From the NCBI GenBank assembly GCA_963714015.1, contig OY970223.1, positions 2,848,001 to 2,912,000 on the forward strand: a stretch of DNA of 64,000 nucleotides. The letters are read 5' to 3'. The DNA comes from Vulcanimicrobiota bacterium (lineage in GTDB: Bacteria > Vulcanimicrobiota > Vulcanimicrobiia > Vulcanimicrobiales > Vulcanimicrobiaceae). Made by a program: the position numbers and the translations under genes. The notes under the pieces are model-generated. The model was not told where the DNA came from, ran no database searches, and worked only from the letters and a program-made list of their open reading frames with translations. Below, piece after piece: positions 1-64,000 of this stretch (the first letter of the stretch is position 1; the number at the start of each line of letters is the position of its first letter).

Positions 1-838
1 AGACGTGAACGTCATTCACCGGCGTCATGACGATTCGGACCATGGAGCTCGCGCGAAGCGTCGGCAGCATCTGAGGATCGACGTCGAAGTAAGCGTCAAC
101 CTCGTCCGATTGCAGCTCTTCGGTACGCGTATTGGGATCCGGAATTATCCGGTAGACGATGCGATCGATATGCGGGCGGCCTCGCCAATACAAAGGATTG
201 GCTTCCAAGATGACTCGATCGCCGTGACGCCATTCGACCACTCGAAATGGGCCCGAACCGACCGGACGCTGGTTGTATGCAACGCGATTCAGATCTTCGT
301 ATTTGTCCAGCAGATGTGCCGGCATTATCGCTGGACCGCCTTGCGGACCGAAAAAGTACGAAACGATCGGCGAAAACGGCCGGCGCAAGTGTATGACGAC
401 CGTCGTATCGTTCGGCGCGCGGATGCGGTCCACTTCGGCGTATCCGACGCGGGTAAGGACGTTATTTACCGGATTCATTACCGCGTGATACGAAAAGACG
501 ACGTCCCGCGCGGTGAGCGGCGCACCGTCCTGCCAGCGCAGTCCGCGGCGAAGATGATAAACGATCGTGCGGCCGTCCTTCGAAATGCCGTTCCCCAAGA
601 CGGGCACACTCCGGGCAATGTCGGGGATCAAACGTCCCTTGCCGTCGCTCTCCACCAGCAGCGACATGTACAAGTGGCTCAGGCTGAACAAGTCCGATGA
701 TGCCGAGATCAGCGGATTGAGCGTGTCCGGTTCGCCCGCCATTCCGGTGAAGACCAGCGTGCGTTCGCCCTGCATCCGCTGTTGCCCGCACGAGCTCAGG
801 GCTGCGCAAACGAGCACCAGCGCAATGATTCGCTTCAA
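1..838 (-). CDS. Peptide ABC transporter substrate-binding lipoprotein (family 5), runs off window start
   Basis: Manual translation from TTG at 838: MKRIIALVLVCAALSSCGQ...GEPDTLNPL...YHLRRGLRWQDG; paralog of the adjacent gene, with overlapping stop/start. Confidence 0.9.
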   Translation of the reverse strand, partial: MKRIIALVLVCAALSSCGQQRMQGERTLVFTGMAGEPDTLNPLISASSDLFSLSHLYMSLLVESDGKGRLIPDIARSVPVLGNGISKDGRTIVYHLRRGLRWQDGAPLTARDVVFSYHAVMNPVNNVLTRVGYAEVDRIRAPNDTTVVIHLRRPFSPIVSYFFGPQGGPAIMPAHLLDKYEDLNRVAYNQRPVGSGPFRVVEWRHGDRVILEANPLYWRGRPHIDRIVYRIIPDPNTRTEELQSDEVDAYFDVDPQMLPTLRASSMVRIVMTPVNDVHV

Positions 839-2424
839 CGTTTCCGTCGAAACACTCCTGGGCTCAGCGACCACTGCCAGGCGTTCCAGTAAGGTCCCGC
901 CGTGAATTGCGGCCGGAACCCTTGCAGACCGCGCGGCACTACGTAGATCGCATTCTGACTCCAAAGTGAGACGAAGGGAAGCAGATCGGCTACCCGCCTT
1001 TGCACGATTTCAGCGTAGCGCCTTTGGCCAGTGGGATCGTAGCTCGCCTGGACGCCCGCAAGCGCGCGCTCTGCCTGCGGATCGCAAAAATGCATTTCGT
1101 TGAATCCCGCCGGCGCGCGCTGCGCGCAGCTCAGGTACCAGCTCGAGTCCCAATCGCCGGTAGTAAAGATTTCAAAGAAAGCGAGATCGAAATTTCCGCT
1201 CATCACGGGGCCGCCACTCCGTGCCGGCGCGCGAAACATGTCGGGGGTATAGGATCGGACGTCCAGCTGAACGCCGGCCGCGCGGAGTTGTTCCTGAAGC
1301 TGGACCGCGACGGACTGCGAGGTTGCCTTTCCGCTTTCGATTGCCATCTCGAGCGTGAGGCCCAGAGGCTGCAGAACTTTGCGTGCCGCTGCCGGATCGT
1401 ACCGGGGCTGCGGAATCGAGGGGTCGTACGTCCGCCCGAAGAGCGCGTAGAGCGCTCCGTCCGAAGTTTGCACGCCGCGCGTAGCATCTCGGGTGATCTG
1501 AGGGACGTCGATCGCTTCAGCTATCGCCAGCCGTACGCGAACGGACGAAAGAGCGGGCCGCGACATATTGAATTCGAGGTCGCCGAAAGACGCGAACGGC
1601 GCGCGCACCACCTGTTCCGAGGAGATGCGGCCATACTCCGCGGCGTGCAGCGGATCGGAGAAAAGGTACGCATTAACTTCGCCCGTTCGCAGCTCGCTCA
1701 GCGCCGTGTTCGAATCCGGTGTAAACTTTAGCACGATTTGCGCGATCCCGGGATTCCCGCGAAAGTATAGCGGATTTCGAACCAGTGTAATATGGTCGCC
1801 GCGTTGCCATTGCGCAACGCGAAACGGCCCGCTCCCGATCGGCATTGCGTTGAACGGAATACGATTCAGGTTCGCGTAGCCTTCGAGCAAGTGTTCGGGC
1901 AAAATGCCGAAATTGTTCGATGGCGCAAAAAACTCGGTTAGAATTGTCGACATCGGTTTTTCCAACCTTACGCGCACCGTGTACCGGGACGGCGCGGTGA
2001 CGCCGGCGATGTCTTCAAAGCCGTAGTGCGAGAACACATTGTTGGCCGAGTTCATAATCGCATGCGCCGTAAAGACGACGTCGCTCGCGGTGAGCGGCTG
2101 TCCGTCTTGCCAGCGCACATTCCTGCGTAGGATATAAGTGACGGTCTTACCGTCTGCCGATATTCCCCCGTTCTGCAGCGTGGGAACAGTCGCCGCAACG
2201 TCGGGCAACAGGTTGCTGCGCTCGTCCGTCGTCAACAGATAGGAGTACACCAGCGGGATGAGCATAGTCGCGGACGGCCCTTCGAGGAGAATGCCGTTCA
2301 GCGAAGGCGGCTCTGCGGGCACGGCAATGACGAGCTTCGCCGGTACGAACGCGGTGCGCATGCCTCCAGCGCATGCCGTAGCAGCGGTGCAAATAAGGAG
2401 AACCAAGGCGAGACGTAAGCGCAT
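835..2424 (-). CDS. Peptide ABC transporter substrate-binding lipoprotein (family 5)
   Basis: Signal peptide with Cys; LRRNVRWQDG and PIGSGPF motifs; start reassigned to MRLRLALV at 2424. Confidence 0.92.
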   Translation of the reverse strand: MRLRLALVLLICTAATACAGGMRTAFVPAKLVIAVPAEPPSLNGILLEGPSATMLIPLVYSYLLTTDERSNLLPDVAATVPTLQNGGISADGKTVTYILRRNVRWQDGQPLTASDVVFTAHAIMNSANNVFSHYGFEDIAGVTAPSRYTVRVRLEKPMSTILTEFFAPSNNFGILPEHLLEGYANLNRIPFNAMPIGSGPFRVAQWQRGDHITLVRNPLYFRGNPGIAQIVLKFTPDSNTALSELRTGEVNAYLFSDPLHAAEYGRISSEQVVRAPFASFGDLEFNMSRPALSSVRVRLAIAEAIDVPQITRDATRGVQTSDGALYALFGRTYDPSIPQPRYDPAAARKVLQPLGLTLEMAIESGKATSQSVAVQLQEQLRAAGVQLDVRSYTPDMFRAPARSGGPVMSGNFDLAFFEIFTTGDWDSSWYLSCAQRAPAGFNEMHFCDPQAERALAGVQASYDPTGQRRYAEIVQRRVADLLPFVSLWSQNAIYVVPRGLQGFRPQFTAGPYWNAWQWSLSPGVFRRKR

Positions 2425-2498
2425 ACGGCCCCCATTCTTGTTGCCTGCGGGGAGCTTAGGATTCCACGAAGGGTTTCCCTTTCGAGATGCGACGCAAT

Positions 2499-2530
2499 GA
2501 AAAGAGCCCGGCACAGGTGCCGGGCTCTTC
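2499..2530 (-). terminator. Intrinsic terminator, probably the original fliE terminator displaced by the insertion
   Basis: AAGAGCCCGGCAC/GTGCCGGGCTCTT inverted repeat; reads hairpin + TTTT on the minus strand, ~25 bp from the left direct repeat. Confidence 0.8.
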
Positions 2531-2553
2531 TTGCACTGGTTGTTCCGCTCGCG

Positions 2554-2562
2554 CGCTACATC
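2554..2562 (+). repeat. Left 9-bp direct repeat CGCTACATC (target duplication or att core)
   Basis: Identical to 48198-48206; marks the housekeeping/accessory boundary. Confidence 0.8.
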
Positions 2563-2583
2563 GGCTCTATTCGGCTATTAGGC

Positions 2584-2634
2584 GCGAATTCGGAAAATCC
2601 AATTCTCATCATTGCGAATTCGGGAAATCCGATT
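2584..2634 (+). repeat. Left-end motif pair GCGAATTCGG(A/G)AAATCC(A/G)ATT, 30-bp spacing
   Basis: 2584-2604 GCGAATTCGGAAAATCCAATT and 2614-2634 GCGAATTCGGGAAATCCGATT. Confidence 0.85.
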
Positions 2635-2646
2635 TGGCATTCCATG

Positions 2647-4185
2647 TCATCTTCCGGATGTAAGCCGTAATCGTCGATTCCGCTCCGCGACGACCCGTCC
2701 GTGGGGCCAAAGCCGCTCTCGGCCTCTAAACAGTTCCTTAGCTTTCAGCTCGGGGAAGCCTCGAACAATCGCGGCCAGAAGATCGTCGAGCGGCTTGTAG
2801 TGCGGGAACGCCGGATCGAGCAAATACTTTATGTACTGCCCCTCCACCCGCGCCTTGACGATCCCGGCCTCTTCGAACTTTAGCACCTTGTTCCACATGG
2901 CGTTGTAATCATGCTGCGGACGCGACCGCTTGAGGTCAACCATTGCGATGCCCTCCTCGCCAGCAAGGTGCAGCATCAGCAAGACCCACAGCCGAGGTTT
3001 CGTACCAAAGACGATCTCAGGTGCGTACGGGCCCGGAGTCGCACGCCCCGGCTGCGTCCGCACTCTTGATGGTTCCAGGCCTTGCAGGCTCAGCAGACAT
3101 CGGCGCAGTTCGCGATAGACCGGGTAGGCCGGGTTAAGGCCCACGCGTCGCGCTCTGCCCTTGCCGGTATCTGAGACGATTCCGGTTTTCGCCAGCCGCC
3201 CTACGACGTCGAAGCCGCCGGTACGTTTCGCGACGGTTTGCAACTTGAGGGGCGTCATTGGACCGTATTTGGCGAGCGCCATGAGAACGCGTTCGGCGCG
3301 ATGCTTGCCGAACAAGGCCCAGTCCTTGGCGTCGTCCAGAGATCTACGCCGTGCGACCTCGCACTCCATAACGCGCGGTTTGAAATCGGGATGGAAGGCT
3401 ACGAATGCGCGTAGGAGCTTTCGAAGCGGCGGACGCCATGGTGCGTCGGGAAAACGAACCTGCCCGCCGACCTTTATCAGGATGCCGTTCTTGACGCAGT
3501 TTATCACCTCGCCGGCGACCGAACTCTGCACCTCGTCCGGTACGATGCGCTGTAGTCTGCCAACCTCGATTCTGCCGCCGAAGATTTCCAAGACGGCGAA
3601 TATTTTGGTCCGAATGCGGGAGCCGAGAATGATCGAGGTGTCGCAATCATGTCGCGCGGTCAGCAGACCGATCTCCGCCGGCGTCATGTCGTTTGCCGTG
3701 CGCACATCGTATTGCTTGGCTAAGGAGGTCAGTACGGCGCGCACCTCCCGCATTAAAGGAAACGCAGGGTTAAGCGCGACGGCGTCTCCACGGCGAACGC
3801 CTCGGTATGGCAACGTCCATTTCGTGGTCAACCCGGCACGATCTCTCCGCACGATGCTCGCCGTGCGACGTTCGCTGAACCACCCGTCAAGAACCGAACG
3901 CCGCCTCGGGCCGGTGCTGAGGCCGACCAGAATGTCGGTATCCATACCGAAGATTGGCGGTATTCCACCCAAGGATCGTAGCCTATCACGTCGCGCTTTG
4001 TACGCAGCGTATTTCTTGCCGACAGCGGTATCGGTCGATCCGCGGCTTCTGAATTCGAGTGGATAAACCGCACGTTGCTTCCTCATCTGCCCTATCGACA
4101 AACGCGAAAACCAGATGGTGAGTTGCGCTGCAATCTTTTGTTCACGGTTTAGACGTACCACGGCTGTTAGGAGCCTGACTATCAA
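2647..4185 (-). CDS. Protein with four tandem winged-helix-like DNA-binding repeats (start uncertain)
   Basis: Four units: IFG...LNPAFPLMREVRAVL, ILGSRIR...PWRPPLRKLL, LFGKHRAERVL...LNPAYPVYRELRRCLL, VFGTKPRLWVL...LDPAFPHYKPLDDLL; very basic. Confidence 0.75.
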   Translation of the reverse strand: MIVRLLTAVVRLNREQKIAAQLTIWFSRLSIGQMRKQRAVYPLEFRSRGSTDTAVGKKYAAYKARRDRLRSLGGIPPIFGMDTDILVGLSTGPRRRSVLDGWFSERRTASIVRRDRAGLTTKWTLPYRGVRRGDAVALNPAFPLMREVRAVLTSLAKQYDVRTANDMTPAEIGLLTARHDCDTSIILGSRIRTKIFAVLEIFGGRIEVGRLQRIVPDEVQSSVAGEVINCVKNGILIKVGGQVRFPDAPWRPPLRKLLRAFVAFHPDFKPRVMECEVARRRSLDDAKDWALFGKHRAERVLMALAKYGPMTPLKLQTVAKRTGGFDVVGRLAKTGIVSDTGKGRARRVGLNPAYPVYRELRRCLLSLQGLEPSRVRTQPGRATPGPYAPEIVFGTKPRLWVLLMLHLAGEEGIAMVDLKRSRPQHDYNAMWNKVLKFEEAGIVKARVEGQYIKYLLDPAFPHYKPLDDLLAAIVRGFPELKAKELFRGRERLWPHGRVVAERNRRLRLTSGR

Positions 4186-4869
4186 TCACCTACAAGCGGG
4201 CAAAGTTGACGGATCTATCCGTTTTTGTTCAAGCGCTTGCAGCTGGGGCAATTGTATGTTGCCAAGGCGGTGAGAAACGTAGTGTGGCATCGGCAACGGA
4301 CCCAAAACCTCGCCGAGCTGCGGCAATACGAGGTAAAGCCTTCCATCGCGAAGATCGGCGAGATCCGGCGAACTCCATAGCGACGGGTCGTCCGAGACGA
4401 CGATGTGCATGACCCGGCTGCTCGGAAAATGTAGGCTTAGTACGAGCCGGCCAGCGGCAGATGGGGCGTGCAACCGGATCGTGTAAGCACCTCTCCATCC
4501 GACGAACTCGGCGGTCGAGTCGGTTTCCGCCTTCAAGAAACCGGATCCAAAGACGCCAATCTTCGCTCGTTCGGTCTGGTCGCGTTCCCACATCAACTTT
4601 CGTAGTGACGCGGCATAAGATGTATTAAGGAACGGCGATCCCAACACGGTCGATCCTAACCCGAGCGCCATTTTCGCCATGAAACGTTGCTCGAATCCGA
4701 TGTTGATGACGACACCCATCTCGTGATTGTCGCCCATGGCGATGATCCTATCGCCCTCCTCCTTGGTTTCATCGAGCGCAACGGCTCTTTCGCCGTGTTC
4801 GAAATTCCTATAGCAGATGCGGCCGAGCAGACCTCGCTGGCGCAGCGCCTCGTGCAAGTTGGCCTGATG
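4186..4869 (-). pseudogene. C-terminal half of an interrupted HNH endonuclease
   Basis: Joins in frame to 5903-6482 across the GCCTGATG repeat (FVHPMHQA|NLHEALRQ). Confidence 0.7.
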
Positions 4870-5910
4870 GTAGTTATGACGGCAAAAGATGCTCTATCTG
4901 AAAATAACAAGTGTGCGCCCAGGTCGAAAAGGTAAGCGTTAAACGGAGCCGCAGATCCTTACACAGGCTGAGCTTATACCGCAGATTGTTACGATTATCG
5001 TGACAAATATGACGCTCGCGACAAGGCCCCACCAGTAAGATCGAAGGACACCCTCCCAGGTTCGAACCGATCGTAGTAACCACCACGCTTCGCAAGCTAT
5101 TGTCATATACAGTATCGCAACGTATGTGGGTAGCGTATGGTTTGCAGATGAAGCTGCAAATCTATAACCAACCGCACTTACGAAGAGCAAGCCGATACAC
5201 AATGTTTCCGCCGCGACGATAGCTGGATGCAGGCCACGCGCATATTCCATTGTTCCACCGGACCTCCACTCAAGAGCGCTCGTACAGAAAACGGTAAACA
5301 AAACAAGACAAATAAGCGAAATGTCTCCAGGCGAAAGCGATACATCTGGGCCTCTGCAAAATAACGACCTTTGCCGTGAGAACGGACGCGAGCAAATCGC
5401 GCGCGTTTTATCGGCAAGGATACCGCCGTTCGTTGCATACAATATGACCGTTTGGTCGCCTTGAACATAGCGCAGCGATCCATCAGTGTCAGTTACCTTT
5501 ACGATCGATGGGGGCTCGACCGTGTAGCGCAATCCCATTGGCCGCACCTGGTCCAGTAACTGCCCGATTGATACTGATTCCATCGATGAAACGTCGCGTG
5601 TACTTGTCGCCTGGACCTCCATGACCAACGCCAAATGAACTCTGGGCGAAAAAAACCAAAGAGGGGCTCTTAGCGCGGTAACTACCAAGACCACGGAAAG
5701 CAGTGCCGAAGCGGAAACTGTCCAAGCAACCGCACGTACCTGCTGCTGATTCATCAACGCGCTAGTGCCTGAAACAATGTGTTTCGTTTTGATGCGCTCC
5801 ACAAAAAGGCGCGCCTTCCTCCAAATGGTCGCAGTGCGTGCACTGCACTTTCAATGTAATCAAACCCTCTCTTATTCTACGTTCCAAGCAGATTCGCAGG
5901 CTGCCTGATG
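4862..5910. mobile_element. 1041-bp single-gene insertion flanked by the 8-bp direct repeat GCCTGATG
   Basis: Repeats at 4862-4869 and 5903-5910; more AT-rich than the flanks; encodes no recombinase. Confidence 0.7.
4939..5802 (-). CDS. Multi-pass membrane protein of unknown function
   Basis: One N-terminal and about four C-terminal hydrophobic segments around a soluble loop. Confidence 0.65.
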   Translation of the reverse strand: MERIKTKHIVSGTSALMNQQQVRAVAWTVSASALLSVVLVVTALRAPLWFFSPRVHLALVMEVQATSTRDVSSMESVSIGQLLDQVRPMGLRYTVEPPSIVKVTDTDGSLRYVQGDQTVILYATNGGILADKTRAICSRPFSRQRSLFCRGPDVSLSPGDISLICLVLFTVFCTSALEWRSGGTMEYARGLHPAIVAAETLCIGLLFVSAVGYRFAASSANHTLPTYVAILYMTIACEAWWLLRSVRTWEGVLRSYWWGLVASVIFVTIIVTICGISSACVRICGSV

Positions 5911-6482
5911 CATAGGATGTACGAATTCTGGAACTCCGGGTCCAATTTGGATTTCCGCTTCAGGCGAATAGCGACGCGCCTTCGGGAAATAGGCCATCAA
6001 GGAACGCAACGCCATGTGGACCCAATCGGCTTGCGCTGTAGTAAAGCGAATATAAACGCGTCCCGGATCGGATTTTCGCGCGATTGGGTTTCCGCCAGCA
6101 TACGATGCCCACCTCGACTCGTCGGCCTTATGGATGTGATAGTAGCATATCCCGCACGGACCGAGCCACATCTCACAGACCTCGTCTTCCGCAACTGGTG
6201 CGCCGTCAATGGGGCCCATGTAGGATAGCGGACTGATCGACGTTTGCGTTCGCGGATCGAGATATTCTTGCGACGCCGCAGCTCGTCGTTCGTGAGGAAC
6301 CAATTCTTTATGAACGGACCGTCGATGAAAAGCCCGGACGTGCTATTGCATGCGATGCAGACGTCGTTCGTCTTGAAAATCGCGTCGGGAAGAAGCGCGC
6401 CGCCGAGCGCGTCGGGAAAAATGTGCTCCAACGAAAACTCGGAGTCGTCCTTTTCTTTATTGCAGTATATGCAGGTTTTCAT
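5903..6482 (-). pseudogene. N-terminal half of the HNH endonuclease (frameshift ~6280)
   Basis: MKTCIYC...SLEHIFPDALGG...VCIACNS HNH zinc motifs. Confidence 0.8.
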
Positions 6483-6591
6483 CGCCTTCCGCTTACCAAA
6501 CATTTTCGTCGAAGCCCTCGTATTCGGAATATAGGGCCCGGTGCGCCAGCGGGCAAGTTTGTCGAACGAGTCGGGACATAGCGGGATATAT

Positions 6592-7854
6592 TCAGATTCT
6601 CGTTTCGGCTGGTCGAAGGCGCGCGTCTCTGGTCGATATCTTTAGCGCCCCAAACACGTTGCGGCCGGCCTGCAGTTCGCCCTCCGATGGAGTCGATGCG
6701 AGCTCGTTCAGTCCGACTTCGTAACTCTCGCCTTCACGATCGACAATCAGAAGACAACGGTTGCGTCCGTAGTGCGCCATCGCCGCGCGCGTGAGTCCGT
6801 CGAACGTCGAGAGTAGGTCGTTGCGCGTGAAGTTCGCCGTTGCGCCGAAAGAACCGAGTACCACGACCAAGTCGGGCTGCGAGTCTACCATTGCTGCGGC
6901 CAATGTGAAGCCCGCCCCGCCCTTGCCCATTCTTTCCTGTACTGCTCCATCGAATGCGCGGCCGAGCTCGGCGCGTTCTCCGAGCGTCAATCCGGCGAGA
7001 ACGTCCTGCATCGCGAGATATCCGCGCCGCTCCCGAACTGGTTCGTATCCATCGATGACGGCCTGCGAGAGCCCGCTTTGAAATTCCGGATGCCGCCCAG
7101 CGAGCTGGTCCGCAACGTGTTCGAGAAGCATCGAGTACCGATCCCGCCGCGTCTTTTCATTGAAGACTGCCGCGACTTCGGCGGATCGCTCGTTCAGAAT
7201 CCGGTCCGCTTCGTCGAACGAAGTGATTTTGGAAAGATCACCGTCGAATAGGAGATAGTCGCCGAAGATCGTTAGTTCCGCGCCGAGCGACAATAGGAGC
7301 GATTTCGGCAAAGATCTCCGCGCGTCCAGGTAACGGGCAACTTCCGGCACCGTGCGCAACTGTTGACAGACGTGCATGAAGTCGCTGACGGAAAAGTAGG
7401 AAATGGGGACGCCCCCGTGTTCGAGTGGCAGGTGGTGGTCATGCAGGTCGATTCGCTCGAACACCTCAACCGTCGCTATGGCGTGGCTGATGCCGGGCAG
7501 GCCATCCGAAAACGAGACGCGCCCGCGGCGGCGGTGATCGCACCAAATTTCGGTATGGCCGCCGACTTTGCGCAGCGCACCCCTCAACTGGGCAACCGCT
7601 GCTTCGGCGTGCTTTTGAGCCCAACGCTGCAATTTCGATCCCGTCCGGCTGCCGGGATCATCCTGGCACTTCTGCGACACGAGCAGCGCCTGCTCTTTGC
7701 GTACGACCAAGAAGTCCGCGACCTCGCGCTGTAGGCCCCGGTCGAGAGTCTGAAGATTCCGAAAGACAAATTCAGCGACGAAAGCCGGCGCTATGAAACG
7801 CTCTACGTGGGATTCGGCCCATTGAGTCCGGGAGGAACCGATAGAACCTGCCAT
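6592..7854 (-). CDS. NERD/PD-(D/E)xK-like nuclease-fold protein
   Basis: REVADFLVV...LLVSQKCQ motif followed by AVAQLRGA; 420 aa. Confidence 0.6.
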   Translation of the reverse strand: MAGSIGSSRTQWAESHVERFIAPAFVAEFVFRNLQTLDRGLQREVADFLVVRKEQALLVSQKCQDDPGSRTGSKLQRWAQKHAEAAVAQLRGALRKVGGHTEIWCDHRRRGRVSFSDGLPGISHAIATVEVFERIDLHDHHLPLEHGGVPISYFSVSDFMHVCQQLRTVPEVARYLDARRSLPKSLLLSLGAELTIFGDYLLFDGDLSKITSFDEADRILNERSAEVAAVFNEKTRRDRYSMLLEHVADQLAGRHPEFQSGLSQAVIDGYEPVRERRGYLAMQDVLAGLTLGERAELGRAFDGAVQERMGKGGAGFTLAAAMVDSQPDLVVVLGSFGATANFTRNDLLSTFDGLTRAAMAHYGRNRCLLIVDREGESYEVGLNELASTPSEGELQAGRNVFGALKISTRDARLRPAETRI

Positions 7855-8703
7855 CTACCACTGAAACAACGGGCACACGCGTCTGGTTGCTGGAGTGCTG
7901 CGCGCCCAGTACAAGTGCTGTGCGCCGTGAAAAAGCGCTGCCCGTAGACGGCCGATGTCGTCCGGTGAATACCGCGTTTCGAAGGTTTTACCTGATTTTC
8001 CGGAGTTCGGGTGAGAAAGCGCCACGACAGTGCGTATCTTCCCGCCAAGGTCCATCTCGATCGGGTGCGGGGGCACTCCGCAACGAAAAATCTGCTTTTG
8101 GGCGACGTCGCCGACTGCGATCACGACCTGCGCGGCCGCCACGGAAAGCACGTTGTTGAGATGAAGTTCGACGCACGTTCCCGCCGCTTCCAACACGCCG
8201 TATTGCTTTCGGGATTTGCAATGCACGATCTCGGTAAGGGCGTAGTCGACGCCGGGCCGCGGCTCCGCCATGAGGTCCCTCGCTCTATTCAGAACCCAAC
8301 ACCAGTATTTTTGCGGCTCGATGAGATTGCCGTTGCGGTCCGTCGTGTAGCGTCCGTCCGCAACATACGCGCGGCTGCCGCCGCCGAAGGCGAGATGATG
8401 CGATTCCCATACCTGTTCGTCGGAGGCGTCGCCTCGAGCGTGATCGTCTTCTCCAATTGAAGGATTTGAAGAGATGAACAGCATCGGCGCGACGTCGATT
8501 TGGCCGACCCACGGCTCGGGCACCTGAAAGTCCCCATACCGTTCGGCTCCGAATTCAATCATCTGGTACCGCACTATGCGCTCGCACGCGTTGGTTCCAC
8601 CATCATAGATCTCGCGCACCTTCGGGCAGCGCGCTATACCTTGAAAAACCCTGCGAGCAAGACCATCCGACATGAACTCTTGTTTCGCCCCGCCGTACGC
8701 CAT
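7855..8703 (-). CDS. Uracil-DNA glycosylase superfamily protein
   Basis: PEPWVG...FISSNPS, TEIVHCKS, VIAVG and LSHPNS motifs. Confidence 0.8.
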   Translation of the reverse strand: MAYGGAKQEFMSDGLARRVFQGIARCPKVREIYDGGTNACERIVRYQMIEFGAERYGDFQVPEPWVGQIDVAPMLFISSNPSIGEDDHARGDASDEQVWESHHLAFGGGSRAYVADGRYTTDRNGNLIEPQKYWCWVLNRARDLMAEPRPGVDYALTEIVHCKSRKQYGVLEAAGTCVELHLNNVLSVAAAQVVIAVGDVAQKQIFRCGVPPHPIEMDLGGKIRTVVALSHPNSGKSGKTFETRYSPDDIGRLRAALFHGAQHLYWARSTPATRRVCPLFQW

Positions 8704-8823
8704 CGCTCTTGAAAGATGACGTGGGCTTGGCGATTCCTTGCGTGAACCGCAGAACGGGGCTTTACAACGGACTTCCGGCAGTTCGCTCGAGCACGTGATC
8801 CAGTCGTTCGACGCCGGCTATGA

Positions 8824-9774
8824 TTGCACGAACCGCGGGTTCGGATGCAGACTGTAAGCATGGAGAATACCGAAAACCCGTCTCGGCCGGGTGAAGTAGG
8901 GCAGAAGCCGAGACTCTCGCCTCCGACCAATTGGGGAAGCACGGGCGTCGAAGTACCGGACGTAACGGGTGCTTATGCGCTACCGGCCGGTACGAATGGA
9001 GACGAGGGCCGCCGCCAATTGCTGGCGTGTACCTTGGCTGCGCTGTATTCCGTCGTCGGAAGCGCGCAACGTGCCAATCAGCAGATCGACGAAACCCGCA
9101 ACGCCGTGCACCAACTGCTGATCGCAAGTGGTGCCCTGGCGGCCAGTGAGGCAGACGCGTTCTTGACCCTTATTTCGGCCGGTCTTGAATCTTCAGCCCT
9201 CGTGCATTTGCGAGGCCTTGGCGAGACGTCGCGCAGAATAGCGATTTGCCGAGAGTATCCGCCGTTGGCGTTGAAACTATATCAGACCGCTGGTCCAGCG
9301 TGGATTCGGATGGCCGCTCGAGTTGGAATTGATGGCATTCCGGAACTTGATCGCGCTGAGCGTGACATGCGAACGCTGGAAAACACGCAAGAGTTCAAAA
9401 ATGCGAAGAGCGACGTCGTGCAACGCTTTAGCCTGATGAGCGAGGATGAGTGGACCGCCTGGAGCAAGCGGAGCCATGGCGATGTCCTGGCGCTTGTGCA
9501 AGTATCGCAAAATCTCCGTGCGCGTGGTTCCGATGTGCGAGCCGCCGTCAATACGGAGTTACCGCAAGGCGTAGCGGTAAACGGCTATTTGATGCGCGCC
9601 ATCGGCTTTGCGCTATTCGCCCTCGCACATCTTTGCGTGGAGTTTGACGTGGATACGCGCGGCCAATTGACGGTTGTGTCGGGTGCCTACGAGCGCATGC
9701 AGGAGCTTGACGCCGCTAGCGGTGCCTTGCGCGTGTCCCCGCGAGACAAAACGCGCAGAACGGGACGTAGATGA
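8824..9774 (+). CDS. Helical protein, DUF5677/HEPN-like
   Basis: ALVHLRGLGE and WSKRSHGD motifs resemble DUF5677; a second copy lies at ~33520-34359. Confidence 0.55.
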   Translation: MHEPRVRMQTVSMENTENPSRPGEVGQKPRLSPPTNWGSTGVEVPDVTGAYALPAGTNGDEGRRQLLACTLAALYSVVGSAQRANQQIDETRNAVHQLLIASGALAASEADAFLTLISAGLESSALVHLRGLGETSRRIAICREYPPLALKLYQTAGPAWIRMAARVGIDGIPELDRAERDMRTLENTQEFKNAKSDVVQRFSLMSEDEWTAWSKRSHGDVLALVQVSQNLRARGSDVRAAVNTELPQGVAVNGYLMRAIGFALFALAHLCVEFDVDTRGQLTVVSGAYERMQELDAASGALRVSPRDKTRRTGRR

Positions 9775-10370
9775 CCTTTCCAAGACGCATCGACGGTTAC
9801 TTGCGCGGAGCGATGGCAACCCCGACTGGTGCGCCAGAGCCTGTAAGTCTCTTGATTCTCGTTCATAGACGAATCGCTCGATGTCGGGAGCCGTGTCTAG
9901 ATTTCTGGGCAGAAGCGCGATATCGGGAAGATCCGAAATGTGCAACCGTTCAATCGCATCTTCAAACGTGCCCGCGTCGCCTACTTCCGCGCCTTCGCCA
10001 TCAAAGCCGCGTCGCCCCAAATCCCCGTACGTAGCCTCTGTGGTGCACACCGACGCGGCGCAGCACGCATTGCGCGCTTTGTAAAGATTGAGGCTCGCGA
10101 TGTTTAGAATTCGAGATTCACGGGCAAGTCGTACGCACCCATCCGTGCGCCCGCGCTGAGAAAAAGATTTCAAGAACCCTGACGGGTTTTTTTTATTTTT
10201 GCTCGACAATCTCGCAGAATCTTGGCATCGCTCTGCGCGTGGCGCGTCGCTGCTGCAAACCACTCAAGAACAGGCGTCTTTCCACCGAGAGTTCTGACAT
10301 TGTTGGTCAGTGTTGTTCAAGTCCACGCATTTCTTCGCGAACTCCCGAGAAACGCGATTTAATTTTCCGG

Positions 10371-10403
10371 AAAAGGCGCGCCATTGCTGGCGCGCTTTTT
10401 TTT
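10371..10403 (+). terminator. Terminator/attenuator hairpin within a leader
   Basis: GCGCGCCA-TTGC-TGGCGCGC followed by T8, ~45 bp before GGAGG-N5-ATG. Confidence 0.7.
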
Positions 10404-10447
10404 GCGTCGCCTTGAGCGACGGCAGCACGCAAAAACCGGAGGAAAAA

Positions 10448-10624
10448 ATGCCTAATCTCGTTCGCTTCTATAAATCCGAACGGCTTCCTTGTGGCCACAT
10501 CGCCGGTCGAAACCGGCGTGCTCGCGCTCACCGCAGCAACCACGCCGCGTCTTCCACGAGCACTCCGGTGTCGTGTCCGCAATGCAAGGCGGTCGTCCGT
10601 GCGCATTGCGTGCGAAAGGACTGA
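10448..10624 (+). CDS. Small Cys/His protein (possible zinc ribbon)
   Basis: Strong RBS; LPCGH...CPQC. Confidence 0.5.
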   Translation: MPNLVRFYKSERLPCGHIAGRNRRARAHRSNHAASSTSTPVSCPQCKAVVRAHCVRKD

Positions 10625-10625
10625 A

Positions 10626-10931
10626 ATGCGGCAACACGATCAAGGCGTTTTGGAGGCGCTCTCGGTGCTGCGGCGGCTCGGATATGAAGACATCCGTTCC
10701 CGGGCTCACCGCGACGGCGGCTGCTTTTGGGTTGTCACGAACCGCCCGCGTTGCCACGATATGGCGGTTTTCGCCTATTTGGAGTCGGAGTTTGCGGTGC
10801 GCTTCCTCTTCACGGCGTCAGGGTCAAAAACGACGGATTACCGGTCCGCCTGGTACGTTGACCCCGGGGGCAGCGGTGGGCCTGCGGGGACAGCACGACC
10901 TCCGCGTCGTCGCCCAGGTCCTTGGTCTTGA
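10626..10931 (+). CDS. Hypothetical protein
   Basis: AAGGA RBS; ATG directly after the previous stop. Confidence 0.45.
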   Translation: MRQHDQGVLEALSVLRRLGYEDIRSRAHRDGGCFWVVTNRPRCHDMAVFAYLESEFAVRFLFTASGSKTTDYRSAWYVDPGGSGGPAGTARPPRRRPGPWS

Positions 10932-11020
10932 GCTATTGCAGCCCGCCGCTGCGCCGAATCGGCACCGGACGCAAGCGCTCCAAATTATGGCATCGCCGGT
11001 GGAGGCGTCCGGTTGTCTGA

Positions 11021-11476
11021 TCATGAGCGCGCCACGCTCGACGACGCCGTGCGCATCGCGCGCGCGACGATCTCGTCTGGCACGTTGAAGAATCCCAGAC
11101 TGCCCTTGTACGGAATGGGTTGCTTGAACATCCGCGCCCGCGTCAAAAAGTAGCAATAAGGGCCCAACGCCCACGCCCGTTGCGCGCGCGGTACGTCAAC
11201 TAAAGACACGCATTCCACGATGTCCACTAGGCCGATGATCGCGCCGCGCGGCGTTGCACGCAGATCCTCGAGCGTCGGCACCGGCAGCCCGATCTTTTTG
11301 CACGCGCGTCGGATGAACGCTTCGGCGTCGTCGTTGTACCGCTTCGAGGAATGAATGAGCACTGGCCCTCGGACGCGCGTCGGACGCGGCCGGTTTTCGA
11401 TGGTCTTTCGGCCGTCCGCGACGACGAGCGACCACGGCGGCCTGATGGAAATGCACCGCATGCGAGGTGTCTTCAA
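11021..11476 (-). CDS. ASCH domain protein
   Basis: ISIRPPWS...GRKTIENR...RGPVLIHSS...GAIIG...KGSLGFF. Confidence 0.9.
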   Translation of the reverse strand: MKTPRMRCISIRPPWSLVVADGRKTIENRPRPTRVRGPVLIHSSKRYNDDAEAFIRRACKKIGLPVPTLEDLRATPRGAIIGLVDIVECVSLVDVPRAQRAWALGPYCYFLTRARMFKQPIPYKGSLGFFNVPDEIVARAMRTASSSVARS

Positions 11477-11813
11477 TTGCGCCGCGCGTCGCCCTACGGC
11501 GGAGTTTTCTGGTTACCCACTCCGCATAGGACTCTTCGCGGTCCCGCATACCTCGTTCACGCGCCGGATCGGAAGATGTCGTCGAGCGGGGACTCGTATC
11601 CCATGTAGCACGCAAGAAAAACGCCGCGCACGACCTCCGAGAATCGAAGGTAGCCCACGAGGGGTCCATCGGCTCCGGCGTCGCGCGCGAAGATCAGGAA
11701 ACTGTAGCGTTCCGTTGCGGAAATGCTCTGAATCGGCTGTTAAGCGAATTCCAATTTATTCAGCGTGGTGGCTACGGCTGTGATTATATCGCCACGTTGT
11801 GCCACCAGCTGGA

Positions 11814-12277
11814 TTAGGCTAGGCCGCTTCTCGACCTTGCGGTACTCTCGGCGCGGTCCCGTTCTTTGGCCGCCCGGTAGTCGGTGAACAATTCCGACTC
11901 GGCCGCCCCGCCTTCGGCGTACTCAGGCCACACTCGTCCGGCGGCGATTAACATATCGCACAACTCACGGTATGCCGGCCATGTCTCGTCAAGAGCGTAG
12001 AGTAGCATGCCTTTCCACTCGCGCCGCGCAAAACGCCGGACTTCCACAACCGCTCGGTGGCGTCTTTGACCCCTTCGTATGTGCGGCGGCTCGCTAAGCG
12101 CTGGAGGGAGGCCGGGTCGCTTTCACCGTGGGGCGTGTGGACGAGCATGGCAAGCACGTCCGTAACCACATTCTTGTGCTCGACTCCGAAAATCTGATGT
12201 AGATCTAAGCAGCGACGAATGGCGGCGTCTTCAACCGATTCTGTATGCCTGGTTGTATAGCCGTAACTGACGCCATC
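11814..12277 (-). pseudogene. 5'-truncated, frameshifted paralog of the last winged-helix repeat of 2647-4185
   Basis: IFG...VLAML...ERLWKSGV...LYALDETWPAYRELCDML...VWPE aligns by eye with VFG...VLLML...KFEEAGIV...KYLLDPAFPHYKPLDDLL...GFPE. Confidence 0.65.
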
Positions 12278-12343
12278 GGTGGCAACTCTAGATCCCATGG
12301 CCGCAAGCCGATCCGCGACGACGTGGATCGATTGCGCTATTCC

Positions 12344-13102
12344 CTAACGCGCGGCAGGTCGGACAGAGAGCACGGGGTGAAGTTCGATACCGGATGGCGC
12401 ACCGCCGACCTCGCTGTGACCGGTCACGCGATCGAAGAATCCATATCCGTCCACGATCACGAGTGGCGCGTTCCTTATTCCATGGCGGTCGAGCCACCAA
12501 AAACGATTGGTCGCACGGTGGCGCGCAATGTTATCGACGCTGTGCCGCGCGGCGGCAAACGCAGCCGCCCTATTCGACGATGTGCAATATCTCGCCGGAA
12601 TTTCACCGATCATGGTCAGATTCGGGTTTTCCGGATACGCGAGCACCAGATGGTAATCGCTATCGGCTTCCAGTTTCACACCGAGTAGGATTGCTTGGAC
12701 GCTCCATTCTTGGTCTTCGACGCCACCAACTCTGTCCGTCAGAGCGTCGGGATCCGCCGGCGGGTCGAATCTCGTGAGCCGCTCGATGCTCGTGTGAACC
12801 GGCGTCGTGGGCAAAGCCGCATCGCCGGAGAGCATCAGCACCTTTTTCGCCCACATCTCTACGCCGCACCAGCTCCCGTAGCCGATCGCATCGTTGTCGG
12901 CTGCGGACGCAGTAAGTGCCGTTGTGCTCTGCAGTCGGCTAGTGCCGGCGATCTGCACAATTGGGCCGCGTGTGTGTTGACGGACGTAGCGAGCGGCTAC
13001 GAGCAGCCCGCTAACGACGAGCAGCGCGGATAGCACGGCTATTGTCCAGACGGCGCGTTGTCTATTTCGATTACGAATCCACCGCGGCGTACGTTGAGGC
13101 AT
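12344..13102 (-). CDS. Membrane-anchored/secreted putative OB-fold protein
   Basis: N-terminal TM; CGVEMWAKK, DSDYHLVL, GYGFFD and IELHPVL motifs. Confidence 0.65.
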   Translation of the reverse strand: MPQRTPRWIRNRNRQRAVWTIAVLSALLVVSGLLVAARYVRQHTRGPIVQIAGTSRLQSTTALTASAADNDAIGYGSWCGVEMWAKKVLMLSGDAALPTTPVHTSIERLTRFDPPADPDALTDRVGGVEDQEWSVQAILLGVKLEADSDYHLVLAYPENPNLTMIGEIPARYCTSSNRAAAFAAARHSVDNIARHRATNRFWWLDRHGIRNAPLVIVDGYGFFDRVTGHSEVGGAPSGIELHPVLSVRPAAR

Positions 13103-13113
13103 TTAGCGCGACG

Positions 13114-14895
13114 TCACAGTTCCGTCGCTTGGACTCTGCTGAACCCTTTTGCAATGGATGCGTGAGTGACCTCACCCGAGGAATACTTGCAAACGACAAC
13201 AGCATCGCCGGTAGTAAAGGTTTGCGCCTCCACCTGCATGAGATCGTTGTCAACTCGGTACGAACCTCCGCCCACTCGTAATCTACCCGATCTTGCGCCG
13301 CCATCGAAGGTGGAATCGGTGCACGAGGCGAGGACCGTTTTGCCGCTCCCTATGGTCGCCATGACCGTTTGTACCTTCGAATAACCAACGTGCACAGAAG
13401 CGAACCACGTGTCATCGTGTCGAGCCGTGCAAACCGTCGCCGATTCTCCGGTCGTCCAACTGGAGGCGGAAACCTTGAGCAAGTCGTTGTCGATTACGCG
13501 AAATATGGAGCCGTCGGTCGTCCCCACTTCCGTGCCGTCCGGCGCGGAGTAGCCGATATAGAGCTGTCTGCAACTGCCGGCTTCGACGGATGTCGAACCC
13601 GCGGCTGAAGCCTGAGCATCCGAAAATCCGACTTTGAGCGACGTTCCGTCGGCTGAGGAGCAAACGACGACCTGGTCTCCCGTGGCCCAGCTCGATACCG
13701 TCACCTTCATCAGGTCGTCCGAGACGGCATAACGGCGGCCATTGGATGTGACGACCTGGGTGCCGTCGCCGTTTACGGAAGCGATTTCCATTGTTGCGCA
13801 ACCGCTCACCGGTGCTTGAACAGCAGTAGTCATCTGCCTCGAAGGTGTCGGCTGGTAAGCGGTTTGAGGAGGTTGAGTTTCAACCGGTTGCGCTAGAGCC
13901 CCCGGCGTGAGTGCTCCTATCGGTGCAAAGTGCGGGGAACGCGTTCGTGTGACGGGGGCCGGGGGTTGTACGGGCTGCTGATAACTCTGCGTTGTCGATT
14001 GTTGCGCTCGCGGGGTTGACGAGATGTGGCTCAGTTCACCCGTGACGACGAAGAATCCGATTATTGCCGCGGCCGCGATCGCGATACCACCCCATGGCAG
14101 TTTTATGGGCGGACGGATGGCGTCATTCAGAGAGTTGCTCAGGACGAATCCGGTTCGCAGCGGGTCGGCTTTGACCTCGACATGATGATTGCCGACAAAA
14201 ACGGTGTGACTCAACGCAGAAATATGGGCCGATGCTTCGCCTTTCATTTGCTCCAACATCATGGGAATGTTGAGTCGGGCGCTGGCCACGGCAGATCTAC
14301 GCTGCTCGTTCATGAAGTGGTTGAGAAGCTGCTGCTTGACCGTTACGTCGTTGTCGGAAAGCCAGTCGAATCGATCCTCAAGATGCTTAGGGATGGCGTA
14401 CAGTACTTTTTGATTCGAAAAGTGGCCGTCGATAGCCGAAATGACCCTTTCCGAATCGCAGTCTGGGCCGAGATAAACGTACTTTTGAGATCGGGGACCG
14501 TAAGATTTCCAGATCGCTTCGACGATTTTGTGCTTCTCTCGCGTCGGCAGTAGTGGTGGCAGAAGTGCAAATAATCGCACCGCCACTGTGCCGGACATTT
14601 GAACTTCGTCGGGCTGCCAGCGATGCGCGCCGCCTAAGCGCCGCCGTTTCCAGTAATTTCTCCACTTTGGAAACGTTTGCCGTGCGTAGTCTGCGGCAAC
14701 TTCGCCCCAAGTGTCACCGTATCTATTGAACAAATTGTTGAGTGACGCGCTGGGGAGCGAAAAGAACGCTTCCTTCACTACCTCGTCGGTATGGCCGACT
14801 TCGGCCGAGAATGCGTGCGCGTCGGCGATATGCCGCTTAGCGGCTTCTAAGTTATGGTTGCGCTGGTGGTTGCTGCGGCGACGGTAGCGGCCCAT
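13114..14895 (-). CDS. Bitopic membrane protein: N-terminal cytoplasmic domain, TM, Pro/Gln linker and three Cys-bracketed repeats
   Basis: 593-aa ORF; three repeats of C..DG...V.DL(M/L).V..S(W/F).TG(D/E)...VC...G(F/Y)S. Confidence 0.8.
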   Translation of the reverse strand: MGRYRRRSNHQRNHNLEAAKRHIADAHAFSAEVGHTDEVVKEAFFSLPSASLNNLFNRYGDTWGEVAADYARQTFPKWRNYWKRRRLGGAHRWQPDEVQMSGTVAVRLFALLPPLLPTREKHKIVEAIWKSYGPRSQKYVYLGPDCDSERVISAIDGHFSNQKVLYAIPKHLEDRFDWLSDNDVTVKQQLLNHFMNEQRRSAVASARLNIPMMLEQMKGEASAHISALSHTVFVGNHHVEVKADPLRTGFVLSNSLNDAIRPPIKLPWGGIAIAAAAIIGFFVVTGELSHISSTPRAQQSTTQSYQQPVQPPAPVTRTRSPHFAPIGALTPGALAQPVETQPPQTAYQPTPSRQMTTAVQAPVSGCATMEIASVNGDGTQVVTSNGRRYAVSDDLMKVTVSSWATGDQVVVCSSADGTSLKVGFSDAQASAAGSTSVEAGSCRQLYIGYSAPDGTEVGTTDGSIFRVIDNDLLKVSASSWTTGESATVCTARHDDTWFASVHVGYSKVQTVMATIGSGKTVLASCTDSTFDGGARSGRLRVGGGSYRVDNDLMQVEAQTFTTGDAVVVCKYSSGEVTHASIAKGFSRVQATEL

Positions 14896-15198
14896 TTACT
14901 TGCCGAAAAGCCGAGAGACGAGCCCGTTCTTCTTGGTTTGATCCTTACGCGGATTAAGCTGAAACGTGATCCGGTAATCGTCCGTCGACAGGGTCTTTTC
15001 CAGGGCCATCTTGATACCGTATGCGGCCGTTTCCGCGTCTTGCTGTTTAAGCTCGGCGAGAACTGCTTCGGCGTTTTGAAGCAAGGCGTGCATCTTCATG
15101 GCATCGTCGAGGTGATGCTTTTGCGCTACGCGTTCCACGCTTGCGAGTTCCGCCGCCACGTCGGTATCCTCGGAAACGAGGACGTGCGCCTTGAACAC
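14896..15198 (-). CDS. Hypothetical protein (C-terminal GLVSRLFGK amphipathic tail)
   Basis: Abuts both neighbours; RBS present. Confidence 0.7.
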   Translation of the reverse strand: MFKAHVLVSEDTDVAAELASVERVAQKHHLDDAMKMHALLQNAEAVLAELKQQDAETAAYGIKMALEKTLSTDDYRITFQLNPRKDQTKKNGLVSRLFGK

Positions 15199-15202
15199 GA
15201 TC

Positions 15203-15649
15203 CTAGTGGCGCAAGAACATCGAAACCAGAACGATGACGGCGATCACGCCCAGAACGATGTAGAGCGGCAACCAATTGCGGTCACTAGCCATCGTGCGGG
15301 TAAGGCGGCCGGAGGCCGCCTGGGCGGTGTTGCCCATGATGACCTCAGTACGGCCGACCGATGATTCTTGCGTGTGCTGCATCGTTACGGACGTGCCTTC
15401 TTGCGTGGCGATCTCTTTGGTTTTCTGCGACATCACGTCCAGCATATTGCGGAACGCGGTGACGTCGACGTTCATTTGCGCGGCTTTTTTCTGAACGTCA
15501 AGCGCGCCCCGTGCATACTCGGCGACGAGAGCCTGCTGCTGTTCTTCAGTCAACGAACCCAGATCGATGAGGCCCGCACCAGGATTTGAGGGGTCAATGC
15601 GAATCGATTGTCCCGTTTTTTGAAGCGCGCCACCTTGTGAGTCTTGCAC
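15203..15649 (-). CDS. Hypothetical protein with a C-terminal TM anchor
   Basis: HTQESSVGRTEVIMGNT core, then WLPLYIVLGVIAVIVLV. Confidence 0.75.
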   Translation of the reverse strand: MQDSQGGALQKTGQSIRIDPSNPGAGLIDLGSLTEEQQQALVAEYARGALDVQKKAAQMNVDVTAFRNMLDVMSQKTKEIATQEGTSVTMQHTQESSVGRTEVIMGNTAQAASGRLTRTMASDRNWLPLYIVLGVIAVIVLVSMFLRH

Positions 15650-15665
15650 GATAAAAAGCCCCTTT

Positions 15666-15848
15666 TTAAGAACGAAGCTCAACGCGAACGATATGAGAAA
15701 CGTTGACGATATTTCGCCCGCCGGTAGAATCGCGGAGCAGCACAGATTTACTGCCCTTTGTCAGAGCATCTTGTAAATCCGACTCATTCTCTTTCGAAAC
15801 GGTCACTGAACTGCCGTTTGAAAAATGAACGACGATCTCCCGAGACAA
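15666..15848 (-). CDS. Small beta-rich hypothetical protein
   Basis: GGGAGG RBS, TTG start, IVNVSHIVRVELR. Confidence 0.6.
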   Translation of the reverse strand: MSREIVVHFSNGSSVTVSKENESDLQDALTKGSKSVLLRDSTGGRNIVNVSHIVRVELRS

Positions 15849-16133
15849 GCCGACCTCCCGCTGGAATACCCTTGGGCGAGCATGATTCGACGCCGTCTGG
15901 CTGCTTCCCGAGCGGCTGGTCGATCTGGTTCTGCGCCAATAGGAGCCAGGACGCAGCCATCCTTGGTCGAACACCAGTTCGATGACGTACACGTCGTCCG
16001 AGTTCCAAGCGGCCCGGCGCGCACTGCTGGCCTGCTCGGACGCCGATCGCGCCTATCTCCGCCGGTGGATTCTTCGGTGGATAGACGATCGCGGCGACGT
16101 GTTACCTGACGCCGAACACCCGCCGGACAAGGA

Positions 16134-16868
16134 GTGCAAATGAATGCATTGGATCCGGTCGGCGCACACCTCAGTCTTCTCAGGTGGGGCCGATGGGACG
16201 TCGCCGATCCGCCGGAGATCGTGCACGCCGTCGTACCGCGGGATTTTTCAGACGATATGGCGCTGGCGGATATGCTGAGTCGCCCCCACCCATGGCACGC
16301 GATTGTTAACAATTTGGTGATGGATGCGGATGCAAAGTTCGGACACCGTCATTGGTTCGATACGATGACGCACTGGCGCGAGGGGATTGCATCCGGTGCC
16401 GACGGTTCGGGGTTTTATTTGTATCAGCGAATGGGCCAATCGCATGATCGCATCGGTACGATCTGGTGCTACCCGGATGGAACGATCATCAGCCGGACGT
16501 GGATTGTCGGGTTTCATCAGTCGCCGCCGCGGAAGATTTTTTTCATCGAAGATATTGCGGACAGCCTCGCTGGTACGATGTGGTTTGCGGCAAAGTTGTA
16601 CGAGCACGTCGCTTCGGGTCATCGAATGGAATGCGTAGTGCGCAGCGCCCTTGCTTCGGCGCAGAACTTCGAATTGCGATTGGAAGCCGGCCGACAGATG
16701 TTTCAAGTCGTCCAAACCGGCCCCGCTCCGTTTCTCGTCATTCCGGGCGATCTGGAGTGGCGCTATCCGGACGAACCACTCGAGGCTTGCCTCCCGTCCA
16801 TCGCCTCAGCGAACTATTGCTGGCAACGGCTTAAGCCGTTGTATAGCGGCGCACCACGTTCCGCTTGA
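16134..16868 (+). pseudogene. Probable N-terminally truncated protein (resembles C-terminal regions of AlbA_2/Schlafen-type proteins)
   Basis: Plausible protein from ~16195; family assignment is weak. Confidence 0.4.
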
Positions 16869-16949
16869 ACGCGTCACGGCGCACCCGGTTCAAAATCCAA
16901 GGTTTGCCGCTTCTTCTCCCGGCAGTTTTAGGGCCAGTTCGAATCGAAG

Positions 16950-18203
16950 ATGGGAGTCGTGAATCGGGAAGCACCGGCGGTGGCGATATCGTACGTACAC
17001 GGCTACCGCGATCTGGAAATATTGCGCTTGAGCAATTGCCTGCGGCGAGACGGCGTTGATTGCGAAATCGACCAATACGAGCCTGCGCCGGAAACGGGTT
17101 GGGCGCGTTGGATGGCAGAGATGATGACGGAGCGCATCGTGCTCGTCGTGTGCTCGGAATTGTACAACCGGCGCTACCATCTTCGCGACTCGCCCGGAGT
17201 GGGACTCGGTGCGACGTTCGAGAGTGGTCTGCTCGTTCAGCGTGCTCTCGATGCGCAGGGGCGCAACAAGAGCATCATTCCGCTGCTTTTGGATTCGAAC
17301 GATGCTCGGTTCGTTCCGGATTTTCTCAAGGATGTGACGCGTTACGACTTAAGCCACGGCGGCGGCTACGAGGATCTGCTGCGTCGACTGACCAACCAGC
17401 CGGCCGTCCTGCGCCCTCCGTTGGGCACCGTTCCCCACCTTCCGCCAATCGTAGCCGATCCCGCTATGGCAACGCGCCGCAATCTCATTTTGTTTCAGTC
17501 CGAATCCTCCGGGTTTTTCGGCATGCCGCTCCTGGATGTCGAACGTGCCGAAAGCTTTCGCTTGACCGTCACGCCTGATGATTCGGCGGACGTCGCCAAA
17601 CTGCGCAGCCTCAAGAACGAACGCGGCCGCTTCCCGATCGCCTACGGATTGACGGCAGCCTTCGTTCGGCTGCGCAACCTCCGCGAGTTCATGCGAGACG
17701 CGCAAGAGCGCTTCGAACTGGACCTCGTCGAAGTTCCATTCAACAGCGGATTTGGTACCGAAATGTCTTACAACGGAATATCCGCAGACAAGATCGCGGA
17801 AATGCGTGCGCGCCGGATACTTCTGGACGAACCTTTGCCAAACGTTGGCGGCAGCGGATGGGGCGGCGATCTCAATCAGATGACTTTCGAGATGTTCGTA
17901 AGCGGAAGCTCCTCGAGCGGCGACCGCCTCGCCGTGAAATCGTCCCCTGTTCCGCCGCTTGTGCGGGCCATGTCCAACAGCAACGATACGGTCCCGGCAA
18001 CCAAATTGGTGTGCGTCATGCTGCTGATCCTGAGTGGTGCCGTCGAGCATATCTCGCGCCTTGAAATGTCGCTGGAAAGGGGCGATATGCGAATTGATTT
18101 TGAGGGAATTCGGCATAAGACGTACTCGAACGCCGAGCCGGCGCGTATCACGCTGTCGGGCGTTTGCCCGGTGAGTGGAACGGCGAACCAGTACACACAA
18201 TGA
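16950..18203 (+). CDS. SEFIR (TIR-like) domain protein
   Basis: ISYVH...LRRDGVDCEIDQYE...GWARWM...VLVVCSELY...GLGATFE. Confidence 0.85.
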   Translation: MGVVNREAPAVAISYVHGYRDLEILRLSNCLRRDGVDCEIDQYEPAPETGWARWMAEMMTERIVLVVCSELYNRRYHLRDSPGVGLGATFESGLLVQRALDAQGRNKSIIPLLLDSNDARFVPDFLKDVTRYDLSHGGGYEDLLRRLTNQPAVLRPPLGTVPHLPPIVADPAMATRRNLILFQSESSGFFGMPLLDVERAESFRLTVTPDDSADVAKLRSLKNERGRFPIAYGLTAAFVRLRNLREFMRDAQERFELDLVEVPFNSGFGTEMSYNGISADKIAEMRARRILLDEPLPNVGGSGWGGDLNQMTFEMFVSGSSSSGDRLAVKSSPVPPLVRAMSNSNDTVPATKLVCVMLLILSGAVEHISRLEMSLERGDMRIDFEGIRHKTYSNAEPARITLSGVCPVSGTANQYTQ

Positions 18204-18208
18204 AACCA

Positions 18209-18364
18209 TTAAAGCCCGCCGGTCTTCAGCTTTTCCAAGGCGATTCGCATGGCACCCTCGACGACCCAACCGCCGACTGCTTTGCCGGTGCCTTTCGCGA
18301 CCTCCCACGCCTTCGTTAGGGCAGATCGGATCTTAGAAGGGCTCGGCGTGTCTTTCGAAATTTC
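18209..18364 (-). pseudogene. C-terminal tail of the AbiTii-domain gene split by the ISL3 element
   Basis: EIS|KDTPSPSKIRSALTKAWEV continues EEEIS from 22167 in frame. Confidence 0.8.
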
Positions 18365-18599
18365 GGGTATCCGTAATACATTGTTGGTCGGGCCGAGCGG
18401 CAGGCCCGGTAATACGACATGAATATCGCAACACATTGTTGACGGGTGCTCCAAGACATGATAGTTTAATATCGTAATCTATCGTTGGAGGAGCCGGTGT
18501 GACCGCAGCCGAGTTAACCGCTGTTGGGCGTAATTCCCAAATTGAAGATGCCGACTCCGACCCTTATTGGCACGAGGCCCGCCGCGACGGTGCTCATCC

Positions 18600-19952
18600 A
18601 TGAGCGGGAACATTCTCAACCTCCCGCAGTACCGCGTCGAGCACGTGGATGAAGGTGAACACGACTACCACGTTTACGCCGAGACGCTGCACCCTCGCGT
18701 CGTTTGCGAATGCGGCTCGCATGACGTGAGCCGGTGGGGGACGCACGAGCAGGTCGTCAGGGACTTACCGATGCACGGGAAGCGCGTCGGGATCTACCTA
18801 CGCACACGCCGCTTCCGTTGCAACGCTTGTGAGAAGACCGGTTTCGAGCGCCTTCCGGCTGTTTCTGAAAAGCGGGCAATGACGGAGCGTCTTGTTCGCT
18901 GGATCGGCGCGCAGAGCCTCAAGCGCACGTTTTCCTCCGTTGCCGAAGAGGTTGGCGTGACGGAAGGTACCGTCCGCAATATCTTCCGCGATCACGTTAC
19001 CGATCTGGAAACGCAGGTGCGGTTCGAAGTGCCGCGGTGGCTCGGGATAGACGAAATCCATATCATTCGCAGGCCGCGCTGCGTCGTCTCGAACATCGAG
19101 GCGAAGGCTATCGTCAATATCTTGCCCGACCGCAATAAGCGAACCGTTATGGCGTATCTGCACGCGATGAAGGGGCGAGGGCGGGTGAAGTATGTCGCGA
19201 TGGATATGTGGACGCCCTACCGCGATGCCGCCGCCGCCGTCTTGCCCGACGCGAAGGTCGTGATCGATAAGTTCCACGTCGTCCGAATGGCCAACGTGGC
19301 CATGGAGCAGGTGCGCAAGACCCTGCGGGCCCGGCTTTCGCCGAAAGAACGGCGGGGGCTCATGCACGATCGCTTCTTGCTGCTCAAGAGGGAGTACGAA
19401 TTGACTGCGCAGCAGCGGTTCCTTGTGAGTTCCTGGGCGACGCTGCATCCCGAACTAGGCGAAGCGCACCGGCTCAAAGAGCAGTTCTTTGCCATCTACG
19501 ACGCAGAGGACAGGCACGACGCCGTAGACCGCTACGGCAAGTGGGCAACGAGCATTCCGCCGTCCCTGAAGGCGGCCTTCTCCCCAATCACCACGGCTTG
19601 GCGCACATGGCACGACCCGATCCTCAACTATTTCGACCATCCGATCACCAACGCATACACGGAATCGCTGAACAATCTGATTCGCGTCATGAACCGGCTG
19701 GGGCGGGGCTATTCCTTCGAGGCGTTGCGGGCCAAGATTCTCTTCACCGAGGGGCTGCACAAGCACAGCAATAGGCGACCCAAATGGGAACGGCGCTCAT
19801 CACGGCGCGAGTCTGGCAAGACGTACATGTCGGCGATCATATCCTACGACGCGGCGGAGTTCAGCCGGCGCGCGTTTGAGGCAGAGGATGCCATCAACCT
19901 CGGCGTGGACATCGCAGCATTAACACGTCGAATCGAGGCCGGTCGTTTCTAA
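18600..19952 (+). CDS. ISL3 family transposase
   Basis: N-terminal zinc finger; LGIDE, VAMDMW, VIDKFHVV and TNAYTESLNNLIR motifs. Confidence 0.95.
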   Translation: MSGNILNLPQYRVEHVDEGEHDYHVYAETLHPRVVCECGSHDVSRWGTHEQVVRDLPMHGKRVGIYLRTRRFRCNACEKTGFERLPAVSEKRAMTERLVRWIGAQSLKRTFSSVAEEVGVTEGTVRNIFRDHVTDLETQVRFEVPRWLGIDEIHIIRRPRCVVSNIEAKAIVNILPDRNKRTVMAYLHAMKGRGRVKYVAMDMWTPYRDAAAAVLPDAKVVIDKFHVVRMANVAMEQVRKTLRARLSPKERRGLMHDRFLLLKREYELTAQQRFLVSSWATLHPELGEAHRLKEQFFAIYDAEDRHDAVDRYGKWATSIPPSLKAAFSPITTAWRTWHDPILNYFDHPITNAYTESLNNLIRVMNRLGRGYSFEALRAKILFTEGLHKHSNRRPKWERRSSRRESGKTYMSAIISYDAAEFSRRAFEAEDAINLGVDIAALTRRIEAGRF

Positions 19953-20000
19953 GTCGCGTCCATCGAGCTCCCTTTACAGTCGTTGCTTCAGAGATCGGTC

Positions 20001-21461
20001 TTATGGAAGATTCGGATCGCCGTAGTGCACCGCAGGATTATTTGGTGAATAGGTCGCGGTTATAGTGCACGGTGCCTTTGGAGGGATCGATTGCGTTTCC
20101 ACGGCGACTTCCTTAAACGTGGACGTGCCGCCGATCATCTCGTCTATGTCGTAGGATAATTTATGCGCGTAGGTATAAATGTCGCTGCCATGAGGGCCTT
20201 TAATGCCCGTATCGCAACTTGATGTTTCGACTGAGCTCTGCAGAATCGCACAGTAGCCATGCGAATCCATACTACACTTTGCCGGCTGCGGGTCGGTGAC
20301 TTCCCAGGCGGGATAACCTTGCGCATCGGTATACTGCCCGAATGAATACACATATCCGTTCCCTGAGCCGTCATCGACGAAACACCCGCCTTGGGGCGTG
20401 TGCACGGAATAGTCGCTAAAACCCAGTCCGCGCCAATAGTTGTTTTGATCGTTGCCGGTCGATTCATCCGCGACCTGGATATCGTCGGCGCTCGCGTCCG
20501 GTACCATCGGGCAACCGATAAGAGTCGGCGATTCATAGTCGTACTCGTCGAGTGTCCATCCGATGAAACCGTTTGAACCCGCTTGCAGCCCGGCGTTACT
20601 AGACAAGAAATTACCGGTCCCTTCGTATACCTGGTCCCATTGGCTCGTCGCATAGTTATAAATAAATGCATACCAGTCCGAGGTGTTGGGATCGGTGGTG
20701 GGCTGTTCTGACTCCACGGTGATGCGTGGTATTCCGTCCCCAAAGTTCCGAATGTAGTTGTTTTGAAACGTACTGTCCATAACGTCGACAACCGGGTAGC
20801 CCTCGAACGCATTCTGGCCCGTATTGCAAAAATCGCCCACCCAAAAGATCGACGTCGTATTTGACTGTCCATTTAGGCGGTAGAAGTCAGTGCCAGTTTC
20901 GAGGCAATTGCCTGTACCAGTGCCGAGGCTGCACGGTGGCCCGAAATCGTTGCAACCGCCATGCAAGTTGGTAGCTATGTTATTGTCGCAGCCAATGCCC
21001 GAATCGCTGCCAGAACACGTTGTACCCGGCGGAGTCAGGGATACCGAGCCTCCGTTCGTATAAGCGCTAAGATCCGCATAAGCGTCGTCATAGCCGTTGT
21101 TGATGTCAAAGCCCACTTGCTGGCCGGTTTGTCCAGAAAACTGTGATAGCGGGATACGACCCCGATTTGCCCTTCTAATGTGAAGGACATTCGTAAAAAA
21201 CGCGTCGGAATGGCGCAATTCTGCTGGCGCTTGAATTCGGCGTATCGAGCTTGGCATCGTGCCAATCGTACTTGGACTGAACGAAGCCGGAAGAGGCGTC
21301 GCCGCCGTGGCGGTCTGGAGCGGTTCCAGCAGATACGGCGAGTCGTCAACTTTCGAAAGTGGTGGCCTTGGCACTGTAACCGTGGCCGGCAACTGCGAGC
21401 ATGCAGCGAACACTAACAAGAAAAGAGTCGCAGTTAAAGAAGATTTATTGAGACTCACCAC
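20001..21461 (-). CDS. Secreted/lipoprotein passenger, acidic and Cys-rich, function unknown
   Basis: Signal peptide LLVFAAC; 486-aa ORF. Confidence 0.75.
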   Translation of the reverse strand: MVSLNKSSLTATLFLLVFAACSQLPATVTVPRPPLSKVDDSPYLLEPLQTATAATPLPASFSPSTIGTMPSSIRRIQAPAELRHSDAFFTNVLHIRRANRGRIPLSQFSGQTGQQVGFDINNGYDDAYADLSAYTNGGSVSLTPPGTTCSGSDSGIGCDNNIATNLHGGCNDFGPPCSLGTGTGNCLETGTDFYRLNGQSNTTSIFWVGDFCNTGQNAFEGYPVVDVMDSTFQNNYIRNFGDGIPRITVESEQPTTDPNTSDWYAFIYNYATSQWDQVYEGTGNFLSSNAGLQAGSNGFIGWTLDEYDYESPTLIGCPMVPDASADDIQVADESTGNDQNNYWRGLGFSDYSVHTPQGGCFVDDGSGNGYVYSFGQYTDAQGYPAWEVTDPQPAKCSMDSHGYCAILQSSVETSSCDTGIKGPHGSDIYTYAHKLSYDIDEMIGGTSTFKEVAVETQSIPPKAPCTITATYSPNNPAVHYGDPNLP

Positions 21462-21481
21462 GTCCAGTTTTTTCGCCTCCG

Positions 21482-21943
21482 TTAGTTATTATTGAATATA
21501 TCCCATCTTTGGACAAAGCGATATGTTCTCACCACTGAGCCGCATCGCGTAGGCGCTGAGGTGTACTTTGAACGCATTGCTGACATCTTGGCTTGATGAT
21601 CGAGAATAGCCATACCCGAGGAGATTAGCATCACGGCCGATAGGGGATCGCCGTTGGCATCCACGCGAACCAATATGACTGTGGGCTGTTCGGGGAGTTT
21701 GATTCCAGACTCACGCGGAAGTTCTATTGCTGGCTGTGCTCGCACGATCAAATCTGCCTGGGTCGGGCATCGCTCAGCGCATGCAGCCGAGGAGGTCTGC
21801 ATGCTTGTGAACATAAGCAACGCCATAATCCAGAGGGATGGGACGACGGCAGTGGAATGCCACGACAGCGCAGTCCGGCGTCGAGAGGGGAACCTCGCAC
21901 AAAAACTGCGGGTCAACTCGTCAAGCAAATAAACACCCGGCAA
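21482..21943 (-). CDS. TonB C-terminal domain protein (start uncertain)
   Basis: VRVDANG...ISSGMAILDHQAKMSAMRSKY. Confidence 0.7.
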   Translation of the reverse strand: MPGVYLLDELTRSFCARFPSRRRTALSWHSTAVVPSLWIMALLMFTSMQTSSAACAERCPTQADLIVRAQPAIELPRESGIKLPEQPTVILVRVDANGDPLSAVMLISSGMAILDHQAKMSAMRSKYTSAPTRCGSVVRTYRFVQRWDIFNNN

Positions 21944-22166
21944 CGGTTCAAGACCATCTAGGATCTACTTCTGGAAACCTGGACCTGCACCTTTGCCTAG
22001 ATCGAACCACGGCGGCGAGGAGGGCCTTGTAGGCGCTTCTTGCCACACGGGATCAACACCGGACGAGGAAGACGACGTAAACTTCGGAACCGACATTTCA
22101 ACACTGACGCAGCGACGCGAAAATAATCGGTTCTAGTGCAGGATCAACGATAGAATCCGAATAGCC

Positions 22167-22940
22167 GAAATTTCTTCTTCAACGATTGCCAGCTCTGCTT
22201 CGACCTGTTGCTTTGATTTCGAATCTGCGCCGGACGACGCCCAACGAATTGCCTGCAAAAGATCCGTGAGGCCCTTTGCGTCGATGCCGGTTTGCGTGAT
22301 CGATTGCACGTTTACTTGGGATTCGCCCGAAACGTCGCCCCAGACGCCTACATTTCCGATCGAGCGAATGTTGTAGATAACAGGTGAGGTCTTCGCTTTG
22401 TTGGCCTCCGCGGGCGAGAAGCTAACGCCGCTCCCTGTGATGCCTTGCCGCTCCAGTTCGAGCGCCCAATCAAGAATGCGATCTCGAACGGCCTGAATTA
22501 CGCGCTCCATTTCAGAACGATCTACCATTATCCGGACATCAAGCGGTTCGCCCATGTTATGTGCCGCCGCATCCATCAACCACTGCGGCGTCCGCAACAT
22601 CAGCGTTCCGTCATCGGAGACTCTGATGGGCCATATCCTCAATTTGGCTGATGGGATTCCCAATTGGCTGAACGGACGCACGGTCGTTATCCGCTTGATT
22701 ATCAAAAATGACGGGACGCCACCCGAGCATGGGGTTCCACCAGCGTGCAACACCACGCACGTCGCGATACTTCGGAATGCTTGCGGCTGCCTTATACCCC
22801 GCTTGCTCGTGCTCGACCCAGTCCAGCGTATCGGAAAGCTGAAGCTTCGTCGCGACCAATTTCACTTTTCGCAAAAGGTCCACGACGCGAACGTTCGGAT
22901 CGAGACAACGGTTTTGGAGTTCTTCGACGATGCTTGCCAA
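22167..22940 (-). pseudogene. AbiTii-domain protein, N-terminal part (frameshift ~22625, IS-interrupted)
   Basis: SIVEELQ...DLLRKVKLVATKL...WVEHEQAGY...PKYR; ILDWALELERQGITG. Confidence 0.85.
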
Positions 22941-23349
22941 GCGGGCTTCCTCCGATGCGGCGGCGACGCGGCTGTTCCAGGGCGGCTTGTCGGAATCATT
23001 CTGGCCCAGCAAGCGAAATGCACGTCCTACCAGGTAATGGGTAGCGCTGTAGCCGCTACCCGGCGTCCTAGCATTGCCGCTGTCGCTCGCGCTACCGTTC
23101 CCGCGTTTAGATTGAATCACGGCGCGCCGATGATCCGACTTCGGGGGCGACGCTTTTCCCGAACCGCGTCGCAGCACATGGAGGGTAGGAGCGACGAATC
23201 CGTGCTGGACCGGATTTTCTGGAAGCCCGTGCGCGGCGACATCGTCGCCGCCTAGATCCCAGTCCGGTGTAGCCGAAGGTACGTTGCGGCAAGGTGCGCG
23301 ACAAGAAGTTCCGTCGGCGCGTAGCGTCCTTGTCGGGTAGCGTCGATTA

Positions 23350-23894
23350 AACCGTCCATATGAACTTCGCGTCAAACGAAAATTTTTTTGTGTATTGAAC
23401 GTGCCGGGGCCTGGAAGGGATATAAATCTGCGCGGATTTTCAAGCGAGAGCGCTTCGTCTGGGTGGCCTTCCGTTGAACTTGGTCGCTGCCGCCACAAGT
23501 TCTTCGTAGAGCCGCTCGTTTCTGAACGACAGGTGCGCATATATGCGAGGATCTTTTCCCGCAGCCACGTTGGAACGGCGCGGAGTTTGGCCAGAGCCAG
23601 CATCACCTTCTGCACCACAACGGCGTGGACTTTTGATCTACGATGACATCCTGTGTTGCGGTCTTTCGAAGCGGCTTTTCGCGGATGCGGATGAGCGCGA
23701 TGCCGGCATTCTCAAGAGCGTCGTTTTTCCGAAGATCATCAGCCTCTCTTCCGGCATGCCAGTACGATCCGTCGTATTCGATGCCTGGTGCCAGAGAGGG
23801 GATGAAGATGTCTACTTGGTGTCTCGCAAAGCGGCGTCCGTGTTGAGCGTCCGCAAAAACGCTCTTTAATTCTACGCCGCCCGGCAAGGAGATG
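23350..23894 (-). pseudogene. Fragment of a zinc-ribbon-associated Vsr/DUF559-like endonuclease
   Basis: VDIFIPSL..GIEYDGSYWH...DLRKN...LIRIRE; truncated at both ends. Confidence 0.7.
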
Positions 23895-24077
23895 CTGCTA
23901 GACCTGCTTCCGCGGAGCCGCGCGAGCCGTGCGCCGCGAGGCTCTTCCACGCCGATCCGTTCGACGAAGCCGGTGGCTATTTCGGATTCTTCGTGGAACC
24001 GCAGCCTTGGGACAGCCAGCAGATCTGCATGCCGGGCTGATCGGATCTTCCGGCATCAGCGTTTCCGCAACTGCCCC

Positions 24078-25770
24078 CTACAGCATGGCTTCTCTGTCTT
24101 GCTCAATCGCTTCAACGACGGACGCAGTATCAACGTTCACCCGAAGAACAACCTGTGACGAATCCTGAGAGACCGCATCGGCCGCGTGCGCGAGCTGCGC
24201 GGGCCAGTCGCTGATCTGCGCGTACAGCGACTTCACCAGCGCCGCCACCGCGGCTCGCGTACGGGAAACGGTCGTCGGCGGCGAGGCCGCGGAAAGGGTC
24301 CGTTCGGCGTCAATGATCTCTTCGAGAAGCGTCGCGTACCGCAACACCAGCAGCTCCGTTGAACCGGTGGGCGATGCGGCGTGCTCCAGCGCCGGCCCGA
24401 GTTCGGCGAAGGCGGCGCGAAAGCCATCCATCGCCTGGGACACGAGCGCCATGTAGGCAGCCGCGTCCACCGCCTTTGCGGGAGCGGCCTGCGCCGGGCG
24501 CGACGATCGCCCGTCCACTTCATTTCGAAGACGCTGGGACAGATCATGCCAGTAAGCCTTGATCGCATCCTTCGGCCCGCGCGTCGTCAGGTTGACTGTC
24601 AGCGTTGCGGGGGCCGACGTCGGTCGGTTGGAACGCAGCGGAGCCACGGCCTGCGCGGCGGGCCCGTCCGCAGTCCGTTGCGTCGCTCCCTCACCACCGT
24701 GCGCGGTGCGCATCCGTTGCAACGCCGCGAGGAACTCATCGGCGGCTCCTGTTCGCGACAGCTCGATGTACCCTCGCACGCCGGTTTCCGACGAGAACAG
24801 CACGTCCTGGTACATCACTACCGGCATCTGCCGGTTGTTCGAGAAGCGCCGATCCGGAGCGCCACTCTTATTCACGTACCTCCACGTCGAGCCGACGATC
24901 TTCGCGTCACGGGGAACCGCGCCGTCCTCCACGAACCTGCGCTCGGACGCGGTCGCGCGAAACCGCTCGTACGACAGCGCCCCGATGCCCCCCGCGTTCG
25001 TTATGAACACGCGGTCCGGAAGAAAGTAGAACGCGTCGCCGGCGAGCTTCAGACTTGGGATGGCGACGTTCGTCTTAAGGAACGGGGCGCGGTCTCCGCC
25101 GACCACCAGCGGACGCCGATCCACAAGGTCCGTCGCGCCGGCGTTGTGCTTGTAGTCCGTGGTCGTCTGCTTCGAGGCTGACGCTCCACGCACGGGCGCA
25201 CGAGCCGATCTGCATGACGCCCTCGTACAGCGCGCGAAACGCGTCTTCGACGGCCGGTTCCAAATCGTACATAACCACGACGCTTCTCGCGCGTTGCTCT
25301 AACGCGTGCAGCGGATACGCGCCAATCACGCCAATCGCAACGATCGCCAGACCCAGGACGGCGAAGTGCGGAAGAACGCTCCAGATGGCGATGCACCAAA
25401 GTACCATCCCCATGCCGAACCACGGCGGCGTCTTGCTTTTACGCCGAATTTCGTCTAGGAGTGATTCGGCGTCCGAATCGGAGATCTCCGACGCGGGCGC
25501 GCTCTGGATCGCGTCTCCAGTCTCGGTCTGGGCGACCGGCGGCGGAGCCGAACCGTTTGACGGAACCTGGACTTCCGCCGGCCGCGACGATGATCTGTTG
25601 AAAAGGTACTTCCGGTAATACAGGCCCTCGCGACCGGCATGGACGTACATGCCGCGTGGCCCGCTTCCGATCCGAAAGCCCGTGACGCCCCCGGACACTC
25701 CGATGCCGCTCTTCGAAAGATTGAAGCGAATCGGACCCACCCGAAGACTCTTACGGATGTAAAAGCCCAT
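24078..25770 (-). CDS. DUF4236 domain membrane protein (frameshift ~25175)
   Basis: MGFYIRKSLRVGPIRFNLSKSGIGVS; TWRYVNKSGAPDRRFSNN. Confidence 0.85.
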
Positions 25771-26214
25771 GCGAAACGCTTCTTCCCTCGTCGGGAGATC
25801 CTTCGCGGGAGTTTGCGCCCCTCTTAATCGGCGGCATGCTCGCCAGCTTTTTACGGTCGCGAGAGCGGATCGGCATCGCTCCCTCGGCCCCGGTGACGCC
25901 GGCGGTCGGCATCGGACCATACGGCATCCAGGTGGAAGAACTTTTTTCTGCGCCAGTATCGCGGCTAGCGCTGCCAATAGGGGTTGGAAGCAGCCAAATC
26001 TTTCAGGACCATCAGCATGGAAGCCGCCGACACATCAAAGCCGCAGTTGACCGAGATTCAGCGGTACGATCAGCGTAAAATTTTACGCGAGCAGAATGCC
26101 GGTGAAGCCTCCGAGTTCGCGAAGCGCGTTCATCGGGGCACCTGAACCAATACGGAATCCCGTCCACGACTTAGACTCGGCGCAAACGGTGACCAAACGA
26201 TGGACGCACTCCCA

Positions 26215-26933
26215 CTACTGGGGATATTCGGAGTGTATCAGTTCGCGATCACTATCAGACAGCCTCACGGTTTAGGCCGGTCGAAAAGCCGTCAAGGGTC
26301 CACGACGCCGGGATAGGATACATCATTATGGATTTCGCATCTACCGGCGTCGACTGTACCTTGTCAGGATCGTATCGGTCGAAAATGTTGCGTTGAATGG
26401 TCGACTCGTCCCAGTTGTTAGGCGGCTGAGAAAGAACGGCAATAACTGCGGAGCGATCCCACCGAATAGGATGCGTTGGATTCTGATGCTCGTGGATTAG
26501 TCCGAAAGCGTGTCCGAATTCATGCAAAACGACCGAACTGAGGGTCGCGTCATCGCTTGAAGAATCCAGCCAACCGAAGTTCATCGTTGGCTCGCCAGTA
26601 GGAACGTCCTTGCACAGCGTTCCAATATACGACCAGGACCCGTGGCCTTGTTGGAAGCGGATGCGGACATCGGGCGTACCATTTGAGACGAAACGCAGCG
26701 TCAAGTTAGCCATTTTCGGGCCTATCCATTGTATCGCAGACTTCTGGACCCGCTTGCAAACCGCTGGATCGCCGTCCATGAATCCCGCAGTAATGATCTC
26801 CGCTGGTTCCCATTTGTTCTCACGCAGCAGTGCAGCTTTTGCGCCCTGCGTAAATCTGCGTTGAGTATGGCGAGAGGCGCGGCGGCATAACAAGCATGCA
26901 GAAGCGGGTTGCATTGGGTTCCGAGGCGCTCAT
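26215..26933 (-). CDS. Metzincin (M12A/astacin-like) metalloprotease (two apparent frameshifts)
   Basis: HEFGHAFGLIHEHQ zinc motif and SIMMY Met-turn; ATGA overlap with the upstream gene. Confidence 0.9.
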
Positions 26934-28516
26934 GTGCTCGCCGACGCGCTCTGCCCCGGCGCGCCAAGCAGTTCATTTATCGCCACACGGGGCACATCGA
27001 GTTCCATGGACAGTGTTCGCCGGTCTTCATCAGAACTAAACTCCGATCGAATCTCTTGCGGCACCGCAGATTCAATCAAACGTAACGGATCGTGCCAGTG
27101 CGAGAATTGTGGCGTCGATTCCAGATACTCGTCTGCGAGGTCATGCTCTTCTTCATCGGTGCCGTCCTCACGGGACTCTTTGTACTCGTAATCGATACGG
27201 GGATTAAAATAATATAATAGCGGAGCGAAAACGGAAGAAGCCATTTCTCTCCAAGCCAAAAATGGTCCTAACGGCACCATCTCCGCAATGCCACGCCATG
27301 TATTGATAGGCAAGATCGTCGGCTCAGCATTACTTGCCTTCACAAGCAACGTCCAGTCTCTGCGCAACAACGGTGGAATAGTAAATGGAGTGGTGGCGCG
27401 CAGTCCAAAATCGCCGCATTCCAGCGACAATGCCTCCACATCGGGATGGCCATTTCCGAGCAGAAAACGCAGATTTCGAATGACTTTGTCGTACAATGCG
27501 TCGTTGCGTGCCCATGCATACTTCTCCGGATGGAGAAAGACCGACTGGCTGCCTTTTGCTGAGGACTTCGACACGTAACTTTGAGCGGCATTATCGTACG
27601 TGCGTGCCATTAACATCAAGTGAGCGCCGTAAATGCCAAGCATCGGGTTCACAAATTTTTGCGTGAGGAGACCGTCTAGCAGTTCGCCGACCCGATCCGA
27701 AAACAGGGCGCGTTCTTCGGTGAGAGCAAGACGGACGATTTCCGCGTCCTGAAGCATCGAATCTGACGGGTCGAAGCCATCGCCGATTTTCGCCATTGAC
27801 ACCGCCATGTCGGAAAGCATGGCAAACGTTTGACCATGAATGTCGGGCGTCCATCCGGCGGGTTCATCATTATCTGACGGTAGGCTCCTGGTCAAAAGGA
27901 ATATCTGAGTCTGCCACCCGGGACTAGCATAAACGGTCTGTTCAATAGCGGTCTCGTCGCTGTACTGGCTCCGAAGTATATATGCGCCACGATCCAGGGC
28001 GACGGTGCATGCGGACCATGGATCGTCCGTTAAGTCGAGAACGCCCTGCTTGCCATAGTCGGCGATCAAAGTACCGTCTTGGCTGTGCAAGGTGATCGAT
28101 TTCCCAGGAGCGTTACGCGACTCGCTACGAGAGCCGACGCTGTAATGACGCGCCATTACGAAAACCTGGGAGATCCCTTGTCCGGCTGATACGTGGATCA
28201 TTTGCGATTCCCGGCGGGCCGCCTCGATTTGGTATTCATGAGTTTCCGCTGTGCCATCAAGGGGCATAGGCGTCAGAATTTTCGGTGCTTGAAGATGCAC
28301 CGTGGCGTCCTCGTTGTACAATCCTACAGTCTCGTTTTCGTGCCTTCCAAGCCGCGTCTTTATTTTGTAGATGCCCGGCACGGCCCTCGTGCTGAGGTTT
28401 CCTATCCCTCTTGCGAGAAGTTCGTAGGAAGCCGTAATCAAGAAGATCTCAGCAAAAGGATTGTCAACTGAAATGGCAATCTCTATAGACGATGCCTTGC
28501 TCGCAGTTGTTGTCAT
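26930..28516 (-). CDS. Caspase-associated protein of unknown function
   Basis: 528-aa ORF translationally coupled to the caspase; KFVNPMLGIYGAHLML motif. Confidence 0.8.
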   Translation of the reverse strand: MTTTASKASSIEIAISVDNPFAEIFLITASYELLARGIGNLSTRAVPGIYKIKTRLGRHENETVGLYNEDATVHLQAPKILTPMPLDGTAETHEYQIEAARRESQMIHVSAGQGISQVFVMARHYSVGSRSESRNAPGKSITLHSQDGTLIADYGKQGVLDLTDDPWSACTVALDRGAYILRSQYSDETAIEQTVYASPGWQTQIFLLTRSLPSDNDEPAGWTPDIHGQTFAMLSDMAVSMAKIGDGFDPSDSMLQDAEIVRLALTEERALFSDRVGELLDGLLTQKFVNPMLGIYGAHLMLMARTYDNAAQSYVSKSSAKGSQSVFLHPEKYAWARNDALYDKVIRNLRFLLGNGHPDVEALSLECGDFGLRATTPFTIPPLLRRDWTLLVKASNAEPTILPINTWRGIAEMVPLGPFLAWREMASSVFAPLLYYFNPRIDYEYKESREDGTDEEEHDLADEYLESTPQFSHWHDPLRLIESAVPQEIRSEFSSDEDRRTLSMELDVPRVAINELLGAPGQSASAST

Positions 28517-29540
28517 ACTGAGAACGTAAGCACTACGGTGCCGTTGTCTTGTGCGGCGTAGTTTCCGGGCTTAAGCTTCACTGTCGCTCGTCCGTCTTCA
28601 ACCCTTGCTGATGCAACCCTTATTGCGGGGTTGCCACCCAAAATCTGTAGCAGCGTCCCATTAGGCACTCCAGTCTACACTTAGGGTTTTCGATTCCAAG
28701 TCACTTGCCGGGGCGAACAGCAGTTTGTCGTCAAAGCCGAAGTCAGGTTCCATCGAAACGATCCTACTCTTTCGGTCGTTGTCAGGAAGATAATCTTTCA
28801 TACGATTGATGAGATAGCGCTTGAGGCTGGTGCTCGTGACGTTGCCGTACTCATCCGCCGCCACATCCAAGCCTCTTAGCAATGCATATGTGAACACGCC
28901 GTGAACTAAACCATCCGGCATCTTCGCCTCGACGGACACGAGTCTTGAACCGCGCGGAATACGCTGAGAACACTCGGCAAGCCGAAGAATTGCCGTGCAC
29001 CCGACGGAAACTCGGCAATTGCGGAACGACCGTCATCTGGTAGTTCATGCAGCAGTCCATCCACAATACGAACTCATCGAAGTACGCGGCGTTATAGAAC
29101 CAATCCAACCAGGCAGTAGCGTACACGTGCTCAGTTTGGACGCTGGTGGCATTGGCCGCGAATATCGCGCCGTGGGCACGAGCAGGCGCAAATCCATGAC
29201 CGCTCATATACACGTAGAGCCGCCGGCCGACGGGCGGGTTCGCGTTGGCGTTTACCTGTGCCAATGATTCTAGGCGTGCGAACTCGCCAACAACGTTCGC
29301 GGTTGCGGGCACGGCCGTCGCAACCGAGTAATTCGGCGGCAAGGGGTCAGGCGAACAAACAAGCCTCGCTCGCGTGGGATCCAATCCGCCTTTTCGCGGA
29401 TGAATTAACCATTCGTGGATAGCAACTGCATCGTTGATGGGTCCCCGCAAATCCTGTGGCTCGGCAGGCGTCGAACCAAAGCCTGGATAATTCGCGATTC
29501 CCACTACGATTGCGTAGTCGGTCGGATTCAAGGCCGGCAT
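28513..29540 (-). CDS. Caspase-like peptidase C14 (frameshifts ~28945 and ~28670)
   Basis: YAIVVGIANY, LRGPINDA, MSGHG (His), WMDCC (Cys), GVFTYALLRGL. Confidence 0.9.
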
Positions 29541-29622
29541 TGGCGTCAGTGCGCGGACCGCTGCTTATTGCACATCGTCGGCTTCATGCCCAGATGACGC
29601 GGACCATGCGCGCTGCTCCGAC

Positions 29623-30120
29623 TCAAAACCATGGCTCTAAAAATGCCCGGCGCGGACGCGCGGGGCTTTGGATCATTGCAGCCGCTCCTGGGGGGCCTCC
29701 TCCGGGCGCGGGTGCGCCGGCTGGAGCGCCGAGGCTCGCCCTGGGATTGCCCACGCCGTTTGCATTTCCAGCGACAGATGTTGCGCCAGACGCCGTTGCA
29801 AAGATCAGAAAGCCATTTAGCACGCCCATCAGATAGTCGACGCCGCCTGGCGGAGGCCCGTCCGGAACGGTGAGCGTCGGCGCAACGTACACCCCGATAC
29901 ATCCTACTAAGACCGACAGAGCCAGGCCAAGCCATCGCGGATTGAAGTTGAAAGCGCGCTGCAAACCATTTGAGACAACAAATACGATTGTGCTCGCGCT
30001 CGCCAGCGACGCAAAGCTAATTAAGGTGAAGAACTGACTCGAAGCTGTACCGCCCTCCGTGGGCGTCGTGGTACTCGTTTGTGATTGAAGAAACGCAATC
30101 ACGAAATGATAGTGCATCAT
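29623..30120 (-). CDS. Small membrane protein (~3 TM) with a Pro/Gly-rich tail
   Basis: Three hydrophobic segments; overlaps the upstream stop. Confidence 0.75.
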   Translation of the reverse strand: MMHYHFVIAFLQSQTSTTTPTEGGTASSQFFTLISFASLASASTIVFVVSNGLQRAFNFNPRWLGLALSVLVGCIGVYVAPTLTVPDGPPPGGVDYLMGVLNGFLIFATASGATSVAGNANGVGNPRASLGAPAGAPAPGGGPPGAAAMIQSPARPRRAFLEPWF

Positions 30121-31226
30121 GACACCTCCGATCGCAACGTTGTTGCAGTCCGTTTCCGGGTCGCGACATTGGCTTGAATCTGTGCCTTCCCTAGCGCTTC
30201 CAAGATCGGCTTTATTTCCCCTACCCCGTAGAGTTTGCCTGGTTCGAGCGGGTTACGGGCTGGATGCAGCGGAACGATAATGTCGCTAGCGTCGTCTGCG
30301 CTCTTGAGCCACAGCACCACGACGTGTATGCTGGGCATCCTTAAGAGACGACTCTCTCTCAGCGTGTGGTCGGCCCGCAAACGCGAACGCGTGTCACTTA
30401 TCCGCTGTAAAGTATCACCGACTTGCGGACCGCTAGTGATAGTTGCGTCTCGAAACGCGCCATCGACATCGTATACATCGATAGCGTAGGGACCATCTGA
30501 AGACTGGCTGAGCTGCTGCCAACCTACCGAAACGGCCTTGTCCAAGTTAAAATCGTTCGCTAAATCAGCAAGTCGCATGGCATAAATTTGGCTTACGCTT
30601 TGTCGATCACCCTTGCTAGGCGCTCGCGCTCTTCGCTTCTTAGGCGATCTTCGTGGTTTGGCCGTGAAGTTGTCAAATGTGGAAGCCACTGCGGTTGGCG
30701 GCATCGCGTGCGCAATCGAATCTTGGGCTACGTTTGCGAATGTCTGCGTGTAGTAGGTCGATACCCAACTCCAGCTTCCAAGATATTTATTGCAGAAGTC
30801 ATCGTAACCGCACGGTGCGATAGTGCCGTGTTCGGGATCGCAGATTTGTAGCGTCGCCGGAGACGTTGATGCCGCCGAGATTACGACGAAGTGATCGGTG
30901 CCGTCAAAGTCTACGCCGGCCGCGACAGGGCGGCCGGCTTGCAACTCTTGCACGATCTGGTCTACCGGAATCGTTCCGGACACCGGTGCGTTGAGGTTCT
31001 GCGTACTGGATAGCGCGGCATCGAGTGCGGCCGGCTTGTTGCATGCTGCGTTCTTGGGGCAGCAGCCGGAAATTTGGAGAACTTCTTGGGCGAGGCTACA
31101 CTGCGACCAAGGGCTTCTGTTGGGATCGTAAAACCGTGACACGCTCACCGCAACCGCAGCCCAACACCACTGGTCTTGGAGTTGCTGTTGGATGCTAAAC
31201 GCTACGCTGGCCTCCCAGTTGCTCAT
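30117..31226 (-). CDS. Papain-fold cysteine peptidase (C39-like) fused to an uncharacterised C-terminal domain
   Basis: QQQLQDQWCWAA (Cys), DHFVVI (His), ICDP (Asp); C-terminal RLLRMPSIHVVVLWL domain. Confidence 0.85.
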   Translation of the reverse strand: MSNWEASVAFSIQQQLQDQWCWAAVAVSVSRFYDPNRSPWSQCSLAQEVLQISGCCPKNAACNKPAALDAALSSTQNLNAPVSGTIPVDQIVQELQAGRPVAAGVDFDGTDHFVVISAASTSPATLQICDPEHGTIAPCGYDDFCNKYLGSWSWVSTYYTQTFANVAQDSIAHAMPPTAVASTFDNFTAKPRRSPKKRRARAPSKGDRQSVSQIYAMRLADLANDFNLDKAVSVGWQQLSQSSDGPYAIDVYDVDGAFRDATITSGPQVGDTLQRISDTRSRLRADHTLRESRLLRMPSIHVVVLWLKSADDASDIIVPLHPARNPLEPGKLYGVGEIKPILEALGKAQIQANVATRKRTATTLRSEVS

Positions 31227-31242
31227 TTTGAAAAGCGGCCAG

Positions 31243-32851
31243 TCAAGGCTTTTTGGGTGTTTGTCCGGACGTAGCAGTACCTTTCGTGTTCTTAGTGGAC
31301 GTTTGAGGTGACTTTGTGCTGTTGCCGTTTTCGGTTGGAAAGATCGGAATGCTAAAGGCGAAGCCGAATCGGTTCGTAGCCTGTGACGTCGTCGAAATGC
31401 TAGTTCCGGAGGGCACGATTTGATTTACCATGTAGCCGTTCAGCGAGTTAACATCGGCGCGAAATATGCCTAAACTAAAATAGAAGGATTGATTTAGAGA
31501 GGCGCTCAACCCGATCATGCCGCTGGCGAACTGTTGCTGAGATGTGGTAATAGCAAACGTTGCGTGCAACGCCCAAGGGCTCGGGTTGCTTGTAAGGCGA
31601 TAGTGCACCATTTGCGTCATCAGGAATGGTTGGCCCGAGTCTTGCCTATTCGGCTGGATTTGCGTCACGTTGCTCGTGCCGGACATCGTTGTGCCGGTTT
31701 TCCACGATCGATTCGGAATGTTGCTATAGCCGATGCCGTGTGTAGATGTGATTCTGCTAGGCCCCACAAGAACCAGCAAATCCTTTTTAAATACGGCCGC
31801 ATCGGAAGATGAACTGTCGGACGTATCCGAGTTGTTGTCGCCTGTCGTTGCGCCGGTTGAAGGCGTCGAGCCTTGACCTCCTCCCGTTGCGCCGCCGGAT
31901 GTCCCTGCGTCGGTGGAGGACTTGTCTTGGGCGTCTGTCGTCGCGCTGGTTGTCGACGTCTTGTTCACTGCAGAACCCGAAGCGGCGGCGCTTTTGACGA
32001 GCGTTCTATCGATCGCAACGAATGATACGGTTGCGTTGTCGGCGTACGCGCCTTTCGGGCACGACAATACTTTCTCGGGGAGAGTAAAATCCGCTGGTTG
32101 AATCGCGCTTAATACGGGCTGCCAGGCAATGATCGCCTTTATGGATTGATTTATAGCGTTGCTTGTGTCGTCTGAATCCGATTGGAATCCCGAAACCTCT
32201 TTGCTTAGGTCGCTTAAGACGCTTTTTTGCTCGGCCGTAACGCCTGCGCTGCCTTGAGCGAGTCGAACAGCTGCTACAGCAGCGTTTATCTCTTTACTCG
32301 GCCAAACAAAACTGGTTTGCGTACGCTTTATGGTCGCGGCTTCGTCATGGGCTTGTTTAACGATGGACGAGATGTCGGCATTCTCGTCGTCGGCTTCCAC
32401 CACGATCTGTTGAACGGCCGTAGCACGCGGATTCAGGGAATTGCGCAAGGTATCGATTGCGTTCTCTGCCGCCTGCACGGCCTTGACCGCTTCATCGAAG
32501 TTACTACCGGCACTTTTGCCGTGCGTCTGTTCGCTGCCGCCGACCACTCCGCTTGTGGCGGACTGGCCGAGATCGCCGAACGGGTTGATATCCGTCGGCA
32601 GAGAGCAGTCTGTGTATAACGCTTACTTGAGCCGACGCATATCGAAGCGCATTGTAGCGAACGGTAAGCGATGCCGGACATATTACCTGTTCGTTTTGAT
32701 CCGGCGTCGCGGCATTTACAAAAATCGTTTCCGGATCAGCCGCGGAGGCTGGCTCAACGAAACACGGCAGGAACGCTAGAATGGCCGCGCCGGCTAACAA
32801 AGTGCGTTGCAAGTGCACGGAGGGAGCCCGGGCCAAATAAAATTGAAGCAT
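31243..32851 (-). CDS. Secreted protein with a helical region, Ser/Thr/Gly linker and beta-rich C-terminus (frameshift ~32600)
   Basis: Signal peptide LLAGAAILAFLPCFVEPASA in the upstream frame; 434-aa downstream ORF. Confidence 0.7.
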
Positions 32852-33135
32852 CCTTACACCCCTAAAAAGCGCTTGACACGTTGTAACCTTATACATACGC
32901 CGCTCGGGGACTGCGCAAGAGGGCCAAATGGCTCATTGTGATGCGAGAGCGCCATTGCCGCGGCTTGTAAAAGAAGCAAACCGTATGCATCTTGCGGCCG
33001 AACGGTTGCTTGTATGCTAACTTTTCGCGCCGTGACGGTCATGCGTTTCAACTTTTTGATGCGAAGTAGTAAATGAGCGGTAATGTGCCGACTCCATCCG
33101 CATACGCAGCGTCTGCGAAGATGCGCGGCACTTGT

Positions 33136-33436
33136 CGATGGATGCGCAAAACCGGCGGTGCTCTCTCGTGACCACGACATCGGTGAGCACATCACCATCC
33201 ATCGTGGGCGTGAAAATGTCCCCAGCGAAATGCATCCTCCAGGCGACAAAAACGCCCTCGCACTGCCGGCACAACAGCGTTTCTTTCGGAGCGTCCTGAA
33301 GACGCCGATCTGGCTGCGTCCAGTTCCGAAGGAACGGGTTTGGCGAATCCGCCTTCTGCCGCTTCGCGACAAATTGCGGGATGATGTGGCTGACTTCGAG
33401 TTCGCGGTCGTTCCGGCAAAGTCTGCAAACTGGCAT
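33136..33436 (-). pseudogene. N-terminal fragment of an HNH-like zinc-finger protein
   Basis: CRLC...SHIIPQF...LLCRQCE; similarity ends at FCASI. Confidence 0.7.
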
Positions 33437-33519
33437 CTATGACAACTCCTTCCCTTCGCCAACCAGCTCTAGCGCCTCAAGTGCTCTTCGCTCGCTTTCA
33501 ACGACCGACGCGCTGCATG

Positions 33520-34359
33520 CGACGGTTGGCCGGAAACCGAAATCCAGTGTGTTATTCGCCTTTCTGGTCCAAGAATTTTGGCCGGTGAAGATCCGGCGTT
33601 TCCGGTCAAGCCGGTAGAATGGAGACGAGGGCCGCCGCCAGTTGCTGGCGTGTACCTTGGCTGCGCTCGTAGTCCGTCGTCGGAAGCGCGCAACGCGCCG
33701 ATCAGCAGGTTGACCAAACCCGCAACGCCGTGCACCATCCGCTGATCGCAAATGGTGCCCTGGCGGCCAGTGAGGCGGACGCGTTCTTAACCCTTATTTC
33801 GGTCGTCTGGAATCTTCAGCCCTCGTGCATTTGGGAGCCTTGGCGAGGCGTCGCGCAGAATAGCGCTTTGCCCAGAGTATCCGCTGTTGGCGTTGAAATT
33901 TTATCAGACCGCTGGTCCAGCGTGGATTCGGATGGCCGCTCGAGTTGGAATTGAGGGCATTCCGGAACTTGATCGCGCTGAACGTGACATGCGAACGCTG
34001 GAAAATACGCAAGAGTTCAAAGATGCGAAGAGCGATGTCGTGCAACGCTTTAGCCTGATGAGCGAGGATGAGTGGACCGCCTGGAGCAAACGGAGCCATG
34101 GCGACGTCCTGGCGCTTGTGCAAGTATCGCAAAATCTCCGTGCGCGTGGTTCCGATGTGCGAGTTGCTGACCACTTAGAGTTACCTCAAGGCGTTGCGGT
34201 AAACGGCTACTTAATGCGCGCTATTGGCTTTGCGCTATTCGCCCTGGTACAACTTTGTGCGGAATTCGAGGTCGATATGCGCGGCCGATTGGCTGACCTG
34301 GCGAGCGCCTACGAGCACATGCATGAGCGTGACGCTGCCACGGTGAATTGCGCGCTGTG
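33520..34359 (+). pseudogene. Diverged, frameshifted duplicate of 8824-9774
   Basis: Long near-identical DNA tracts between ~33610-34355 and ~8988-9735. Confidence 0.9.
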
Positions 34360-34360
34360 C

Positions 34361-34534
34361 ATCATGGCTGTGCTCTTCGCCGCAAGCACCATCGCAACGT
34401 ACATCGCCTTGTGCGTCTTGTCTCGCGATGCCATGCGACGACTAAGCTTCGGCCCCGTCGAGCGCTACGGCGAGGTCTTGAGCGGCGTGATAATCGCGAT
34501 CGTGGGCGTAGTCTTCATAATTCGTCCGGTGTAG
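34361..34534 (+). pseudogene. C-terminal fragment of a Ni/Co-transporter-like membrane protein fused to the duplicate
   Basis: IMAVLFAASTIATYIALC...ERYGEVLSGVIIAIVG. Confidence 0.55.
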
Positions 34535-34540
34535 CGGCGC

Positions 34541-35102
34541 GTGAACGAAGATCTCCGCATTTTGGCCGTCGCGCTGGCAATCGGTCTCGACGTGTTCGCG
34601 TTGTCCATAGCGGTTGGCATGAAGTCTCCGCCATGGCGGGACCGACTGCGCCTTGGCGCTGCCTTTTCAATCGCCGAAATTTCGATGCAAGTTTTGGGGC
34701 CTCGTTTTGGGTACCGCTTTCGGCCACGTTGCGGGCGAGGTGGCGTCGTGGACCGGCCTGCTGTTGCTGGGCGGAATCGGCCTATGGATGTTGAGAGAAG
34801 GCTTCGCGAACGACGACAGCCACGAGTTCGACATACGCTCCGCGGGAGGGCTCCTCGTTGCATCGCTTTCGATAAGCCTCGATTCGCTCGGCGTCGGCTT
34901 TGCTTTGCCCGTCATGCGCCTTCCCGTGCTTCCGTTGCTGGCGACGGTAGCGGTGTCTACGGTGTGTTTTACGTTGGGCGGACTCGGCTTCGGAGCGAGA
35001 CTTGGTCATATCTTCGAGAAAAACGCCGAACGCGGAGCCGGCGTCGTGCTCATCCTGCTGGCTGCCGCGTTCGCGGTTCAAAAGTTTGGCGGAGTAACGT
35101 AG
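34541..35102 (+). CDS. mntP: Manganese efflux pump MntP family (frameshift ~34700)
   Basis: AIGLDVFALSIAVG and SISLDSLGVGF repeats. Confidence 0.85.
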
Positions 35103-35162
35103 CGGGACGGACCGGCAGCGATGTCCGTCGGATCCTATCGGTGGTGAGGGTACACCGCTGGC

Positions 35163-35606
35163 ATGAGAAGACAGACTACCATTGGTTTGGCAATCATGGC
35201 CGGAGCCGTCGCCGCCGACGCGCTGATCAGAAGAGACGAGTCGGTGGTGGGGCGGCTCGTCAGATCGCGGCGGGAGCAAACAACGCCAGAGCCGATGATG
35301 CAAGACGCCGACGGCGTCGCTTCGCTTCGCGATGCGAAAGAAGCCGAATCCGAACTGCACGAGGGATGCCGCCAGGAAGTGCTCGCGGCGGCGCGGACGC
35401 TGCACGAGGAAGGGCGCGTGGACTTCTCGCCCGTCGAGGTGATCGAATCCATGCAGGCGCGTGGGACCAGGTACGCCGAGAGCACGATACGCACGCACGT
35501 CGTCTCGCGGATGTGCGCGGACGCGCCCGACAACCATGGAACGACCTACGACGATTTCGAGCGCGTCGAACGCGGGCACTACCGGTTGCGGGGCCACTCG
35601 CAGTAG
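35163..35606 (+). CDS. Membrane-anchored winged-helix-like protein
   Basis: CRQEVLAAA...FSPVEVI...YAESTIRTHV...RVERGHYRL. Confidence 0.7.
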   Translation: MRRQTTIGLAIMAGAVAADALIRRDESVVGRLVRSRREQTTPEPMMQDADGVASLRDAKEAESELHEGCRQEVLAAARTLHEEGRVDFSPVEVIESMQARGTRYAESTIRTHVVSRMCADAPDNHGTTYDDFERVERGHYRLRGHSQ

Positions 35607-35622
35607 CGCAAAGACTCGCGCG

Positions 35623-35805
35623 ATGAAGAATCCGATGGAGCGCCCCGCTCAATGGCGCGAAAAGGCCGGGCCGTGTCCGAAGTGCGGATGGGCGGAAACC
35701 GTAGCGCGCAAGTCCAGGACCACCGGAGAGTTGTATTTCGGTTGCGCGCGCCCGAAGAACGGGCCGCGCGGCGGCTGCAATTTCAAGGGCTGTCGCAGTC
35801 ATTGA
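35623..35805 (+). CDS. Topoisomerase-type C4 zinc finger protein
   Basis: CPKCG...RKSRTTGELYFGC...CNF. Confidence 0.7.
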   Translation: MKNPMERPAQWREKAGPCPKCGWAETVARKSRTTGELYFGCARPKNGPRGGCNFKGCRSH

Positions 35806-36128
35806 AGTCATCCTGACGCGCGGCGCTGAGGTTTCCGCGCGTGATCGTGTTGGATGGCGGGGCCTCTACGTAGTACGGAGGCGGCGGAGGAGGCGGCGGC
35901 GGTTGCGATATTATAGGAAAAATAGCATGTCCCACGAGGTTCAGCTGCGTATGGGCCATCCTAGAAGGCGTTCTCGCCGGGACACTATTGGCTGCCGCCG
36001 TCATGGCCGCTATTACAAATCCCATTTTTGGATGGATCGAGGTAACAGCCTTAGTTGGTGGCCACGTCGCTTTGCTCGATTCGATCTCGAACGCCTTTCA
36101 GGAATGCGCGTAGGATAAGCGGCCCACC

Positions 36129-36350
36129 ATGCTTCCAAAGGTTCTCCCTACTCCTCATTACTGGGCCATCGCAGTGTATTTCATACCTTCTGCAATCATG
36201 GCTCTCGGCGTCTATCTTCGCTGGAAGCGCATTCCGACATTCCCTGTAAATCTACAAGAGCAGGCGAAGAGAGGTACGTTCCGGTTCGCATGGCTCGTCG
36301 GGTTCCTCACGCTGGTCGTGATGGATATGATTAAACTCCCTGCGCGGTAG
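36129..36350 (+). CDS. Small 2-TM protein
   Basis: Two hydrophobic segments, followed by a terminator. Confidence 0.5.
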   Translation: MLPKVLPTPHYWAIAVYFIPSAIMALGVYLRWKRIPTFPVNLQEQAKRGTFRFAWLVGFLTLVVMDMIKLPAR

Positions 36351-36371
36351 AACCCCCGAACACTGCACAAC

Positions 36372-36407
36372 AAAGAAGGTCCCGTGCAACCGCGGGACCT
36401 TCTTTTT
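36372..36407. terminator. Intrinsic, likely bidirectional terminator
   Basis: AAAGAAGGTCCCG-N8-CGGGACCTTCTTTTT. Confidence 0.8.
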
Positions 36408-36941
36408 ACGTCCTTTTTGCTCGCCGGTCGATACGTTCTCCGTACAGTCGGCGTCTAACGATTTCTTGAAGCGACAACCACCACTCGTTGTCAAAGGGGA
36501 ATGAGCGGTCCAAGTCGGCGTACTCGACGCCCGTACGCCTTTTCATCCCAAAGCGACGACGTGTCGGCCATAGCAACTAGTATTTTAGCCGACGTTCATC
36601 GCCCCCGATGGTCACGACGCGGACGTTCATGCCGGGGTTTCGTGGACGGTCGCCCTCAAGCACGCCCTCGTCCTCCACGCGTTTCATGACCTTCTTGAGG
36701 ATCTCGCGATGGTGTCCGTCGCACAATGGTGCACAGCCAGCGCATCCCGGAATTGAGGTCAGTATGATCGTGACAGATCGGGCTCCTTGCGCGGTGCGCC
36801 GTCCGGCCGATCCGAGTTCCCATCAGCGCCGCGACGGACAGCGACATGAACTCCACGTGACGCGCGCCTTCGCGCGTGGGGCCGCGTCGACCGAACGCCG
36901 CGTGGGTAACTGCATGCCAGCCTTGCTAGGGAGTGCAAAGA

Positions 36942-37403
36942 ATGAAGACGGTCCATCTCCTCATGGCCACGGCCCTGGTCATCGGCACATGTTGCGGATG
37001 CAGCGGTTCGAACCGAAGTTCGAGCGACACGACGACGAGCGACACGAGCGCCGCCTCCCCATCGCCGGCTGCCGACAGTCCCGACGTGGTTCAAGGCGAG
37101 CTGAAGGAAATGAATTCTTCGGTCGATCTGCTCAACCAAAGCAGCGACGCCGCCGGCGCATTCCAGGACGCTCGCATCGAAAGCGGCCTCCATTCAAACG
37201 ACACCTTCACTCTCGACGTGGACACGGACAAGATCTCCACCGGCCAGGACCAACGCCGTCTAACCTCCGTTATGCTCGAAGCGTGGGTGAAGGCGTACAG
37301 GGACCACCACGGCGGAAGCGCCGCGGTTCCGCTTGCAGTATCCATCGATGATCTGTCCGGTCAGGAAGTGCAGCATGACTCCTATGACCCTAGATCGCAG
37401 TAG
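36942..37403 (+). CDS. Lipoprotein
   Basis: Signal peptide ending in Cys; Ser/Thr linker. Confidence 0.7.
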   Translation: MKTVHLLMATALVIGTCCGCSGSNRSSSDTTTSDTSAASPSPAADSPDVVQGELKEMNSSVDLLNQSSDAAGAFQDARIESGLHSNDTFTLDVDTDKISTGQDQRRLTSVMLEAWVKAYRDHHGGSAAVPLAVSIDDLSGQEVQHDSYDPRSQ

Positions 37404-38062
37404 TGCTTCGCATGAAGGCGCTTCTCTTAAACTTCTCCGTCGAGCTCAGTTTCATTGCCTGCTCATCATTACAGCCTTGCGGCACGCGCAACGTTGTACA
37501 GACTACGATCGATCACAGCGTGCAGGCGAACAACATGCGCGCCAAATTGAGTGCTACGCACTTCCCCGGCGGCCGGGAGGACATAGAACTCGACGATGGG
37601 CACGTTTACGCGGCCAATTTCTTTACGCGGAAGCCGCTGGAGGCGGCGGACAGATTGGCAGTATGCCCCTGTCACCGGCGATCAAGTCGAGCTGTGCGCG
37701 CTGACTGCGGCGGACGGTTCGAAGTATTGTTTTGCCCGATGCGTTGCGCAAGCCTCACGGCCTTGAGACGTGGACTCGTGCACCAACGGCACGGCGGAAA
37801 TTCTTGCCACCTGTTTGCACCTGGTTCAGCAACCGGAATCGGAGCCGTAGCCAACAGCATCACTCCGTCGAGGTAGACGGCGCGCCAAACGGTGTTCCGA
37901 AGATCTTCGTTGAGAGTCCGGGTGCAGGACTCTTCGGAGCAGTACACCTTTAGCTGCGCGGCTACCGCTTACCGTCCATGCGCGATTGCTTTGGACGAGG
38001 TCATGCTCAACCTGGACCTTCGCGAACAGCATGTGGCCATCCGGGCAACTGGAAGTGTTTCT

Positions 38063-38803
38063 TCATGTTGCAGCGCCTTCGTCGCCACAGACGCCTTCGT
38101 GTCCATCAATCTCCATAGTGGACTGTTCATCGCTGATGAATTTCTTGATAGCGAGGCGGCCAACCATCCGCATCATTAGGACGTCGGCCGTTCCGCCTAT
38201 CACCGCGCCGGCGAAGGGGGCGACCCTACCCAGATTCACGATTCCCCGAGTGCCGGCTTTCGTCACGATTCGCGAACCGCCGATGCGGTTGATGGTCGTC
38301 AAGAGCGCGCGCGGGATCTTCTTAACGCCTTTAACTGCGAGCGACTTCGCAACCCCGACGGCGGCACGCTTCCCGGGTCCGGCAAGGGAGTCGCCCGCGA
38401 CGAGCGCAAGAACGAACGCCTTCACGTCCGGACTCAGCGGATCTTCGCCCGCAAGCACCGCGATGGCCGCCACAGTCGTCGCCTGAAGCACCAGCGCGGC
38501 CGGAACCGATACTGCGATGCTTGCAAGGCCGCCGAGTCCGGTCAAGAAGCCGGCGCTGCCGGCGTAAGTGCATTGCGTTCTAAGCAGTCGGCGCGCACGC
38601 TCATCGAGCGTTCCAGGTTTTGCGCGGTGAAATTCGCCGATCTCGCGTGCACCCGGAAAGCCCGGGAAACCGTCCACAATCAACCCGTACAGGGCGTTTA
38701 CTGGTTCGCCTGCGCGTGAATTCAAGAATTGGAGCAGCAACGGAGCGTTGATCTGAGGATTGTTCGAACCGTCCCGGTATCGCTGCTTTTCTTCTTCCGC
38801 CAT
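38063..38803 (-). CDS. EcsC family protein
   Basis: GSAGFLTGLGG...TKAGTRGIVNLGRVAPFAGAVIGG. Confidence 0.8.
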   Translation of the reverse strand: MAEEEKQRYRDGSNNPQINAPLLLQFLNSRAGEPVNALYGLIVDGFPGFPGAREIGEFHRAKPGTLDERARRLLRTQCTYAGSAGFLTGLGGLASIAVSVPAALVLQATTVAAIAVLAGEDPLSPDVKAFVLALVAGDSLAGPGKRAAVGVAKSLAVKGVKKIPRALLTTINRIGGSRIVTKAGTRGIVNLGRVAPFAGAVIGGTADVLMMRMVGRLAIKKFISDEQSTMEIDGHEGVCGDEGAAT

Positions 38804-38990
38804 GCCGTCTCGGTTTGCCCGTCGGAGTACGATCCTACGCTGCCGGATCTGCCCGCCCGCCGTGCACCGATGGGGTTTCCGGCATGCGGTTACAAGCTCG
38901 TTTGTTTTTCCCGCGGGCTCAGCGCGGGAAAGATGCTCGAAGCGACGCTGCGGCAGAGCAGGCATGGCGCGTTGGAAAGGATGGGGTTGG

Positions 38991-39274
38991 ATGCTTAAGG
39001 TGGGACAGGTGGAGTACGGATTTCTAAAGTTGAAGATTTTTTGGTGAGGATTCGTCATCTCGACGGCGCGGATGTCAGATCCGACCGGACCGGCATGCCG
39101 ACCTGGCCGTACGAGCGCGCGGCGAAGGACGCCTGGAACGTGGCGGACTGGAAGCGCGAGCGCTTCAAGCCCACGTATCCGGGATTCGAGGTTGAAGTCC
39201 TGGACGGGGATGGCAATCCGGTCCAAGGCAACATGAAACTCGAGACCGTCCGTGACTCGTACGCGGAGGATTAG
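38991..39274 (+). CDS. Small hypothetical protein (frameshift ~39040)
   Basis: DVRSDRTGMP..PYERAAK...YPGFEVEVLDGDG...TVRDSY. Confidence 0.65.
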
Positions 39275-39302
39275 ATCTAGGATCCGCGTTCGAACGGCGT
39301 TG

Positions 39303-39766
39303 ATGTTGTTCGCCGCAGCGATTTGCGTGCCAGTCTGTGTTTCGGCGCAACAAGACGCCACTAGTTATTCGTCGCCAGAGCTGGCGTGTGGGGCCGAGCG
39401 TTTGCACGCGCAGACCGCGCCGTCGACGCGCATGATCTCTACGGCAAAAGCGGAGGCCGTAAAACGCATGCCGTTGCGGAGGTTGATTCGGCGGTGCATG
39501 CGCTACGCCTGGCCGTGGCTCAATGCCTCAATCCTCCCTCCATGGCCCACGTGACCTTCCGCAACTGATTCCTCATAACGTACAACACGGTGTACAAACA
39601 CTTCACGAACCACGCGGACGCGGGAACGACTGGATTCGTGCTGGCGGATCAGATGCTTGCGAAGTGCATCCAGGACTTGCTCGGCACGCCGGAAGGAGCG
39701 GCGTGCCAGATACGCTTGCGCGCCAACGCGCGGATCGCCAAGTTCGTCGATTCGGACGGTACCTGA
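39303..39766 (+). CDS. Secreted hypothetical protein (several frameshifts)
   Basis: Signal peptide; coding-like segments in successive frames. Confidence 0.4.
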
Positions 39767-39769
39767 CGA

Positions 39770-40114
39770 ATGGCGGACCAGGCTCGCGAGGTGGCGTTCA
39801 CGCGCTCGTTCTTTCGCAACCTTGAGCAGATCGAAAAACACATCCGCAGGCGCAGCATCATCCGGCAGATGATCGAGCGCTACGGCAACAACGTCGCGGA
39901 AGCGTGGCGGCATCTCAAACCTAACGAGCCGACGTCTGGATTCATGCAACTGTATGAGAACGGCTTGCTGCATCTCAGCATTGAGGCGTTGATGCTCGAA
40001 AGGCAATGGCAAGACGTGTTCACGCGCGACAATCGGAAAGAGGCGCTAGACGCGCTCGCGTCGTTGGACGCGGAATGGCGCGAGCGCGTTGACGGCGACT
40101 ATTTCTTGAAGTGA
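39770..40114 (+). CDS. Hypothetical protein
   Basis: SGFMQLYENGLLHLSIEALML...FT motif. Confidence 0.7.
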   Translation: MADQAREVAFTRSFFRNLEQIEKHIRRRSIIRQMIERYGNNVAEAWRHLKPNEPTSGFMQLYENGLLHLSIEALMLERQWQDVFTRDNRKEALDALASLDAEWRERVDGDYFLK

Positions 40115-40336
40115 CGGTCAAAGGCGAAGTGATTGCCGCGGCCCGCCTGCGCGCGAAGACTGGAAGCGTTGCCGTAATAGGATGCCGCGAAGGCGCGGCG
40201 CGGCTGGTCGTCGAGCGGATCGAGGCCGTCTCCAACCGGCTGTCGCCGGCATCGCACAAAAAAGCCGTCGCGGCCGCTAGAATGTGCCAGGCGTATGTCA
40301 TCTCCGTGGGTAACGCTCAAGCCGGAGGTGGCTCAA

Positions 40337-40459
40337 ATGCAACGAGTGCATCCTATCGCGGCCCTCGTGACCGCCGCGTCGATCTTCTTGACCGCGGAGT
40401 GGTTCATCCGCCGCGAGGAATCGCTCCTCGCCAAATTCTTCGGTTCTCTCGGCTACTGA
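40337..40459 (+). CDS. 40-aa membrane peptide
   Basis: GGAGGT RBS; single hydrophobic segment. Confidence 0.5.
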   Translation: MQRVHPIAALVTAASIFLTAEWFIRREESLLAKFFGSLGY

Positions 40460-40469
40460 GGCGGCTCGA

Positions 40470-40671
40470 ATGCAGTCGTTTAAGGTAGCGCACGTGCGCG
40501 AGCAGGGCGTCGATCTCATCATCGTGTTCGTTGACGAACGCGTGAGCAATATGACAGACGCCGACCGCCGCGAGATAGCGGGACGGCTCACGCTCTGCGC
40601 GCGCCATCCGCATAACAGATGTTATTAGGCGATTGAAGGCGATGGACAAAGAGATCGACATCTTGCTGTAA
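40470..40671 (+). pseudogene. Chimera of two gene fragments joined at ~40605
   Basis: MQSFKVAHVREQGVDLIIVF...LCAR breaks off; an unrelated tail IRITDVIRRLKAMDKEIDILL* follows in another frame. Confidence 0.5.
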
Positions 40672-40895
40672 CGTTACGTTTGCTTATATCACATCGCACA
40701 TTTCACGCACGATCTTGAAACGTGGCGCAACGTGGGAAGTTCCATGCCGCAAGGCTACACTATTTCTGCTGCGAAAGCTACGAAGGCACAAAAAGCGATC
40801 TACGACGTACTCGATGCACTTGCCAAGCGCCGCGGCTTCGTGACGGTCGAACGCGTGAGGCATTCGCACACTCCTCGCAGGACGCGGGGCATGAA

Positions 40896-41724
40896 GTGAA
40901 CGACAAATCTGCAAGGCAAACATCGCGTACGAAAAGCCGCAGATCGCAGGCGGATCCGCAGGCGCGCGCAGCGCTTTCTCTTGACGCATCTCGAGAGCGG
41001 CAACGCGTTCACGAAGGAAGAGTTTCGTACCGCTAGCGGATGGCCAGCCCAGACCTTCAAGACATACTGGTCGAAGCGGTTCGCTCAGATCATTCGACGG
41101 GGAGGCGTCGGGAAATACAGAGTGGACGGCACGTTCGAGCGATTTCGTGGCTTAGGCGCGTTCCGTCGCTACATGAGTCAGGCGACGGGAGATCGAGGGG
41201 TCTATGCTTTGACGAAGTTTCCCACGGTCGTTACATACGAATTCTATTTGCCACTGGCGCATGAAACTACGCTAAGACGTACTCTGGATGCTTTGTTCTA
41301 CGAGGACAGCGTTATGCCGCGATTAAAGCGCATGGATATCAGAGAACTCGAAGAGCACTTGCCTTCCGAGATGCTGCTGGGAGAAGCGCCAGTACTTGAA
41401 CGCGCAAGGGAATTTGTTAATCGCAACTTCAGCGGATACTCGATTTACCACGTCAGCGGGCGGTTTCGTGCCGACGACATCAACTCTCAAGCGGCGGCCA
41501 CCTCGTCATCCGCGAACGGTGAGCCGTATCTAATTGATGAAACTACAGCCGTGGTGCAATTCATCTTTCCTTGCTTGAGCCAAGCCGAAGCCGCTAGGAC
41601 GCGATTGCTGTTTCACAGCCTCTTCGTTCAACCGATCATAGACTTGATAAGTGGCGAGGATCAGATCTGGATGATTGAAACTGGGACGGGCAGCAGTGCT
41701 CACGTGTGGAAGAACCAGGGGTAG
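40896..41724 (+). CDS. Hypothetical protein with an N-terminal HTH-like region (frameshift ~40980)
   Basis: 247-aa ORF plus an upstream frame. Confidence 0.7.
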
Positions 41725-41729
41725 CAACT

Positions 41730-41738
41730 TGGTATAAT
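41730..41738 (+). promoter_or_regulatory. Extended -10 promoter element
   Basis: TGGTATAAT matches TGnTATAAT in intergenic DNA. Confidence 0.5.
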
Positions 41739-42132
41739 TGCTTGCATAAGCATGAGATCCGACTAAGCCGCCAAGGCGGCCGACATGATCAAGAACTTGC
41801 GCGTTTCCAATCCCATGTAGGCGACTCGAAAATAAGCCAGATCAATTTTGTGGACCCTTGCTCGCAAATGGTTCTTCAATCCAGATCGATTTTCGCGAAT
41901 GCGGATTGACACTCCCGGGCGAGCATTTGTTTCCACGTCTGAGAGCCAGACGCGTGTCAATCGACCAAAGAATCGCAGGAGTAAAAAGGCACAAAGCGAG
42001 CGGTTGGCGGCTATATATCAAGCGAGTAGGCGTTGGATGTCTTGCTTGCAACGGGATCACCAATATTGGGGATGTCCGGGTCGTAGTTCCCGCGATAGGT
42101 TCGCAGAGCAGCGCCCGTTTCAAAGGGAGGGA

Positions 42133-42681
42133 ATGCTGATGGACGCCTATCTGCAGTCGAGGTCGTGGACGCTGGGCGATACGCGTCCTGCCACGGATCC
42201 TAGACAATGGGCTCGCTATTCTTCGCTTCGTCGCGCACAGCGCCGTCGAACACCCCGTGTGCTCAACGCCAAAAAGGACGGTGAGGCGGTGCATACCGAG
42301 TGAAAAAAGACGAACCCCGAAGGCGCAGCCTACGGGATTCGAAAACGCCCGACGGGGAGCAGGTCCTGCAAGATGAGCTCCGCCGTTCAGCACGGTCATT
42401 AAAGCACATCCGGATGCGCCGTTCAAGTGGCGCTGCGGCGTCTGCTTCCCGTCGGGCTTTCTCCACTTCAGCTTCGGAGGAAAGCCCGCATGAAAAGCAC
42501 CCTACCGATTTCGAAACGCCGTTCGCGCGGCCAGCGCGATTCCCGTCGCAAAGATGCCGCCGAATGCGAGATCGTTCTGCGGCGCGAGAACGCCCCGGCG
42601 TTGACGGACGGCCACGATCTTGAGCCGTTACTACTGTTGCGCTTGTTGCAAGAGGCCGACGAGGGAAACGGCGATGCCTAA
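42133..42681 (+). other. Run of small overlapping basic ORFs (42133-42303, 42300-, 42490-42681)
   Basis: GGAGG RBS and stop/start overlaps; phage/ICE early-operon style. Confidence 0.45.
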
Positions 42682-43123
42682 ACGACCCAGCTTCCTGACG
42701 GCGCGCCGAGTGGCGATTGCCCAGATAGCCGTGCCCACGGCAAAAGGCCTGATGTTCTCAGAGACCGCGGTCGAGATTTGTCCCAAGAACCCGCTTACCG
42801 ATTATCGCCGTTCTCTCGGCTTCGAGATCACCGATGCCGCAAAAGTCACCGGGCTGCCGGCGAATCTTTTCCTAGCCATTGAAGCCGCAACGGTCGACAT
42901 GTCGGCCCGCGAAGTGCTTGTGCTTCGCGGGCTGTACGAGCAAATCGCCGAGCACGCGAACTCGCCCTCTCAGAAACAACGCGAATGCGACGACCGCAAC
43001 GTGAAAAGTTGGGATGACGACCTCTCGCGTGAGATCGATGGTGTCGTCGAGAGCGGAACGCCGATAGCTCTTGCATACATCGACCTATTGGGGAGATCGT
43101 TGCCTGACGGTGACAAGTGTTGA
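42674..43123 (+). CDS. XRE-type helix-turn-helix protein
   Basis: LTDYRRSLGFEITDAAKVTGL...LAIE. Confidence 0.65.
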   Translation: MPKRPSFLTARRVAIAQIAVPTAKGLMFSETAVEICPKNPLTDYRRSLGFEITDAAKVTGLPANLFLAIEAATVDMSAREVLVLRGLYEQIAEHANSPSQKQRECDDRNVKSWDDDLSREIDGVVESGTPIALAYIDLLGRSLPDGDKC

Positions 43124-43294
43124 GCACTCGAAAATTTACGACGCGCCGGTCGTACTGGCCGTATACGACTCGCTTTGCACTTTTAAGAAACGAAGATTCG
43201 CACGACCCCTTGCACGAGAGATACGTCTGAAACAGACAGCACTTCTGATTTTTCGCAAGAGATCTTTGAAAACTGAATAACGATTTTAACTTGC

Positions 43295-43404
43295 GGCTCT
43301 CCGCCAAGCGGAGACGTGACGGAGAGCCGATGTGCGGTGCGCGTTCTTTTATCTTCAAAAGCCGTGATGGCTCTCCATCCTTCGACGACATGGGCGGAGA
43401 GCCG
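43295..43404 (+). repeat. Two hairpin units GGCTCTCC-N10-GACRTG-N1-2-CGGAGAGCCG with a 39-nt spacer; candidate ncRNA
   Basis: Units at 43295-43329 and 43369-43404, intergenic. Confidence 0.7.
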
Positions 43405-43437
43405 GATATCGAAATCTGTCACCGGTTAGCGCCAGAA

Positions 43438-44082
43438 TTACCATGCGATCCGCCCGGGCCACGGCTTGCCGCTGAGCCGTTCGATTGCGTTACGTGTGCC
43501 TCGATATCGATCACCGTCATAGGCGGCTTTCCGAACCGTCTCGACAATGGACAGCACGACGGCGTTCTCGCGCGCAGTTCGCGCCGGCATGGCGATGTAT
43601 TCGTAGCCGGCGACGACGTCCGGAGGCACGTCGGCGAGCAGGATGAGGTCGCGAATGATCCGCTCGAAGCGAAAGCCGGCATGATTCTTTAGAACGATCG
43701 AAACGTGCCCGGCGGTCGAGTGCACGATTCGAACTTGGGTTTCGAAGTTTTCGAGGTTGCCCAACGTGCGCAGACACATGGCCAGCGTCCGCACCGTGAA
43801 GCGGCCGACGCGAGCGTCGCCGATTTTGCGGTCCATCGTTCGGCAAACTTCGGAGATCGCGGTCGAGGCGGCTTTCTCTGCGGCTTCGAAATTAAATTGG
43901 TGCGGGCGAAGATCGAGGTCTCCGGCTGGCGCTTCGAACCTCAGATGCATGGTTTGTCGCACTTCGTCGAGCGGGAATCGTCGACAGTGTACTTGGATTT
44001 TGCCTCCTGCGATGGTGCAGACCATCTCCTTGTCGAGAAATTGCGCTCGTCCTGCTTCCGGAAAGTACGTTGACTTCATCAT
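43438..44082 (-). CDS. Hypothetical protein
   Basis: AGGAG RBS; 214-aa ORF. Confidence 0.7.
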   Translation of the reverse strand: MMKSTYFPEAGRAQFLDKEMVCTIAGGKIQVHCRRFPLDEVRQTMHLRFEAPAGDLDLRPHQFNFEAAEKAASTAISEVCRTMDRKIGDARVGRFTVRTLAMCLRTLGNLENFETQVRIVHSTAGHVSIVLKNHAGFRFERIIRDLILLADVPPDVVAGYEYIAMPARTARENAVVLSIVETVRKAAYDGDRYRGTRNAIERLSGKPWPGRIAW

Positions 44083-44126
44083 TTTTCTCCTGCGGTTGAC
44101 GCAGTCCAAGACCGCGGAGAAAAACG

Positions 44127-45032
44127 TCATCGAAAGTCGGAGTACCGCCAGTCCTTTATGAAGCGCACCTCGTCGGAAAGCATTCTTTCGGGGTTTTCGA
44201 CAACATAGCTGCGCATCCACAAATCGGCTAGACACAAGAGCGACGTCTCGAGCACTTCGATTTGAGTGTCTTGACAGCCGGCGACCGCCATGGCGGCGAT
44301 CGCGAGTCGCCCGGGCACGTTGTCCGCAAGGAGTTTCAAGCGCGTCACCGTCAGTGTCGGCTCGACCCACCTCCTGAAAGCCTTTTCGAAAACCCTGCGA
44401 TGTCGGTGGAGGTACATCAGATCGATTTTCGCGGTTTCCCGTCTCAAGACGGACTGGATACCGTCGAGAAACGCGTCGCGCCGGCTTCTGGCGACCTCGT
44501 GGACCTCAAAGACGTAGCGCGCAAGCGACTGCGAACTGTCGAAGTCGCTGCCGCGATTCATGGCAAAGCCGATGGCGACGTTGTCGTTGTGGTCCAAAAC
44601 CGTGCTTCCACTAAGCGCGCTCGCCGCGCTTAATCCAAGCCAGAGATCGTAAACGTCGTCGCGCAACTGCTTGGACCGTGGTACGGCCAACGCGGTCGCC
44701 AGCGTGCCGACGACGTCGATATAATGACCGCAGGTCCAGAGCATCCATAGACCGCTGCACCAGGCGATTCCCGATGATTTCAAAGCTTCGCCCAGAGCCC
44801 AAGAGCGTCGCGCGTCCGGAGCATGCACGCCTCGTCTCCAATCGTCGAAACTTTTGCCTGCGGTAGTAGAGGATTTCGGATCCCATTTTTCGATGGCGCG
44901 CTCCAGCGCCCTTACTACGCGACCGCGATAGGGACGCACGTCAAGACGGTTTTTCCGACCTTCGGCCTTGACCAACATTTTCAGTATGCGCGAAAGGCGC
45001 TGTTCTACGGCATTCTTCAGAGTGCGCGGCAT
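44127..45032 (-). CDS. Hypothetical protein with a possible XRE-like DNA-binding region, divergent from the transposase
   Basis: KSFDDWRRGVHAPDARRSWALGEAL. Confidence 0.7.
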   Translation of the reverse strand: MPRTLKNAVEQRLSRILKMLVKAEGRKNRLDVRPYRGRVVRALERAIEKWDPKSSTTAGKSFDDWRRGVHAPDARRSWALGEALKSSGIAWCSGLWMLWTCGHYIDVVGTLATALAVPRSKQLRDDVYDLWLGLSAASALSGSTVLDHNDNVAIGFAMNRGSDFDSSQSLARYVFEVHEVARSRRDAFLDGIQSVLRRETAKIDLMYLHRHRRVFEKAFRRWVEPTLTVTRLKLLADNVPGRLAIAAMAVAGCQDTQIEVLETSLLCLADLWMRSYVVENPERMLSDEVRFIKDWRYSDFR

Positions 45033-45159
45033 GTCCAGATCATCGTTCCAGATCAGCCGGCACGACCTTTTTTAAAATCGCCGGGCTGCGTTCGGGCAAC
45101 GCAGGGAAGTACAATTGCGCCACGTTGGGCCGCTCGATACTGAGTGCCCCGCGAAAAAC

Positions 45160-45640
45160 CGGCTCCTTGAAAACCGAAAATTTGAAATGTCGGCCGCAGG
45201 CTGGCGCATGCACGATCTCGTTGTTTACGTCGAGGACGCGCATGTCGCTCCGTTATGCGGCGTCAATGAGCGGCGTCCGAGTCGGCATAGCCGGAATTTC
45301 AACGTCGCAGTCACTCGAGCCCGGAAGGCGGGCGAATCGCGAACGGTGAGGGCCTCACCGTTCGCGAGAACGATGAGGCCCCTACACAAGTCCCCGGTGG
45401 CATCTCCAGTTTTCGACGCTGAGAGCCGTCGGGCACCCGACCAGTATGCGCTTTCCGCTACCGCCCTCGCAAGGGGGCACGCGGGCGCGGTCGGACCCGA
45501 CCGGGGACGCACCGCAACAGGAGATTGTTGTGCGTAAAACTCCAGAAAACGGGCGCTTCTATCGAGCGCCAATTCGGCATGCGTCGATTTGGACGCGCGT
45601 TATGCGCGAGAACGGCTGCGTCCGCCCGGGAGGCAGGATC
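45160..45640 (+). ncRNA. Candidate structured non-coding RNA/leader upstream of the transposase
   Basis: At least eight hairpins, including a perfect 14-bp stem (45337-45367) and a GCAA tetraloop; no credible ORF. Confidence 0.5.
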
Positions 45641-45642
45641 CC

Positions 45643-47410
45643 ATGCTGAGCCCGGGGCACGGCACACCTGCGAAGCCTAGCGAGGTCTTCCCGTACAAGC
45701 CGCCGCGCTTCATCCGCGAGGATTCCAAGCGCGCCCGGCTAGAGGCGGACGCCCTGGCCGCCATGGCGGATGCGGGCATGGGCCGCAAAGATGTCCGCTA
45801 CGTGCACGCCCTGGAGGACGAGCCCGTCGATCAGGCCCAGCTCGATGACGAGGTCAAGGGATCGCCCGACGGTACGATTTTCTGGGTGCGGTCCAGCTCG
45901 TGCCGGCAGTGCAGCGGCAAGAAGCCGCGCCGCCGCCGGGACAAGAAAACCGGGAAGCTCATCGAGCCCAAGAGCAAGCCGCACGCTCCGGGCAAATGCC
46001 GCAAGCGGGAGCGAGAGCGCGTCACCCGCATGGGCGAAGACGTCTTCACGTGCTCGCACAAAGGCTGGAAGAACGCCCAGCAGTGCGTGCACATCCGCAA
46101 GGCCAAGAAGAAACTGGGCATCCTCTCCGGTCCGTACTCGACGGCGCGCCGCCGCAAGCCGACGATCTGGATCTTCTCCTCCGGCTTTAAGGAGGCGACG
46201 CGCCGAAGCAACGCCTACAAAGAGATGCCCAGACGCGTTCCGCAACTCGCCTACGAATTCTGCCGGCGCTTCGTCACGCCGCCGCGGAGTGCCGGGCGTA
46301 CCGGAATTCCGTTGGCCGCAGTGTGCTTCGCGCTGCTGATGAAGGTGTTCATAAACCGCGATTATGACGGCATGGTGCACACGCTCGCGCACGACGAGAC
46401 CGTCAGCAAGTTCTGGCGATTGCTCGCGCCAAATTTCGCGGACGAGTTGCCGGAAACAGGCACGTTTTCGAAGCGCTTCGGCAACGAAAATCTGACGCCG
46501 TACATGTACGACATCATCCCTGCGCAGGGCAAAATGGGCCGCAAGATCGATTACATGAACCTGATCGATTCGGACCAGCATCCCAAGATACCGACCATGA
46601 ATTCGTGCACGCTCAAGTTCGGCGGTCCGCCGCCGGCGTGGCGGAAGGTGGCGGAGATGGTGAAGCGCCACTTCGGGATCGGCAACGTGAGCAACCTGAT
46701 CGTCGCGCTGGACGTGACGCTCGACACCGGCATCGGCTCGAGCGACGGCTGCCATCTGCCCAGCATGGCGCGCCAAATGTTGGAAGCGCAGGGACGGCCG
46801 TTTCCCTCGGCCGCGGATCAGGCGTACTCGGGCAAACGCAACTTCCGCGAGTTGCAAAAGATGGGATTCGAAGCGCTCTACATTCCCGAGAAGGCGAACG
46901 AGCAGCGCCTGACGGCGCGCAACGAGTGGTGCGAACTGGCGAAGAAAATGGCGGCGTTCGAAAAGGACCGCGAGCACGAGTACAAGTCAAACCAACGCAA
47001 TCGCAGCAAGGCCGAGAACTACCCGTCAAGATCGAAGCACTACTATCCGATGGGACGGCTGCGCGCGCGAAAGGGCGATCCGAAGCCGGATTACCCGAAG
47101 GATCTGAAACTCACGGACGACGGGAAACTGGACGAGCAGTCTGTCTCTGCTCCCAGAGGACGTCATCGAACGCATCATCAAGGCCGCGGAAGTCGCAGTC
47201 GGCGTCGCCCCTTTGAACGAAACGCTCGCGGTCGCCATCGTTGACAACCTGCGCTCGCTGGTGATGCTGGAGCACCTCTTCGACGTGCGCGTGGACTTCG
47301 ACGATCCGGAGTGGGCGTTCGAGGGGATCACGACGGTTTTCGAAGAGGAGATCCGCATCCAGGTGTCAGGACCGAGGCCGCGGCCGTCGGACGGAATGGA
47401 CCCGGCGTAG
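45643..47410 (+). CDS. SWIM-like zinc finger + IS4/IS5-like DDE transposase (frameshift ~47150)
   Basis: FTCSH...QCVHI finger; LIDSD, AADQAYS and RSKAEN catalytic motifs; NETLAVAIVDNL C-terminal helix; GGGAGG RBS. Confidence 0.8.
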
Positions 47411-47958
47411 CCGGCGCTGGCGCGTCGCGCCGTGCCACTCGGCCGGACAGGTGCGCGTGCCAAAGCGTTCGCCGATCACGGCCTGCAACGGCACCATGAG
47501 ATCCATGGATGACGGACCGGAGTTCCGCGATGAACTCCGGCCCGCGCGTCCCCGCAGAAAGTCGGATTCATCGATCTCGATGAAGCACTCCCGCTCGTTC
47601 TCGCGGATTCGGCACCCCAATCGTTGCGCGGTCCGCGGCCCGTCACCGAATACCAGCGCGGGCGGTTTTCGGCGGGAAAGCGCAAACGCCGTGCGGTTCA
47701 CGAGACCTTCGCTCGTCAGCGGTTCCACTCGCCGTCGGTCTCTTCGAACCGGTCGCGTTCCGGAGCCATCCGGCCGTTGGGGTAGCCGCAAGCGATGCTG
47801 CCGAAGTAGAGGTATCCGTTGCGCCAAACCTTCGGAAGGTCGTCAAGCCGGTCCGCGACCGGCGTCTCGTCGTCGCCCGGCTTTTCCGAAAGCAGCGCTT
47901 CGAGCGCCGCGTCCAGGCCAGCAATGTGCTTCTCGGTGTTGCAGTCGATGATGTGCAT
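47366..47958 (-). CDS. Hypothetical protein (frameshift ~47720)
   Basis: GGGAG RBS and MHIIDCN start; continues in a second frame. Confidence 0.45.
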
Positions 47959-48022
47959 TTGCGTCTCCCGTGATCGACGGAATAGTAGCATCGATCTTCG
48001 TCTGATGAAAGTCGCGCCGAAG

Positions 48023-48056
48023 GAAAAGAGCCCGACCTCATCGCCGGACTCTTTTC
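48023..48056. terminator. Terminator-like hairpin inside the right end
   Basis: GAAAAGAGCCCG-N10-CGGACTCTTTTC. Confidence 0.7.
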
Positions 48057-48071
48057 GTGTTCCTCGCGCGC

Positions 48072-48184
48072 GCGAATGCTGGAAATCCGTTATTCGTTAT
48101 GCGAATTCTGGAAATGGGCGCGAATTCCGCAAATCCGATTTTGCGTAGGGGCCAATTCTGGAAACGCCTTGCAAAATTGGATTT
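48072..48184 (+). repeat. Right-end motif array: four direct copies plus one inverted half-site
   Basis: 48072 GCGAATGCTGGAAATCC, 48101 GCGAATTCTGGAAAT, 48120 GCGAATTCCGCAAATCCGATT, 48151 GCCAATTCTGGAAAC; inverted AAATCCAATTTTGC at 48171-48184. Confidence 0.85.
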
Positions 48185-48197
48185 ACGGTGTACGACA

Positions 48198-48206
48198 CGC
48201 TACATC
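48198..48206 (+). repeat. Right 9-bp direct repeat CGCTACATC overlapping the fliE stop
   Basis: Identical to 2554-2562. Confidence 0.8.
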
Positions 48207-48550
48207 TGCATTTGGGAGATTTCGTTGTACGCGCTGAGCAGCTTGTTGCGGATAGCCAAGGTGAACTGCATTGCAAGGTTCGCCTCTTCGACCGACGTCA
48301 CGACCTTGCTCACGTCGTTCGTCTTGCCCGTGGCTAGATCTTGGGAAAGCTGATTGGACTGCGTGACCTTGTCATTGACGTCGCCCAAAAACGACTGCAC
48401 CGTATCTTTGAAAGACGGCGTTCCGGAGACGCCGGCCGCGCCCGCCGAAGAATTGCCGCTCGAATCGCTGCTGCCCACGCCGACGTCCGGAACGAACGTT
48501 CCGGGAATGGCCTTGCTCATGGCGGCGTTGTAGCCTGCGTTGATTTCCAT
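48200..48550 (-). CDS. fliE: Flagellar hook-basal body protein FliE
   Basis: EEANLAMQFTLAIRNKLLSAYNEISQMQM; follows flgBC. Confidence 0.95.
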   Translation of the reverse strand: MEINAGYNAAMSKAIPGTFVPDVGVGSSDSSGNSSAGAAGVSGTPSFKDTVQSFLGDVNDKVTQSNQLSQDLATGKTNDVSKVVTSVEEANLAMQFTLAIRNKLLSAYNEISQMQM

Positions 48551-48552
48551 TT

Positions 48553-48996
48553 TTATCCTGCACTGCGCAGCAGATTCAAAGTTGCGCTCGACATGAGGCG
48601 AGCTTCTTGCATTGCGGAGACGTTTGCCTGATAGGCGCGCGAAGCGGCCATCAGATCGACCATCTCTTTGATTACCGAGACGTTCGGATAGTGAACGTAG
48701 CCGCGCGCGTCGGCGTCGGGGTTGCTCGGATCGAACTCGAGCCGATCGGGACTGTTGTCCTGCGTGATGCCGAGCACTTGAACGCCGTCCTGTGACGAGG
48801 AACTGCTCTCGGGATCGCCCGGATCGGACGAGCCGCCGGTTTTCTGCGCGAAGACGACCAGCTGCCGTTTGAACGGGCCGCCCTGCGGCGTATGCGTCGT
48901 GTTGGCGTTGGCGATGTTGTTGGCGATGACGTCCATCGCCAGCCGTTCGGCCGAAAGGCCGGAAGCGCTGATCTCGACCGAATCGTATAAACTCAT
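48553..48996 (-). CDS. flgC: Flagellar basal-body rod protein FlgC
   Basis: ISASGLSAERLAMDVIANNIANANT; YPNVSVIKEMVDLMAASRAYQAN. Confidence 0.97.
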   Translation of the reverse strand: MSLYDSVEISASGLSAERLAMDVIANNIANANTTHTPQGGPFKRQLVVFAQKTGGSSDPGDPESSSSSQDGVQVLGITQDNSPDRLEFDPSNPDADARGYVHYPNVSVIKEMVDLMAASRAYQANVSAMQEARLMSSATLNLLRSAG

Positions 48997-49424
48997 TGCG
49001 GCTGCTCCGTTACGGCCTCACGAAGGCGCATGAACTGCACTTGAAGCAGCTGCGACATCGTCTGCGAGTAGCTGGAGTTTTGCGCCAGCGAGGCGGATTC
49101 TTGATCCAGGTCGATGTTGCTGCCGTCAACGCGCATTTGATCGCTGTCGTCCACTTGTATCTGCGGGTCGAACGGAACGGGGCCGTTCGTACCGCCCAGT
49201 TGCCGGCCGTCGTCGACCGCCATCGGCAATTCGTCGCTAGAGGCGGGATCGCCCGAGGCCGCCGCCAGCTCGTCTTTGAAATTGACGGTTTGACGCCGGT
49301 AATTCGGCGTGTTCATGTTCGCAATGTTGGAGGCTATCGCGCTGTTCTCCAGACCTGCTCCGGAAATCGCGTTGCTCAACGTGTCGACCGTCGAACCGAA
49401 GCCCACGGCGCTGATGTCACTCAT
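48993..49424 (-). CDS. flgB: Flagellar basal-body rod protein FlgB
   Basis: IASNIANMNTPNY; RVDGSNIDLDQE. Confidence 0.95.
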   Translation of the reverse strand: MSDISAVGFGSTVDTLSNAISGAGLENSAIASNIANMNTPNYRRQTVNFKDELAAASGDPASSDELPMAVDDGRQLGGTNGPVPFDPQIQVDDSDQMRVDGSNIDLDQESASLAQNSSYSQTMSQLLQVQFMRLREAVTEQPQ

Positions 49425-49456
49425 TACCTACCGTATCGGCCGCAGGCAGGCGCCTT

Positions 49457-51193
49457 TTAAGCGAACTGGGTGGCGTGAAGGCGGGCATAGGCGCCGCCTT
49501 TGGAGAGCAGCGCTTCGTGGGTGCCCATTTCGAGAACTTGTCCCGCTTCAATGTAAAGAATCGTGTTGGCTCGGCGGATGGTCGATAGGCGATGCGCGAT
49601 GATCAGGGTCGTGCGCCCGGGGAGAAGGCGGTCCAAGGCCTGTTCGATCAGGGCCTCGGAGTGGCTGTCCAAAGCGCTCGTCGCCTCGTCCAAAATCAAG
49701 ATTCGAGGATCGCGCAGAATGGCGCGCGCGATCGCGATGCGCTGGCGCTGGCCGCCGGACAGACGGGTTCCTCGCTCTCCCACCTCGGTATCGTAGCCGT
49801 CGGGAAACGCGCTGACGAACTCCTCGGCGTTTGCCTCACGGGCAGCCTGGCGGACCTGGTCGTCCGACGCTTCCAGGCGACCGTAACGGATGTTGTCTAC
49901 GATGCTGCCGCGGAAGAGCTGCGCCTCCTGCGGCACGATGCCGATGGCGGCGCGCAAATCGCTCAGACGAACCTCGGCCAGATCGACTCCGTCGAGCGTT
50001 ATGCGTCCGCGCTGCGGCTCGTAAAAGCGCGGCACGAGATTGACTATCGTGGATTTTCCGGCTCCGGAAGGCCCGACCAGCGCGACGATCTCGCCCGCTT
50101 CGATGTGCACGTCGAAGTCGCGCAGAACCGGTCCCTCGCCGCTCTCATAGGTGAAGTCCACATGTTCGAAAACGATTTGCCCCCTGACGTGCCGGAGGGG
50201 CCGTGCTCCGTGTTTGTCCGGCCGCTCGACCGGCAGGTCGAGCACCTCGTATACACGCCCCGCGCCGACGACTGCGCGCGAGAGATCTCCGACGAACGCC
50301 GCAAAACGGTTCATCGGATTGATCAGATTCGCCAGTAAACCCCAGTACATGAAGAGTTGACCAACATTGATCCGGTGAACGACGACCTCGCGCGTGGAGA
50401 GCCAGATGATCGCGACGATCGCGCTCGACATCAGGACGGAGAGCACGAGCGGCTGCGTCTGGATGAATTGCGTGAGCTTCATGTAGACGTTGAAATACTG
50501 CTCGTTGCGCTCGCGAAAACGCCGCGATTCGTAGTCTTCGCGGCCGAACGCCTTGATGATCCGCTGGCCGGTGAGCGCCTCCGTCAAAGAAGCGGAAAGA
50601 TCCGAGATGCTCTCCTGCGAGCGGACGCTGCTTGCCGCAATCAGGCGCTGAAAACGCGACACGGCGAGCGAGACGATAGGCGCAACGACCACGAGGGAAC
50701 ACGTGAGCAGCCAGTCCAGCTTGATCATCACGATGAGCGACGAGACGAACGTGACGGTGTTATTGACGAGTTGCGGAAGAGAGACCGTGACCGCGTCCGT
50801 CATAATCTGCAGATCGCTGTTGAAACGCGCTATAAGGTCGCCGGGACGCCATTTTGCGAATTCGCCTAATGGGAGGCGCAGAATTCTTTCAAAGAGGCGG
50901 TCGCGCATCCGCGCGACCAAGTGCTGACCGCTCCAGGCCATCAGGTAACTCTGACCATAGGTGGCGAGCGCGCCCGCGATCAGCGCAGCGAAGATAAGAC
51001 CGAGGGTCACGTACAGTGCTTGCAAATCGGGCTGCTTGGCGGCAATGACCCGATTGATGATCTCCCCGAAGCCCCACGGTCCGACCAAGTTGGTAAGGCC
51101 GCCTACCGTTCCCAAGAAAATCGCCAGGGCCAGCGTGGGATAGTATGGCCGAGCGTCTCGCGCTATGCGCTTGACGATTTCCGGCTGAGTCAT
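49457..51193 (-). CDS. ABC exporter, permease + ATPase (MsbA-like)
   Basis: TM domain, GPSGAGKST, LSGGQRQR, ILDEATSALD. Confidence 0.95.
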   Translation of the reverse strand: MTQPEIVKRIARDARPYYPTLALAIFLGTVGGLTNLVGPWGFGEIINRVIAAKQPDLQALYVTLGLIFAALIAGALATYGQSYLMAWSGQHLVARMRDRLFERILRLPLGEFAKWRPGDLIARFNSDLQIMTDAVTVSLPQLVNNTVTFVSSLIVMIKLDWLLTCSLVVVAPIVSLAVSRFQRLIAASSVRSQESISDLSASLTEALTGQRIIKAFGREDYESRRFRERNEQYFNVYMKLTQFIQTQPLVLSVLMSSAIVAIIWLSTREVVVHRINVGQLFMYWGLLANLINPMNRFAAFVGDLSRAVVGAGRVYEVLDLPVERPDKHGARPLRHVRGQIVFEHVDFTYESGEGPVLRDFDVHIEAGEIVALVGPSGAGKSTIVNLVPRFYEPQRGRITLDGVDLAEVRLSDLRAAIGIVPQEAQLFRGSIVDNIRYGRLEASDDQVRQAAREANAEEFVSAFPDGYDTEVGERGTRLSGGQRQRIAIARAILRDPRILILDEATSALDSHSEALIEQALDRLLPGRTTLIIAHRLSTIRRANTILYIEAGQVLEMGTHEALLSKGGAYARLHATQFA

Positions 51194-51281
51194 CGCGCTC
51201 TCGCTTGCGGCCTCCGAGCCCTGAAACCTCTCTGCCCTGCGGCGGTACATGAGGAACAAAGGCATTCCGGAGAAGCGAATC

Positions 51282-51899
51282 GTGGACTGTTACTTCCATT
51301 CAAATGTTCCGTCCGTAGCAAAGTGCGTCGACTGCGGCAAATCCATCTGCGCGACTTGCCGAGACGAGGCCGGCACCTGTCCCAGCTGCCGCCTGGCGGC
51401 CAAGATCGATTCGGCGTCAGGGACTAAGAAGGCGGTGGCAGGCGAAGTTCCGCCGCGATCGCAGCAATGGTGGAATCAAGACGGACAACAGCAATATCAG
51501 CAGTACCAGCAGCCTGCTCCGCAGGCTCGCGCAACGGTAGCCGAAGCCGGCGACTCGCCCGAGTCCCGCGCCCTCGTTGCGCTAGGCTATCCGGTGTGGC
51601 CGCTGGCTTTGCTCTCGCTCTTCGATCGCAAGCAGTCACGCAGTCTGCGCAAGCACGCGTATCAAGCGCTGGGATTCAACTTCGGAATGTACGGGTTCTA
51701 TGCGCTCCTCTCGTTCATCTCGCACCTTCCGTTCATCGGCTGGACTCCGCTCGGCTGGAGCTCCGACATCGTCCTCGCGTTCATGCTGCCGATCTTCATC
51801 GTGCTGAGCGTCTTCTACGGGATCCGCGCTTGGCACGGCGACGAAGTGCGCGTTCCCATCATCAGCGATTGGCTCGACGACCGCATGCCGGCCGCTTAG
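51282..51899 (+). CDS. B-box zinc finger + DUF4870-like membrane protein
   Basis: CYFH...CVDCGKSICATC; HAYQALGFN TM region. Confidence 0.8.
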   Translation: MDCYFHSNVPSVAKCVDCGKSICATCRDEAGTCPSCRLAAKIDSASGTKKAVAGEVPPRSQQWWNQDGQQQYQQYQQPAPQARATVAEAGDSPESRALVALGYPVWPLALLSLFDRKQSRSLRKHAYQALGFNFGMYGFYALLSFISHLPFIGWTPLGWSSDIVLAFMLPIFIVLSVFYGIRAWHGDEVRVPIISDWLDDRMPAA

Positions 51900-51902
51900 G
51901 CG

Positions 51903-53323
51903 CTATCCGTTAAACGACTGATAGCGAGCAAGAAAAGCGCGCGCCGCCGCGCCGTGATCGACAACCGGCGAGGGATAGGAGTCCGCGCAGAAGAGCGGCA
52001 ACTCGATCTGCGCGGTTGCCCCGGAGATGCCCGACGCAATCGCCGCTCCGGGAACGTGCGCGAGTTCCGGAATCCAACGCTTGACGTATGCGCCGCTCGG
52101 ATCGAAGCGGCGCAGTTGTTTCTTGGGATTGTAGATCCGGGGATAAGCCGCTAAGTCCGCGCCGACGCCGGCAATCCATTGCCAGTTGCCGATCGCCAGC
52201 GCGGCGTCGTCCTCGATCAAATAGCGGTCCCACTCCGCGACGCCGGTGCGCCAATCGACTCCCAAATCGAAGCATAGGAATGAAGCGGCAATCGCGCGCA
52301 CTCGAGGGTGCATCCAACCCGTCGCGTGCAACTGACGAATTCCGGCATCGACCAACGGATATCCGGTGCGGCCCGCGCGCCATGCGTCGAGTGCCGGGTG
52401 CGATGCGGCGAAACGAAACTCGCGCATCTTCTCCTGCAGCGCAAGCGTTTCGGTCTCGGGATGATACCACGAGAGCTGCAGAAAGAAATCTCGCAAAGCG
52501 AGCGAGCGTAGAAAAGCTTGAGGGAACCGCGCTCCTCGGCAAGCAGAAACGGGTCGTCGATGCGTTTGCGCGTTTCGCGCACGATCGTTCGAGCGCTAAT
52601 CGTTCCGAACGTGAGGTCGGGCCCCAGGTGAGCTGTGCGATCGTCCGCCGGCAGATTGAGCGCGAAAGCATACTGGAGTCCGTCGCCGGATAAGAACGTT
52701 TCCAGTTTGCGAAGGGATTGCCGTTCGCCGGCGTCTGCGTATCCCGCCGTCGATCCGAAATCGGCGGGCTGCGGAAGCTTCTCGCTCTCGAGTTCGTTCC
52801 CCGCAAAGCGCAGCAACAGCGGAAGCTCGTACGAGGCGGGCTCCAGCGTGCGCCAAAGGTCGTGATACGGCACGAACGATCGATAACCGTCGCCCGCAGA
52901 AGGCCGCGCGGCCGTTGTTTCTTCCGGTGGTATCGCAGGAGTATCGTGCACGACGATCGCGCGCAGCCCCGCTTCCTCCACCGCGGATTGCAGCCTTTGA
53001 TCCGCTTCCATTCCCGCGCGATCGAACGCGGCGCTCCATCCTACCGCTTGCGCGCCGGACGCTCGCGCAAGTTGCTTTATCACCGTGGAAGCGATTCCGC
53101 GGCGAACGATTAAGCGGCTTCCGCGTTCGCGAAGGGAATGGTCGAGCGCCGCAACGGCGGTGCAGTACGCTTGGGCACGACGCGGCGAAGCGGTCATTCG
53201 GTGCTCGAGCGCGCGATCCAAGATCAGGACCGGAAGCACTTCTCCGTGCGCGGCCGCGGCTGCCAAACCTGCGTGATCGCTCAGCCGCAGATCGCGAGTG
53301 AACCGGTGGATCGCAAGCGTCAT
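51903..53323 (-). CDS. DNA photolyase/cryptochrome family protein (frameshift ~52510)
   Basis: RDLRLSDH; GRTGYPLVDAGIRQLHATGWMH; GNWQW. Confidence 0.9.
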
Positions 53324-53658
53324 TACAGCGAATCCACGTATGCCGAAACGTTTCGAACGTCGCTTTTGGTCAGGTGCCCCGGATAGAGCTTCGGCATGGG
53401 AGGGTCGGGATCGGCGACCACCGATTTGATAAAACCAAAGGTCCGGCGACCGCCTTCGTTTTTTAGGGATGGACCGATCGGGCCGCCCACGCCGGCGCTG
53501 CCGTGACAAGCCGCGCATTCGCGCGCAAAGATTTGCCGGCCGCGCGTGAGATTCGCTCCGGAGACGCGCGGCGATGCGACAGCGCGTCCGTCGCCGTGCG
53601 CGCATCCGGCGATCGTCAAGAACGTAAGGAGAACGGCGAGCCGGCGCGGCAGCGACAT
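53323..53658 (-). CDS. Cytochrome c lipoprotein
   Basis: CAACH heme motif and distal Met (PMP). Confidence 0.9.
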   Translation of the reverse strand: MSLPRRLAVLLTFLTIAGCAHGDGRAVASPRVSGANLTRGRQIFARECAACHGSAGVGGPIGPSLKNEGGRRTFGFIKSVVADPDPPMPKLYPGHLTKSDVRNVSAYVDSL

Positions 53659-53709
53659 TCGTCGCGGTTTTGCCAAAAGGGGGCGTTTCTCCCCACTTGG
53701 CGTATCCTG

Positions 53710-54210
53710 GTGTTCGTGCCCGCGCGGAAAGTCTTTATTCGTTTCGCACAGCAGCGCGATGTCGCTCGCGTCATTGCCGAAGGGCTCGTCGGAGGGACTC
53801 CGCCCAAGCGCGAGACCTGGAGCCAGCGCGTCTCACGTTGGCTCGCGGAGCAGCAAGCCGGCCGGCGCGTGGTGCTCCTGGCTGAAGACGAAACCGGAAT
53901 ATTGGGCATGGTACAGCTCGTCTTCGCGTTTCCGCCCGGTTACAACGATCCCGAAGCCGCCAACGGCATGGACGTCGCAATGATGGAGACCCTGCGCACT
54001 CGGGGGGATGCACCCGCCGAAGTCGGGACGCAGCTCGTTACCGAAGTTCAAAAAATCGCCGCCAAACGCAATGTGCGCACACTCACGTTTCTTCTGCCGA
54101 TGAACGCCAACCGCGCGCTTCGTCAAGCCAAGGATTGGGGCTTCGAGGAGTTCCGCATTATGCCCGAGCCGACGAAGATGCTGGCCTTTTTCCGTAAATC
54201 GCTCGACTAA
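53710..54210 (+). CDS. GNAT-fold protein
   Basis: VLLAED..GILGMVQL; VGTQLV; NRALR...WGF. Confidence 0.7.
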   Translation: MFVPARKVFIRFAQQRDVARVIAEGLVGGTPPKRETWSQRVSRWLAEQQAGRRVVLLAEDETGILGMVQLVFAFPPGYNDPEAANGMDVAMMETLRTRGDAPAEVGTQLVTEVQKIAAKRNVRTLTFLLPMNANRALRQAKDWGFEEFRIMPEPTKMLAFFRKSLD

Positions 54211-54246
54211 ATTCCGGACGCCCCGCGATGAACGCGGAGCGTAAAT

Positions 54247-55302
54247 TTACTGAGTCGGACTAACGCCCCCATCCTCCGTCATGCGGAAGGTGAACGCGTC
54301 GTGATACGTGCCGTCGACCGGACGGCCGTCGACAGTCTTCGGTGTGTATTTCGCGCGCATAGCGGCCTGGCAGACGCTGTTGTCCAGGACGGCATAGCCG
54401 GAGGACTGGGTGATGATGCATTTGCTGGGATTGCCCTGTTCGTCGATCATCACTTCGAAGACTGTGGTGCCTTCGGCGCCTTCGTCGTAGGCGATCATCG
54501 CCGGCTGCGGATTGATCGCAGTCTCACCGCCGAGCGGCGTCGCTTCGCGAACGACTTGCTCCGTCTGCGGATGCATCAGGCGAATCGACTCAGCACTTTG
54601 CTGGAACGTCTGCTGCGAGACCTCGCTGACCGAAGTCGTCGTGGTTTTGGCGACGGTGCGCCACGACGGATCGTTGCGGCGCCAGATAGGAATATCAGAC
54701 TTGCGAACGTCGTGCGGCTGCGCCGTGTCCGGGTGTACCGTAATCTCGGCGATTTGGGAGGGCCCTGCATGCGTCTTCGGCGCAGCGGCTAACGCCGGCG
54801 GCGCAGCGAACGGCGCTCGGGCTATTTGCACGACGTTGTGCACCACCATCAACCGGCGAGGCTGCGGCTCTTGGGCGGCAGGCTTGAACTGCACCGATGA
54901 AGGACGGGTTTCCAACGCGAGGTGCGTAACGGCCGCGGTCGCCGCCGTTGAATGCGCCGCGGGCACGACGTGGTGCATCGCGCCGTCGAGGATCGCGATC
55001 CGCAGGCCGAACGCCACTATCGCACAGGCGCTCACTACGCTGAACGCATAACGCCAGTACCGGGCGCGCGCGCTCAAACGCGAGCGAACGATGTCGCCGA
55101 GCGCAGGCTGCCACACTTCGCTGTCGCGAGCCGACGCGACGCGCGCTGCCACGCGTTCGATTTCGTGCTCGCCGCCGAGCGACTCCAGGCACGACCGGCA
55201 GCCGGTAAGGTGCTCGCGATACTCGCGCCGCTCCTCATCGGTAGCCTCCCCTAGGGCTATTGCACCCGCAATCGCTTCGACGCGATCGTGATTACCTTTC
55301 AC
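54247..55302 (-). CDS. Zinc-finger anti-sigma factor fused to a TonB C-terminal domain
   Basis: EHLTGCRSC (HxxxCxxC), TM, SSGYAVLDNSVCQAA. Confidence 0.85.
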   Translation of the reverse strand: MKGNHDRVEAIAGAIALGEATDEERREYREHLTGCRSCLESLGGEHEIERVAARVASARDSEVWQPALGDIVRSRLSARARYWRYAFSVVSACAIVAFGLRIAILDGAMHHVVPAAHSTAATAAVTHLALETRPSSVQFKPAAQEPQPRRLMVVHNVVQIARAPFAAPPALAAAPKTHAGPSQIAEITVHPDTAQPHDVRKSDIPIWRRNDPSWRTVAKTTTTSVSEVSQQTFQQSAESIRLMHPQTEQVVREATPLGGETAINPQPAMIAYDEGAEGTTVFEVMIDEQGNPSKCIITQSSGYAVLDNSVCQAAMRAKYTPKTVDGRPVDGTYHDAFTFRMTEDGGVSPTQ

Positions 55303-55820
55303 TTACTCTCCGACATGACCGCGCGCAGTGTGCGCATGGCGCGACATACGCGCTGGCGCACCGCATCCGCGGTCGTTCCGAGGATCGCCGCCGCTTCTTG
55401 CGACGAATACCCCGCATAGGTGGTCAACATAATGGCAGCGGACTGATCCGGCGGCAGGTTGCGCATGGCCACGTGAAGATCGATCGACGACGCGCTGCGC
55501 TCGTCGATGCGCAGCGCCCGCAGATCTTGATCGCGCTCCAAGGGCAAAAACCGTAGAATCTTCTTCCTCCGCAGGTATGAAATCGCCGTGTTGGTCGCCG
55601 TCTTGTAGAGCCAACCCGGCGTCAGCGGCCGGGCCGGATCCGCTTGCAGCGTCCGGTACGCAGCGAAAAAGACGTCTTGCGATATGTCCAGCGCGACGTC
55701 GGCGTCACCGACCATGCGGCGCACGTAGCGGGCCAGCTTCGTTTGATGTTCGCGAACGAGCATCTCGACTCTGGCATGCGCGCCCTGCGCGTCCGTGGCG
55801 GCGAGGTAGACCTGCTCCAC
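55299..55820 (-). CDS. ECF RNA polymerase sigma factor
   Basis: DISQDVF, WLYKTATN, EAAAILG..AVRQRVCRA. Confidence 0.92.
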   Translation of the reverse strand: MEQVYLAATDAQGAHARVEMLVREHQTKLARYVRRMVGDADVALDISQDVFFAAYRTLQADPARPLTPGWLYKTATNTAISYLRRKKILRFLPLERDQDLRALRIDERSASSIDLHVAMRNLPPDQSAAIMLTTYAGYSSQEAAAILGTTADAVRQRVCRAMRTLRAVMSESK

Positions 55821-55876
55821 TCGTGGCCCCCCTTTGCCATGTAACGCAATTCTTCGGCCCCGTGTGACCCGGCCCC

Positions 55877-56257
55877 CTATTTATGCTTGGCCGGCGCCTT
55901 TTTCTTCATCTTGGCCGCCGCCTCACGCTGTTCGATTTGGAGCAACTGCAGCTGCTGCCACATGAGCAGCTGCTGGAGTTCGGCGGCCCCCGAGGCCATC
56001 TGCGCGTTGAGTTGCGTCGATTGCAGAATGGCCTGAGTCTGAAGGCTGTTCGACTGGGTTTGCAGTTGACTGTTCAAGGTGTTCTGCAGGGTGCTCCGGA
56101 CGATCGCCTGATTGGCGCGGACAGCCGCCGCCGACTCCTGCCGGGCGATTGCGCAACCGGTACAGGGGACAGTCTGGGCGACGGCCGGCTGCCCCGCCGA
56201 CAGGGCGCCCGCCAGGAGAGCGGTTGCCGCGGCAAGGGCGGCTAAGCGGTACATCAT
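55877..56257 (-). CDS. Secreted Gln-rich protein
   Basis: Signal peptide; Gln-rich helix. Confidence 0.7.
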   Translation of the reverse strand: MMYRLAALAAATALLAGALSAGQPAVAQTVPCTGCAIARQESAAAVRANQAIVRSTLQNTLNSQLQTQSNSLQTQAILQSTQLNAQMASGAAELQQLLMWQQLQLLQIEQREAAAKMKKKAPAKHK

Positions 56258-56298
56258 CTTTTAGTATAACACCGCGGCGCTCGCGCGCGTTCCGGCCG

Positions 56299-57315
56299 TC
56301 AGCCGCCGATTTCGCTGAACGCTCGCATCCGCGAAGCGGCTTCGCCCAAGCGCAGATGGTGGCGCTCCGGCTTGATGAGCATCGCGGCGCGGAGCAGCTG
56401 GGCGATCCCCTCCGTCGTCGCCCCCTCACGCAGCGGCGTGCGAAGATCGATCTCGTGGTCGCCGAACAGGCAGAGCCGCAGCCTGCCGTCAGCGGTCAAG
56501 CGAACGCGGTTGCAGCGTTCGCAATAGTCGTGCGATAGCGGGCTGATGACGCCGACGGCTCCCGCTGCGCCCTCGAATGCAAAGTATCGCGCGGGGCCGT
56601 TGCCGCCGGGGCCGTCGCAAGGCCGCAGAACGCCGTTTCTCGCGAGGCGTTCGAGGATTTCATCGGCGCTCACGTACGCTTGACGCTGGACGTCCAAATT
56701 CTCATGTACGGGCATCATCTCGATGAAACGAACGAACACGGGCCGTCGAAGGCTGAAGGCGGCGAAATCCTCGATTTCGTCGTCGTTGCTTTCCCGCATG
56801 ACGACGCAGTTGATCTTCACGGGCGCAAGTCCGCGGTCGATGGCGGCGTCGATGCCGGCAAGGACTCGCTCGAGTCCGGGGCGGCGGGCGATCGATTCAA
56901 ACCGATCCGGGCGCAGCGTATCCAGCGAAACGTTCACTCGCCGCAGCCCCGCGGAAACCAGTTCGTCGATCTGCTCTTCGAGCAGCAGTCCATTCGTCGA
57001 AAGCGAGACGTCCTCGATGCCGGGGGTCGACGCGATGGACTCCACGAGCCGGGCAAGGTTCTTGCGAACGAGCGGCTCGCCGCCGGAGAGCCGAATACTC
57101 CGGACGCCGGCCGACGCGGCCGCTCGAACGATCCGCGCTATTTCCTCGTACGAAAGGATCTGCGACTTCTGGAGCCACGGCAAGCCATTCTCGGGCATGC
57201 AATAGACGCAGCGCAAGTTGCACTTATCCGTCACGGATATGCGCAGGTAGGTAATAGGGCGATTGAACTGGTCCGCAAGCAGCGCAGTGGTCAGATCGAC
57301 GGTCGCTTGGGCCAT
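56299..57315 (-). CDS. moaA: GTP 3',8-cyclase MoaA
   Basis: YLRISVTDKCNLRCVYCM; CERCNRVRLTADG; C-terminal IGG. Confidence 0.97.
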   Translation of the reverse strand: MAQATVDLTTALLADQFNRPITYLRISVTDKCNLRCVYCMPENGLPWLQKSQILSYEEIARIVRAAASAGVRSIRLSGGEPLVRKNLARLVESIASTPGIEDVSLSTNGLLLEEQIDELVSAGLRRVNVSLDTLRPDRFESIARRPGLERVLAGIDAAIDRGLAPVKINCVVMRESNDDEIEDFAAFSLRRPVFVRFIEMMPVHENLDVQRQAYVSADEILERLARNGVLRPCDGPGGNGPARYFAFEGAAGAVGVISPLSHDYCERCNRVRLTADGRLRLCLFGDHEIDLRTPLREGATTEGIAQLLRAAMLIKPERHHLRLGEAASRMRAFSEIGG

Positions 57316-57373
57316 GCTCCCTTCTTTCCCCGCTCCGGGCCCGCGAGACTCCTCGTCTCGCCCAGCCCTGCAG

Positions 57374-58020
57374 CTATCGGCCTGGAAAACGGAGTCCGGG
57401 ATCGGCGTGTTGATTTTGAAGTTGCTGAACGTCGATTTGAGATCGGCGGTGTAATGCGGCACCTCGACGTGGCCGATCTGCTGCGTAACGAGCAGATGTC
57501 CGGCTACGGTACCGTACGTCTGATCCAATGTGGCGTATCCGCCGTCGTTGTAGTTCCAGCGCAGCGAAGTGACTTCCGCCGTCTTGTCGTCCACCTTCGC
57601 GTCGATGTGATCGACACGGCCGTGTTTGCGCGGCACGAGCTTAAAGGTCGTCATTCCGTCCGCATCGCCTTGCGCAGTGACGACGTAAACGTCGTTCCAA
57701 CGGGACGGGCTCTCGACCTCGGGATAAATTTTGCTGAATTGCTTGGCGATGAACGGCAGAGCGCTGGTAAAAACGATCTTGTTCTTGCTCGGTTCCTTGT
57801 GATAATACATCCCGTCGAGCGAGGGACTCAGATACGGAAACGTGCGCATCGCAATATCGGCGTGTATTGCAGCCGTGTAACTCTGCACGCTTTCACTCTG
57901 CGCGACCATGCGCGCCAGCAGCGGCTGAGGTGAAGACGAGGGACTCTGCGCCTGCGCAGTTGCGCCGAGCAGTCCGGCGGCCGCAAGCAAAAGGACGAAG
58001 GATCGAACGCTCCCGGTCAT
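57374..58020 (-). CDS. LolA-like periplasmic protein (end approximate; reads through into moaA in this sequence)
   Basis: Signal peptide; beta-rich; FSNFKINTPIPDSVF C-terminus. Confidence 0.75.
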
Positions 58021-59222
58021 ATCGCGTGTAACGCCCTAACCTCTTCGAACGGTTCCAGCGCTGTCCGAACTTCGTCAAGAACGTCCAAATCGCTCTCCAA
58101 TTCTAACGATTTTCTCAGGAAATCGATTGCCTGAGGCGATCCGATGCGGCCCAATGCCCATGCCGCATGACCTCGCACCATCGCATGCGGATCGGCTGTC
58201 GCGGCACGGATCAATGCGGGCACCGCGGCGCGATCCAGCGCGTTCCCGAGCGCGACCGCCGCGTTCCGGCGCAATACCGCCGCGCCGCGCCAGCCCATCG
58301 ACGTGCGCGCGTACGTTCTTTTGAATTCTCCACTGCGCAACGTCAGCAGCCTCTGCAAATCCGGTGCCGACGTCTGCGATCCCAGCGGTACATCAGCGAC
58401 GCTGCCGGACGTGGAGACGCGGCCGTTCGGCGGGCATGCAAGTTGACAGAGGTCGCAGCCCCAAACCCACAACCCGACGAGCGGCCGAAGCGATCGCGGA
58501 ATGCCGCCCGTGCGCTGCGTCAAATCGGAAATGCAGAGCCCCGCATCGATCGTATAGTCACCACGCAGCGCGCCGGTGGGACATGCGGGAATGCAGCGCG
58601 TGCAGCTTCCGCATGTTTTCCGCAGCGGACGATCGGCCGGAAGCGCCAGCGTCGTCACGATCTCTCCGAGAAATACGAACGATCCCGCTTGCGGAGTGAT
58701 GAGGTTGGTGTGCTTGCCGACCCATCCCAAACCGGCGCGAGCGGCGAAGGCACGTTCGGCCAGCGGTTTGGTGTCGCATGCGATGGCCGTAACACTGGCC
58801 CCGGCCGCGTCGTCGATGCGCTCGGCAACCGAGCGCAGCAGCGCTTTCACGCGGTAATGGTAGTCCAGTGACCAAGCATAGTTGGAAACCCGGCCGTTGC
58901 GCAGATCCTCCGTGCCGGCGCTGGTCCGGTACGGTACCGCGACGGCGATGACCGATCTCGCGCCGGGCAGCAAACTCGACGGCGCGGAAGCTCTCTCGGC
59001 ATATTCGGCGTCGTACGGCCAGGCGGTGAAGTCACCGCGCGAAAACGCTTGCTGCATCGCACCGCGCGCCTCGAAATGCTCGCAGGCGTCCGTTACGCGC
59101 ACTGCGGCGGCGCCGAGATCCATCGCGGTACGGCATGCGAGCGTCTTTATCGCTGCGGGATCACAAGGTCGGCAAAGGTCCATCGCGCACCGGAAAAGCG
59201 GCGTCAATTGCGGCCGCGTCAT
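58017..59222 (-). CDS. queG: tRNA epoxyqueuosine reductase QueG (true start probably ~59165)
   Basis: DYH; ERAFAARAGLGWVGKH; CGSCTRCIPACPTGA; WGCDLCQLACP; HEAT tail. Confidence 0.93.
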   Translation of the reverse strand: MTRPQLTPLFRCAMDLCRPCDPAAIKTLACRTAMDLGAAAVRVTDACEHFEARGAMQQAFSRGDFTAWPYDAEYAERASAPSSLLPGARSVIAVAVPYRTSAGTEDLRNGRVSNYAWSLDYHYRVKALLRSVAERIDDAAGASVTAIACDTKPLAERAFAARAGLGWVGKHTNLITPQAGSFVFLGEIVTTLALPADRPLRKTCGSCTRCIPACPTGALRGDYTIDAGLCISDLTQRTGGIPRSLRPLVGLWVWGCDLCQLACPPNGRVSTSGSVADVPLGSQTSAPDLQRLLTLRSGEFKRTYARTSMGWRGAAVLRRNAAVALGNALDRAAVPALIRAATADPHAMVRGHAAWALGRIGSPQAIDFLRKSLELESDLDVLDEVRTALEPFEEVRALHAI

Positions 59223-60003
59223 CGTCGCCGAGATCCCAACCGCAGGCTCCGGCGTTCTCTTCGACGTGCTCGACGCTCGAAGCTTTCGGAATCGCGAACA
59301 CGTTCGGGCTGCGCGTCAGAAAGTTCAAAATCACTTGGCGCACGGTCTTTTCGTGCTTATGCGCGAGAGCGCCAAGCACTCCCTCCGGCTCCGATTCGTT
59401 TCGCGGAAAGCGGCTGCGGCCGAACGGCGTGTATCCCACGACGGCAATCCCTTCCCGCGCGCAGTAAGGGATCACGCGCGCGTCCGCCGTGCGCTCCTTC
59501 AGATGATAGAGCACTTGATTGCAAGCGAGTTTCTCGGTCCGTAGATGCGACTGTGCCGCCCGAACCTCTTCGACGTCGAAGTTGCTGACCCCGATGAAGC
59601 GCGTCTTTCCATTCGCAACGAGCGTCTCCAGCGCGCGCATCGTTTCCTCGAGCGGATGAGAACTCGGCCAGTGCAGCAGGTACAGGTCCACGTAATCCAA
59701 GCCCATGCGACGGAGCGAACGATCGCAAGCTGACAGCGTCCCGCGATACGATGCGTTGCTCGGCAGCACTTTGGTCGTGACGAAGACGGAATCGCGATCG
59801 ACTCCGCGCAGCGCCTCGCCGACGATCTCCTCCACGCGACCCGAGCCGTACATCTCCGCCGTATCGATGTGCGTCAACCCCAATTCGATACCGCGACGCA
59901 GGGCCCGGATTGCTCGCTGTCTGGCGCCTCCGCTCTCGGGAAGATCCCAAGTTCCTTGTCCGATTTTCGGAAGAGCGACGCCGGTGGGACCGAACGTCTT
60001 CAC
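59161..60003 (-). CDS. Aldo/keto reductase
   Basis: IGQGTW, IDTAEMYG, DLYLLHWP, IGVSNF, IPKAS. Confidence 0.95.
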   Translation of the reverse strand: MKTFGPTGVALPKIGQGTWDLPESGGARQRAIRALRRGIELGLTHIDTAEMYGSGRVEEIVGEALRGVDRDSVFVTTKVLPSNASYRGTLSACDRSLRRMGLDYVDLYLLHWPSSHPLEETMRALETLVANGKTRFIGVSNFDVEEVRAAQSHLRTEKLACNQVLYHLKERTADARVIPYCAREGIAVVGYTPFGRSRFPRNESEPEGVLGALAHKHEKTVRQVILNFLTRSPNVFAIPKASSVEHVEENAGACGWDLGDDDAAAIDAAFPVRDGPLPTL

Positions 60004-60512
60004 AGCGCGGCGTCTTTTGCCGATAGAACCGGCGCGGCGCCCTCGAGCGGCCAATCGATGCCGATCCCCGGGTCGCGCCAACTAATTGCGCGCTCTTGCG
60101 AAGGATCGTAGAGTGCGGTCTGCTTGTAGAGCACGATCGCGCGATCGCTCGAGACGTAGAATCCATGCGCGAATCCGGGCGGCACGAAGATCTGAAAGTG
60201 ATTTTCTCCGCTTAGTTCCAGACTTATCCACTGCTTGTACGTCGGCGAACCTTCGCGCATGTCGACGATCGCATCGAAGATCCGGCCGTCCAAGCATTGG
60301 ACGAGTTTCGCCATACGCAAATCGTAGTGCATTCCGCGCAAGACCCCTTTGCGCGAAACCGAGACGTTATCCTGAACGAATCGGCCGCTTACCCCTAACT
60401 GCGCGTACTTCAGTTCGGAAAACGTTTCCTTGAAGTAGCCGCGGTCGTCGTGAAACACTTCCGGGACCAGGATGACGACGCCCGGAAACTTCGTTTGCCG
60501 CGTCTCCAACAT
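60000..60512 (-). CDS. rfbC: dTDP-4-dehydrorhamnose 3,5-epimerase
   Basis: DDRGYFKE, FVQDN, GVLRGMH, GFAHGF. Confidence 0.95.
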   Translation of the reverse strand: MLETRQTKFPGVVILVPEVFHDDRGYFKETFSELKYAQLGVSGRFVQDNVSVSRKGVLRGMHYDLRMAKLVQCLDGRIFDAIVDMREGSPTYKQWISLELSGENHFQIFVPPGFAHGFYVSSDRAIVLYKQTALYDPSQERAISWRDPGIGIDWPLEGAAPVLSAKDAAL

Positions 60513-60528
60513 CGAGGGCACCTGTTCG

Positions 60529-61656
60529 CTAAAAGAACTCGAAACCCGCGTCGAGCGCGGCATAGGCGAGTAAACCACCCCGTAAGTGCGTAATGCGCCG
60601 GAAACCGGCATCGCGCAGCAACTGTGCCGCCCACAGCGACTTAGCGCCGACCCGGCATGCAACCACGTAGGTTTTTGCCGTATCCAATTCGTGTACTCGC
60701 GCCGGAAGCTGCGAGGCGGGGATATGAACTGCGTCCGGGATGACGCCCAGCACCGCTTCGTGCGGTTCGCGCACGTCCAGCAGTGTCGCGGAGTCAAGTA
60801 GTTCTTTGAGGCCGCCGGCATCTACCTCGTCCACGCCGTCCAAAAGAACCGGCTCCGAATCCGGTTCCAGCGCTGCTTCGGTAATTACGGCGTTCGTTCC
60901 GCAGAGCGCGCACGAGCTGTCGCTTTCAATGGCTATTTCACGAACGCGCGCGCCCAGCGCGTCGATCAGCATCACACGTCCGACGAGCGGATCGCCGATT
61001 CCGAGAATCAGCTTGAGCGCTTCGCTCGCTTGCCACGTTCCGACAATGCCCGCTAGAACGCCCAACACTCCGCCCTCGGCGCACGTCGGCACGCTGCCCG
61101 CCGGCGGTGCTTGCGGGAAGAGGCAGCGATAGCACGGGCCTTTCCCGCGCCAAAAAACGCTCACTTGTCCGTCGAAGCGGAAGATCGAACCATAGACGTC
61201 CGGCTTGCCTTCCAGTGCGCACGCGTCGTTGATCAAGTACCGCGTCTCAAACCTATCGGTGCAGTCGATCGTCACGTCGTAGAGCCGGATAAGGTCGCGA
61301 GCGTTCGAGGGATCGAAGCGGACGGCGATCGGATCCGCATTTACGAGCGGATTGATTTCCGTGACTCGGCGCGCCGACACTGCCGCCTTGGATTGGCCGA
61401 CGTCGGAAGTCGCGTAGATTGTCTGCCGCTGCAGATTGCTTTCGTCGACTTCGTCGTCGTCGACGATGCCGATGCGTCCGACGCCGGCAGCAGCGAGATA
61501 CTGCAGTACGGGCGATCCCAGGCCGCCGGCGCCGATGCACAAAACGCGCGCGTCCGCGAGCCGCTCTTGCCCCTGCACGCCAACCTCCGGAATCAGCAGA
61601 TGGCGGCTGTACCGTCGAAGTCCGCGAATCAGCGGGGATGCCGTGCGTTCAGCCAT
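60529..61656 (-). CDS. moeB: Molybdopterin-synthase adenylyltransferase with rhodanese domain
   Basis: RYSRHLLIPEVG, GAGGLGSP, SNLQRQ, CYRCLFP. Confidence 0.95.
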   Translation of the reverse strand: MAERTASPLIRGLRRYSRHLLIPEVGVQGQERLADARVLCIGAGGLGSPVLQYLAAAGVGRIGIVDDDEVDESNLQRQTIYATSDVGQSKAAVSARRVTEINPLVNADPIAVRFDPSNARDLIRLYDVTIDCTDRFETRYLINDACALEGKPDVYGSIFRFDGQVSVFWRGKGPCYRCLFPQAPPAGSVPTCAEGGVLGVLAGIVGTWQASEALKLILGIGDPLVGRVMLIDALGARVREIAIESDSSCALCGTNAVITEAALEPDSEPVLLDGVDEVDAGGLKELLDSATLLDVREPHEAVLGVIPDAVHIPASQLPARVHELDTAKTYVVACRVGAKSLWAAQLLRDAGFRRITHLRGGLLAYAALDAGFEFF

Positions 61657-62345
61657 TGGAGCACCTCGGCGCGAGCGTTTTCGCCTGCATTGGTGTGATC
61701 GCTCTCGATGGTGACGAAGCTCTTGGGGTCGGGCGCACGATGATAGAGATCTTCGACGCTGCGCGCGCTGACCATCGCATCGCGCGAGGCAGCAACGTAG
61801 AGCTGCGGCCGCCCGGCCAAGCGGGGGAGCGCAGCATCGAAACGCGCGTCCGCGTGACGAATCAAATCCGGTAAGGCTTGCCCTTGGACGTAGGACGATC
61901 GAAAATCGGTGACGCCCTTTCCTTGCAAGGCGTCAATCGCCGTCGGCCTCCCAAAGCCGGTAGCAATCGCGATGACTCCCTCGACGCGCCGATCCTCCGC
62001 GGCGGTGAAGATTGCCGTCATTGCGCCCATACTATGTCCTAATACGTAGATAGGCTCGCTTGCGCGCGAAGTGGCGAAATCGACTGCGCACGTCATTGCG
62101 TCGACGAGATCGTCGATGCCGCGCAGCGTGCCGCCGCTCGCGCCGAGCTTGTGACCCGGAAAATCCAGACTGAACACGGCATAGCCGTGACTCGCCAAGA
62201 AATGACAGAGAAAATCGAGATTATGCTTGGAACTGGAGTATCCGTGTCCGGCGACGATGCTCACTCCGCGCGCGCGGCGCGGAGCATACGAAAGAAGCGC
62301 AACCGGATTGTTCTCAGCTCGAAGATGATGCAGATCGACAGTCAT
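61629..62345 (-). CDS. Alpha/beta hydrolase
   Basis: HGY, DFPGH, GHSMG. Confidence 0.9.
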   Translation of the reverse strand: MTVDLHHLRAENNPVALLSYAPRRARGVSIVAGHGYSSSKHNLDFLCHFLASHGYAVFSLDFPGHKLGASGGTLRGIDDLVDAMTCAVDFATSRASEPIYVLGHSMGAMTAIFTAAEDRRVEGVIAIATGFGRPTAIDALQGKGVTDFRSSYVQGQALPDLIRHADARFDAALPRLAGRPQLYVAASRDAMVSARSVEDLYHRAPDPKSFVTIESDHTNAGENARAEVLQWLNARHPR

Positions 62346-62751
62346 TCTCGCGCCATTCGCTCGTTCCGTCTCCGTAGCGCTCGCGCTTCCAGATCGGCGC
62401 GCGCATTTTCAATTCGTCGATGACGTACTCGCACGCATCGAACGCCTCGGCTCGATGAGGGCTCGAAACGGCAACGGCGACCGCGACTTCACCGACGTCT
62501 AAATCGCCGACCCGGTGTACGACCACAACATTCAGAGCGCCGAACCGGCCGCGCGCTTCCCCTGCGATCCGCTCGAACTCTGCAATCGCCATTTCCTCGT
62601 GCGCTTCGTAGGATAGCCCGACGACCGCGCGCCCGTCGTCCGAACGATCGCGCACGACGCCGGCGAACGTTACGACCGCGCCGCACGCGTCATTACCCGC
62701 TTCGCGCGCCACCTCGGCGGTGTCGATCTCCGAACGAACGACGGCAAACAT
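62314..62751 (-). CDS. moaE: Molybdopterin synthase catalytic subunit
   Basis: GAVVTFAGVVRD, HRVG, APIWKRE. Confidence 0.95.
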   Translation of the reverse strand: MFAVVRSEIDTAEVAREAGNDACGAVVTFAGVVRDRSDDGRAVVGLSYEAHEEMAIAEFERIAGEARGRFGALNVVVVHRVGDLDVGEVAVAVAVSSPHRAEAFDACEYVIDELKMRAPIWKRERYGDGTSEWRENDCRSASSSS

Positions 62752-62996
62752 CAACCGCCCCCGACCGGCGGCAGCAGCGCCACCTCGTCGCCTTGTGCCA
62801 GAGGAGCGTCAAACGAGACGAGCCTGCCGTTGCGCGCAACGCGAGTAGAGTCGGTCATAGGTTCCAGCTCGGGATAGGAATCTGCGAGCATGCGCCAGAG
62901 ATCCCGAACGCTGCTGCCGGTTTCCAATTCCATCGTTCGCGAACCGGCACCGATGAGTTCGCGCAACCGCGCAAAAGCCACTATCGTGACGCGCAC
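62751..62996 (-). CDS. moaD: Molybdopterin synthase sulfur carrier
   Basis: FARLRE...GDEVALLPPVGGG. Confidence 0.95.
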   Translation of the reverse strand: MRVTIVAFARLRELIGAGSRTMELETGSSVRDLWRMLADSYPELEPMTDSTRVARNGRLVSFDAPLAQGDEVALLPPVGGG

Positions 62997-63001
62997 GCGC
63001 G

Positions 63002-63256
63002 CTAGTAGCCGCCCAAGTCCGTCGTGTAACCGCGCTCCGCCAGCCATTGCCGAGAGGATTCGTGCATGGAAAGCGTGTCGATGCGATTGCAGACGATCTT
63101 GTGGAGCAGTACCTCCCAAAAGTGCTGATCTTTCGCGTAGACGTCGTCAGGGATCTGATTCTGCTCGCGTGCGAATTCACGCAGCCCTTGCCAATCGTGC
63201 GTTTCGAGCATTGCGCGCAGCCGTGCGTCGTATTCCGGCGAAGGCGAGGCCTGCAT
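63002..63256 (-). CDS. Hypothetical protein
   Basis: 84-aa ORF coupled to its neighbours. Confidence 0.7.
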   Translation of the reverse strand: MQASPSPEYDARLRAMLETHDWQGLREFAREQNQIPDDVYAKDQHFWEVLLHKIVCNRIDTLSMHESSRQWLAERGYTTDLGGY

Positions 63257-64000
63257 CAGGCGGGTTTCTTTTGACCGCGTCCCTGATCGAGGGCGAACCG
63301 TTCGATCGCGAGCGCCACGCCGTCCTCGTCGTTGGTGCGGGTCACGTACCGAACAGATTGCTGGACTTCGGGCAGCGCATTACCCATTGCGACGCCCAAG
63401 CCTGCCCAGCGAAGCATCGGAACGTCGTTGCGCGAATCGCCGACGGCCATCACGCTCTCCGCGGGGATTTGGAAGTCTGCGCAAAGGCGCGCCAGAGCGC
63501 GCTGCTTGGTCGCTTCGCGGCTCGTTACCGCACATTCGACGAAGTTGAGCCAGTTTTCGTATTTGAAATGAAGCGGCCAGTCGCCGAAACGGCGCTGCAT
63601 CGCCTGGACGGACGGTTCGCCCAGAAAGCGGATGAACGTGGGCGCGGTACGCATTACGTCTTGAAACGTTCGTACTTCACGCCAAGCCGGCCCCGTCATG
63701 TCGTCCATATGGAGCTTGCTGCCTTCGAGCCGGTAAAAAGTCTCTTCGGAATAAAGCGCGAGCGAGAGCCCTTCCTGTTCGGCAAACTCGACCATCGGTT
63801 TGGCGAACTGCATCGGAACCGGAATGTGCCCGAGCGTCCGATTGGCGAGAAAGTCTTTCGTCAGCGCCCCGTGACAGCAAATGATCGGCAGATTGAGTCC
63901 GACTCTTTGCTGACGCGAATCGGCGTATCCACGCCGCGCCCTGTCACGAGAACGATACGGATTCCGCGATCCAGCGCCGCCTTAATGGCGCGCCGGCTGC
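63256..64000 (-). CDS. Cof-type HAD hydrolase, 5' end outside window, frameshifted near 63830-63900
   Basis: VGDSRNDVPML, GVAMGNA, TNDEDGVA; IVLVTGR. Confidence 0.9.

Follow-up and report, generated by a model that had tools for sequence, protein, structure and literature searches.

What placed more than 45 kb of DNA exactly at the stop codon of fliE is the question raised by this locus, which lies in a 64,000-nucleotide stretch (the window) of the genome of a Vulcanimicrobiota bacterium. The segment (2563-48197, 45,635 bp) is bracketed by two copies of the 9-mer CGCTACATC, at 2554-2562 on the left and 48198-48206 on the right; these are its only two occurrences in the window, and we interpret them as a target-site duplication. 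The target gene fliE (48200-48550, minus strand; Pfam FliE, E 1.1e-23) ends within the right copy: its stop codon, CTA on the plus strand, occupies 48200-48202, positions 3-5 of the 9-mer, and the gene remains intact thanks to the duplication. Removing the interval in silico brings the fliE stop to 24 nt from a perfect 13-bp hairpin (2502-2529, minus strand; 13-nt arms, 2-nt loop), which lies 24 nt from the left repeat copy. This hairpin, now split from fliE by the element and followed next by an SBP_bac_5 gene (Pfam), would be the fliE terminator of the uninterrupted site. The flanking repeat, the inclusion of the fliE stop in its right copy and the closeness of fliE to the terminator after deletion had all been claimed in an earlier sequence-only reading of this DNA, and all were confirmed.

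The CGCTACATC pair is statistically weak, with at least two copies present in 8 of 100 shuffles and with further exact 9-mer pairs shared by the flanking regions in a scripted comparison; relatives in other genomes therefore decide the case. An empty fliE site was not found, as all eight relatives examined carry other DNA downstream of fliE, and in the sole public run holding the host flank no contig extends to the fliE junction. The expectation that relatives would keep fliE beside the same terminator was thus negative in 8 of 8, a comparison that is uninformative because identity to these relatives is only 69-76% in this region and the DNA following fliE differs in each.

The gene at 45589-47410 (plus strand) encodes a SWIM-like, IS5-like DDE transposase of a rare type, which is frameshifted: one frame runs from 45589 to 47244 and the C-terminal 65 codons follow in another at 47213-47410, the break being a single-base frameshift near 47140. 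This could be an assembly error; the window genome is closed yet only 89.6% complete, and an AbiTii gene is likewise split. The window protein matched no Pfam family. Among 47 family members scanned, DDE_Tnp_1 (PF01609) was found in 35 and SWIM in 18 (E<=0.001), and the best profile for the family was NCBIfam transpos_IS5_2, although scores lie far under the curated cut-offs (22.8 against 140 bits for the window protein) and none of 19 relatives scanned reaches any NCBIfam cut-off. The catalytic residues D327, D410 and E476, with spacings of 83 and 66 residues, are invariant in an alignment of 20 homologs, as is R472. The likeness to the IS5 family comprises this profile, the D-D-E order and spacing, terminal inverted repeats and a 9-bp duplication, the last being found also in the IS903 group of IS5. 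In contrast, the protein exceeds IS5 transposases in length by about 200 aa and has a SWIM-like zinc finger at its N-terminus and a conserved extension at its C-terminus, and IS5-family insertion sequences are without cargo, partner gene or site-specific insertion, whereas the elements studied here span 6-46 kb. The format of a small IS5-type element (about 1-1.5 kb, with nothing but the transposase between inverted repeats) does not apply, the mapped elements measuring 6,154-45,635 bp.

Two related genomes provided empty sites for each other's elements. G195 carries an element of 33,791 bp that is absent from G169 (flanks 92-93% identical, with flank matches overlapping at the site) and whose junctions show the 9-bp duplication TTTTAGCTA; G169 carries an element of 41,132 bp that is absent from G195, the flank matches overlapping by exactly 9 bp, GCGAGTTGG. 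A minimal member of 6,154 bp in L044, with the duplication GCCTAGCTG, has the same layout as its larger relatives and only four genes. The mapped sizes are thus 6,154, 33,791, 41,132 and 45,635 bp, and the cargo between and outside the two core genes is unrelated from element to element. Mapping the ends and targets of transposase homologs, which the earlier reading had put forward as a check, yielded elements of 6.2-41 kb with 9-bp duplications, for two of which a sister genome has the empty site, and the comparison supports its picture of a large, targeted DDE island with a winged-helix gene at the left and the transposase at the right. We consider it likely (probability about 0.8) that 2563-48197 is a member of a family of DDE transposons that carry cargo and target the exact 3' ends of conserved genes. 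The family is apparently undescribed, no description having been found in the literature searched.

The partner of the transposase, P0002 (2647-4185, minus strand), is a 512-aa protein with four winged-helix repeats and no Pfam match; neither P0002 nor the transposase is matched by PADLOC or PHROG. Its AF2 model (pLDDT 79.2, pTM 0.53, from 9 sequences) shows repeated winged helix-turn-helix domains as in the winged-helix array proteins of RPC62, ScpB and MarR-like fold: the best Foldseek match was RPC62, which has four extended winged helices (E 8e-4 to 3e-3), ScpB was also retrieved, and single domains match MarR/ArsR (TM 0.4-0.66). The family alignment contains a four-fold sequence repeat ending in LNPAFP. 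A partner of about 500 aa is encoded in all family elements; in all eight cases where both genes share a contig they point outward, separated by 0.5 to 41 kb, and the two proteins sort into the same clades. For distant transposase homologs, 11 of 12 loci are without a P0002-like gene within about 1.5 kb, and only close family members may show this pairing. The winged-helix protein would serve as target selector or end binder.

The ends of the window copy, GGCTCT... and ...TACGACA, match at 5 of 12 positions when aligned as inverted repeats. The left terminus, GGCTCTATTCGG... (2563-2583, plus strand), is homologous to those of the G169 and G043 elements (alignment, motif search) and aligns base for base with that of G169; the right end is in register with the right ends of G169 and G118, and homology to the termini of G169 starts and stops precisely at the CGCTACATC copies. 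In the family the termini are conserved and form inverted repeats of GGCTCTGTTCCG type or GGCGCTGGTGAC type, with 11/12 matches in G169, 14/20 in G195 and 8/12 in L044. The earlier statement that the ends are not inverted repeats thus describes the window copy but does not extend to the family. The terminal 12 nt at the right end of the window copy are degenerate against the family consensus (5 of 11 consensus positions, compared with 11/11 in G169 and 10/11 in G118), and judged from this alignment the terminus has diverged from the inverted-repeat state. Inside the termini, the 17-mer GCGAATTCNGGAAATCC, which the earlier reading had missed, is present in two copies at the left end (2584-2600 and 2614-2630, together 2584-2630) and in four at the right end (48072-48167, starting at 48072, 48101, 48120 and 48151), all on the plus strand and in direct orientation, and an inverted copy on the minus strand leads into the right terminus ...CGGTGTACGACA (48171-48197). 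With one more match in the cargo at 5921 the window total is seven, a number reached by 0 of 100 shuffles, and genome-wide the 17-mer is confined to the element ends except for scattered 2-mismatch matches. Family ends likewise carry 2-4 direct subterminal repeats each, and the right terminus also has a single inverted copy. Between its core genes, upstream of the one for the P0002-like protein, the G118 element has a cluster of four direct repeats that the transposon model leaves unexplained.

Iteron origins consist of directly repeated units, and iteron-binding Rep proteins fold as winged-helix pairs. The segment might accordingly be read as an integrated plasmid-like replicon, with the winged-helix protein as Rep initiator, the 17-mers as iterons and the transposase acting only in integration, as in TnGBS; direct 17-mers with spacings of 19-31 bp plus an inverted copy, and the four direct repeats upstream of the P0002-like gene in G118, are in keeping with such an origin. 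The winged-helix matches that Foldseek gave for P0002 were generic only. We nevertheless regard a replicon as unlikely: the repeats are distributed over both ends and in relatives belong to the inverted termini, an arrangement typical of binding sites for a transposase or an accessory protein, and the minimal 6.2-kb member manages with four genes. Furthermore, Pfam detected no T4SS, relaxase, partition or conjugation family in the 76 window ORFs, most of which have no family, so that divergent genes are possible. TnGBS elements of streptococci are integrative conjugative elements with a DDE transposase in place of an integrase that target promoter-upstream sites. The resemblance lies in the large island, the DDE transposase encoded at one end and insertion targeted relative to a gene signal; here, in contrast, no conjugation or replication modules were detected, the transposase belongs to another family and gene 3' ends are targeted.

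The cargo of the window copy (4186-44126), mostly ORFs without a family, is defence-like and includes HNH (5997-6503), bSEFIR/TIR (16950-18203), an ISL3 transposase (18567-19952), the split AbiTii (22133-23618), a caspase-like gene (28851-29540) and PDC-S29/EcsC (38063-39361). It has no cargo gene in common with the G169 element at E<1e-5, and PHROGs matched 4 of 50 proteins, all to endonuclease or unknown families and none to a phage structural one. Across elements the only conserved genes are the transposase, the winged-helix protein and a gene at 44127-45032 (minus strand), divergent from the transposase, with tblastn homologs in the same relative place in G169, L032 and L045; it has no Pfam, PADLOC or PHROG match and its Atlas neighbours are all hypothetical proteins. 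In the leader upstream of the transposase (45033-45588, plus strand), the structured RNA proposed earlier amounts only to a low-energy fold (z -5.1 on the plus strand, -3.3 on the minus strand); it has no Rfam match and no detectable conservation, and a leader model built from relatives (R1) fails to match it. Beyond the transposase lie a small ORF (47716-47958, minus strand; 80 aa, GGGAGA ribosome-binding site) without family match and a hairpin with T-runs on both strands (48023-48056; arms 48023-48034 and 48045-48056). The hairpin recurs at the equivalent position in L044, L045 and L033 and is likely a two-way terminator insulating the transposase and fliE read-through from each other.

The ISL3 element inside, the GC content of 0.53 to 0.64 along the island and the non-significant 9-mer pair (8/100 shuffles; other exact pairs between the flanks) could be taken to indicate a patchwork of several unrelated events, with a chance 9-bp repeat and a transposase belonging to a small internal IS. 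Such an assembly is very improbable, as the repeat copies coincide with the limits of homology to the G169 termini, six of the seven 17-mer matches lie at the two ends (0/100 shuffles reach seven) and relatives with both end genes have proven empty sites.

All seven right ends that were mapped, on the transposase side of their elements, lie directly against the 3' end of a conserved gene in convergent orientation: nrdJ for four elements (G195, L044, L045, L033), tmRNA for two (G169, G118) and fliE for the window copy. In protein genes insertion occurs 2 nt past the stop codon, and in all five such cases this codon forms positions 3-5 of the duplicated 9-mer; at tmRNA the distance from the CCA is 6 nt. 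In different genomes insertion falls at the same nucleotide of the nrdJ or tmRNA 3' end. The 9-mers at the nrdJ site are all different (TTTTAGCTA, GCCTAGCTG, CGTCACGAG, TTCTATGAA), which argues for target duplication rather than a common att core. The tmRNA site is empty in G195, a closer relative of G169 than G118 is, so that occupation of the same tmRNA nucleotide in G169 and G118 indicates independent insertions. The nrdJ-site and tmRNA-site groups each consist of related elements; since those at nrdJ are mutually related, the stop-codon register is backed by no more than two independent targets among protein genes. A prediction that failed concerns G043, whose element falls in the nrdJ clade by both proteins, yet the nrdJ 3' end of G043 is unoccupied.

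Islands with a tyrosine integrase classically target gene 3' ends and tmRNA, and these elements share with them the ssrA 3' end as target and a gene end regenerated by the flanking repeat. The earlier claim that the segment lacks Tn7 genes and recombinases of the tyrosine or serine type stands: the 76 ORFs contain no recombinase or Tn7-type Pfam family, and six-frame whole-genome searches placed none of the PF00589 (6) or PF00239 (2) matches inside the element. That the segment is an integrase-type island, with the 9-bp repeat as att core, an integrase lost or too divergent to be recognised and the transposase as unrelated passenger, is the least probable reading despite this target preference, the direct subterminal repeats on both arms resembling arm-type sites and the poor inverted repeats of the window termini, since the flanking repeats are of fixed 9-bp length and variable sequence (wholly different in four elements at one nrdJ site), relatives have clear inverted termini, and conservation across elements is limited to the two core genes and the gene at 44127-45032.

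Tn7-like transposons are directed by TnsD/TniQ to insert downstream of glmS, tRNA and other conserved genes; Tn7 duplicates 5 bp and inserts some 25 bp downstream. The present elements are similar in being large cargo-carrying DDE transposons with asymmetric ends that hold several subterminal binding-site repeats, in orientation-specific insertion just past the 3' end of an undamaged conserved gene, in a DNA-binding protein (its role inferred here) encoded beside the transposase, and in defence-rich cargo. In contrast to Tn7, no TnsA, TnsB (rve), TnsC (AAA+) or TniQ domains were found in the window (76 ORFs, Pfam), the transposase is IS5-like (DDE_Tnp_1) with a SWIM-like finger, 9 bp are duplicated, insertion falls 2 nt past the stop codon, and the inner right-end repeats point the same way as those of the left end. 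Membership of the Tn7-like group was therefore rejected, the site and orientation specificity being shared in behaviour only and the TnsB-TnsC-TniQ machinery being absent.

In the proposed transposition, the transposase would cut both ends and join them to a 9-bp staggered cut, while the winged-helix protein would read the subterminal repeats or the target DNA, the two roles being about equally likely; a part in selecting the target or the ends, comparable to that of TnsD/TniQ in Tn7, is favoured. Each clade would be tuned to its own target, nrdJ, tmRNA or fliE. The window copy would have inserted behind fliE and then decayed into a fixed defence island, as suggested by the frameshifted transposase, the diverged right terminus and the ISL3 insertion in the cargo; by the first two of these it looks immobile and is probably no longer mobile. 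It is conceivable, though a little short of probable, that the family represents an independent Tn7-like safe-harbour transposition built on an IS5-type transposase, in which a single four-winged-helix protein directs a one-protein DDE transposase, so that elements of up to 46 kb land exactly 2 nt beyond a conserved gene's stop codon or 6 nt beyond the tmRNA CCA, and clades are retargeted by divergence of the winged-helix array. If so, it would constitute a compact system of two proteins for the protein-guided, site-specific integration of large DNA, and the constant stop-codon register across unrelated targets would need a mechanistic explanation.

The 9-mer CGCTACATC occurs only twice in the window, at 2554-2562 and 48198-48206, and, as the sequence-only reading had described, the right copy contains the stop codon of fliE, a minus-strand gene at 48200-48550 (Pfam FliE, E 1.1e-23). 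Beyond the left copy come a perfect 13-bp hairpin (2502-2529) and then an SBP_bac_5 lipoprotein gene, so that removal of 2563-48206 would give the order fliE, terminator, SBP gene; the distance of about 25 bp anticipated between fliE and the terminator was measured at 24 nt. On its own, the 9-bp repeat is weak evidence for the element at 2563-48197. The fliE-site 9-mer was present at least twice in 8 of 100 shuffles, and a script returned several further 9-mers shared exactly by the two flanks. Both flanks were also searched in 41 genomes for an empty fliE site, and in all eight fliE loci examined in relatives the downstream DNA was different, which makes them uninformative on this point. None of the conclusions depends on the unpublished genomes flagged among those searched. 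Seven small contigs from a public soil metagenome run (X1, share 0.09) covered the host flank at 393-2514 only, did not reach the junction and left 2563-10000 uncovered; they give no evidence either way. The island was said to lack an integrase, and this held: none of the 76 window ORFs matched a recombinase or Tn7-type Pfam family, and a six-frame search of the whole 3.56-Mb genome gave six matches to PF00589 and two to PF00239, none of them inside the element.

Mobility is shown in relatives. The genomes G195 and G169 have flanks that are 92-93% identical, and each is without the element of the other. The G195 element (2863589-2897379; 33,791 bp) is bounded by the duplication TTTTAGCTA, and its left end, GGCGCTAGTGACATTATGCC, matches the reverse complement of its right end, CGCTATGGTGACGTTATGGC, at 14 of 20 positions. 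The G169 element (2006154-2047285; 41,132 bp) has the duplication GCGAGTTGG and the corresponding ends GGCTCTGTTCCG and TGCTCTGTTCCG, which agree at 11 of 12 positions; in G195 the sequences flanking it overlap by exactly 9 bp, GCGAGTTGG. At the related locus L044, an element of 6,154 bp is flanked by the duplication GCCTAGCTG and has G195-type termini. All three are laid out as the window element is, with a terminal repeat and two more at the left end, all pointing inward, and at the right end a hairpin, two to four repeats oriented as the left ones, and then one inverted terminal copy. Reciprocal absence, 9-bp duplications, inverted termini and a conserved DDE triad together back the earlier suggestion of a large island mobilised by a DDE enzyme.

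The 17-mer GCGAATTCNGGAAATCC, missed in the sequence-only reading, has two copies inside the left end of the window element (2584, 2614) and four inside the right end (48072, 48101, 48120, 48151), all on the plus strand, with a seventh at 5921 in the cargo; seven matches were reached by none of 100 shuffles, and this element is the one place in the whole genome where the motif forms a cluster. An inverted copy forms the right terminus (48171-48188). The left end, GGCTCTATTCGGC..., aligns from its first base with that of G169, both 17-mers included, and the right end is in register with those of G169 and G118 from the inverted repeat copy outward. Judged by sequence, the window element belongs to the same transposon family as the G169 and G118 elements. 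Its terminal 12 nt on the right match the consensus at 5 of 11 positions, whereas G169 matches at all 11 and G118 at 10, and this divergence accounts for the earlier statement that the ends are not inverted repeats, which describes the window terminus correctly but not the family, given the inverted termini of G169 (11/12) and G195 (14/20). The repeat-cluster scripts found the right ends of the window element and of locus L045 and missed known ends elsewhere, and searches with terminus motifs returned no ends in G404, G360, G299, L042 or L032. A candidate flank for the G118 left end, on contig C96, was rejected as a paralog.

In all seven right ends that were mapped, the transposase-side end adjoins a convergent gene at its 3' end, a specificity of both site and orientation that substantiates the description of the island as targeted. 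The target is nrdJ (class II ribonucleotide reductase, Pfam) in G195, L044, L045 and L033, tmRNA (Rfam RF00023) in G169 and G118, and fliE in the window. The four nrdJ 9-mers have no sequence in common. In five of five cases (four nrdJ and the window), which represent two independent target genes only, the stop codon falls at positions 3-5 of the 9-mer, and the CCA end of tmRNA takes up duplication positions 7-9. The G169 and G118 insertions lie at the identical tmRNA nucleotide; since this site is unoccupied in G195, which is closer to G169 than G118 is, the comparison favours independent insertions in the two genomes. An element of the nrdJ clade in the genome G043 was predicted to lie at nrdJ as well, and the nrdJ end of that genome proved empty, which counts against one target per clade. 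The targeted nrdJ of L044 (L044:12854-20110, minus strand) encodes 2418 aa with Intein_splicing in four stretches, LAGLIDADG_3 and Hom_end, so that a single gene has been entered both by inteins, internally, and by a transposon, at the stop codon.

The transposase ORF at the right end of the window element (45589-47244, with the C-terminus in another frame to 47410) had no Pfam match, and its NCBIfam IS5 match was weak, at 22.8 bits with the cut-off at 140. Homologs run through the break colinearly, which points to a one-base frameshift near 47140. The break could instead be an assembly error, as the closed genome is 89.6% complete and an AbiTii gene in the cargo (22133-23618, minus strand) is also split, into two overlapping ORFs that carry the N-terminal and the C-terminal half of the profile, respectively; the latter is either a pseudogene or an indel error. 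A complete-looking ISL3 transposase is inserted in the cargo (18567-19952, plus strand; DDE_Tnp_ISL3, HTH and zinc ribbon, E 1e-62), and this insertion, the frameshift and the diverged right terminus together suggest that the window copy is decaying. A word-indexed search of 5.8 billion proteins returned two transposase homologs; when 1.84 billion representatives were searched in full with HMMER, 479 were returned at E<=0.001, 36 of them at E<=1e-30. DDE_Tnp_1 was found in 35 and a SWIM finger in 18 of the 47 family members scanned; among the 19 members compared with NCBIfam, transpos_IS5_2 was always the top model, its cut-off never being reached, and D327, D410 and E476 are invariant across 20 sequences. 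The family is rare: it occurs in 7 of the 348 host-family genomes (E<=1e-50) and in 16 of the 401 of the phylum (E<=1e-20), and homolog records come from Eremiobacterota, Baltobacteraceae and one Fimbriimonadales MAG.

At the left end, the 512-aa protein P0002 (2647-4185, minus strand) matched no family. Four repeats are visible in its alignment, and its AF2 model (pLDDT 79) resembles the four-winged-helix RPC62, ScpB and MarR/ArsR domains; with the homologs of the right-end ORF, this supports a winged-helix-repeat gene on the left and a transposase on the right. The two genes stand back to back, facing outward, in all eight cases with both on one contig, separated by 41 kb in the window, 25 kb in G169 (identical to G041), 21 kb in G195, 4.5 kb in G118, 2.9 kb in G404, 2.7 kb at L042, 1.1 kb at L044 and 0.5 kb in the distant pair of G299. 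In G043 and G360 they are on separate contigs, and L045, L033 and L043 are cut by contig ends. Both proteins fall into the same clades, and a third gene upstream of the transposase (44127-45032) is conserved in G169, L032 and L045. A predicted complex of the G195 transposase and its partner scored 0.00 and gives no answer either way. At locus L074 (G118:C83), the P0002-like gene is separated from a second transposase-like fragment by a terminator hairpin and then four direct TATAGGCAAACGCTCGAT-like repeats (8360-8470), which may mark where an older nested element ends or may serve as an operator. Elsewhere in the window's own genome, a weak transposase-like match (G000:C1:824706-825113, minus strand; 28% identity, E 3e-5) and a P0002-like match, also weak and containing a TAG (G000:C1:833032-833259, plus strand; E 6e-5), are 8 kb from each other and likewise face outward, and may represent a second, distant or degraded element.

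The structured RNA proposed for the right end fared less well. The transposase leader (45033-45600) does fold better than shuffles (z -5.1 on the plus strand, -3.3 on the minus strand), but nothing in the window was recognised by Rfam or tRNA scans, and no relative of this leader was detectable. At 45370-45400 the leader contains a perfect GCGAACGGTGAGGGCCTCACCGTTCGC-like palindrome about 31 nt long. Another leader, of about 145 nt and upstream of the transposase, is common to G169, L042, G195 and G118 (L040:12250-12395, L042:3976-4120, L049:347-489 and L074:5330-5476, minus strand). It is 78-85% identical between elements, their transposases being 37-64% identical, and has a predicted multi-stem structure with compensatory changes in 6 of 39 predicted pairs (four sequences); 3' of it lies an ORF of about 88 aa with a canonical CxCx(n)CxH SWIM finger. 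The RNA model R1, built from four relatives, was run on 17 sources and found none but the sequences it was trained on, with nothing in the window matching at E<=1, and the SWIM ORF was not found in the window.

The window cargo includes bSEFIR/TIR, the split AbiTii, a caspase-like gene, PDC-S29/EcsC, HNH, and astacin-like and C70-like peptidases, most cargo ORFs being without a family. No phage structural family was found among the element's proteins, and no cargo gene is common to the window and G169 elements. The minimal 6.2-kb L044 element has two cargo genes, for a WapI-like immunity protein and a DUF4238 protein (L044:6802-7254 and L044:11455-12702, both minus strand).

The 9-bp duplications, inverted termini, conserved DDE residues, a conserved partner gene and specificity of site and orientation are established for the family. 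In the mechanism we propose, the transposase would make 9-bp staggered cuts in the target, the winged-helix array would bind the repeats or the target, and the asymmetric repeat layout would set the orientation of insertion. The likeness to Tn7 is one of behaviour, whereas none of Tn7's proteins is present in the window element; the likeness to IS5 lies in the enzyme, which scores below the family cut-offs, and the elements cannot be classed as ISs. A DDE enzyme likewise integrates the islands of the TnGBS type, but enzyme, modules and target are different there. Islands at tmRNA and gene 3' ends are usually credited to integrases, and to our knowledge site-specific, cargo-carrying bacterial transposons that spare the host are essentially those of the Tn7 superfamily, which devotes three to five proteins to the task. 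In the full-text literature searched, with subscription journals outside its scope, no paper was found on an IS5-like/SWIM transposase with a winged-helix partner, or on DDE transposons at tmRNA, nrdJ or fliE stop codons. We rate the family, from its sequences, as a site-specific cargo transposon, a known kind, in an apparently undescribed variant.

The family would represent a second route to safe-harbour transposition, for which an IS5-like transposase and one winged-helix protein appear sufficient, apparently able to place 6-46 kb of cargo in one orientation with single-nucleotide precision. The shared stop-codon position within the duplication at two unrelated target genes is a testable oddity. 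Islands at tmRNA and gene 3' ends can be DDE transposons, which bears on how island finders classify integrase-less islands, and, judged by the homolog records, the family serves as a carrier of defence genes among Eremiobacterota-type soil bacteria.

Follow-up and report, generated by a model that had tools for sequence, protein, structure and literature searches.

Organization of the locus

Six genes on the minus strand were identified in the open reading frame listing of the window, the term used here for the whole 64,000-nucleotide stretch of DNA that was analysed. In the direction of transcription they encode a secreted protein, a C70 papain-like peptidase, a small membrane protein, a caspase-like protease, a protein of 528 amino acids and an astacin-like metzincin (Table 1). 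All six had been proposed in a first-pass annotation of this DNA, which also counted three ATGA-type junctions. Only two of the five junctions are true overlaps of this kind, one joining the stop of the C70 gene to the start of the membrane protein gene and the other joining the stop of the caspase gene to the start of the 528-aa gene. The remaining three junctions are gaps of 16, 82 and 15 nt. Scans for promoter and terminator consensus sequences stayed at chance level (7 against 4.6 ± 2.6 expected, and 9 against 9.3 ± 3.0), and therefore co-transcription is suggested solely by strand, spacing and the two overlaps.

A hydrophobicity scan reveals a signal-like segment in the secreted protein (residues 29-50) and no signal peptide or hydrophobic segment in the caspase, the 528-aa protein, the metzincin or the C70 protein. 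The membrane protein, initially described as having about three transmembrane segments, has two strong hydrophobic segments in a Kyte-Doolittle analysis, while a possible third is weaker and was judged by eye.

Table 1. Features of the six-gene locus. Gene positions are those of the window; positions marked aa are residues of the 528-aa protein.
Feature	Position	Strand	Basis
Secreted protein, N-terminal part	32504..32896	-	ORF; signal-like segment, then Y(N/D)xxRYxSA motif
Secreted protein, C-terminal 434 aa	31243..32547	-	ORF; same gene as 32504..32896, separated from it by a frameshift
C70 papain-like peptidase with extra C-terminal domain	30117..31226	-	ORF; Pfam PF12385
Small membrane protein	29623..30120	-	ORF; hydrophobic segments
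Caspase-like gene (C14 superfamily, MALT1-like)	28513..29540	-	Read through two frameshifts
528-aa partner protein	26930..28516	-	ORF; structure model, homologues
Transthyretin/Ig-like beta-sandwiches	about 6-81 and 110-210 aa		Model, fold matches
Helical TPR-like domain	about 250-415 aa		Model, fold matches
Disordered acidic linker	430-474 aa		Model
Small helical C-terminal domain	477-517 aa		Model
Astacin-like (M12A) metzincin	26255..26914	-	ORF; Pfam Astacin

Three frameshifts were located, one in the secreted protein gene (near 32500-32560) and two in the caspase gene (near 28936-28947 and near 28665-28680). If these are real, the operon would be pseudogenised cargo of a genomic island with no function in this organism. 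The frameshifts fall within 6.7 kb, their sites lack obvious homopolymer runs, and the neighboring AbiTii gene is split too. However, 5 of 15 conserved genes elsewhere in this genome (G000) are split across frames in the same manner (6 frame changes in a total of about 22 kb), and the closed 3.56-Mb contig is 89.6% complete compared to 97% for closed relatives. Moreover, each frame segment at the frameshift sites stays open and well conserved, and alignments bear out the original observation of intact catalytic residues in each of the three proteases. A decayed remnant is consequently unlikely, and because so many conserved genes of the genome are split likewise, the three frameshifts are probably assembly errors.

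A separate pair upstream of the caspase

The C70 protein matches Peptidase_C70 (PF12385; E = 6.9e-9, 36.2 bits versus a cut-off of 19) over profile positions 7-140 of 141. Alignment places its triad at the Cys of WCWAA, the His of DHFVV and the Asp of CDP, as expected for the AvrRpt2-like C70 peptidases with a papain fold and Cys-His-Asp triad. This Cys is present in 7 of 8 aligned sequences, and the domain carries several conserved cysteines. The C-terminal domain, of about 190 aa, is rare. Only five homologues were found besides the protein itself, each covering just the N-terminal domain. Full-length two-domain relatives are present in two genomes (G006 and G011) without the other genes, and a C70 homologue adjoins a homologue of the secreted protein in a third (G089).

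The C-terminal part of the secreted protein consists of a coiled-coil-like region, a Ser/Thr/Gly-rich linker and a beta-rich C-terminal domain. Searches with tblastn matched it to full-length homologues of 568 and 586 aa (L075 and L076) that share its N-terminal motif. Of 301 genomes from the phylum, 4 contain homologues, the window's own genome being one of them.

The first-pass annotation had treated the six genes as one unit, an idea that depended on the gene set being conserved. For three of the six genes it is not: the C70, membrane and secreted proteins are each found in 0 of 55 loci that encode relatives of the 528-aa protein, and the first and last of these also in 0 of 24 loci of the membrane protein family. 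Judged from these sequence comparisons, the genes for the secreted protein and the C70 peptidase form a pair of their own that probably lies upstream by chance, as passengers beside the caspase, its partner and the metzincin.

These counts make it very unlikely that all six genes form one proteolytic cascade, wherein the papain-like, caspase-like and metzincin enzymes would attack the 528-aa or membrane protein one after another. The shared strand, the short gaps and the overlap of the C70 and membrane genes are consistent with such a cascade, as are the catalytic residues kept in all three proteases and the occurrence of membrane protein relatives beside subtilase, trypsin and CHAT genes. However, the two-domain C70 peptidase occurs without the other genes in two genomes, a C70 homologue adjoins a secreted-protein homologue in another, and the secreted protein is predicted to be exported whereas the caspase, partner and metzincin lack signal peptides.

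Secreted enzymes are known in both the C70 (AvrRpt2-like) and the astacin family. Together with the predicted signal peptide of one gene product and the conserved cysteines of the C70 domain, this could point to a secreted or surface-directed protease and toxin system used against other cells, or to a nutritional role. We consider this extremely unlikely, since the caspase, partner, metzincin and C70 proteins carry no export signal or hydrophobic segment and no secretion-system genes were seen beside the module in the window or among the scanned neighbors of related loci.

A caspase and its conserved partner

The PADLOC caspase model matches the window caspase (E = 4.8e-11), and Pfam Peptidase_C14 scores above its cut-off in two orthologues (L003 and L041). 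His115, Cys164 and Asp162 are each kept in 54 of 54 aligned sequences. The protein therefore has the His-Cys dyad of the peptidase C14/caspase superfamily, and a fold match agrees with the caspase-hemoglobinase fold of this group. Both fold and complex models were built with an orthologue sharing 45-49% identity with the window caspase over two aligned segments, and the fold model predicts a fold like that of human MALT1 followed by a C-terminal Ig-like beta-sandwich.

No Pfam match and no DNA-binding domain were found in the 528-aa protein at E values up to 0.1. Its structure is predicted with good scores (pLDDT 85.3, pTM 0.85) and is composed of the domains listed in Table 1, of which the small helical domain is conserved and contains a nearly invariant proline (Pro509). 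The first-pass annotation had suggested neighborhood analysis seeded with this protein, and structure prediction for the protein itself and for the caspase complex. Homologues are numerous (n = 93; 2793 representative clusters). In 53 of 55 related loci, drawn from many phyla, the gene directly upstream of the homologue encodes a caspase; the remaining two loci begin at a contig edge.

A complex model of the orthologous pair from L001 reached a score of 0.71, compared to 0.00 for the best of three controls; among solved complexes 116 of 157 attain this mark, among mismatched pairs 2 of 215. Separate runs share at least 54% of contacts, with a partner pLDDT of at least 78. In the model, the Ig-like domain of the caspase (301-344) packs against the first sandwich of the partner (30-71), and the interface also takes in caspase residues 167-168, which adjoin Cys165. 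The model thus supports a predicted binding of the caspase by the 528-aa homologue.

On several occasions caspase and partner are fused, as in P0058, P0061, P0062, L015, L053 and a Sinorhizobium plasmid protein of 901 aa. The C-terminal domains of the partner family also vary and include PLD, trypsin, lipase, PNP_UDP, TIR-CHAT-STAND, pYEATS and receiver domains. Given these fusions, the variation at the C-terminus and the modelled complex, the 528-aa protein resembles a scaffold or sensor that binds the caspase more than it does a terminal effector.

A swappable third enzyme

The metzincin matches Pfam Astacin (PF01400; E = 3.6e-8, 33.8 bits versus a cut-off of 22.5). In its zinc site, HEFGHAFGLIHEH, residues H131, E132, H135, H141 and E142 are present in 34 of 34 sequences, and M197 and Y199 of the Met-turn SIMMY in 33 of 34. 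The protein thus carries both the HExxHxxGxxHE zinc site and the Tyr-containing Met-turn of the astacin (M12A) family. An N-terminal Cys motif is conserved too, with the Cys kept in 33 of 34 sequences, and the homologue on a Sinorhizobium plasmid is named 'M12 family metallopeptidase' in RefSeq.

The nearest NCBIfam model is that of SCO6992 (AbsR1) from Streptomyces coelicolor. A metzincin-like domain is common to both proteins (E = 1.8e-31, residues 81-207), but the window protein scores 109 bits, far under the cut-off of 650. We know of no link between AbsR1 and a caspase. AbsR1 is reported to be a regulator of antibiotic production with beta-glucuronidase activity.

Among the 55 partner loci, an astacin-like metzincin is encoded in 30 and an alpha/beta-hydrolase-like protein in 13, and none has both. 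The metzincin gene is mostly situated directly upstream of the caspase gene in related loci; the window copy lies downstream of the partner, which indicates that the module is rearranged here.

A caspase-associated membrane protein family

The membrane protein has no Pfam match at E values up to 0.1, and its family comprises 52 clusters that are all annotated as hypothetical. Its predicted cytoplasmic tail ends in RRAFLEPWF, and a C-terminal motif of this form, basic-F..(P)W(F), is shared by 42 of the 52 members. A caspase of about 900 aa is encoded directly 3′ of the membrane protein gene in 10 of 24 metagenome loci, two relatives between them have a CHAT protease downstream and a subtilase upstream, and trypsin genes also adjoin members of the family. 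The gap to the caspase gene is 82 nt in the window versus 4 nt or less elsewhere, and the membrane gene is translationally coupled to the C70 gene, not to the caspase.

It had been proposed that the 528-aa protein or the membrane protein is the substrate or effector of the proteases. The membrane protein gains support from the caspases in its family's loci and from the CHAT gene beside one relative, whereas the 528-aa protein loses it through its scaffold- or sensor-like features.

A candidate conflict module

By its gene content the window is a defence island, with neighbors that include bSEFIR (1e-31), AbiTii (9e-24) and PDC-S29 (6e-48) genes and an ISL3 transposase. The TIR/bSEFIR gene is 10 kb from the caspase module and is not part of it, and no gasdermin, NLR or CRISPR gene was recognised by sequence next to the module, as first noted. 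The host of this locus is a soil bacterium, and the caspase, partner and metzincin genes sit within the island. Elsewhere, the caspase and partner genes have a patchy distribution over phyla, including on plasmids, and related loci have neighbors of the sort usually found in conflict systems (NACHT-FGE-sulfatase, trypsin-Endonuclease_NS, McrBC).

We favor the interpretation, with a probability of roughly 0.55, that a conserved protease module, intracellular and of a conflict or defence type, is encoded at this locus together with passengers. The core of this module would be the MALT1-like caspase with its C-terminal Ig-like domain and an obligate 528-aa partner, which is predicted to dock on the Ig-like domain and to reach towards the active-site face. 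A third enzyme would complete it, namely a putatively cytoplasmic astacin-like metzincin here and an alpha/beta-hydrolase-like protein in other lineages. In this genome the module is preceded by the small membrane protein, from a caspase-associated family with a basic-FLxPWF tail.

Under this interpretation the partner may keep the caspase inactive and serve as sensor or scaffold until the protease is switched on by a trigger, for instance an infecting phage. The caspase could then cleave linked proteins, possibly a latent metzincin, the tail of the membrane protein, or both, and the resulting cell damage would lead to abortive infection or growth arrest. We infer both the order of cleavage events and the phenotype.

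The same architecture could instead serve as a regulatory protease switch, in which the caspase frees the C-terminal domain of the 528-aa protein or fused signalling domains to alter gene expression or physiology, with the metzincin as a processing enzyme. The acidic disordered linker (430-474) preceding the small helical domain with its nearly invariant Pro509 suits this proposal, and protease-released regulators are known from type III CRISPR-linked cascades. Some partner homologues bear signalling domains, ending in receiver or histidine-kinase ATPase domains, although these fit regulation and defence equally. However, no DNA-binding domain was detected in the 528-aa protein by Pfam, degradative effectors such as PLD, nuclease, lipase, TIR and PNP_UDP predominate among the fused and neighboring domains, and both the patchy, plasmid-borne distribution and the defence island context argue for conflict. 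A purely regulatory switch is therefore rather unlikely.

Comparison with known systems

The first-pass annotation had suspected an undescribed cascade. Indeed, the multi-protease module is not named as a system by PADLOC, Pfam or NCBIfam, and caspase, partner and swappable enzyme are, on the homologues found, a widespread trio without a name in these resources. However, its architecture is near those of the Canu, hydrolase-caspase and EACC1-caspase systems, so that calling the cascade undescribed goes too far.

Canu (CanABC) is a caspase-nuclease anti-phage system of Klebsiella aerogenes (PMC12799240). Its CanA is a caspase with a MALT1-like fold and an Ig-like domain at the C-terminus, which is matched here by the modelled orthologue, and CanB forms a complex with the caspase. 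The 528-aa homologue is predicted to bind its own caspase (0.71 versus 0.00 for the best control) and would be at most a candidate counterpart of CanB. CanB is probably much shorter than the 528-aa protein, because of plasmid size. The downstream CanC is an MBL-fold pro-nuclease (PMC12799240), whereas the third enzyme of the window module is a metzincin or, elsewhere, an alpha/beta-hydrolase. No Lactamase_B or other nuclease domain was found by Pfam in the six window proteins, and the scanned neighbors of related loci gave no MBL match.

In the VMAP ternary systems, according to Kaur et al. 2020 (PMC7159879), a caspase always occurs with a neighboring hydrolase gene. This pairing has a parallel in 13 of 55 related loci, where an alpha/beta-hydrolase-like gene immediately precedes that of the caspase, and the combination of a constant module with variable effector domains follows a logic common to both. 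The window partner, however, belongs to another, unnamed family, and the place of the hydrolase is taken by a metzincin in the window, as in 30 of 55 loci. A VMAP ternary system has MoxR and vWA genes after the one for its VMAP-C protein; Pfam detects no MoxR, vWA or VMAP-C domain in the six proteins or the larger window ORFs, and genes downstream of the partner in related loci have no AAA/MoxR match.

The same paper describes a membrane-associated two-gene EACC1-caspase system, in which a small transmembrane protein is encoded 5′ of a caspase whose C-terminal regions vary (Kaur et al. 2020, PMC7159879). The membrane family here likewise precedes its large caspases in 10 of 24 loci, but EACC1 has one transmembrane helix versus two or three in the window protein, and the basic-FLxPWF motif does not appear in the available EACC1-caspase description. 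Identification of the membrane protein as EACC1 was rejected, as it has no Pfam match and a genome search with PF19953 at E values up to 1 found nothing here. The caspase matches NCBIfam NF047832 (caspase, EACC1-associated type) weakly and below its cut-off of 140 bits: the window piece scores 24.4 bits and the L001 orthologue 43.1.

The CATRA ternary system, said to have been described by Burroughs and Aravind in 2020, reportedly comprises CATRA-C (PF20270) and CATASP (PF20271) proteins beside a caspase. Whole-genome searches with both models gave no match in the window. Neither Pfam nor PADLOC matched a gasdermin by sequence in the window proteins. Bacterial gasdermin-protease systems and type IV Thoeris (TIR plus caspase-like protease) resemble the present locus in that, within defence islands, the gene of a caspase-family protease adjoins one for a putative effector, either membrane-acting or degradative.

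A row of six genes with intact protease residues

Six reading frames on the reverse strand encode, in order, a secreted protein, a papain-like peptidase, a small membrane protein, a caspase-like protein, a 528-aa protein (hereafter the partner) and a metzincin. The first-pass annotation had described such a row with intact protease residues, and this observation was largely right. In Pfam, the metzincin falls into Astacin (E 3.6e-8) and the papain-like protein into Peptidase_C70 (E 6.9e-9), and a piece of the caspase matches the PADLOC 'caspase' model (E 4.8e-11); no family match in Pfam, PADLOC or NCBIfam exists for the partner, the membrane protein or the secreted protein. His115, Asp162 and Cys164 of the caspase are intact, as are the HEFGHAFGLIHEH catalytic site and SIMMY Met-turn of the metzincin, and the C70 peptidase keeps its Cys-His-Asp triad.

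True ATGA overlaps join the C70 gene to the membrane gene and the caspase gene to the partner gene. The three overlaps counted previously were one too many, because the other junctions are gaps of 16, 82 and 15 nt. A consensus scan for promoters and terminators gave only chance-level matches.

Genes of the row and other features of the window
Feature	Positions	Strand	Remarks
Secreted protein	32504-32896 + 31243-32547	-	two pieces
C70 papain-like peptidase	30117-31226	-	extra C-terminal domain
Small membrane protein	29623-30120	-	
Caspase-like gene	28513-29540	-	reading needs two frame changes
528-aa protein (partner)	26930-28516	-	
Metzincin	26255-26914	-	
TIR-domain protein, 417 aa	16950-18203	+	PADLOC bSEFIR, E 1e-31
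ISL3 transposase	18567-19952		adjoins the TIR-domain gene
AbiTii-family gene	22133-23618	-	two overlapping ORFs: profile N-half 22611-23618, C-half 22133-22756
DUF4236 protein	25075-25977	-	E 1.6e-13
Small Cys-rich ORF	33017-33436	-	faint HNH-like matches, E 0.07
EcsC-family protein	38063-39361	-	PADLOC candidate defence model PDC-S29, E 6e-48

Frameshifts

The caspase reading shifts frame twice, near 28936-28947 and near 28665-28680, and each segment aligns with intact orthologues. The two pieces of the secreted protein belong to one gene; the N-terminal piece carries the signal peptide and the Y(N/D)xxRYxSA motif that full-length homologues of 568 and 586 aa in relatives also have. The AbiTii-family gene is also split, which is another frameshift of a type found genome-wide.

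Decay and sequence error were weighed against each other by comparing 15 conserved genes of relatives with the whole genome from which the window is taken. Five of these are split across frames there (6 frame changes, ~22 kb) and ten are not. The assembly is a single closed 3.56-Mb contig, and its completeness is 89.6%, compared to 97% for closed relatives. The five split genes and this low completeness suggest that pervasive indel error is a likelier cause of the frameshifts than decay. Gene calls anywhere in this genome require frameshift-aware handling.

A widespread caspase-partner pair

A word-indexed search returned 93 homologues of the 528-aa protein, and a profile of the family matched 2793 representative clusters, formed at 50% identity, at E <= 0.001 (1645 of these at E <= 1e-30). 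Scanning species-representative genomes for the family yielded 55 loci, which span Chloroflexota, Acidobacteriota, Bacteroidota, Gemmatimonadota, Proteobacteria, Planctomycetota, Actinomycetota, Myxococcota and other phyla. A caspase homologue lies directly upstream of the partner on the same strand in 53 of them, and in the other two the partner gene begins at a contig edge.

Thirty loci also encode a metzincin, whose gene almost always immediately precedes that of the caspase, so that the usual order is metzincin-caspase-partner and the caspase-partner-metzincin order of the window is a rearrangement. It is replaced by an alpha/beta-hydrolase-like protein of ~510 aa in 13 loci, with no locus carrying both, and the remaining 12 have neither, four or five of these being cut by a contig end. 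Among cultured carriers, a Sinorhizobium terangae plasmid encodes, by RefSeq annotation, an 'M12 family metallopeptidase' and a 901-aa caspase-partner fusion, and a Mesorhizobium onobrychidis plasmid encodes an 'alpha/beta hydrolase', a 'caspase family protein' and a 1449-aa partner-trypsin-PLD protein.

The C70 peptidase, membrane protein and secreted protein have no match across the 55 loci, and a conserved set of six genes, as initially proposed, is thus not borne out. Conversely, accessory families of the related loci are absent from the window, apart from one weak match at chance level. Five relatives of the two-domain C70 protein were found besides itself, all matching its N-terminal domain only. 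In two relatives' genomes (G006 and G011) the protein is present without any other gene of the row, and in a third (G089) a C70 gene, an ORF resembling the C70 C-terminal domain and a secreted-protein homologue follow one another. In our reading, the C70 and secreted genes are a pair of their own that lies upstream of the caspase module. A small Cys-rich ORF is located directly upstream of the secreted gene. At the other end of the row, 277 nt separate the metzincin gene from a downstream gene on the same strand, that of the DUF4236 protein, for which related loci show no link to the module.

A family of small membrane proteins

The membrane protein belongs to a family of 52 clusters, all unnamed. 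Two relatives' loci place its gene beside a protease: in L073 it comes immediately after a subtilase, and in L074 immediately ahead of a 711-aa CHAT protease. A metagenome scan yielded 24 loci, and in ten of these (L081-84, L087-90, L093 and L096, including two pairs of near-duplicates) the membrane gene is followed within a few bases by a caspase-family protein of ~900 aa. Three others end at the gene, two have upstream trypsin-like peptidases and one has an upstream Endonuclease_NS protein; L099-L104, which are weak matches to the family, show no protease beyond chance. The ~900-aa caspases match the profile of partner-linked caspases (E 1e-12 to 2e-19), and a profile search at E values up to 10 finds no partner-like region in them. 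A basic-F..(P)W(F) motif forms the C-terminal end of 42 of the 52 family members, with RRAFLEPWF as the version in the window.

Membership in EACC1 was ruled out by Pfam, and phage-holin clusters found near the membrane protein in the protein atlas, at 0.84-0.86, are a lead only. The L074 locus also holds (5218-10939) a 551-aa secreted low-complexity protein, a beta-propeller-like lipoprotein, the membrane-protein homologue and the CHAT protease. This layout echoes the secreted protein, membrane protein and caspase of the window, with no detectable sequence similarity between the secreted proteins.

The first-pass annotation had linked the membrane protein to the caspase, and the family context supports this idea because caspases follow family members in related loci. 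Against it, the start of the membrane gene here is coupled to the C70 gene, and the caspase is 82 nt away. The proposal of a six-gene cascade is correct only in part. What holds together as a unit is a caspase-partner pair, found widely and accompanied by a swappable enzyme; here a caspase-associated membrane protein joins it.

Predicted structures and binding

The model of the 528-aa partner (pLDDT 85.3, pTM 0.85) comprises two transthyretin/Ig-like beta-sandwiches and a TPR-like helical domain (residues ~250-415), followed by an acidic, disordered linker (430-474) and a terminal domain that is small and helical. A PDB sequence search gave nothing below E 0.1 for profiles of this family or of a ~320-aa neighbour family. 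A Csx29 match from the fold search was not taken as homology. The best protein-atlas clusters are all 'hypothetical', with Y4kD_C at 0.83 a lead only.

Because the caspase of the window is broken, we folded an intact orthologue instead, from one of the 55 loci (L001), which is 45-49% identical to it over two aligned segments. For this model (pLDDT 93.5), Foldseek ranks MALT1 caspase-Ig3 first (E 1.9e-10). A complex model of this caspase with partner residues 1-440 scores 0.71, whereas the best of three controls scores 0.00; 116 of 157 solved complexes attain this 0.71 mark, as do 2 of 215 mismatched pairs. The runs share at least 54% of contacts, with partner pLDDT of at least 78. In the modelled interface the Ig-like domain of the caspase lies against the first sandwich of the partner, and caspase residues 167-168, beside the catalytic Cys, are also included. 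The model supports binding of the partner by the caspase and is consistent with natural caspase-partner fusions.

Genomic context

Members of the partner family carry diverse C-terminal additions, including PLD plus trypsin, trypsin plus lipase, alpha/beta-hydrolase, PNP_UDP, pYEATS, 3-keto-disaccharide-hydrolase-like, TPR, receiver and histidine-kinase ATPase domains. For example, a 1810-aa protein (L044:9461-14890) that follows a hydrolase-like gene and a caspase combines the partner module with TIR, CHAT and AAA_16/STAND-like ATPase domains. NACHT-FGE-sulfatase STAND proteins flank the module on both sides in two loci (L030 and L033), trypsin-Endonuclease_NS fusions neighbour it in five (L008, L022, L028, L051 and L052), and PD-(D/E)XK nuclease and McrBC genes are found near others. 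In the window its surroundings include the bSEFIR-type TIR protein, AbiTii, the ISL3 transposase and the PDC-S29 protein. This context points to a conflict system. No signal peptides are present in the caspase, partner and metzincin, which should therefore act inside the cell.

An unnamed, well-conserved family of ~320 aa, with RFSVSFQRTLR, PQNYIVCP and QKIYPDPYG motifs, occurs in ten related loci (including L003:11578-12537, L006:11550-12527 and L007:11597-12610), directly downstream of the partner in eight and upstream of the module in two. Sequence searches of Pfam and the PDB give no match for this family; it lacks an HxHxDH motif and is absent from the window.

A possible route to cell death

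The partner may control the caspase, acting as its sensor or scaffold, and the caspase might then cleave the linked proteins, although we hold this second step with low confidence. Sequence features offer candidate targets. In 33 of 34 metzincin-family sequences an N-terminal Cys lies in a WCFAW-type motif, 22-33 residues before the first invariant Trp, and could keep the enzyme latent as a cysteine switch. In astacins, the 'HEH' glutamate is linked to N-terminal maturation. The conserved basic-FLxPWF tail of the membrane family could be a cleavage or docking site. An acidic S1 pocket is a feature of MALT1 and metacaspases; Asp162, two residues before the catalytic Cys, recalls such a pocket, which by analogy would imply cleavage after Arg or Lys.

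We give roughly a one-in-eight chance to a caspase-gated double effector, in which a MALT1-like caspase held by the partner would make two cuts once infection is sensed. One would fall at the conserved tail of the holin-like membrane protein, and the other would remove the N-terminal cysteine-switch segment from a cytoplasmic astacin-like zymogen, so that the cell would die through combined membrane and proteome damage. If true, such a route would give bacteria an equivalent of initiator-caspase logic, and would add two new types of effector as well as a new family of sensors that numbers ~2800 clusters.

Comparison with known systems

Caspase-based immunity in bacteria has gained experimental proof only recently, with the gasdermin, type IV Thoeris, Craspase and Canu systems. 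The pair considered here is widespread, reaching ~2800 clusters, many phyla and rhizobial plasmids, and its partner is unnamed in Pfam, NCBIfam and PADLOC. If our reading is true, the principle by which a caspase activates a latent enzyme would no longer be confined to nucleases but would also cover metalloproteases, lipases and hydrolases, with small membrane proteins as a possible further case, and the pair would be a tractable sensor-protease complex for study. The cultured carriers S. terangae, M. onobrychidis and Cupriavidus campinensis make the module directly testable.

Canu (CanABC; PMC12799240) is the closest experimentally tested system to the caspase-partner module. It comprises a caspase that resembles MALT1 and has an Ig-like domain, a co-purifying partner and a caspase-activated MBL pro-nuclease; TPR and Ig-like domains are reported for Canu loci. 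Our module shares the MALT1-like caspase with its Ig-like domain and, judging from the complex model, plausibly the caspase-bound partner, but not the pro-nuclease; Pfam detects no CanC-like MBL nuclease among the scanned neighbours. In a genome search, the Pfam families of CATRA match nothing in the module. Full-text literature searches on caspases together with astacin, metalloprotease or defence turned up no account of the caspase-partner-metzincin trio. In Kaur et al. 2020 (PMC7159879), sections 9 and 33 describe neither this partner family nor the metzincin pairing. Three associations reported there recur around the caspase-partner module, namely the pairing of an alpha/beta-hydrolase with a caspase, the two-gene system of EACC1 and a caspase, and the trypsin-NucA system. 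The module is probably a further variant among the known caspase-based conflict systems.

Follow-up and report, generated by a model that had tools for sequence, protein, structure and literature searches.

A hairpin-rich region upstream of a SWIM-finger DDE transposase gene as a possible cis-regulatory promoter and leader region

In the stretch of DNA analysed here (64,000 nucleotides, hereafter the window), a hairpin-dense region at 45160-45640 lies directly upstream of a gene for a SWIM zinc-finger DDE transposase. Our preferred reading, which we hold tentatively and with slightly less than an even chance of being right, is that 45244-45642 is a cis-regulatory region comprising divergent promoters and the 5′ leader of the transposase gene, together with a palindrome that resembles an operator and a hairpin across the ribosome-binding site. 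The transcription of this region, its regulation and the protein bound to it are presumed. A regulatory 5′ leader had been listed as a secondary option in an earlier reading of the sequence (the first-pass annotation), and among the explanations that it offered this is the one we retain.

The reading is drawn from the DNA-level symmetry of the palindrome, the lack of a T-run beside it, its position between divergent genes and the presence of a hairpin that carries a GGGAGG sequence. Mechanistically, one or more promoters and a long 5′ leader within 45244-45642 would keep the expression of the transposase low. The 31-bp palindrome, together with a third copy of its half-site, could work at the DNA level as an operator or as an insulating hairpin with two exclusive pairings, and a small hairpin just before the ATG would bury the ribosome-binding site.

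Hairpins, fold stability and coding status of the region

All the stems described in the first-pass annotation are present in the sequence, at the coordinates given there. The leftmost is a 5-bp hairpin, GCCCG-GAAGG-CGGGC (45319-45333). It is followed by a perfect palindrome at 45337-45367, about 300 nt upstream of the transposase ATG, with arms TCGCGAACGGTGAGG / CCTCACCGTTCGCGA that are 100% complementary and separated by 1 nt. The palindrome had been presented as a perfect 14-bp stem; its perfection is confirmed, but the arms measure 15 nt. Immediately to the right, on the plus strand, lies a third half-site, GAACGATGAGGCCC (45368-45381), which is 93% complementary to 45350-45363. Pairing between these two segments excludes the pairing of the palindrome, so that two mutually exclusive pairings exist. 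Indeed, the minimum free energy (MFE) fold of 45315-45390 adopts the alternative pairing with the third half-site and not that of the palindrome. Overall, the 14-nt half-site occurs three times within 41 bp (45341-45381), in forward, reverse and forward order, and no other cluster of this motif was found in the window or in the genome.

Further to the right, twin GTCGG/CCGAC hairpins, GTCGGGCACCCGAC and GGTCGGACCCGACC (45428-45441 and 45489-45502), surround a GCAA-loop hairpin, GCCCTC-GCAA-GGGGGC (45463-45478); the twins could also pair with each other around it (45426-45505). Next come the hairpin ACGCA..CAACA/TGTTG.TGCGT (45507-45535) and a 6-bp hairpin, GGCGCT/AGCGCC (45552-45570), which on the minus strand is followed by CGTTTTCTGG in a terminator-like arrangement and is possibly the end of an antisense RNA. 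Finally, the MFE fold of 45575-45650 contains a 7-bp plus-strand hairpin (45616-45636) whose 3′ arm carries the Shine-Dalgarno-like GGGAGG (45628-45633), 9 nt before the ATG at 45643.

The claim that this hairpin density exceeds chance was borne out. Across 45160-45645, the plus strand folds at −224.8 kcal/mol (z −3.60) and the minus strand at −223.4 kcal/mol (z −3.75), and 0 of 100 dinucleotide shuffles were as stable on either strand. When 318 overlapping 400-nt segments covering the whole 64 kb were ranked after regression of MFE on GC, 45201-45600 was the second most stable (z −3.18), preceded by 30801-31200, which lies inside a 435-codon open frame. For 45244-45642, the GC-corrected MFE z was −2.81.

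The signal is unevenly distributed along the region. Only 45315-45390, which contains the palindrome cluster, is individually exceptional, with z −4.1 on the plus strand and −4.7 on the minus strand. The sub-segments 45420-45510, 45500-45580 and 45575-45650 gave z values of just −1.1 to −1.9: the twin hairpins (45426-45505) are unexceptional (z −1.7 on the plus and −1.4 on the minus strand) and the ribosome-binding-site hairpin (45575-45650) is statistically ordinary (z −1.1). Perfect stems of at least 12 bp with a loop of at most 12 nt occur at three places in the 64 kb. One is the palindrome, and the remaining two are canonical terminators with T-runs. The palindrome is flanked by a T-run on neither side and thus does not qualify as a canonical intrinsic terminator. 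Furthermore, the two strands fold equally well, as expected from Watson-Crick symmetry of the DNA rather than from a strand-specific RNA, and arms of 15 nt around a 1-nt spacer suit a binding site in double-stranded DNA, given that in an RNA the centre would have to open.

As regards coding status, the GC content is flat across the three codon positions (about 0.6-0.7 in all phases) over ~45250-45640, which indicates a non-coding stretch of about 400 nt between head-to-head genes. The first-pass annotation had considered all of 45160-45640 non-coding; this holds for ~45250-45640, but the left 84 nt (45160-45243) fall inside a 67-aa minus-strand ORF (45040-45243) with a coding-like codon-position GC of 0.63/0.40/0.66. 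We thus delimited the divergent intergenic region, presumed to hold the promoter(s) and the 5′ leader of the transposase, at 45244-45642. The stop of the 67-aa ORF lies 8 nt before the start of a 301-aa minus-strand ORF (44127-45032; codon-position GC 0.59/0.46/0.69), which is divergent from the transposase and has no Pfam, PHROG or NCBIfam family. Both ORFs matched only themselves among 5.8 billion clustered proteins, and neither of these family-less orphans identifies a regulator gene beside the palindrome.

Transcription signals gave little. TACAAT (45110-45115) and a "boxA-like" word, CTCCTTGAAAAC (from 45163), had been read from the sequence as signals, and they find no backing in a sigma-70-type scan of 44800-45900, which returned 0 promoter-like sites. 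Terminator-like sites around the region are not enriched (2 versus 1.0 ± 1.3 in shuffles). Searches with Rfam 15 gave no match in the window at the gathering threshold and none in 40000-50000 at E ≤ 1; in 45000-45700 at E ≤ 10, they gave just one miRNA model, at 20.4 bits against a threshold of 82.

The transposase gene and its genomic setting

As called, the transposase gene begins at ATG 45643 and encodes 533 aa in its first frame (45643-47244, plus strand). The C-terminal ~90 residues are found in the +1 frame (47108-47410, plus strand), where the translation can be aligned to the C-terminal ends of P0004 and P0005, two of the full-length relatives, which have ~575-580 residues. The frame switch falls near short GGG/AAA runs at ~47127-47132. 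The codon-position GC of the gene is 0.58/0.46/0.84, with a GC3 of 0.84 in both frames. As it reads, the gene may be either intact or broken: a switch at short homopolymers is compatible with an intact gene, while a truly frameshifted one would suggest that the locus could be decaying and that its hairpins could be relics.

The 533-aa product has no Pfam family at E ≤ 0.01, and its sole NCBIfam match, to the IS5 model NF033579, scores 22.9 bits where the cut-off is 140. Two relatives, with 41% and 33% identity, came from a word-based search. Searched against 1.84 billion representatives, a profile built from the window protein and its relatives retrieved 500 proteins at E ≤ 1e-3; 25 of the 500 were scanned, and at E ≤ 0.01 they carried PF01609 (DDE_Tnp_1) in 20 cases and a SWIM zinc finger in 13. 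The best PF01609 match of the relatives had an E-value of 6e-28, and NF033579 reached up to 129 bits, with all NCBIfam matches of the relatives (IS5/IS1182 models) under the curated cut-offs. Aligning the close family to the proteins with SWIM and PF01609 in hhalign gave a probability of 99.9% (E 1.2e-33, 381 columns). D305, D388, R449 and E453 (P0004 numbering) are invariant in 11 sequences, including the window protein, and by their position and from general knowledge we take the D, D and E columns to be the catalytic triad. On these sequence comparisons, the neighbouring gene is a SWIM-finger, IS5-like DDE transposase of the IS4/IS5 superfamily, in agreement with its first-pass assignment to the DDE transposases, and it belongs to an uncurated SWIM-finger, IS5-like DDE group. 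The gene is single-copy in the 3.56-Mb genome, which contains one distant partial paralogue elsewhere.

Two same-genus genomes align with the window from 48200 rightwards (fliE, flgC, flgB and beyond), and one of the two also aligns on the left side, at 11-751. The alignment is thus confined to both flanks, and the ~47 kb in between are strain-specific. A tblastx comparison of synteny with same-genus genomes was dominated by GC-driven noise and added no information. The strain-specific region contains an ISL3 transposase, a TIR-domain protein, an HNH nuclease and many family-less ORFs, with the SWIM-DDE gene at its right edge. The window contains no tRNA or tmRNA gene, and none of the 62 window ORFs scanned with Pfam belongs to a Rep, relaxase or type IV secretion family. 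The locus also does not look like an autonomous insertion sequence, which would have terminal inverted repeats, a target duplication and several copies: a comparison of the upstream with the downstream zone, in the window and in five relatives, gave no convincing terminal inverted repeats, the DNA 3′ of the stop codons carries no motif common to the relatives, and 47411-48300 has no match to the half-site with up to 3 mismatches.

Among the six relatives' loci, three have a tmRNA gene at most 5 kb downstream of the transposase (G146, G083 and G356), and in G356 only 26-27 nt separate the transposase stop codon from the tmRNA 3′ end. In a fourth locus, a tRNA gene lies at a distance of 7 kb. 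The 35 neighbouring ORFs scanned in the relatives include defence-type genes (SAVED/Cap4, JAB and ThiF, caspase-helicase, DpnII, HerA) and two other transposases, with no tyrosine integrase among them. The placement of the relatives beside tmRNA or tRNA genes and at island edges fits, circumstantially, a site-selective enzyme.

Upstream DNA of the relatives and the element R1

The first-pass annotation had suggested a comparison with the upstream regions of homologous transposases. Upstream DNA was collected from six relatives, on one metagenome contig and in five same-family genomes; the metagenome search used the single protein P0004 and gave one locus. Four of the six (L003, L004/G083, L006/G146 and L007/G177), whose transposases are 37-42% identical to that of the window, share a common plan: a ~163-nt non-coding element, here called R1, then an 89-aa ORF with a C-x-C...C-x-H finger of the SWIM type, then the transposase. 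The R1 DNA is 78-91% identical between loci, compared with 63-67% for the transposase coding DNA. RNAalifold folds R1 into seven helices, in which 92.6% of the alignment cells pair and 10 of the 37 pairs are changed on both sides. Neither value was reached by any of 500 shuffles, and slid controls gave 37-47% pairing and at most 4 such pairs. From these four sequences, it is suggested, rather than proven, that R1 is a conserved, covarying structured element.

R1 ends a few nt before the Shine-Dalgarno-like sequence and the start codon of the small SWIM ORF. This is the position of a cis leader, and it means that a structured leader precedes the genes of the closest relatives; the presence of a structured element upstream in these relatives supports, in general terms, a leader role for the region in the window. 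No Rfam family matches R1, locus L003 included. In titles and abstracts, and in passages of one preprint, no SWIM-finger IS5-like transposase or leader RNA of this kind is described, nor do titles and abstracts describe DDE_Tnp_1 enzymes at tmRNA; R1 and the small SWIM ORF thus appear to be undescribed.

Some other candidates were rejected. In the upstream DNA of the relatives, a conserved block of ~80 nt was at first considered as a tRNA, and ARAGORN found none. In 150 family genomes, R1 gave five matches of 22-27 bits, with no transposase or SWIM ORF near, which we took as noise. The conserved 16-mer of R1 occurs in at least 120 stretches of genome contigs, where the 24 loci tested with the R1 model scored at most 18.8 bits, and in 57 stretches of viral contigs, where 0 of 57 reached E ≤ 1e-4 with the same model. 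These stretches are chance 16-mers in GC-rich DNA.

The comparison suggested by the first-pass annotation thus returned a covarying element in four of six relatives, but one that is absent from the window. The R1 covariance model had no match in the window at E ≤ 1 with default filters; with filters off, the best score in 40000-49000 was 7.8 bits, elsewhere than in the region, which gave just a 4.5-bit fragment (45594-45610). By blastn, the window region has no similarity to the upstream DNA of any relative. No remnant of the small SWIM ORF was detected, as HMM scores were all negative in the six frames of 45000-45720 and tblastn gave no match in the region, and its six frames hold no remnant of the Xis-like HTH ORF that lies upstream of some relatives.

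A DNA search of the region against 348 family genomes found no homologue, with marginal 20-50-nt matches in 61 of the 347 other genomes. Five of these were inspected; the surrounding DNA was unrelated in every case, and in three cases it belonged to a recognisable, conserved gene for a protein. An example is a transketolase-like "VGPDG" stretch, which recurs across genomes because the gene itself is conserved. The hairpins do not recur elsewhere in their own genome. Judged by these searches, the window region is unique and different from R1.

Long perfect stems (at least 12 bp) were also found within 600 nt upstream of the gene in 4 of 23 relatives' loci (13.8 kb), plus the window, compared with a background of 4 sites in 191 kb. 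The stems of the relatives share no common sequence and vary in position from −37 to −493, and at least the palindromes of L015 and L019, which are shorter, are ordinary terminators with T-runs before an Xis-like ORF. The enrichment of upstream stems across the SWIM-DDE family is a weak pattern, from which we derive no mechanism.

Alternative readings and known systems

A promoter and leader control region agrees with the concentration of the fold stability in one palindrome cluster. Several results speak against it: no sigma-70-like promoter was found, the ribosome-binding-site hairpin has a z of only −1.1, the region has no homologue, the palindrome motif does not recur informatively, no regulator gene is adjacent, and the upstream palindromes of the relatives are heterogeneous.

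The locus could instead be a relic, in which a decaying single-copy transposase keeps leftover upstream DNA with functionless palindromes. We consider this unlikely. In its favour, the gene is single-copy and reads frameshifted, the module of R1 and small SWIM ORF found in the nearest relatives is missing without trace, there are no terminal inverted repeats, the region is unique, and of the four sub-segments three reach z values of just −1.1 to −1.9. Decay is difficult to reconcile, however, with a perfect 31-bp palindrome and a 93%-complementary third copy that have not decayed, or with a gene that has kept its D, D and E residues and a strong coding signal (GC3 0.84 in both frames); the frameshift itself falls on short homopolymers, which leaves room for an intact gene.

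The palindrome might also be a DNA site for the transposase: the end of a transposon, a set of subterminal binding sites, or a palindromic target preferred by the enzyme, next to which the element landed. A cluster of three half-sites within 41 bp, in forward, reverse and forward order, would suit such a role, as would the position of the gene at the edge of the ~47-kb strain-specific region and the enrichment of long perfect palindromes upstream of family members, and the proximity of a tmRNA gene (5 kb or less) in three of the six loci from relatives suggests site selectivity. Against it, 47411-48300 contains no half-site match with up to 3 mismatches, no terminal inverted repeat links the region to the DNA downstream of the gene, and the palindromes of the relatives differ in sequence and in position (−37 to −493). 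We regard this explanation as quite improbable.

Slightly less probable still is a minus-strand antisense or small regulatory RNA, similar to RNA-OUT, that would pair with the ribosome-binding site and start of the transposase. The terminator-like minus-strand hairpin (45570-45552) would end a transcript coming from the 5′ end of the gene and covering the start codon, and on the minus strand the pairing of 45350-45363 with 45368-45381 improves, with a G-U pair in place of an A-C mismatch. On the other hand, it is on the plus strand that the GCAA hairpin pairs better (U-G versus C-A), no promoter was found, and the two terminator-like sites are no enrichment over shuffles (1.0 ± 1.3).

The first-pass annotation had favoured a trans-acting structured RNA, acting as cofactor or guide of a site-selective DDE transposase. 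We consider this very unlikely. The region does adjoin the gene and has a strong fold potential, and the R1 of the relatives covaries and is better conserved as DNA (78-91%) than the transposase coding sequence (63-67%). In addition, the islands of the relatives lie near tmRNA or tRNA genes and have no tyrosine integrase in the 35 ORFs scanned. Against it, complementarity is at chance level both for the region and for R1, in tests that counted exact matches only. Those of 45244-45642 to other parts of the window extend to 13 nt at most, and shuffles gave 12-15 nt. Exact matches of at least 11 nt number 27 versus 15.6 ± 4.7, an excess that arises partly because the palindrome is counted twice. 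In the relatives, the 5.5-5.7 kb that follow the transposase gene, tmRNA gene included, share exact matches of at most 11 nt with R1, within the shuffle range. Moreover, R1 has the layout of a cis leader, ending just before the start of the small ORF, and is absent from the window, where the region has neither a homologue nor an Rfam match and folds equally on both strands. To our knowledge, no DDE_Tnp_1-type enzyme uses a guide RNA. The only partners that passages of a recent preprint report for guide-type RNAs are IS110 and IsrB (10.64898/2026.10.21.760802).

A broader version of the same idea, and an equally long shot, is that SWIM-DDE transposases act as integrases for accessory or defence islands otherwise devoid of one, and depend on an upstream structured RNA cofactor that tunes or directs integration, namely R1 in one genus and an unrelated hairpin cluster here. 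If true, no earlier case of RNA dependence would exist among DDE transposases of the IS4/IS5 type.

A single-strand DNA origin, or the oriT of an integrated plasmid-like element, also mentioned in the first-pass annotation, would explain clustered hairpins that fold equally on both strands, but is hardly credible given that no Rep, relaxase or type IV secretion family occurs among the 62 window ORFs and that the hairpins recur nowhere else in the genome.

For the window region itself little is at stake: on our preferred reading, it adds a further structured control region, and a unique one, to those that precede transposase genes. The more novel lead comes from the relatives, in the form of R1, and the SWIM-DDE group offers a concrete system for the study of site selectivity in DDE enzymes and of a possible involvement of RNA leaders.

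Structured RNAs encoded beside a mobile-element enzyme include the bridge RNA of IS110 and the omega RNA of IS200/IS605, as presented in parts of two sources (PMC11208160; 10.64898/2026.10.21.760802). As far as these parts describe them, they resemble the present case in having a structured non-coding element beside the enzyme gene, to which the covariation of R1 in the relatives can be added. They differ in the enzyme, which here is DDE_Tnp_1/IS5-like with a SWIM finger and not a DEDD/RuvC-like recombinase or TnpB/IscB; in addition, no complementarity of loops to target or ends was found here, and R1 ends like a leader.

With the IS5-family and IS1182-like transposases (NF033579, NF033551, PF01609), the window protein shares a homologous catalytic core. 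Unlike them, it carries a SWIM finger at the N-terminus and is extended by ~90 residues at the C-terminus; the gene is single-copy, lacks detectable terminal repeats and lies at the edge of accessory or defence-type islands.

Structured transposase leaders that hide the ribosome-binding site are known from IS10 and IS50, where they cause "fold-back inhibition", and from IS200. The window region is similar in being a non-coding stretch upstream of the start with a hairpin that carries GGGAGG. In contrast, it is much longer (~400 nt), its transcription is presumed, a 31-bp palindrome ~300 nt upstream dominates it, and there is no terminal inverted repeat by which it could be assigned to the interior of a defined IS.

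Finally, operator palindromes in divergent promoter regions are a generally known kind of element. No adjacent DNA-binding regulator was identified here and the divergent ORFs are orphans, which sets the window region apart from them; nevertheless, it has in common with them a perfect inverted repeat with a 1-nt centre, a location between head-to-head genes and an extra half-site.

The R1 element and a possible small partner frame in relatives

In four relatives, R1, a structured element of about 163 nt, lies directly 5′ of an 89-aa SWIM-finger ORF, which is followed by the SWIM-DDE transposase: on the plus strand at 3972-4131 of locus L003, 759-918 of L006 and 595-762 of L007, and on the minus strand at 3455-3634 of L004. 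At these loci R1 is more conserved at the DNA level than the coding DNA, and compensatory changes were found in 10 of its 37 pairs (n = 4 sequences). The search against Rfam returned no family matching R1.

Several relatives also carry a small Xis/AlpA-like helix-turn-helix ORF 5′ of the transposase, as at L003 (3678-3935) and, upstream of distant family members, at L015 and L019. Such a frame hints at an excisionase-like partner.

Genomic setting of the relatives' transposases

A tmRNA gene is found within 5 kb of the transposase in three of the six relatives' loci, namely L155 (genome G146), L156 (G083) and L158 (G356); in G356 only 26-27 nt separate the transposase from the tmRNA 3′ end. 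At the fourth locus of this set, L157 (G400), a tRNA gene lies 7 kb from the transposase. The neighbouring genes include defence-type ones (DpnII, HerA, caspase-helicase), with a CBASS-like SAVED/Cap4-JAB-ThiF set in G177, and no tyrosine integrase was detected among the 35 ORFs scanned around these transposases.

The window transposase and the strain-specific region

The window transposase changes reading frame at 47120-47150, close to short G and A runs, and this change may be an artefact. The same genome carries a second SWIM-DDE paralogue, which is distant and appears to be partial (G000:C1:824511-825302, locus L030; E 1.1e-29 against the family profile).

For about 47 kb of the window (750-48200), neither of two genomes from the same genus has a counterpart at the DNA level. 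This region encodes an HNH nuclease (5997-6503), a TIR-domain protein (16950-18203), an ISL3 transposase (18567-19952), DUF7669, EcsC and many orphan ORFs. A 15-nt GCGAATKCTGGAAAT-like motif occurs four times at 48072-48165, with its copies spaced by 19-31 nt. The cluster lies where the strain-specific region ends on the right, within the 790 nt that separate the stop codons of the transposase and fliE.

Other folded sites in the window

After GC correction, the most stable of all 400-nt windows in the 64 kb was 30801-31200 (z −3.44), which falls within a minus-strand open frame of 435 codons (30117-31424). Canonical intrinsic terminators, each with a 13-bp perfect stem and a T-run, occur at 2502-2529 and 36372-36405, which shows that the source organism uses T-run terminators; the palindrome upstream of the transposase (45337-45367) is unlike them.
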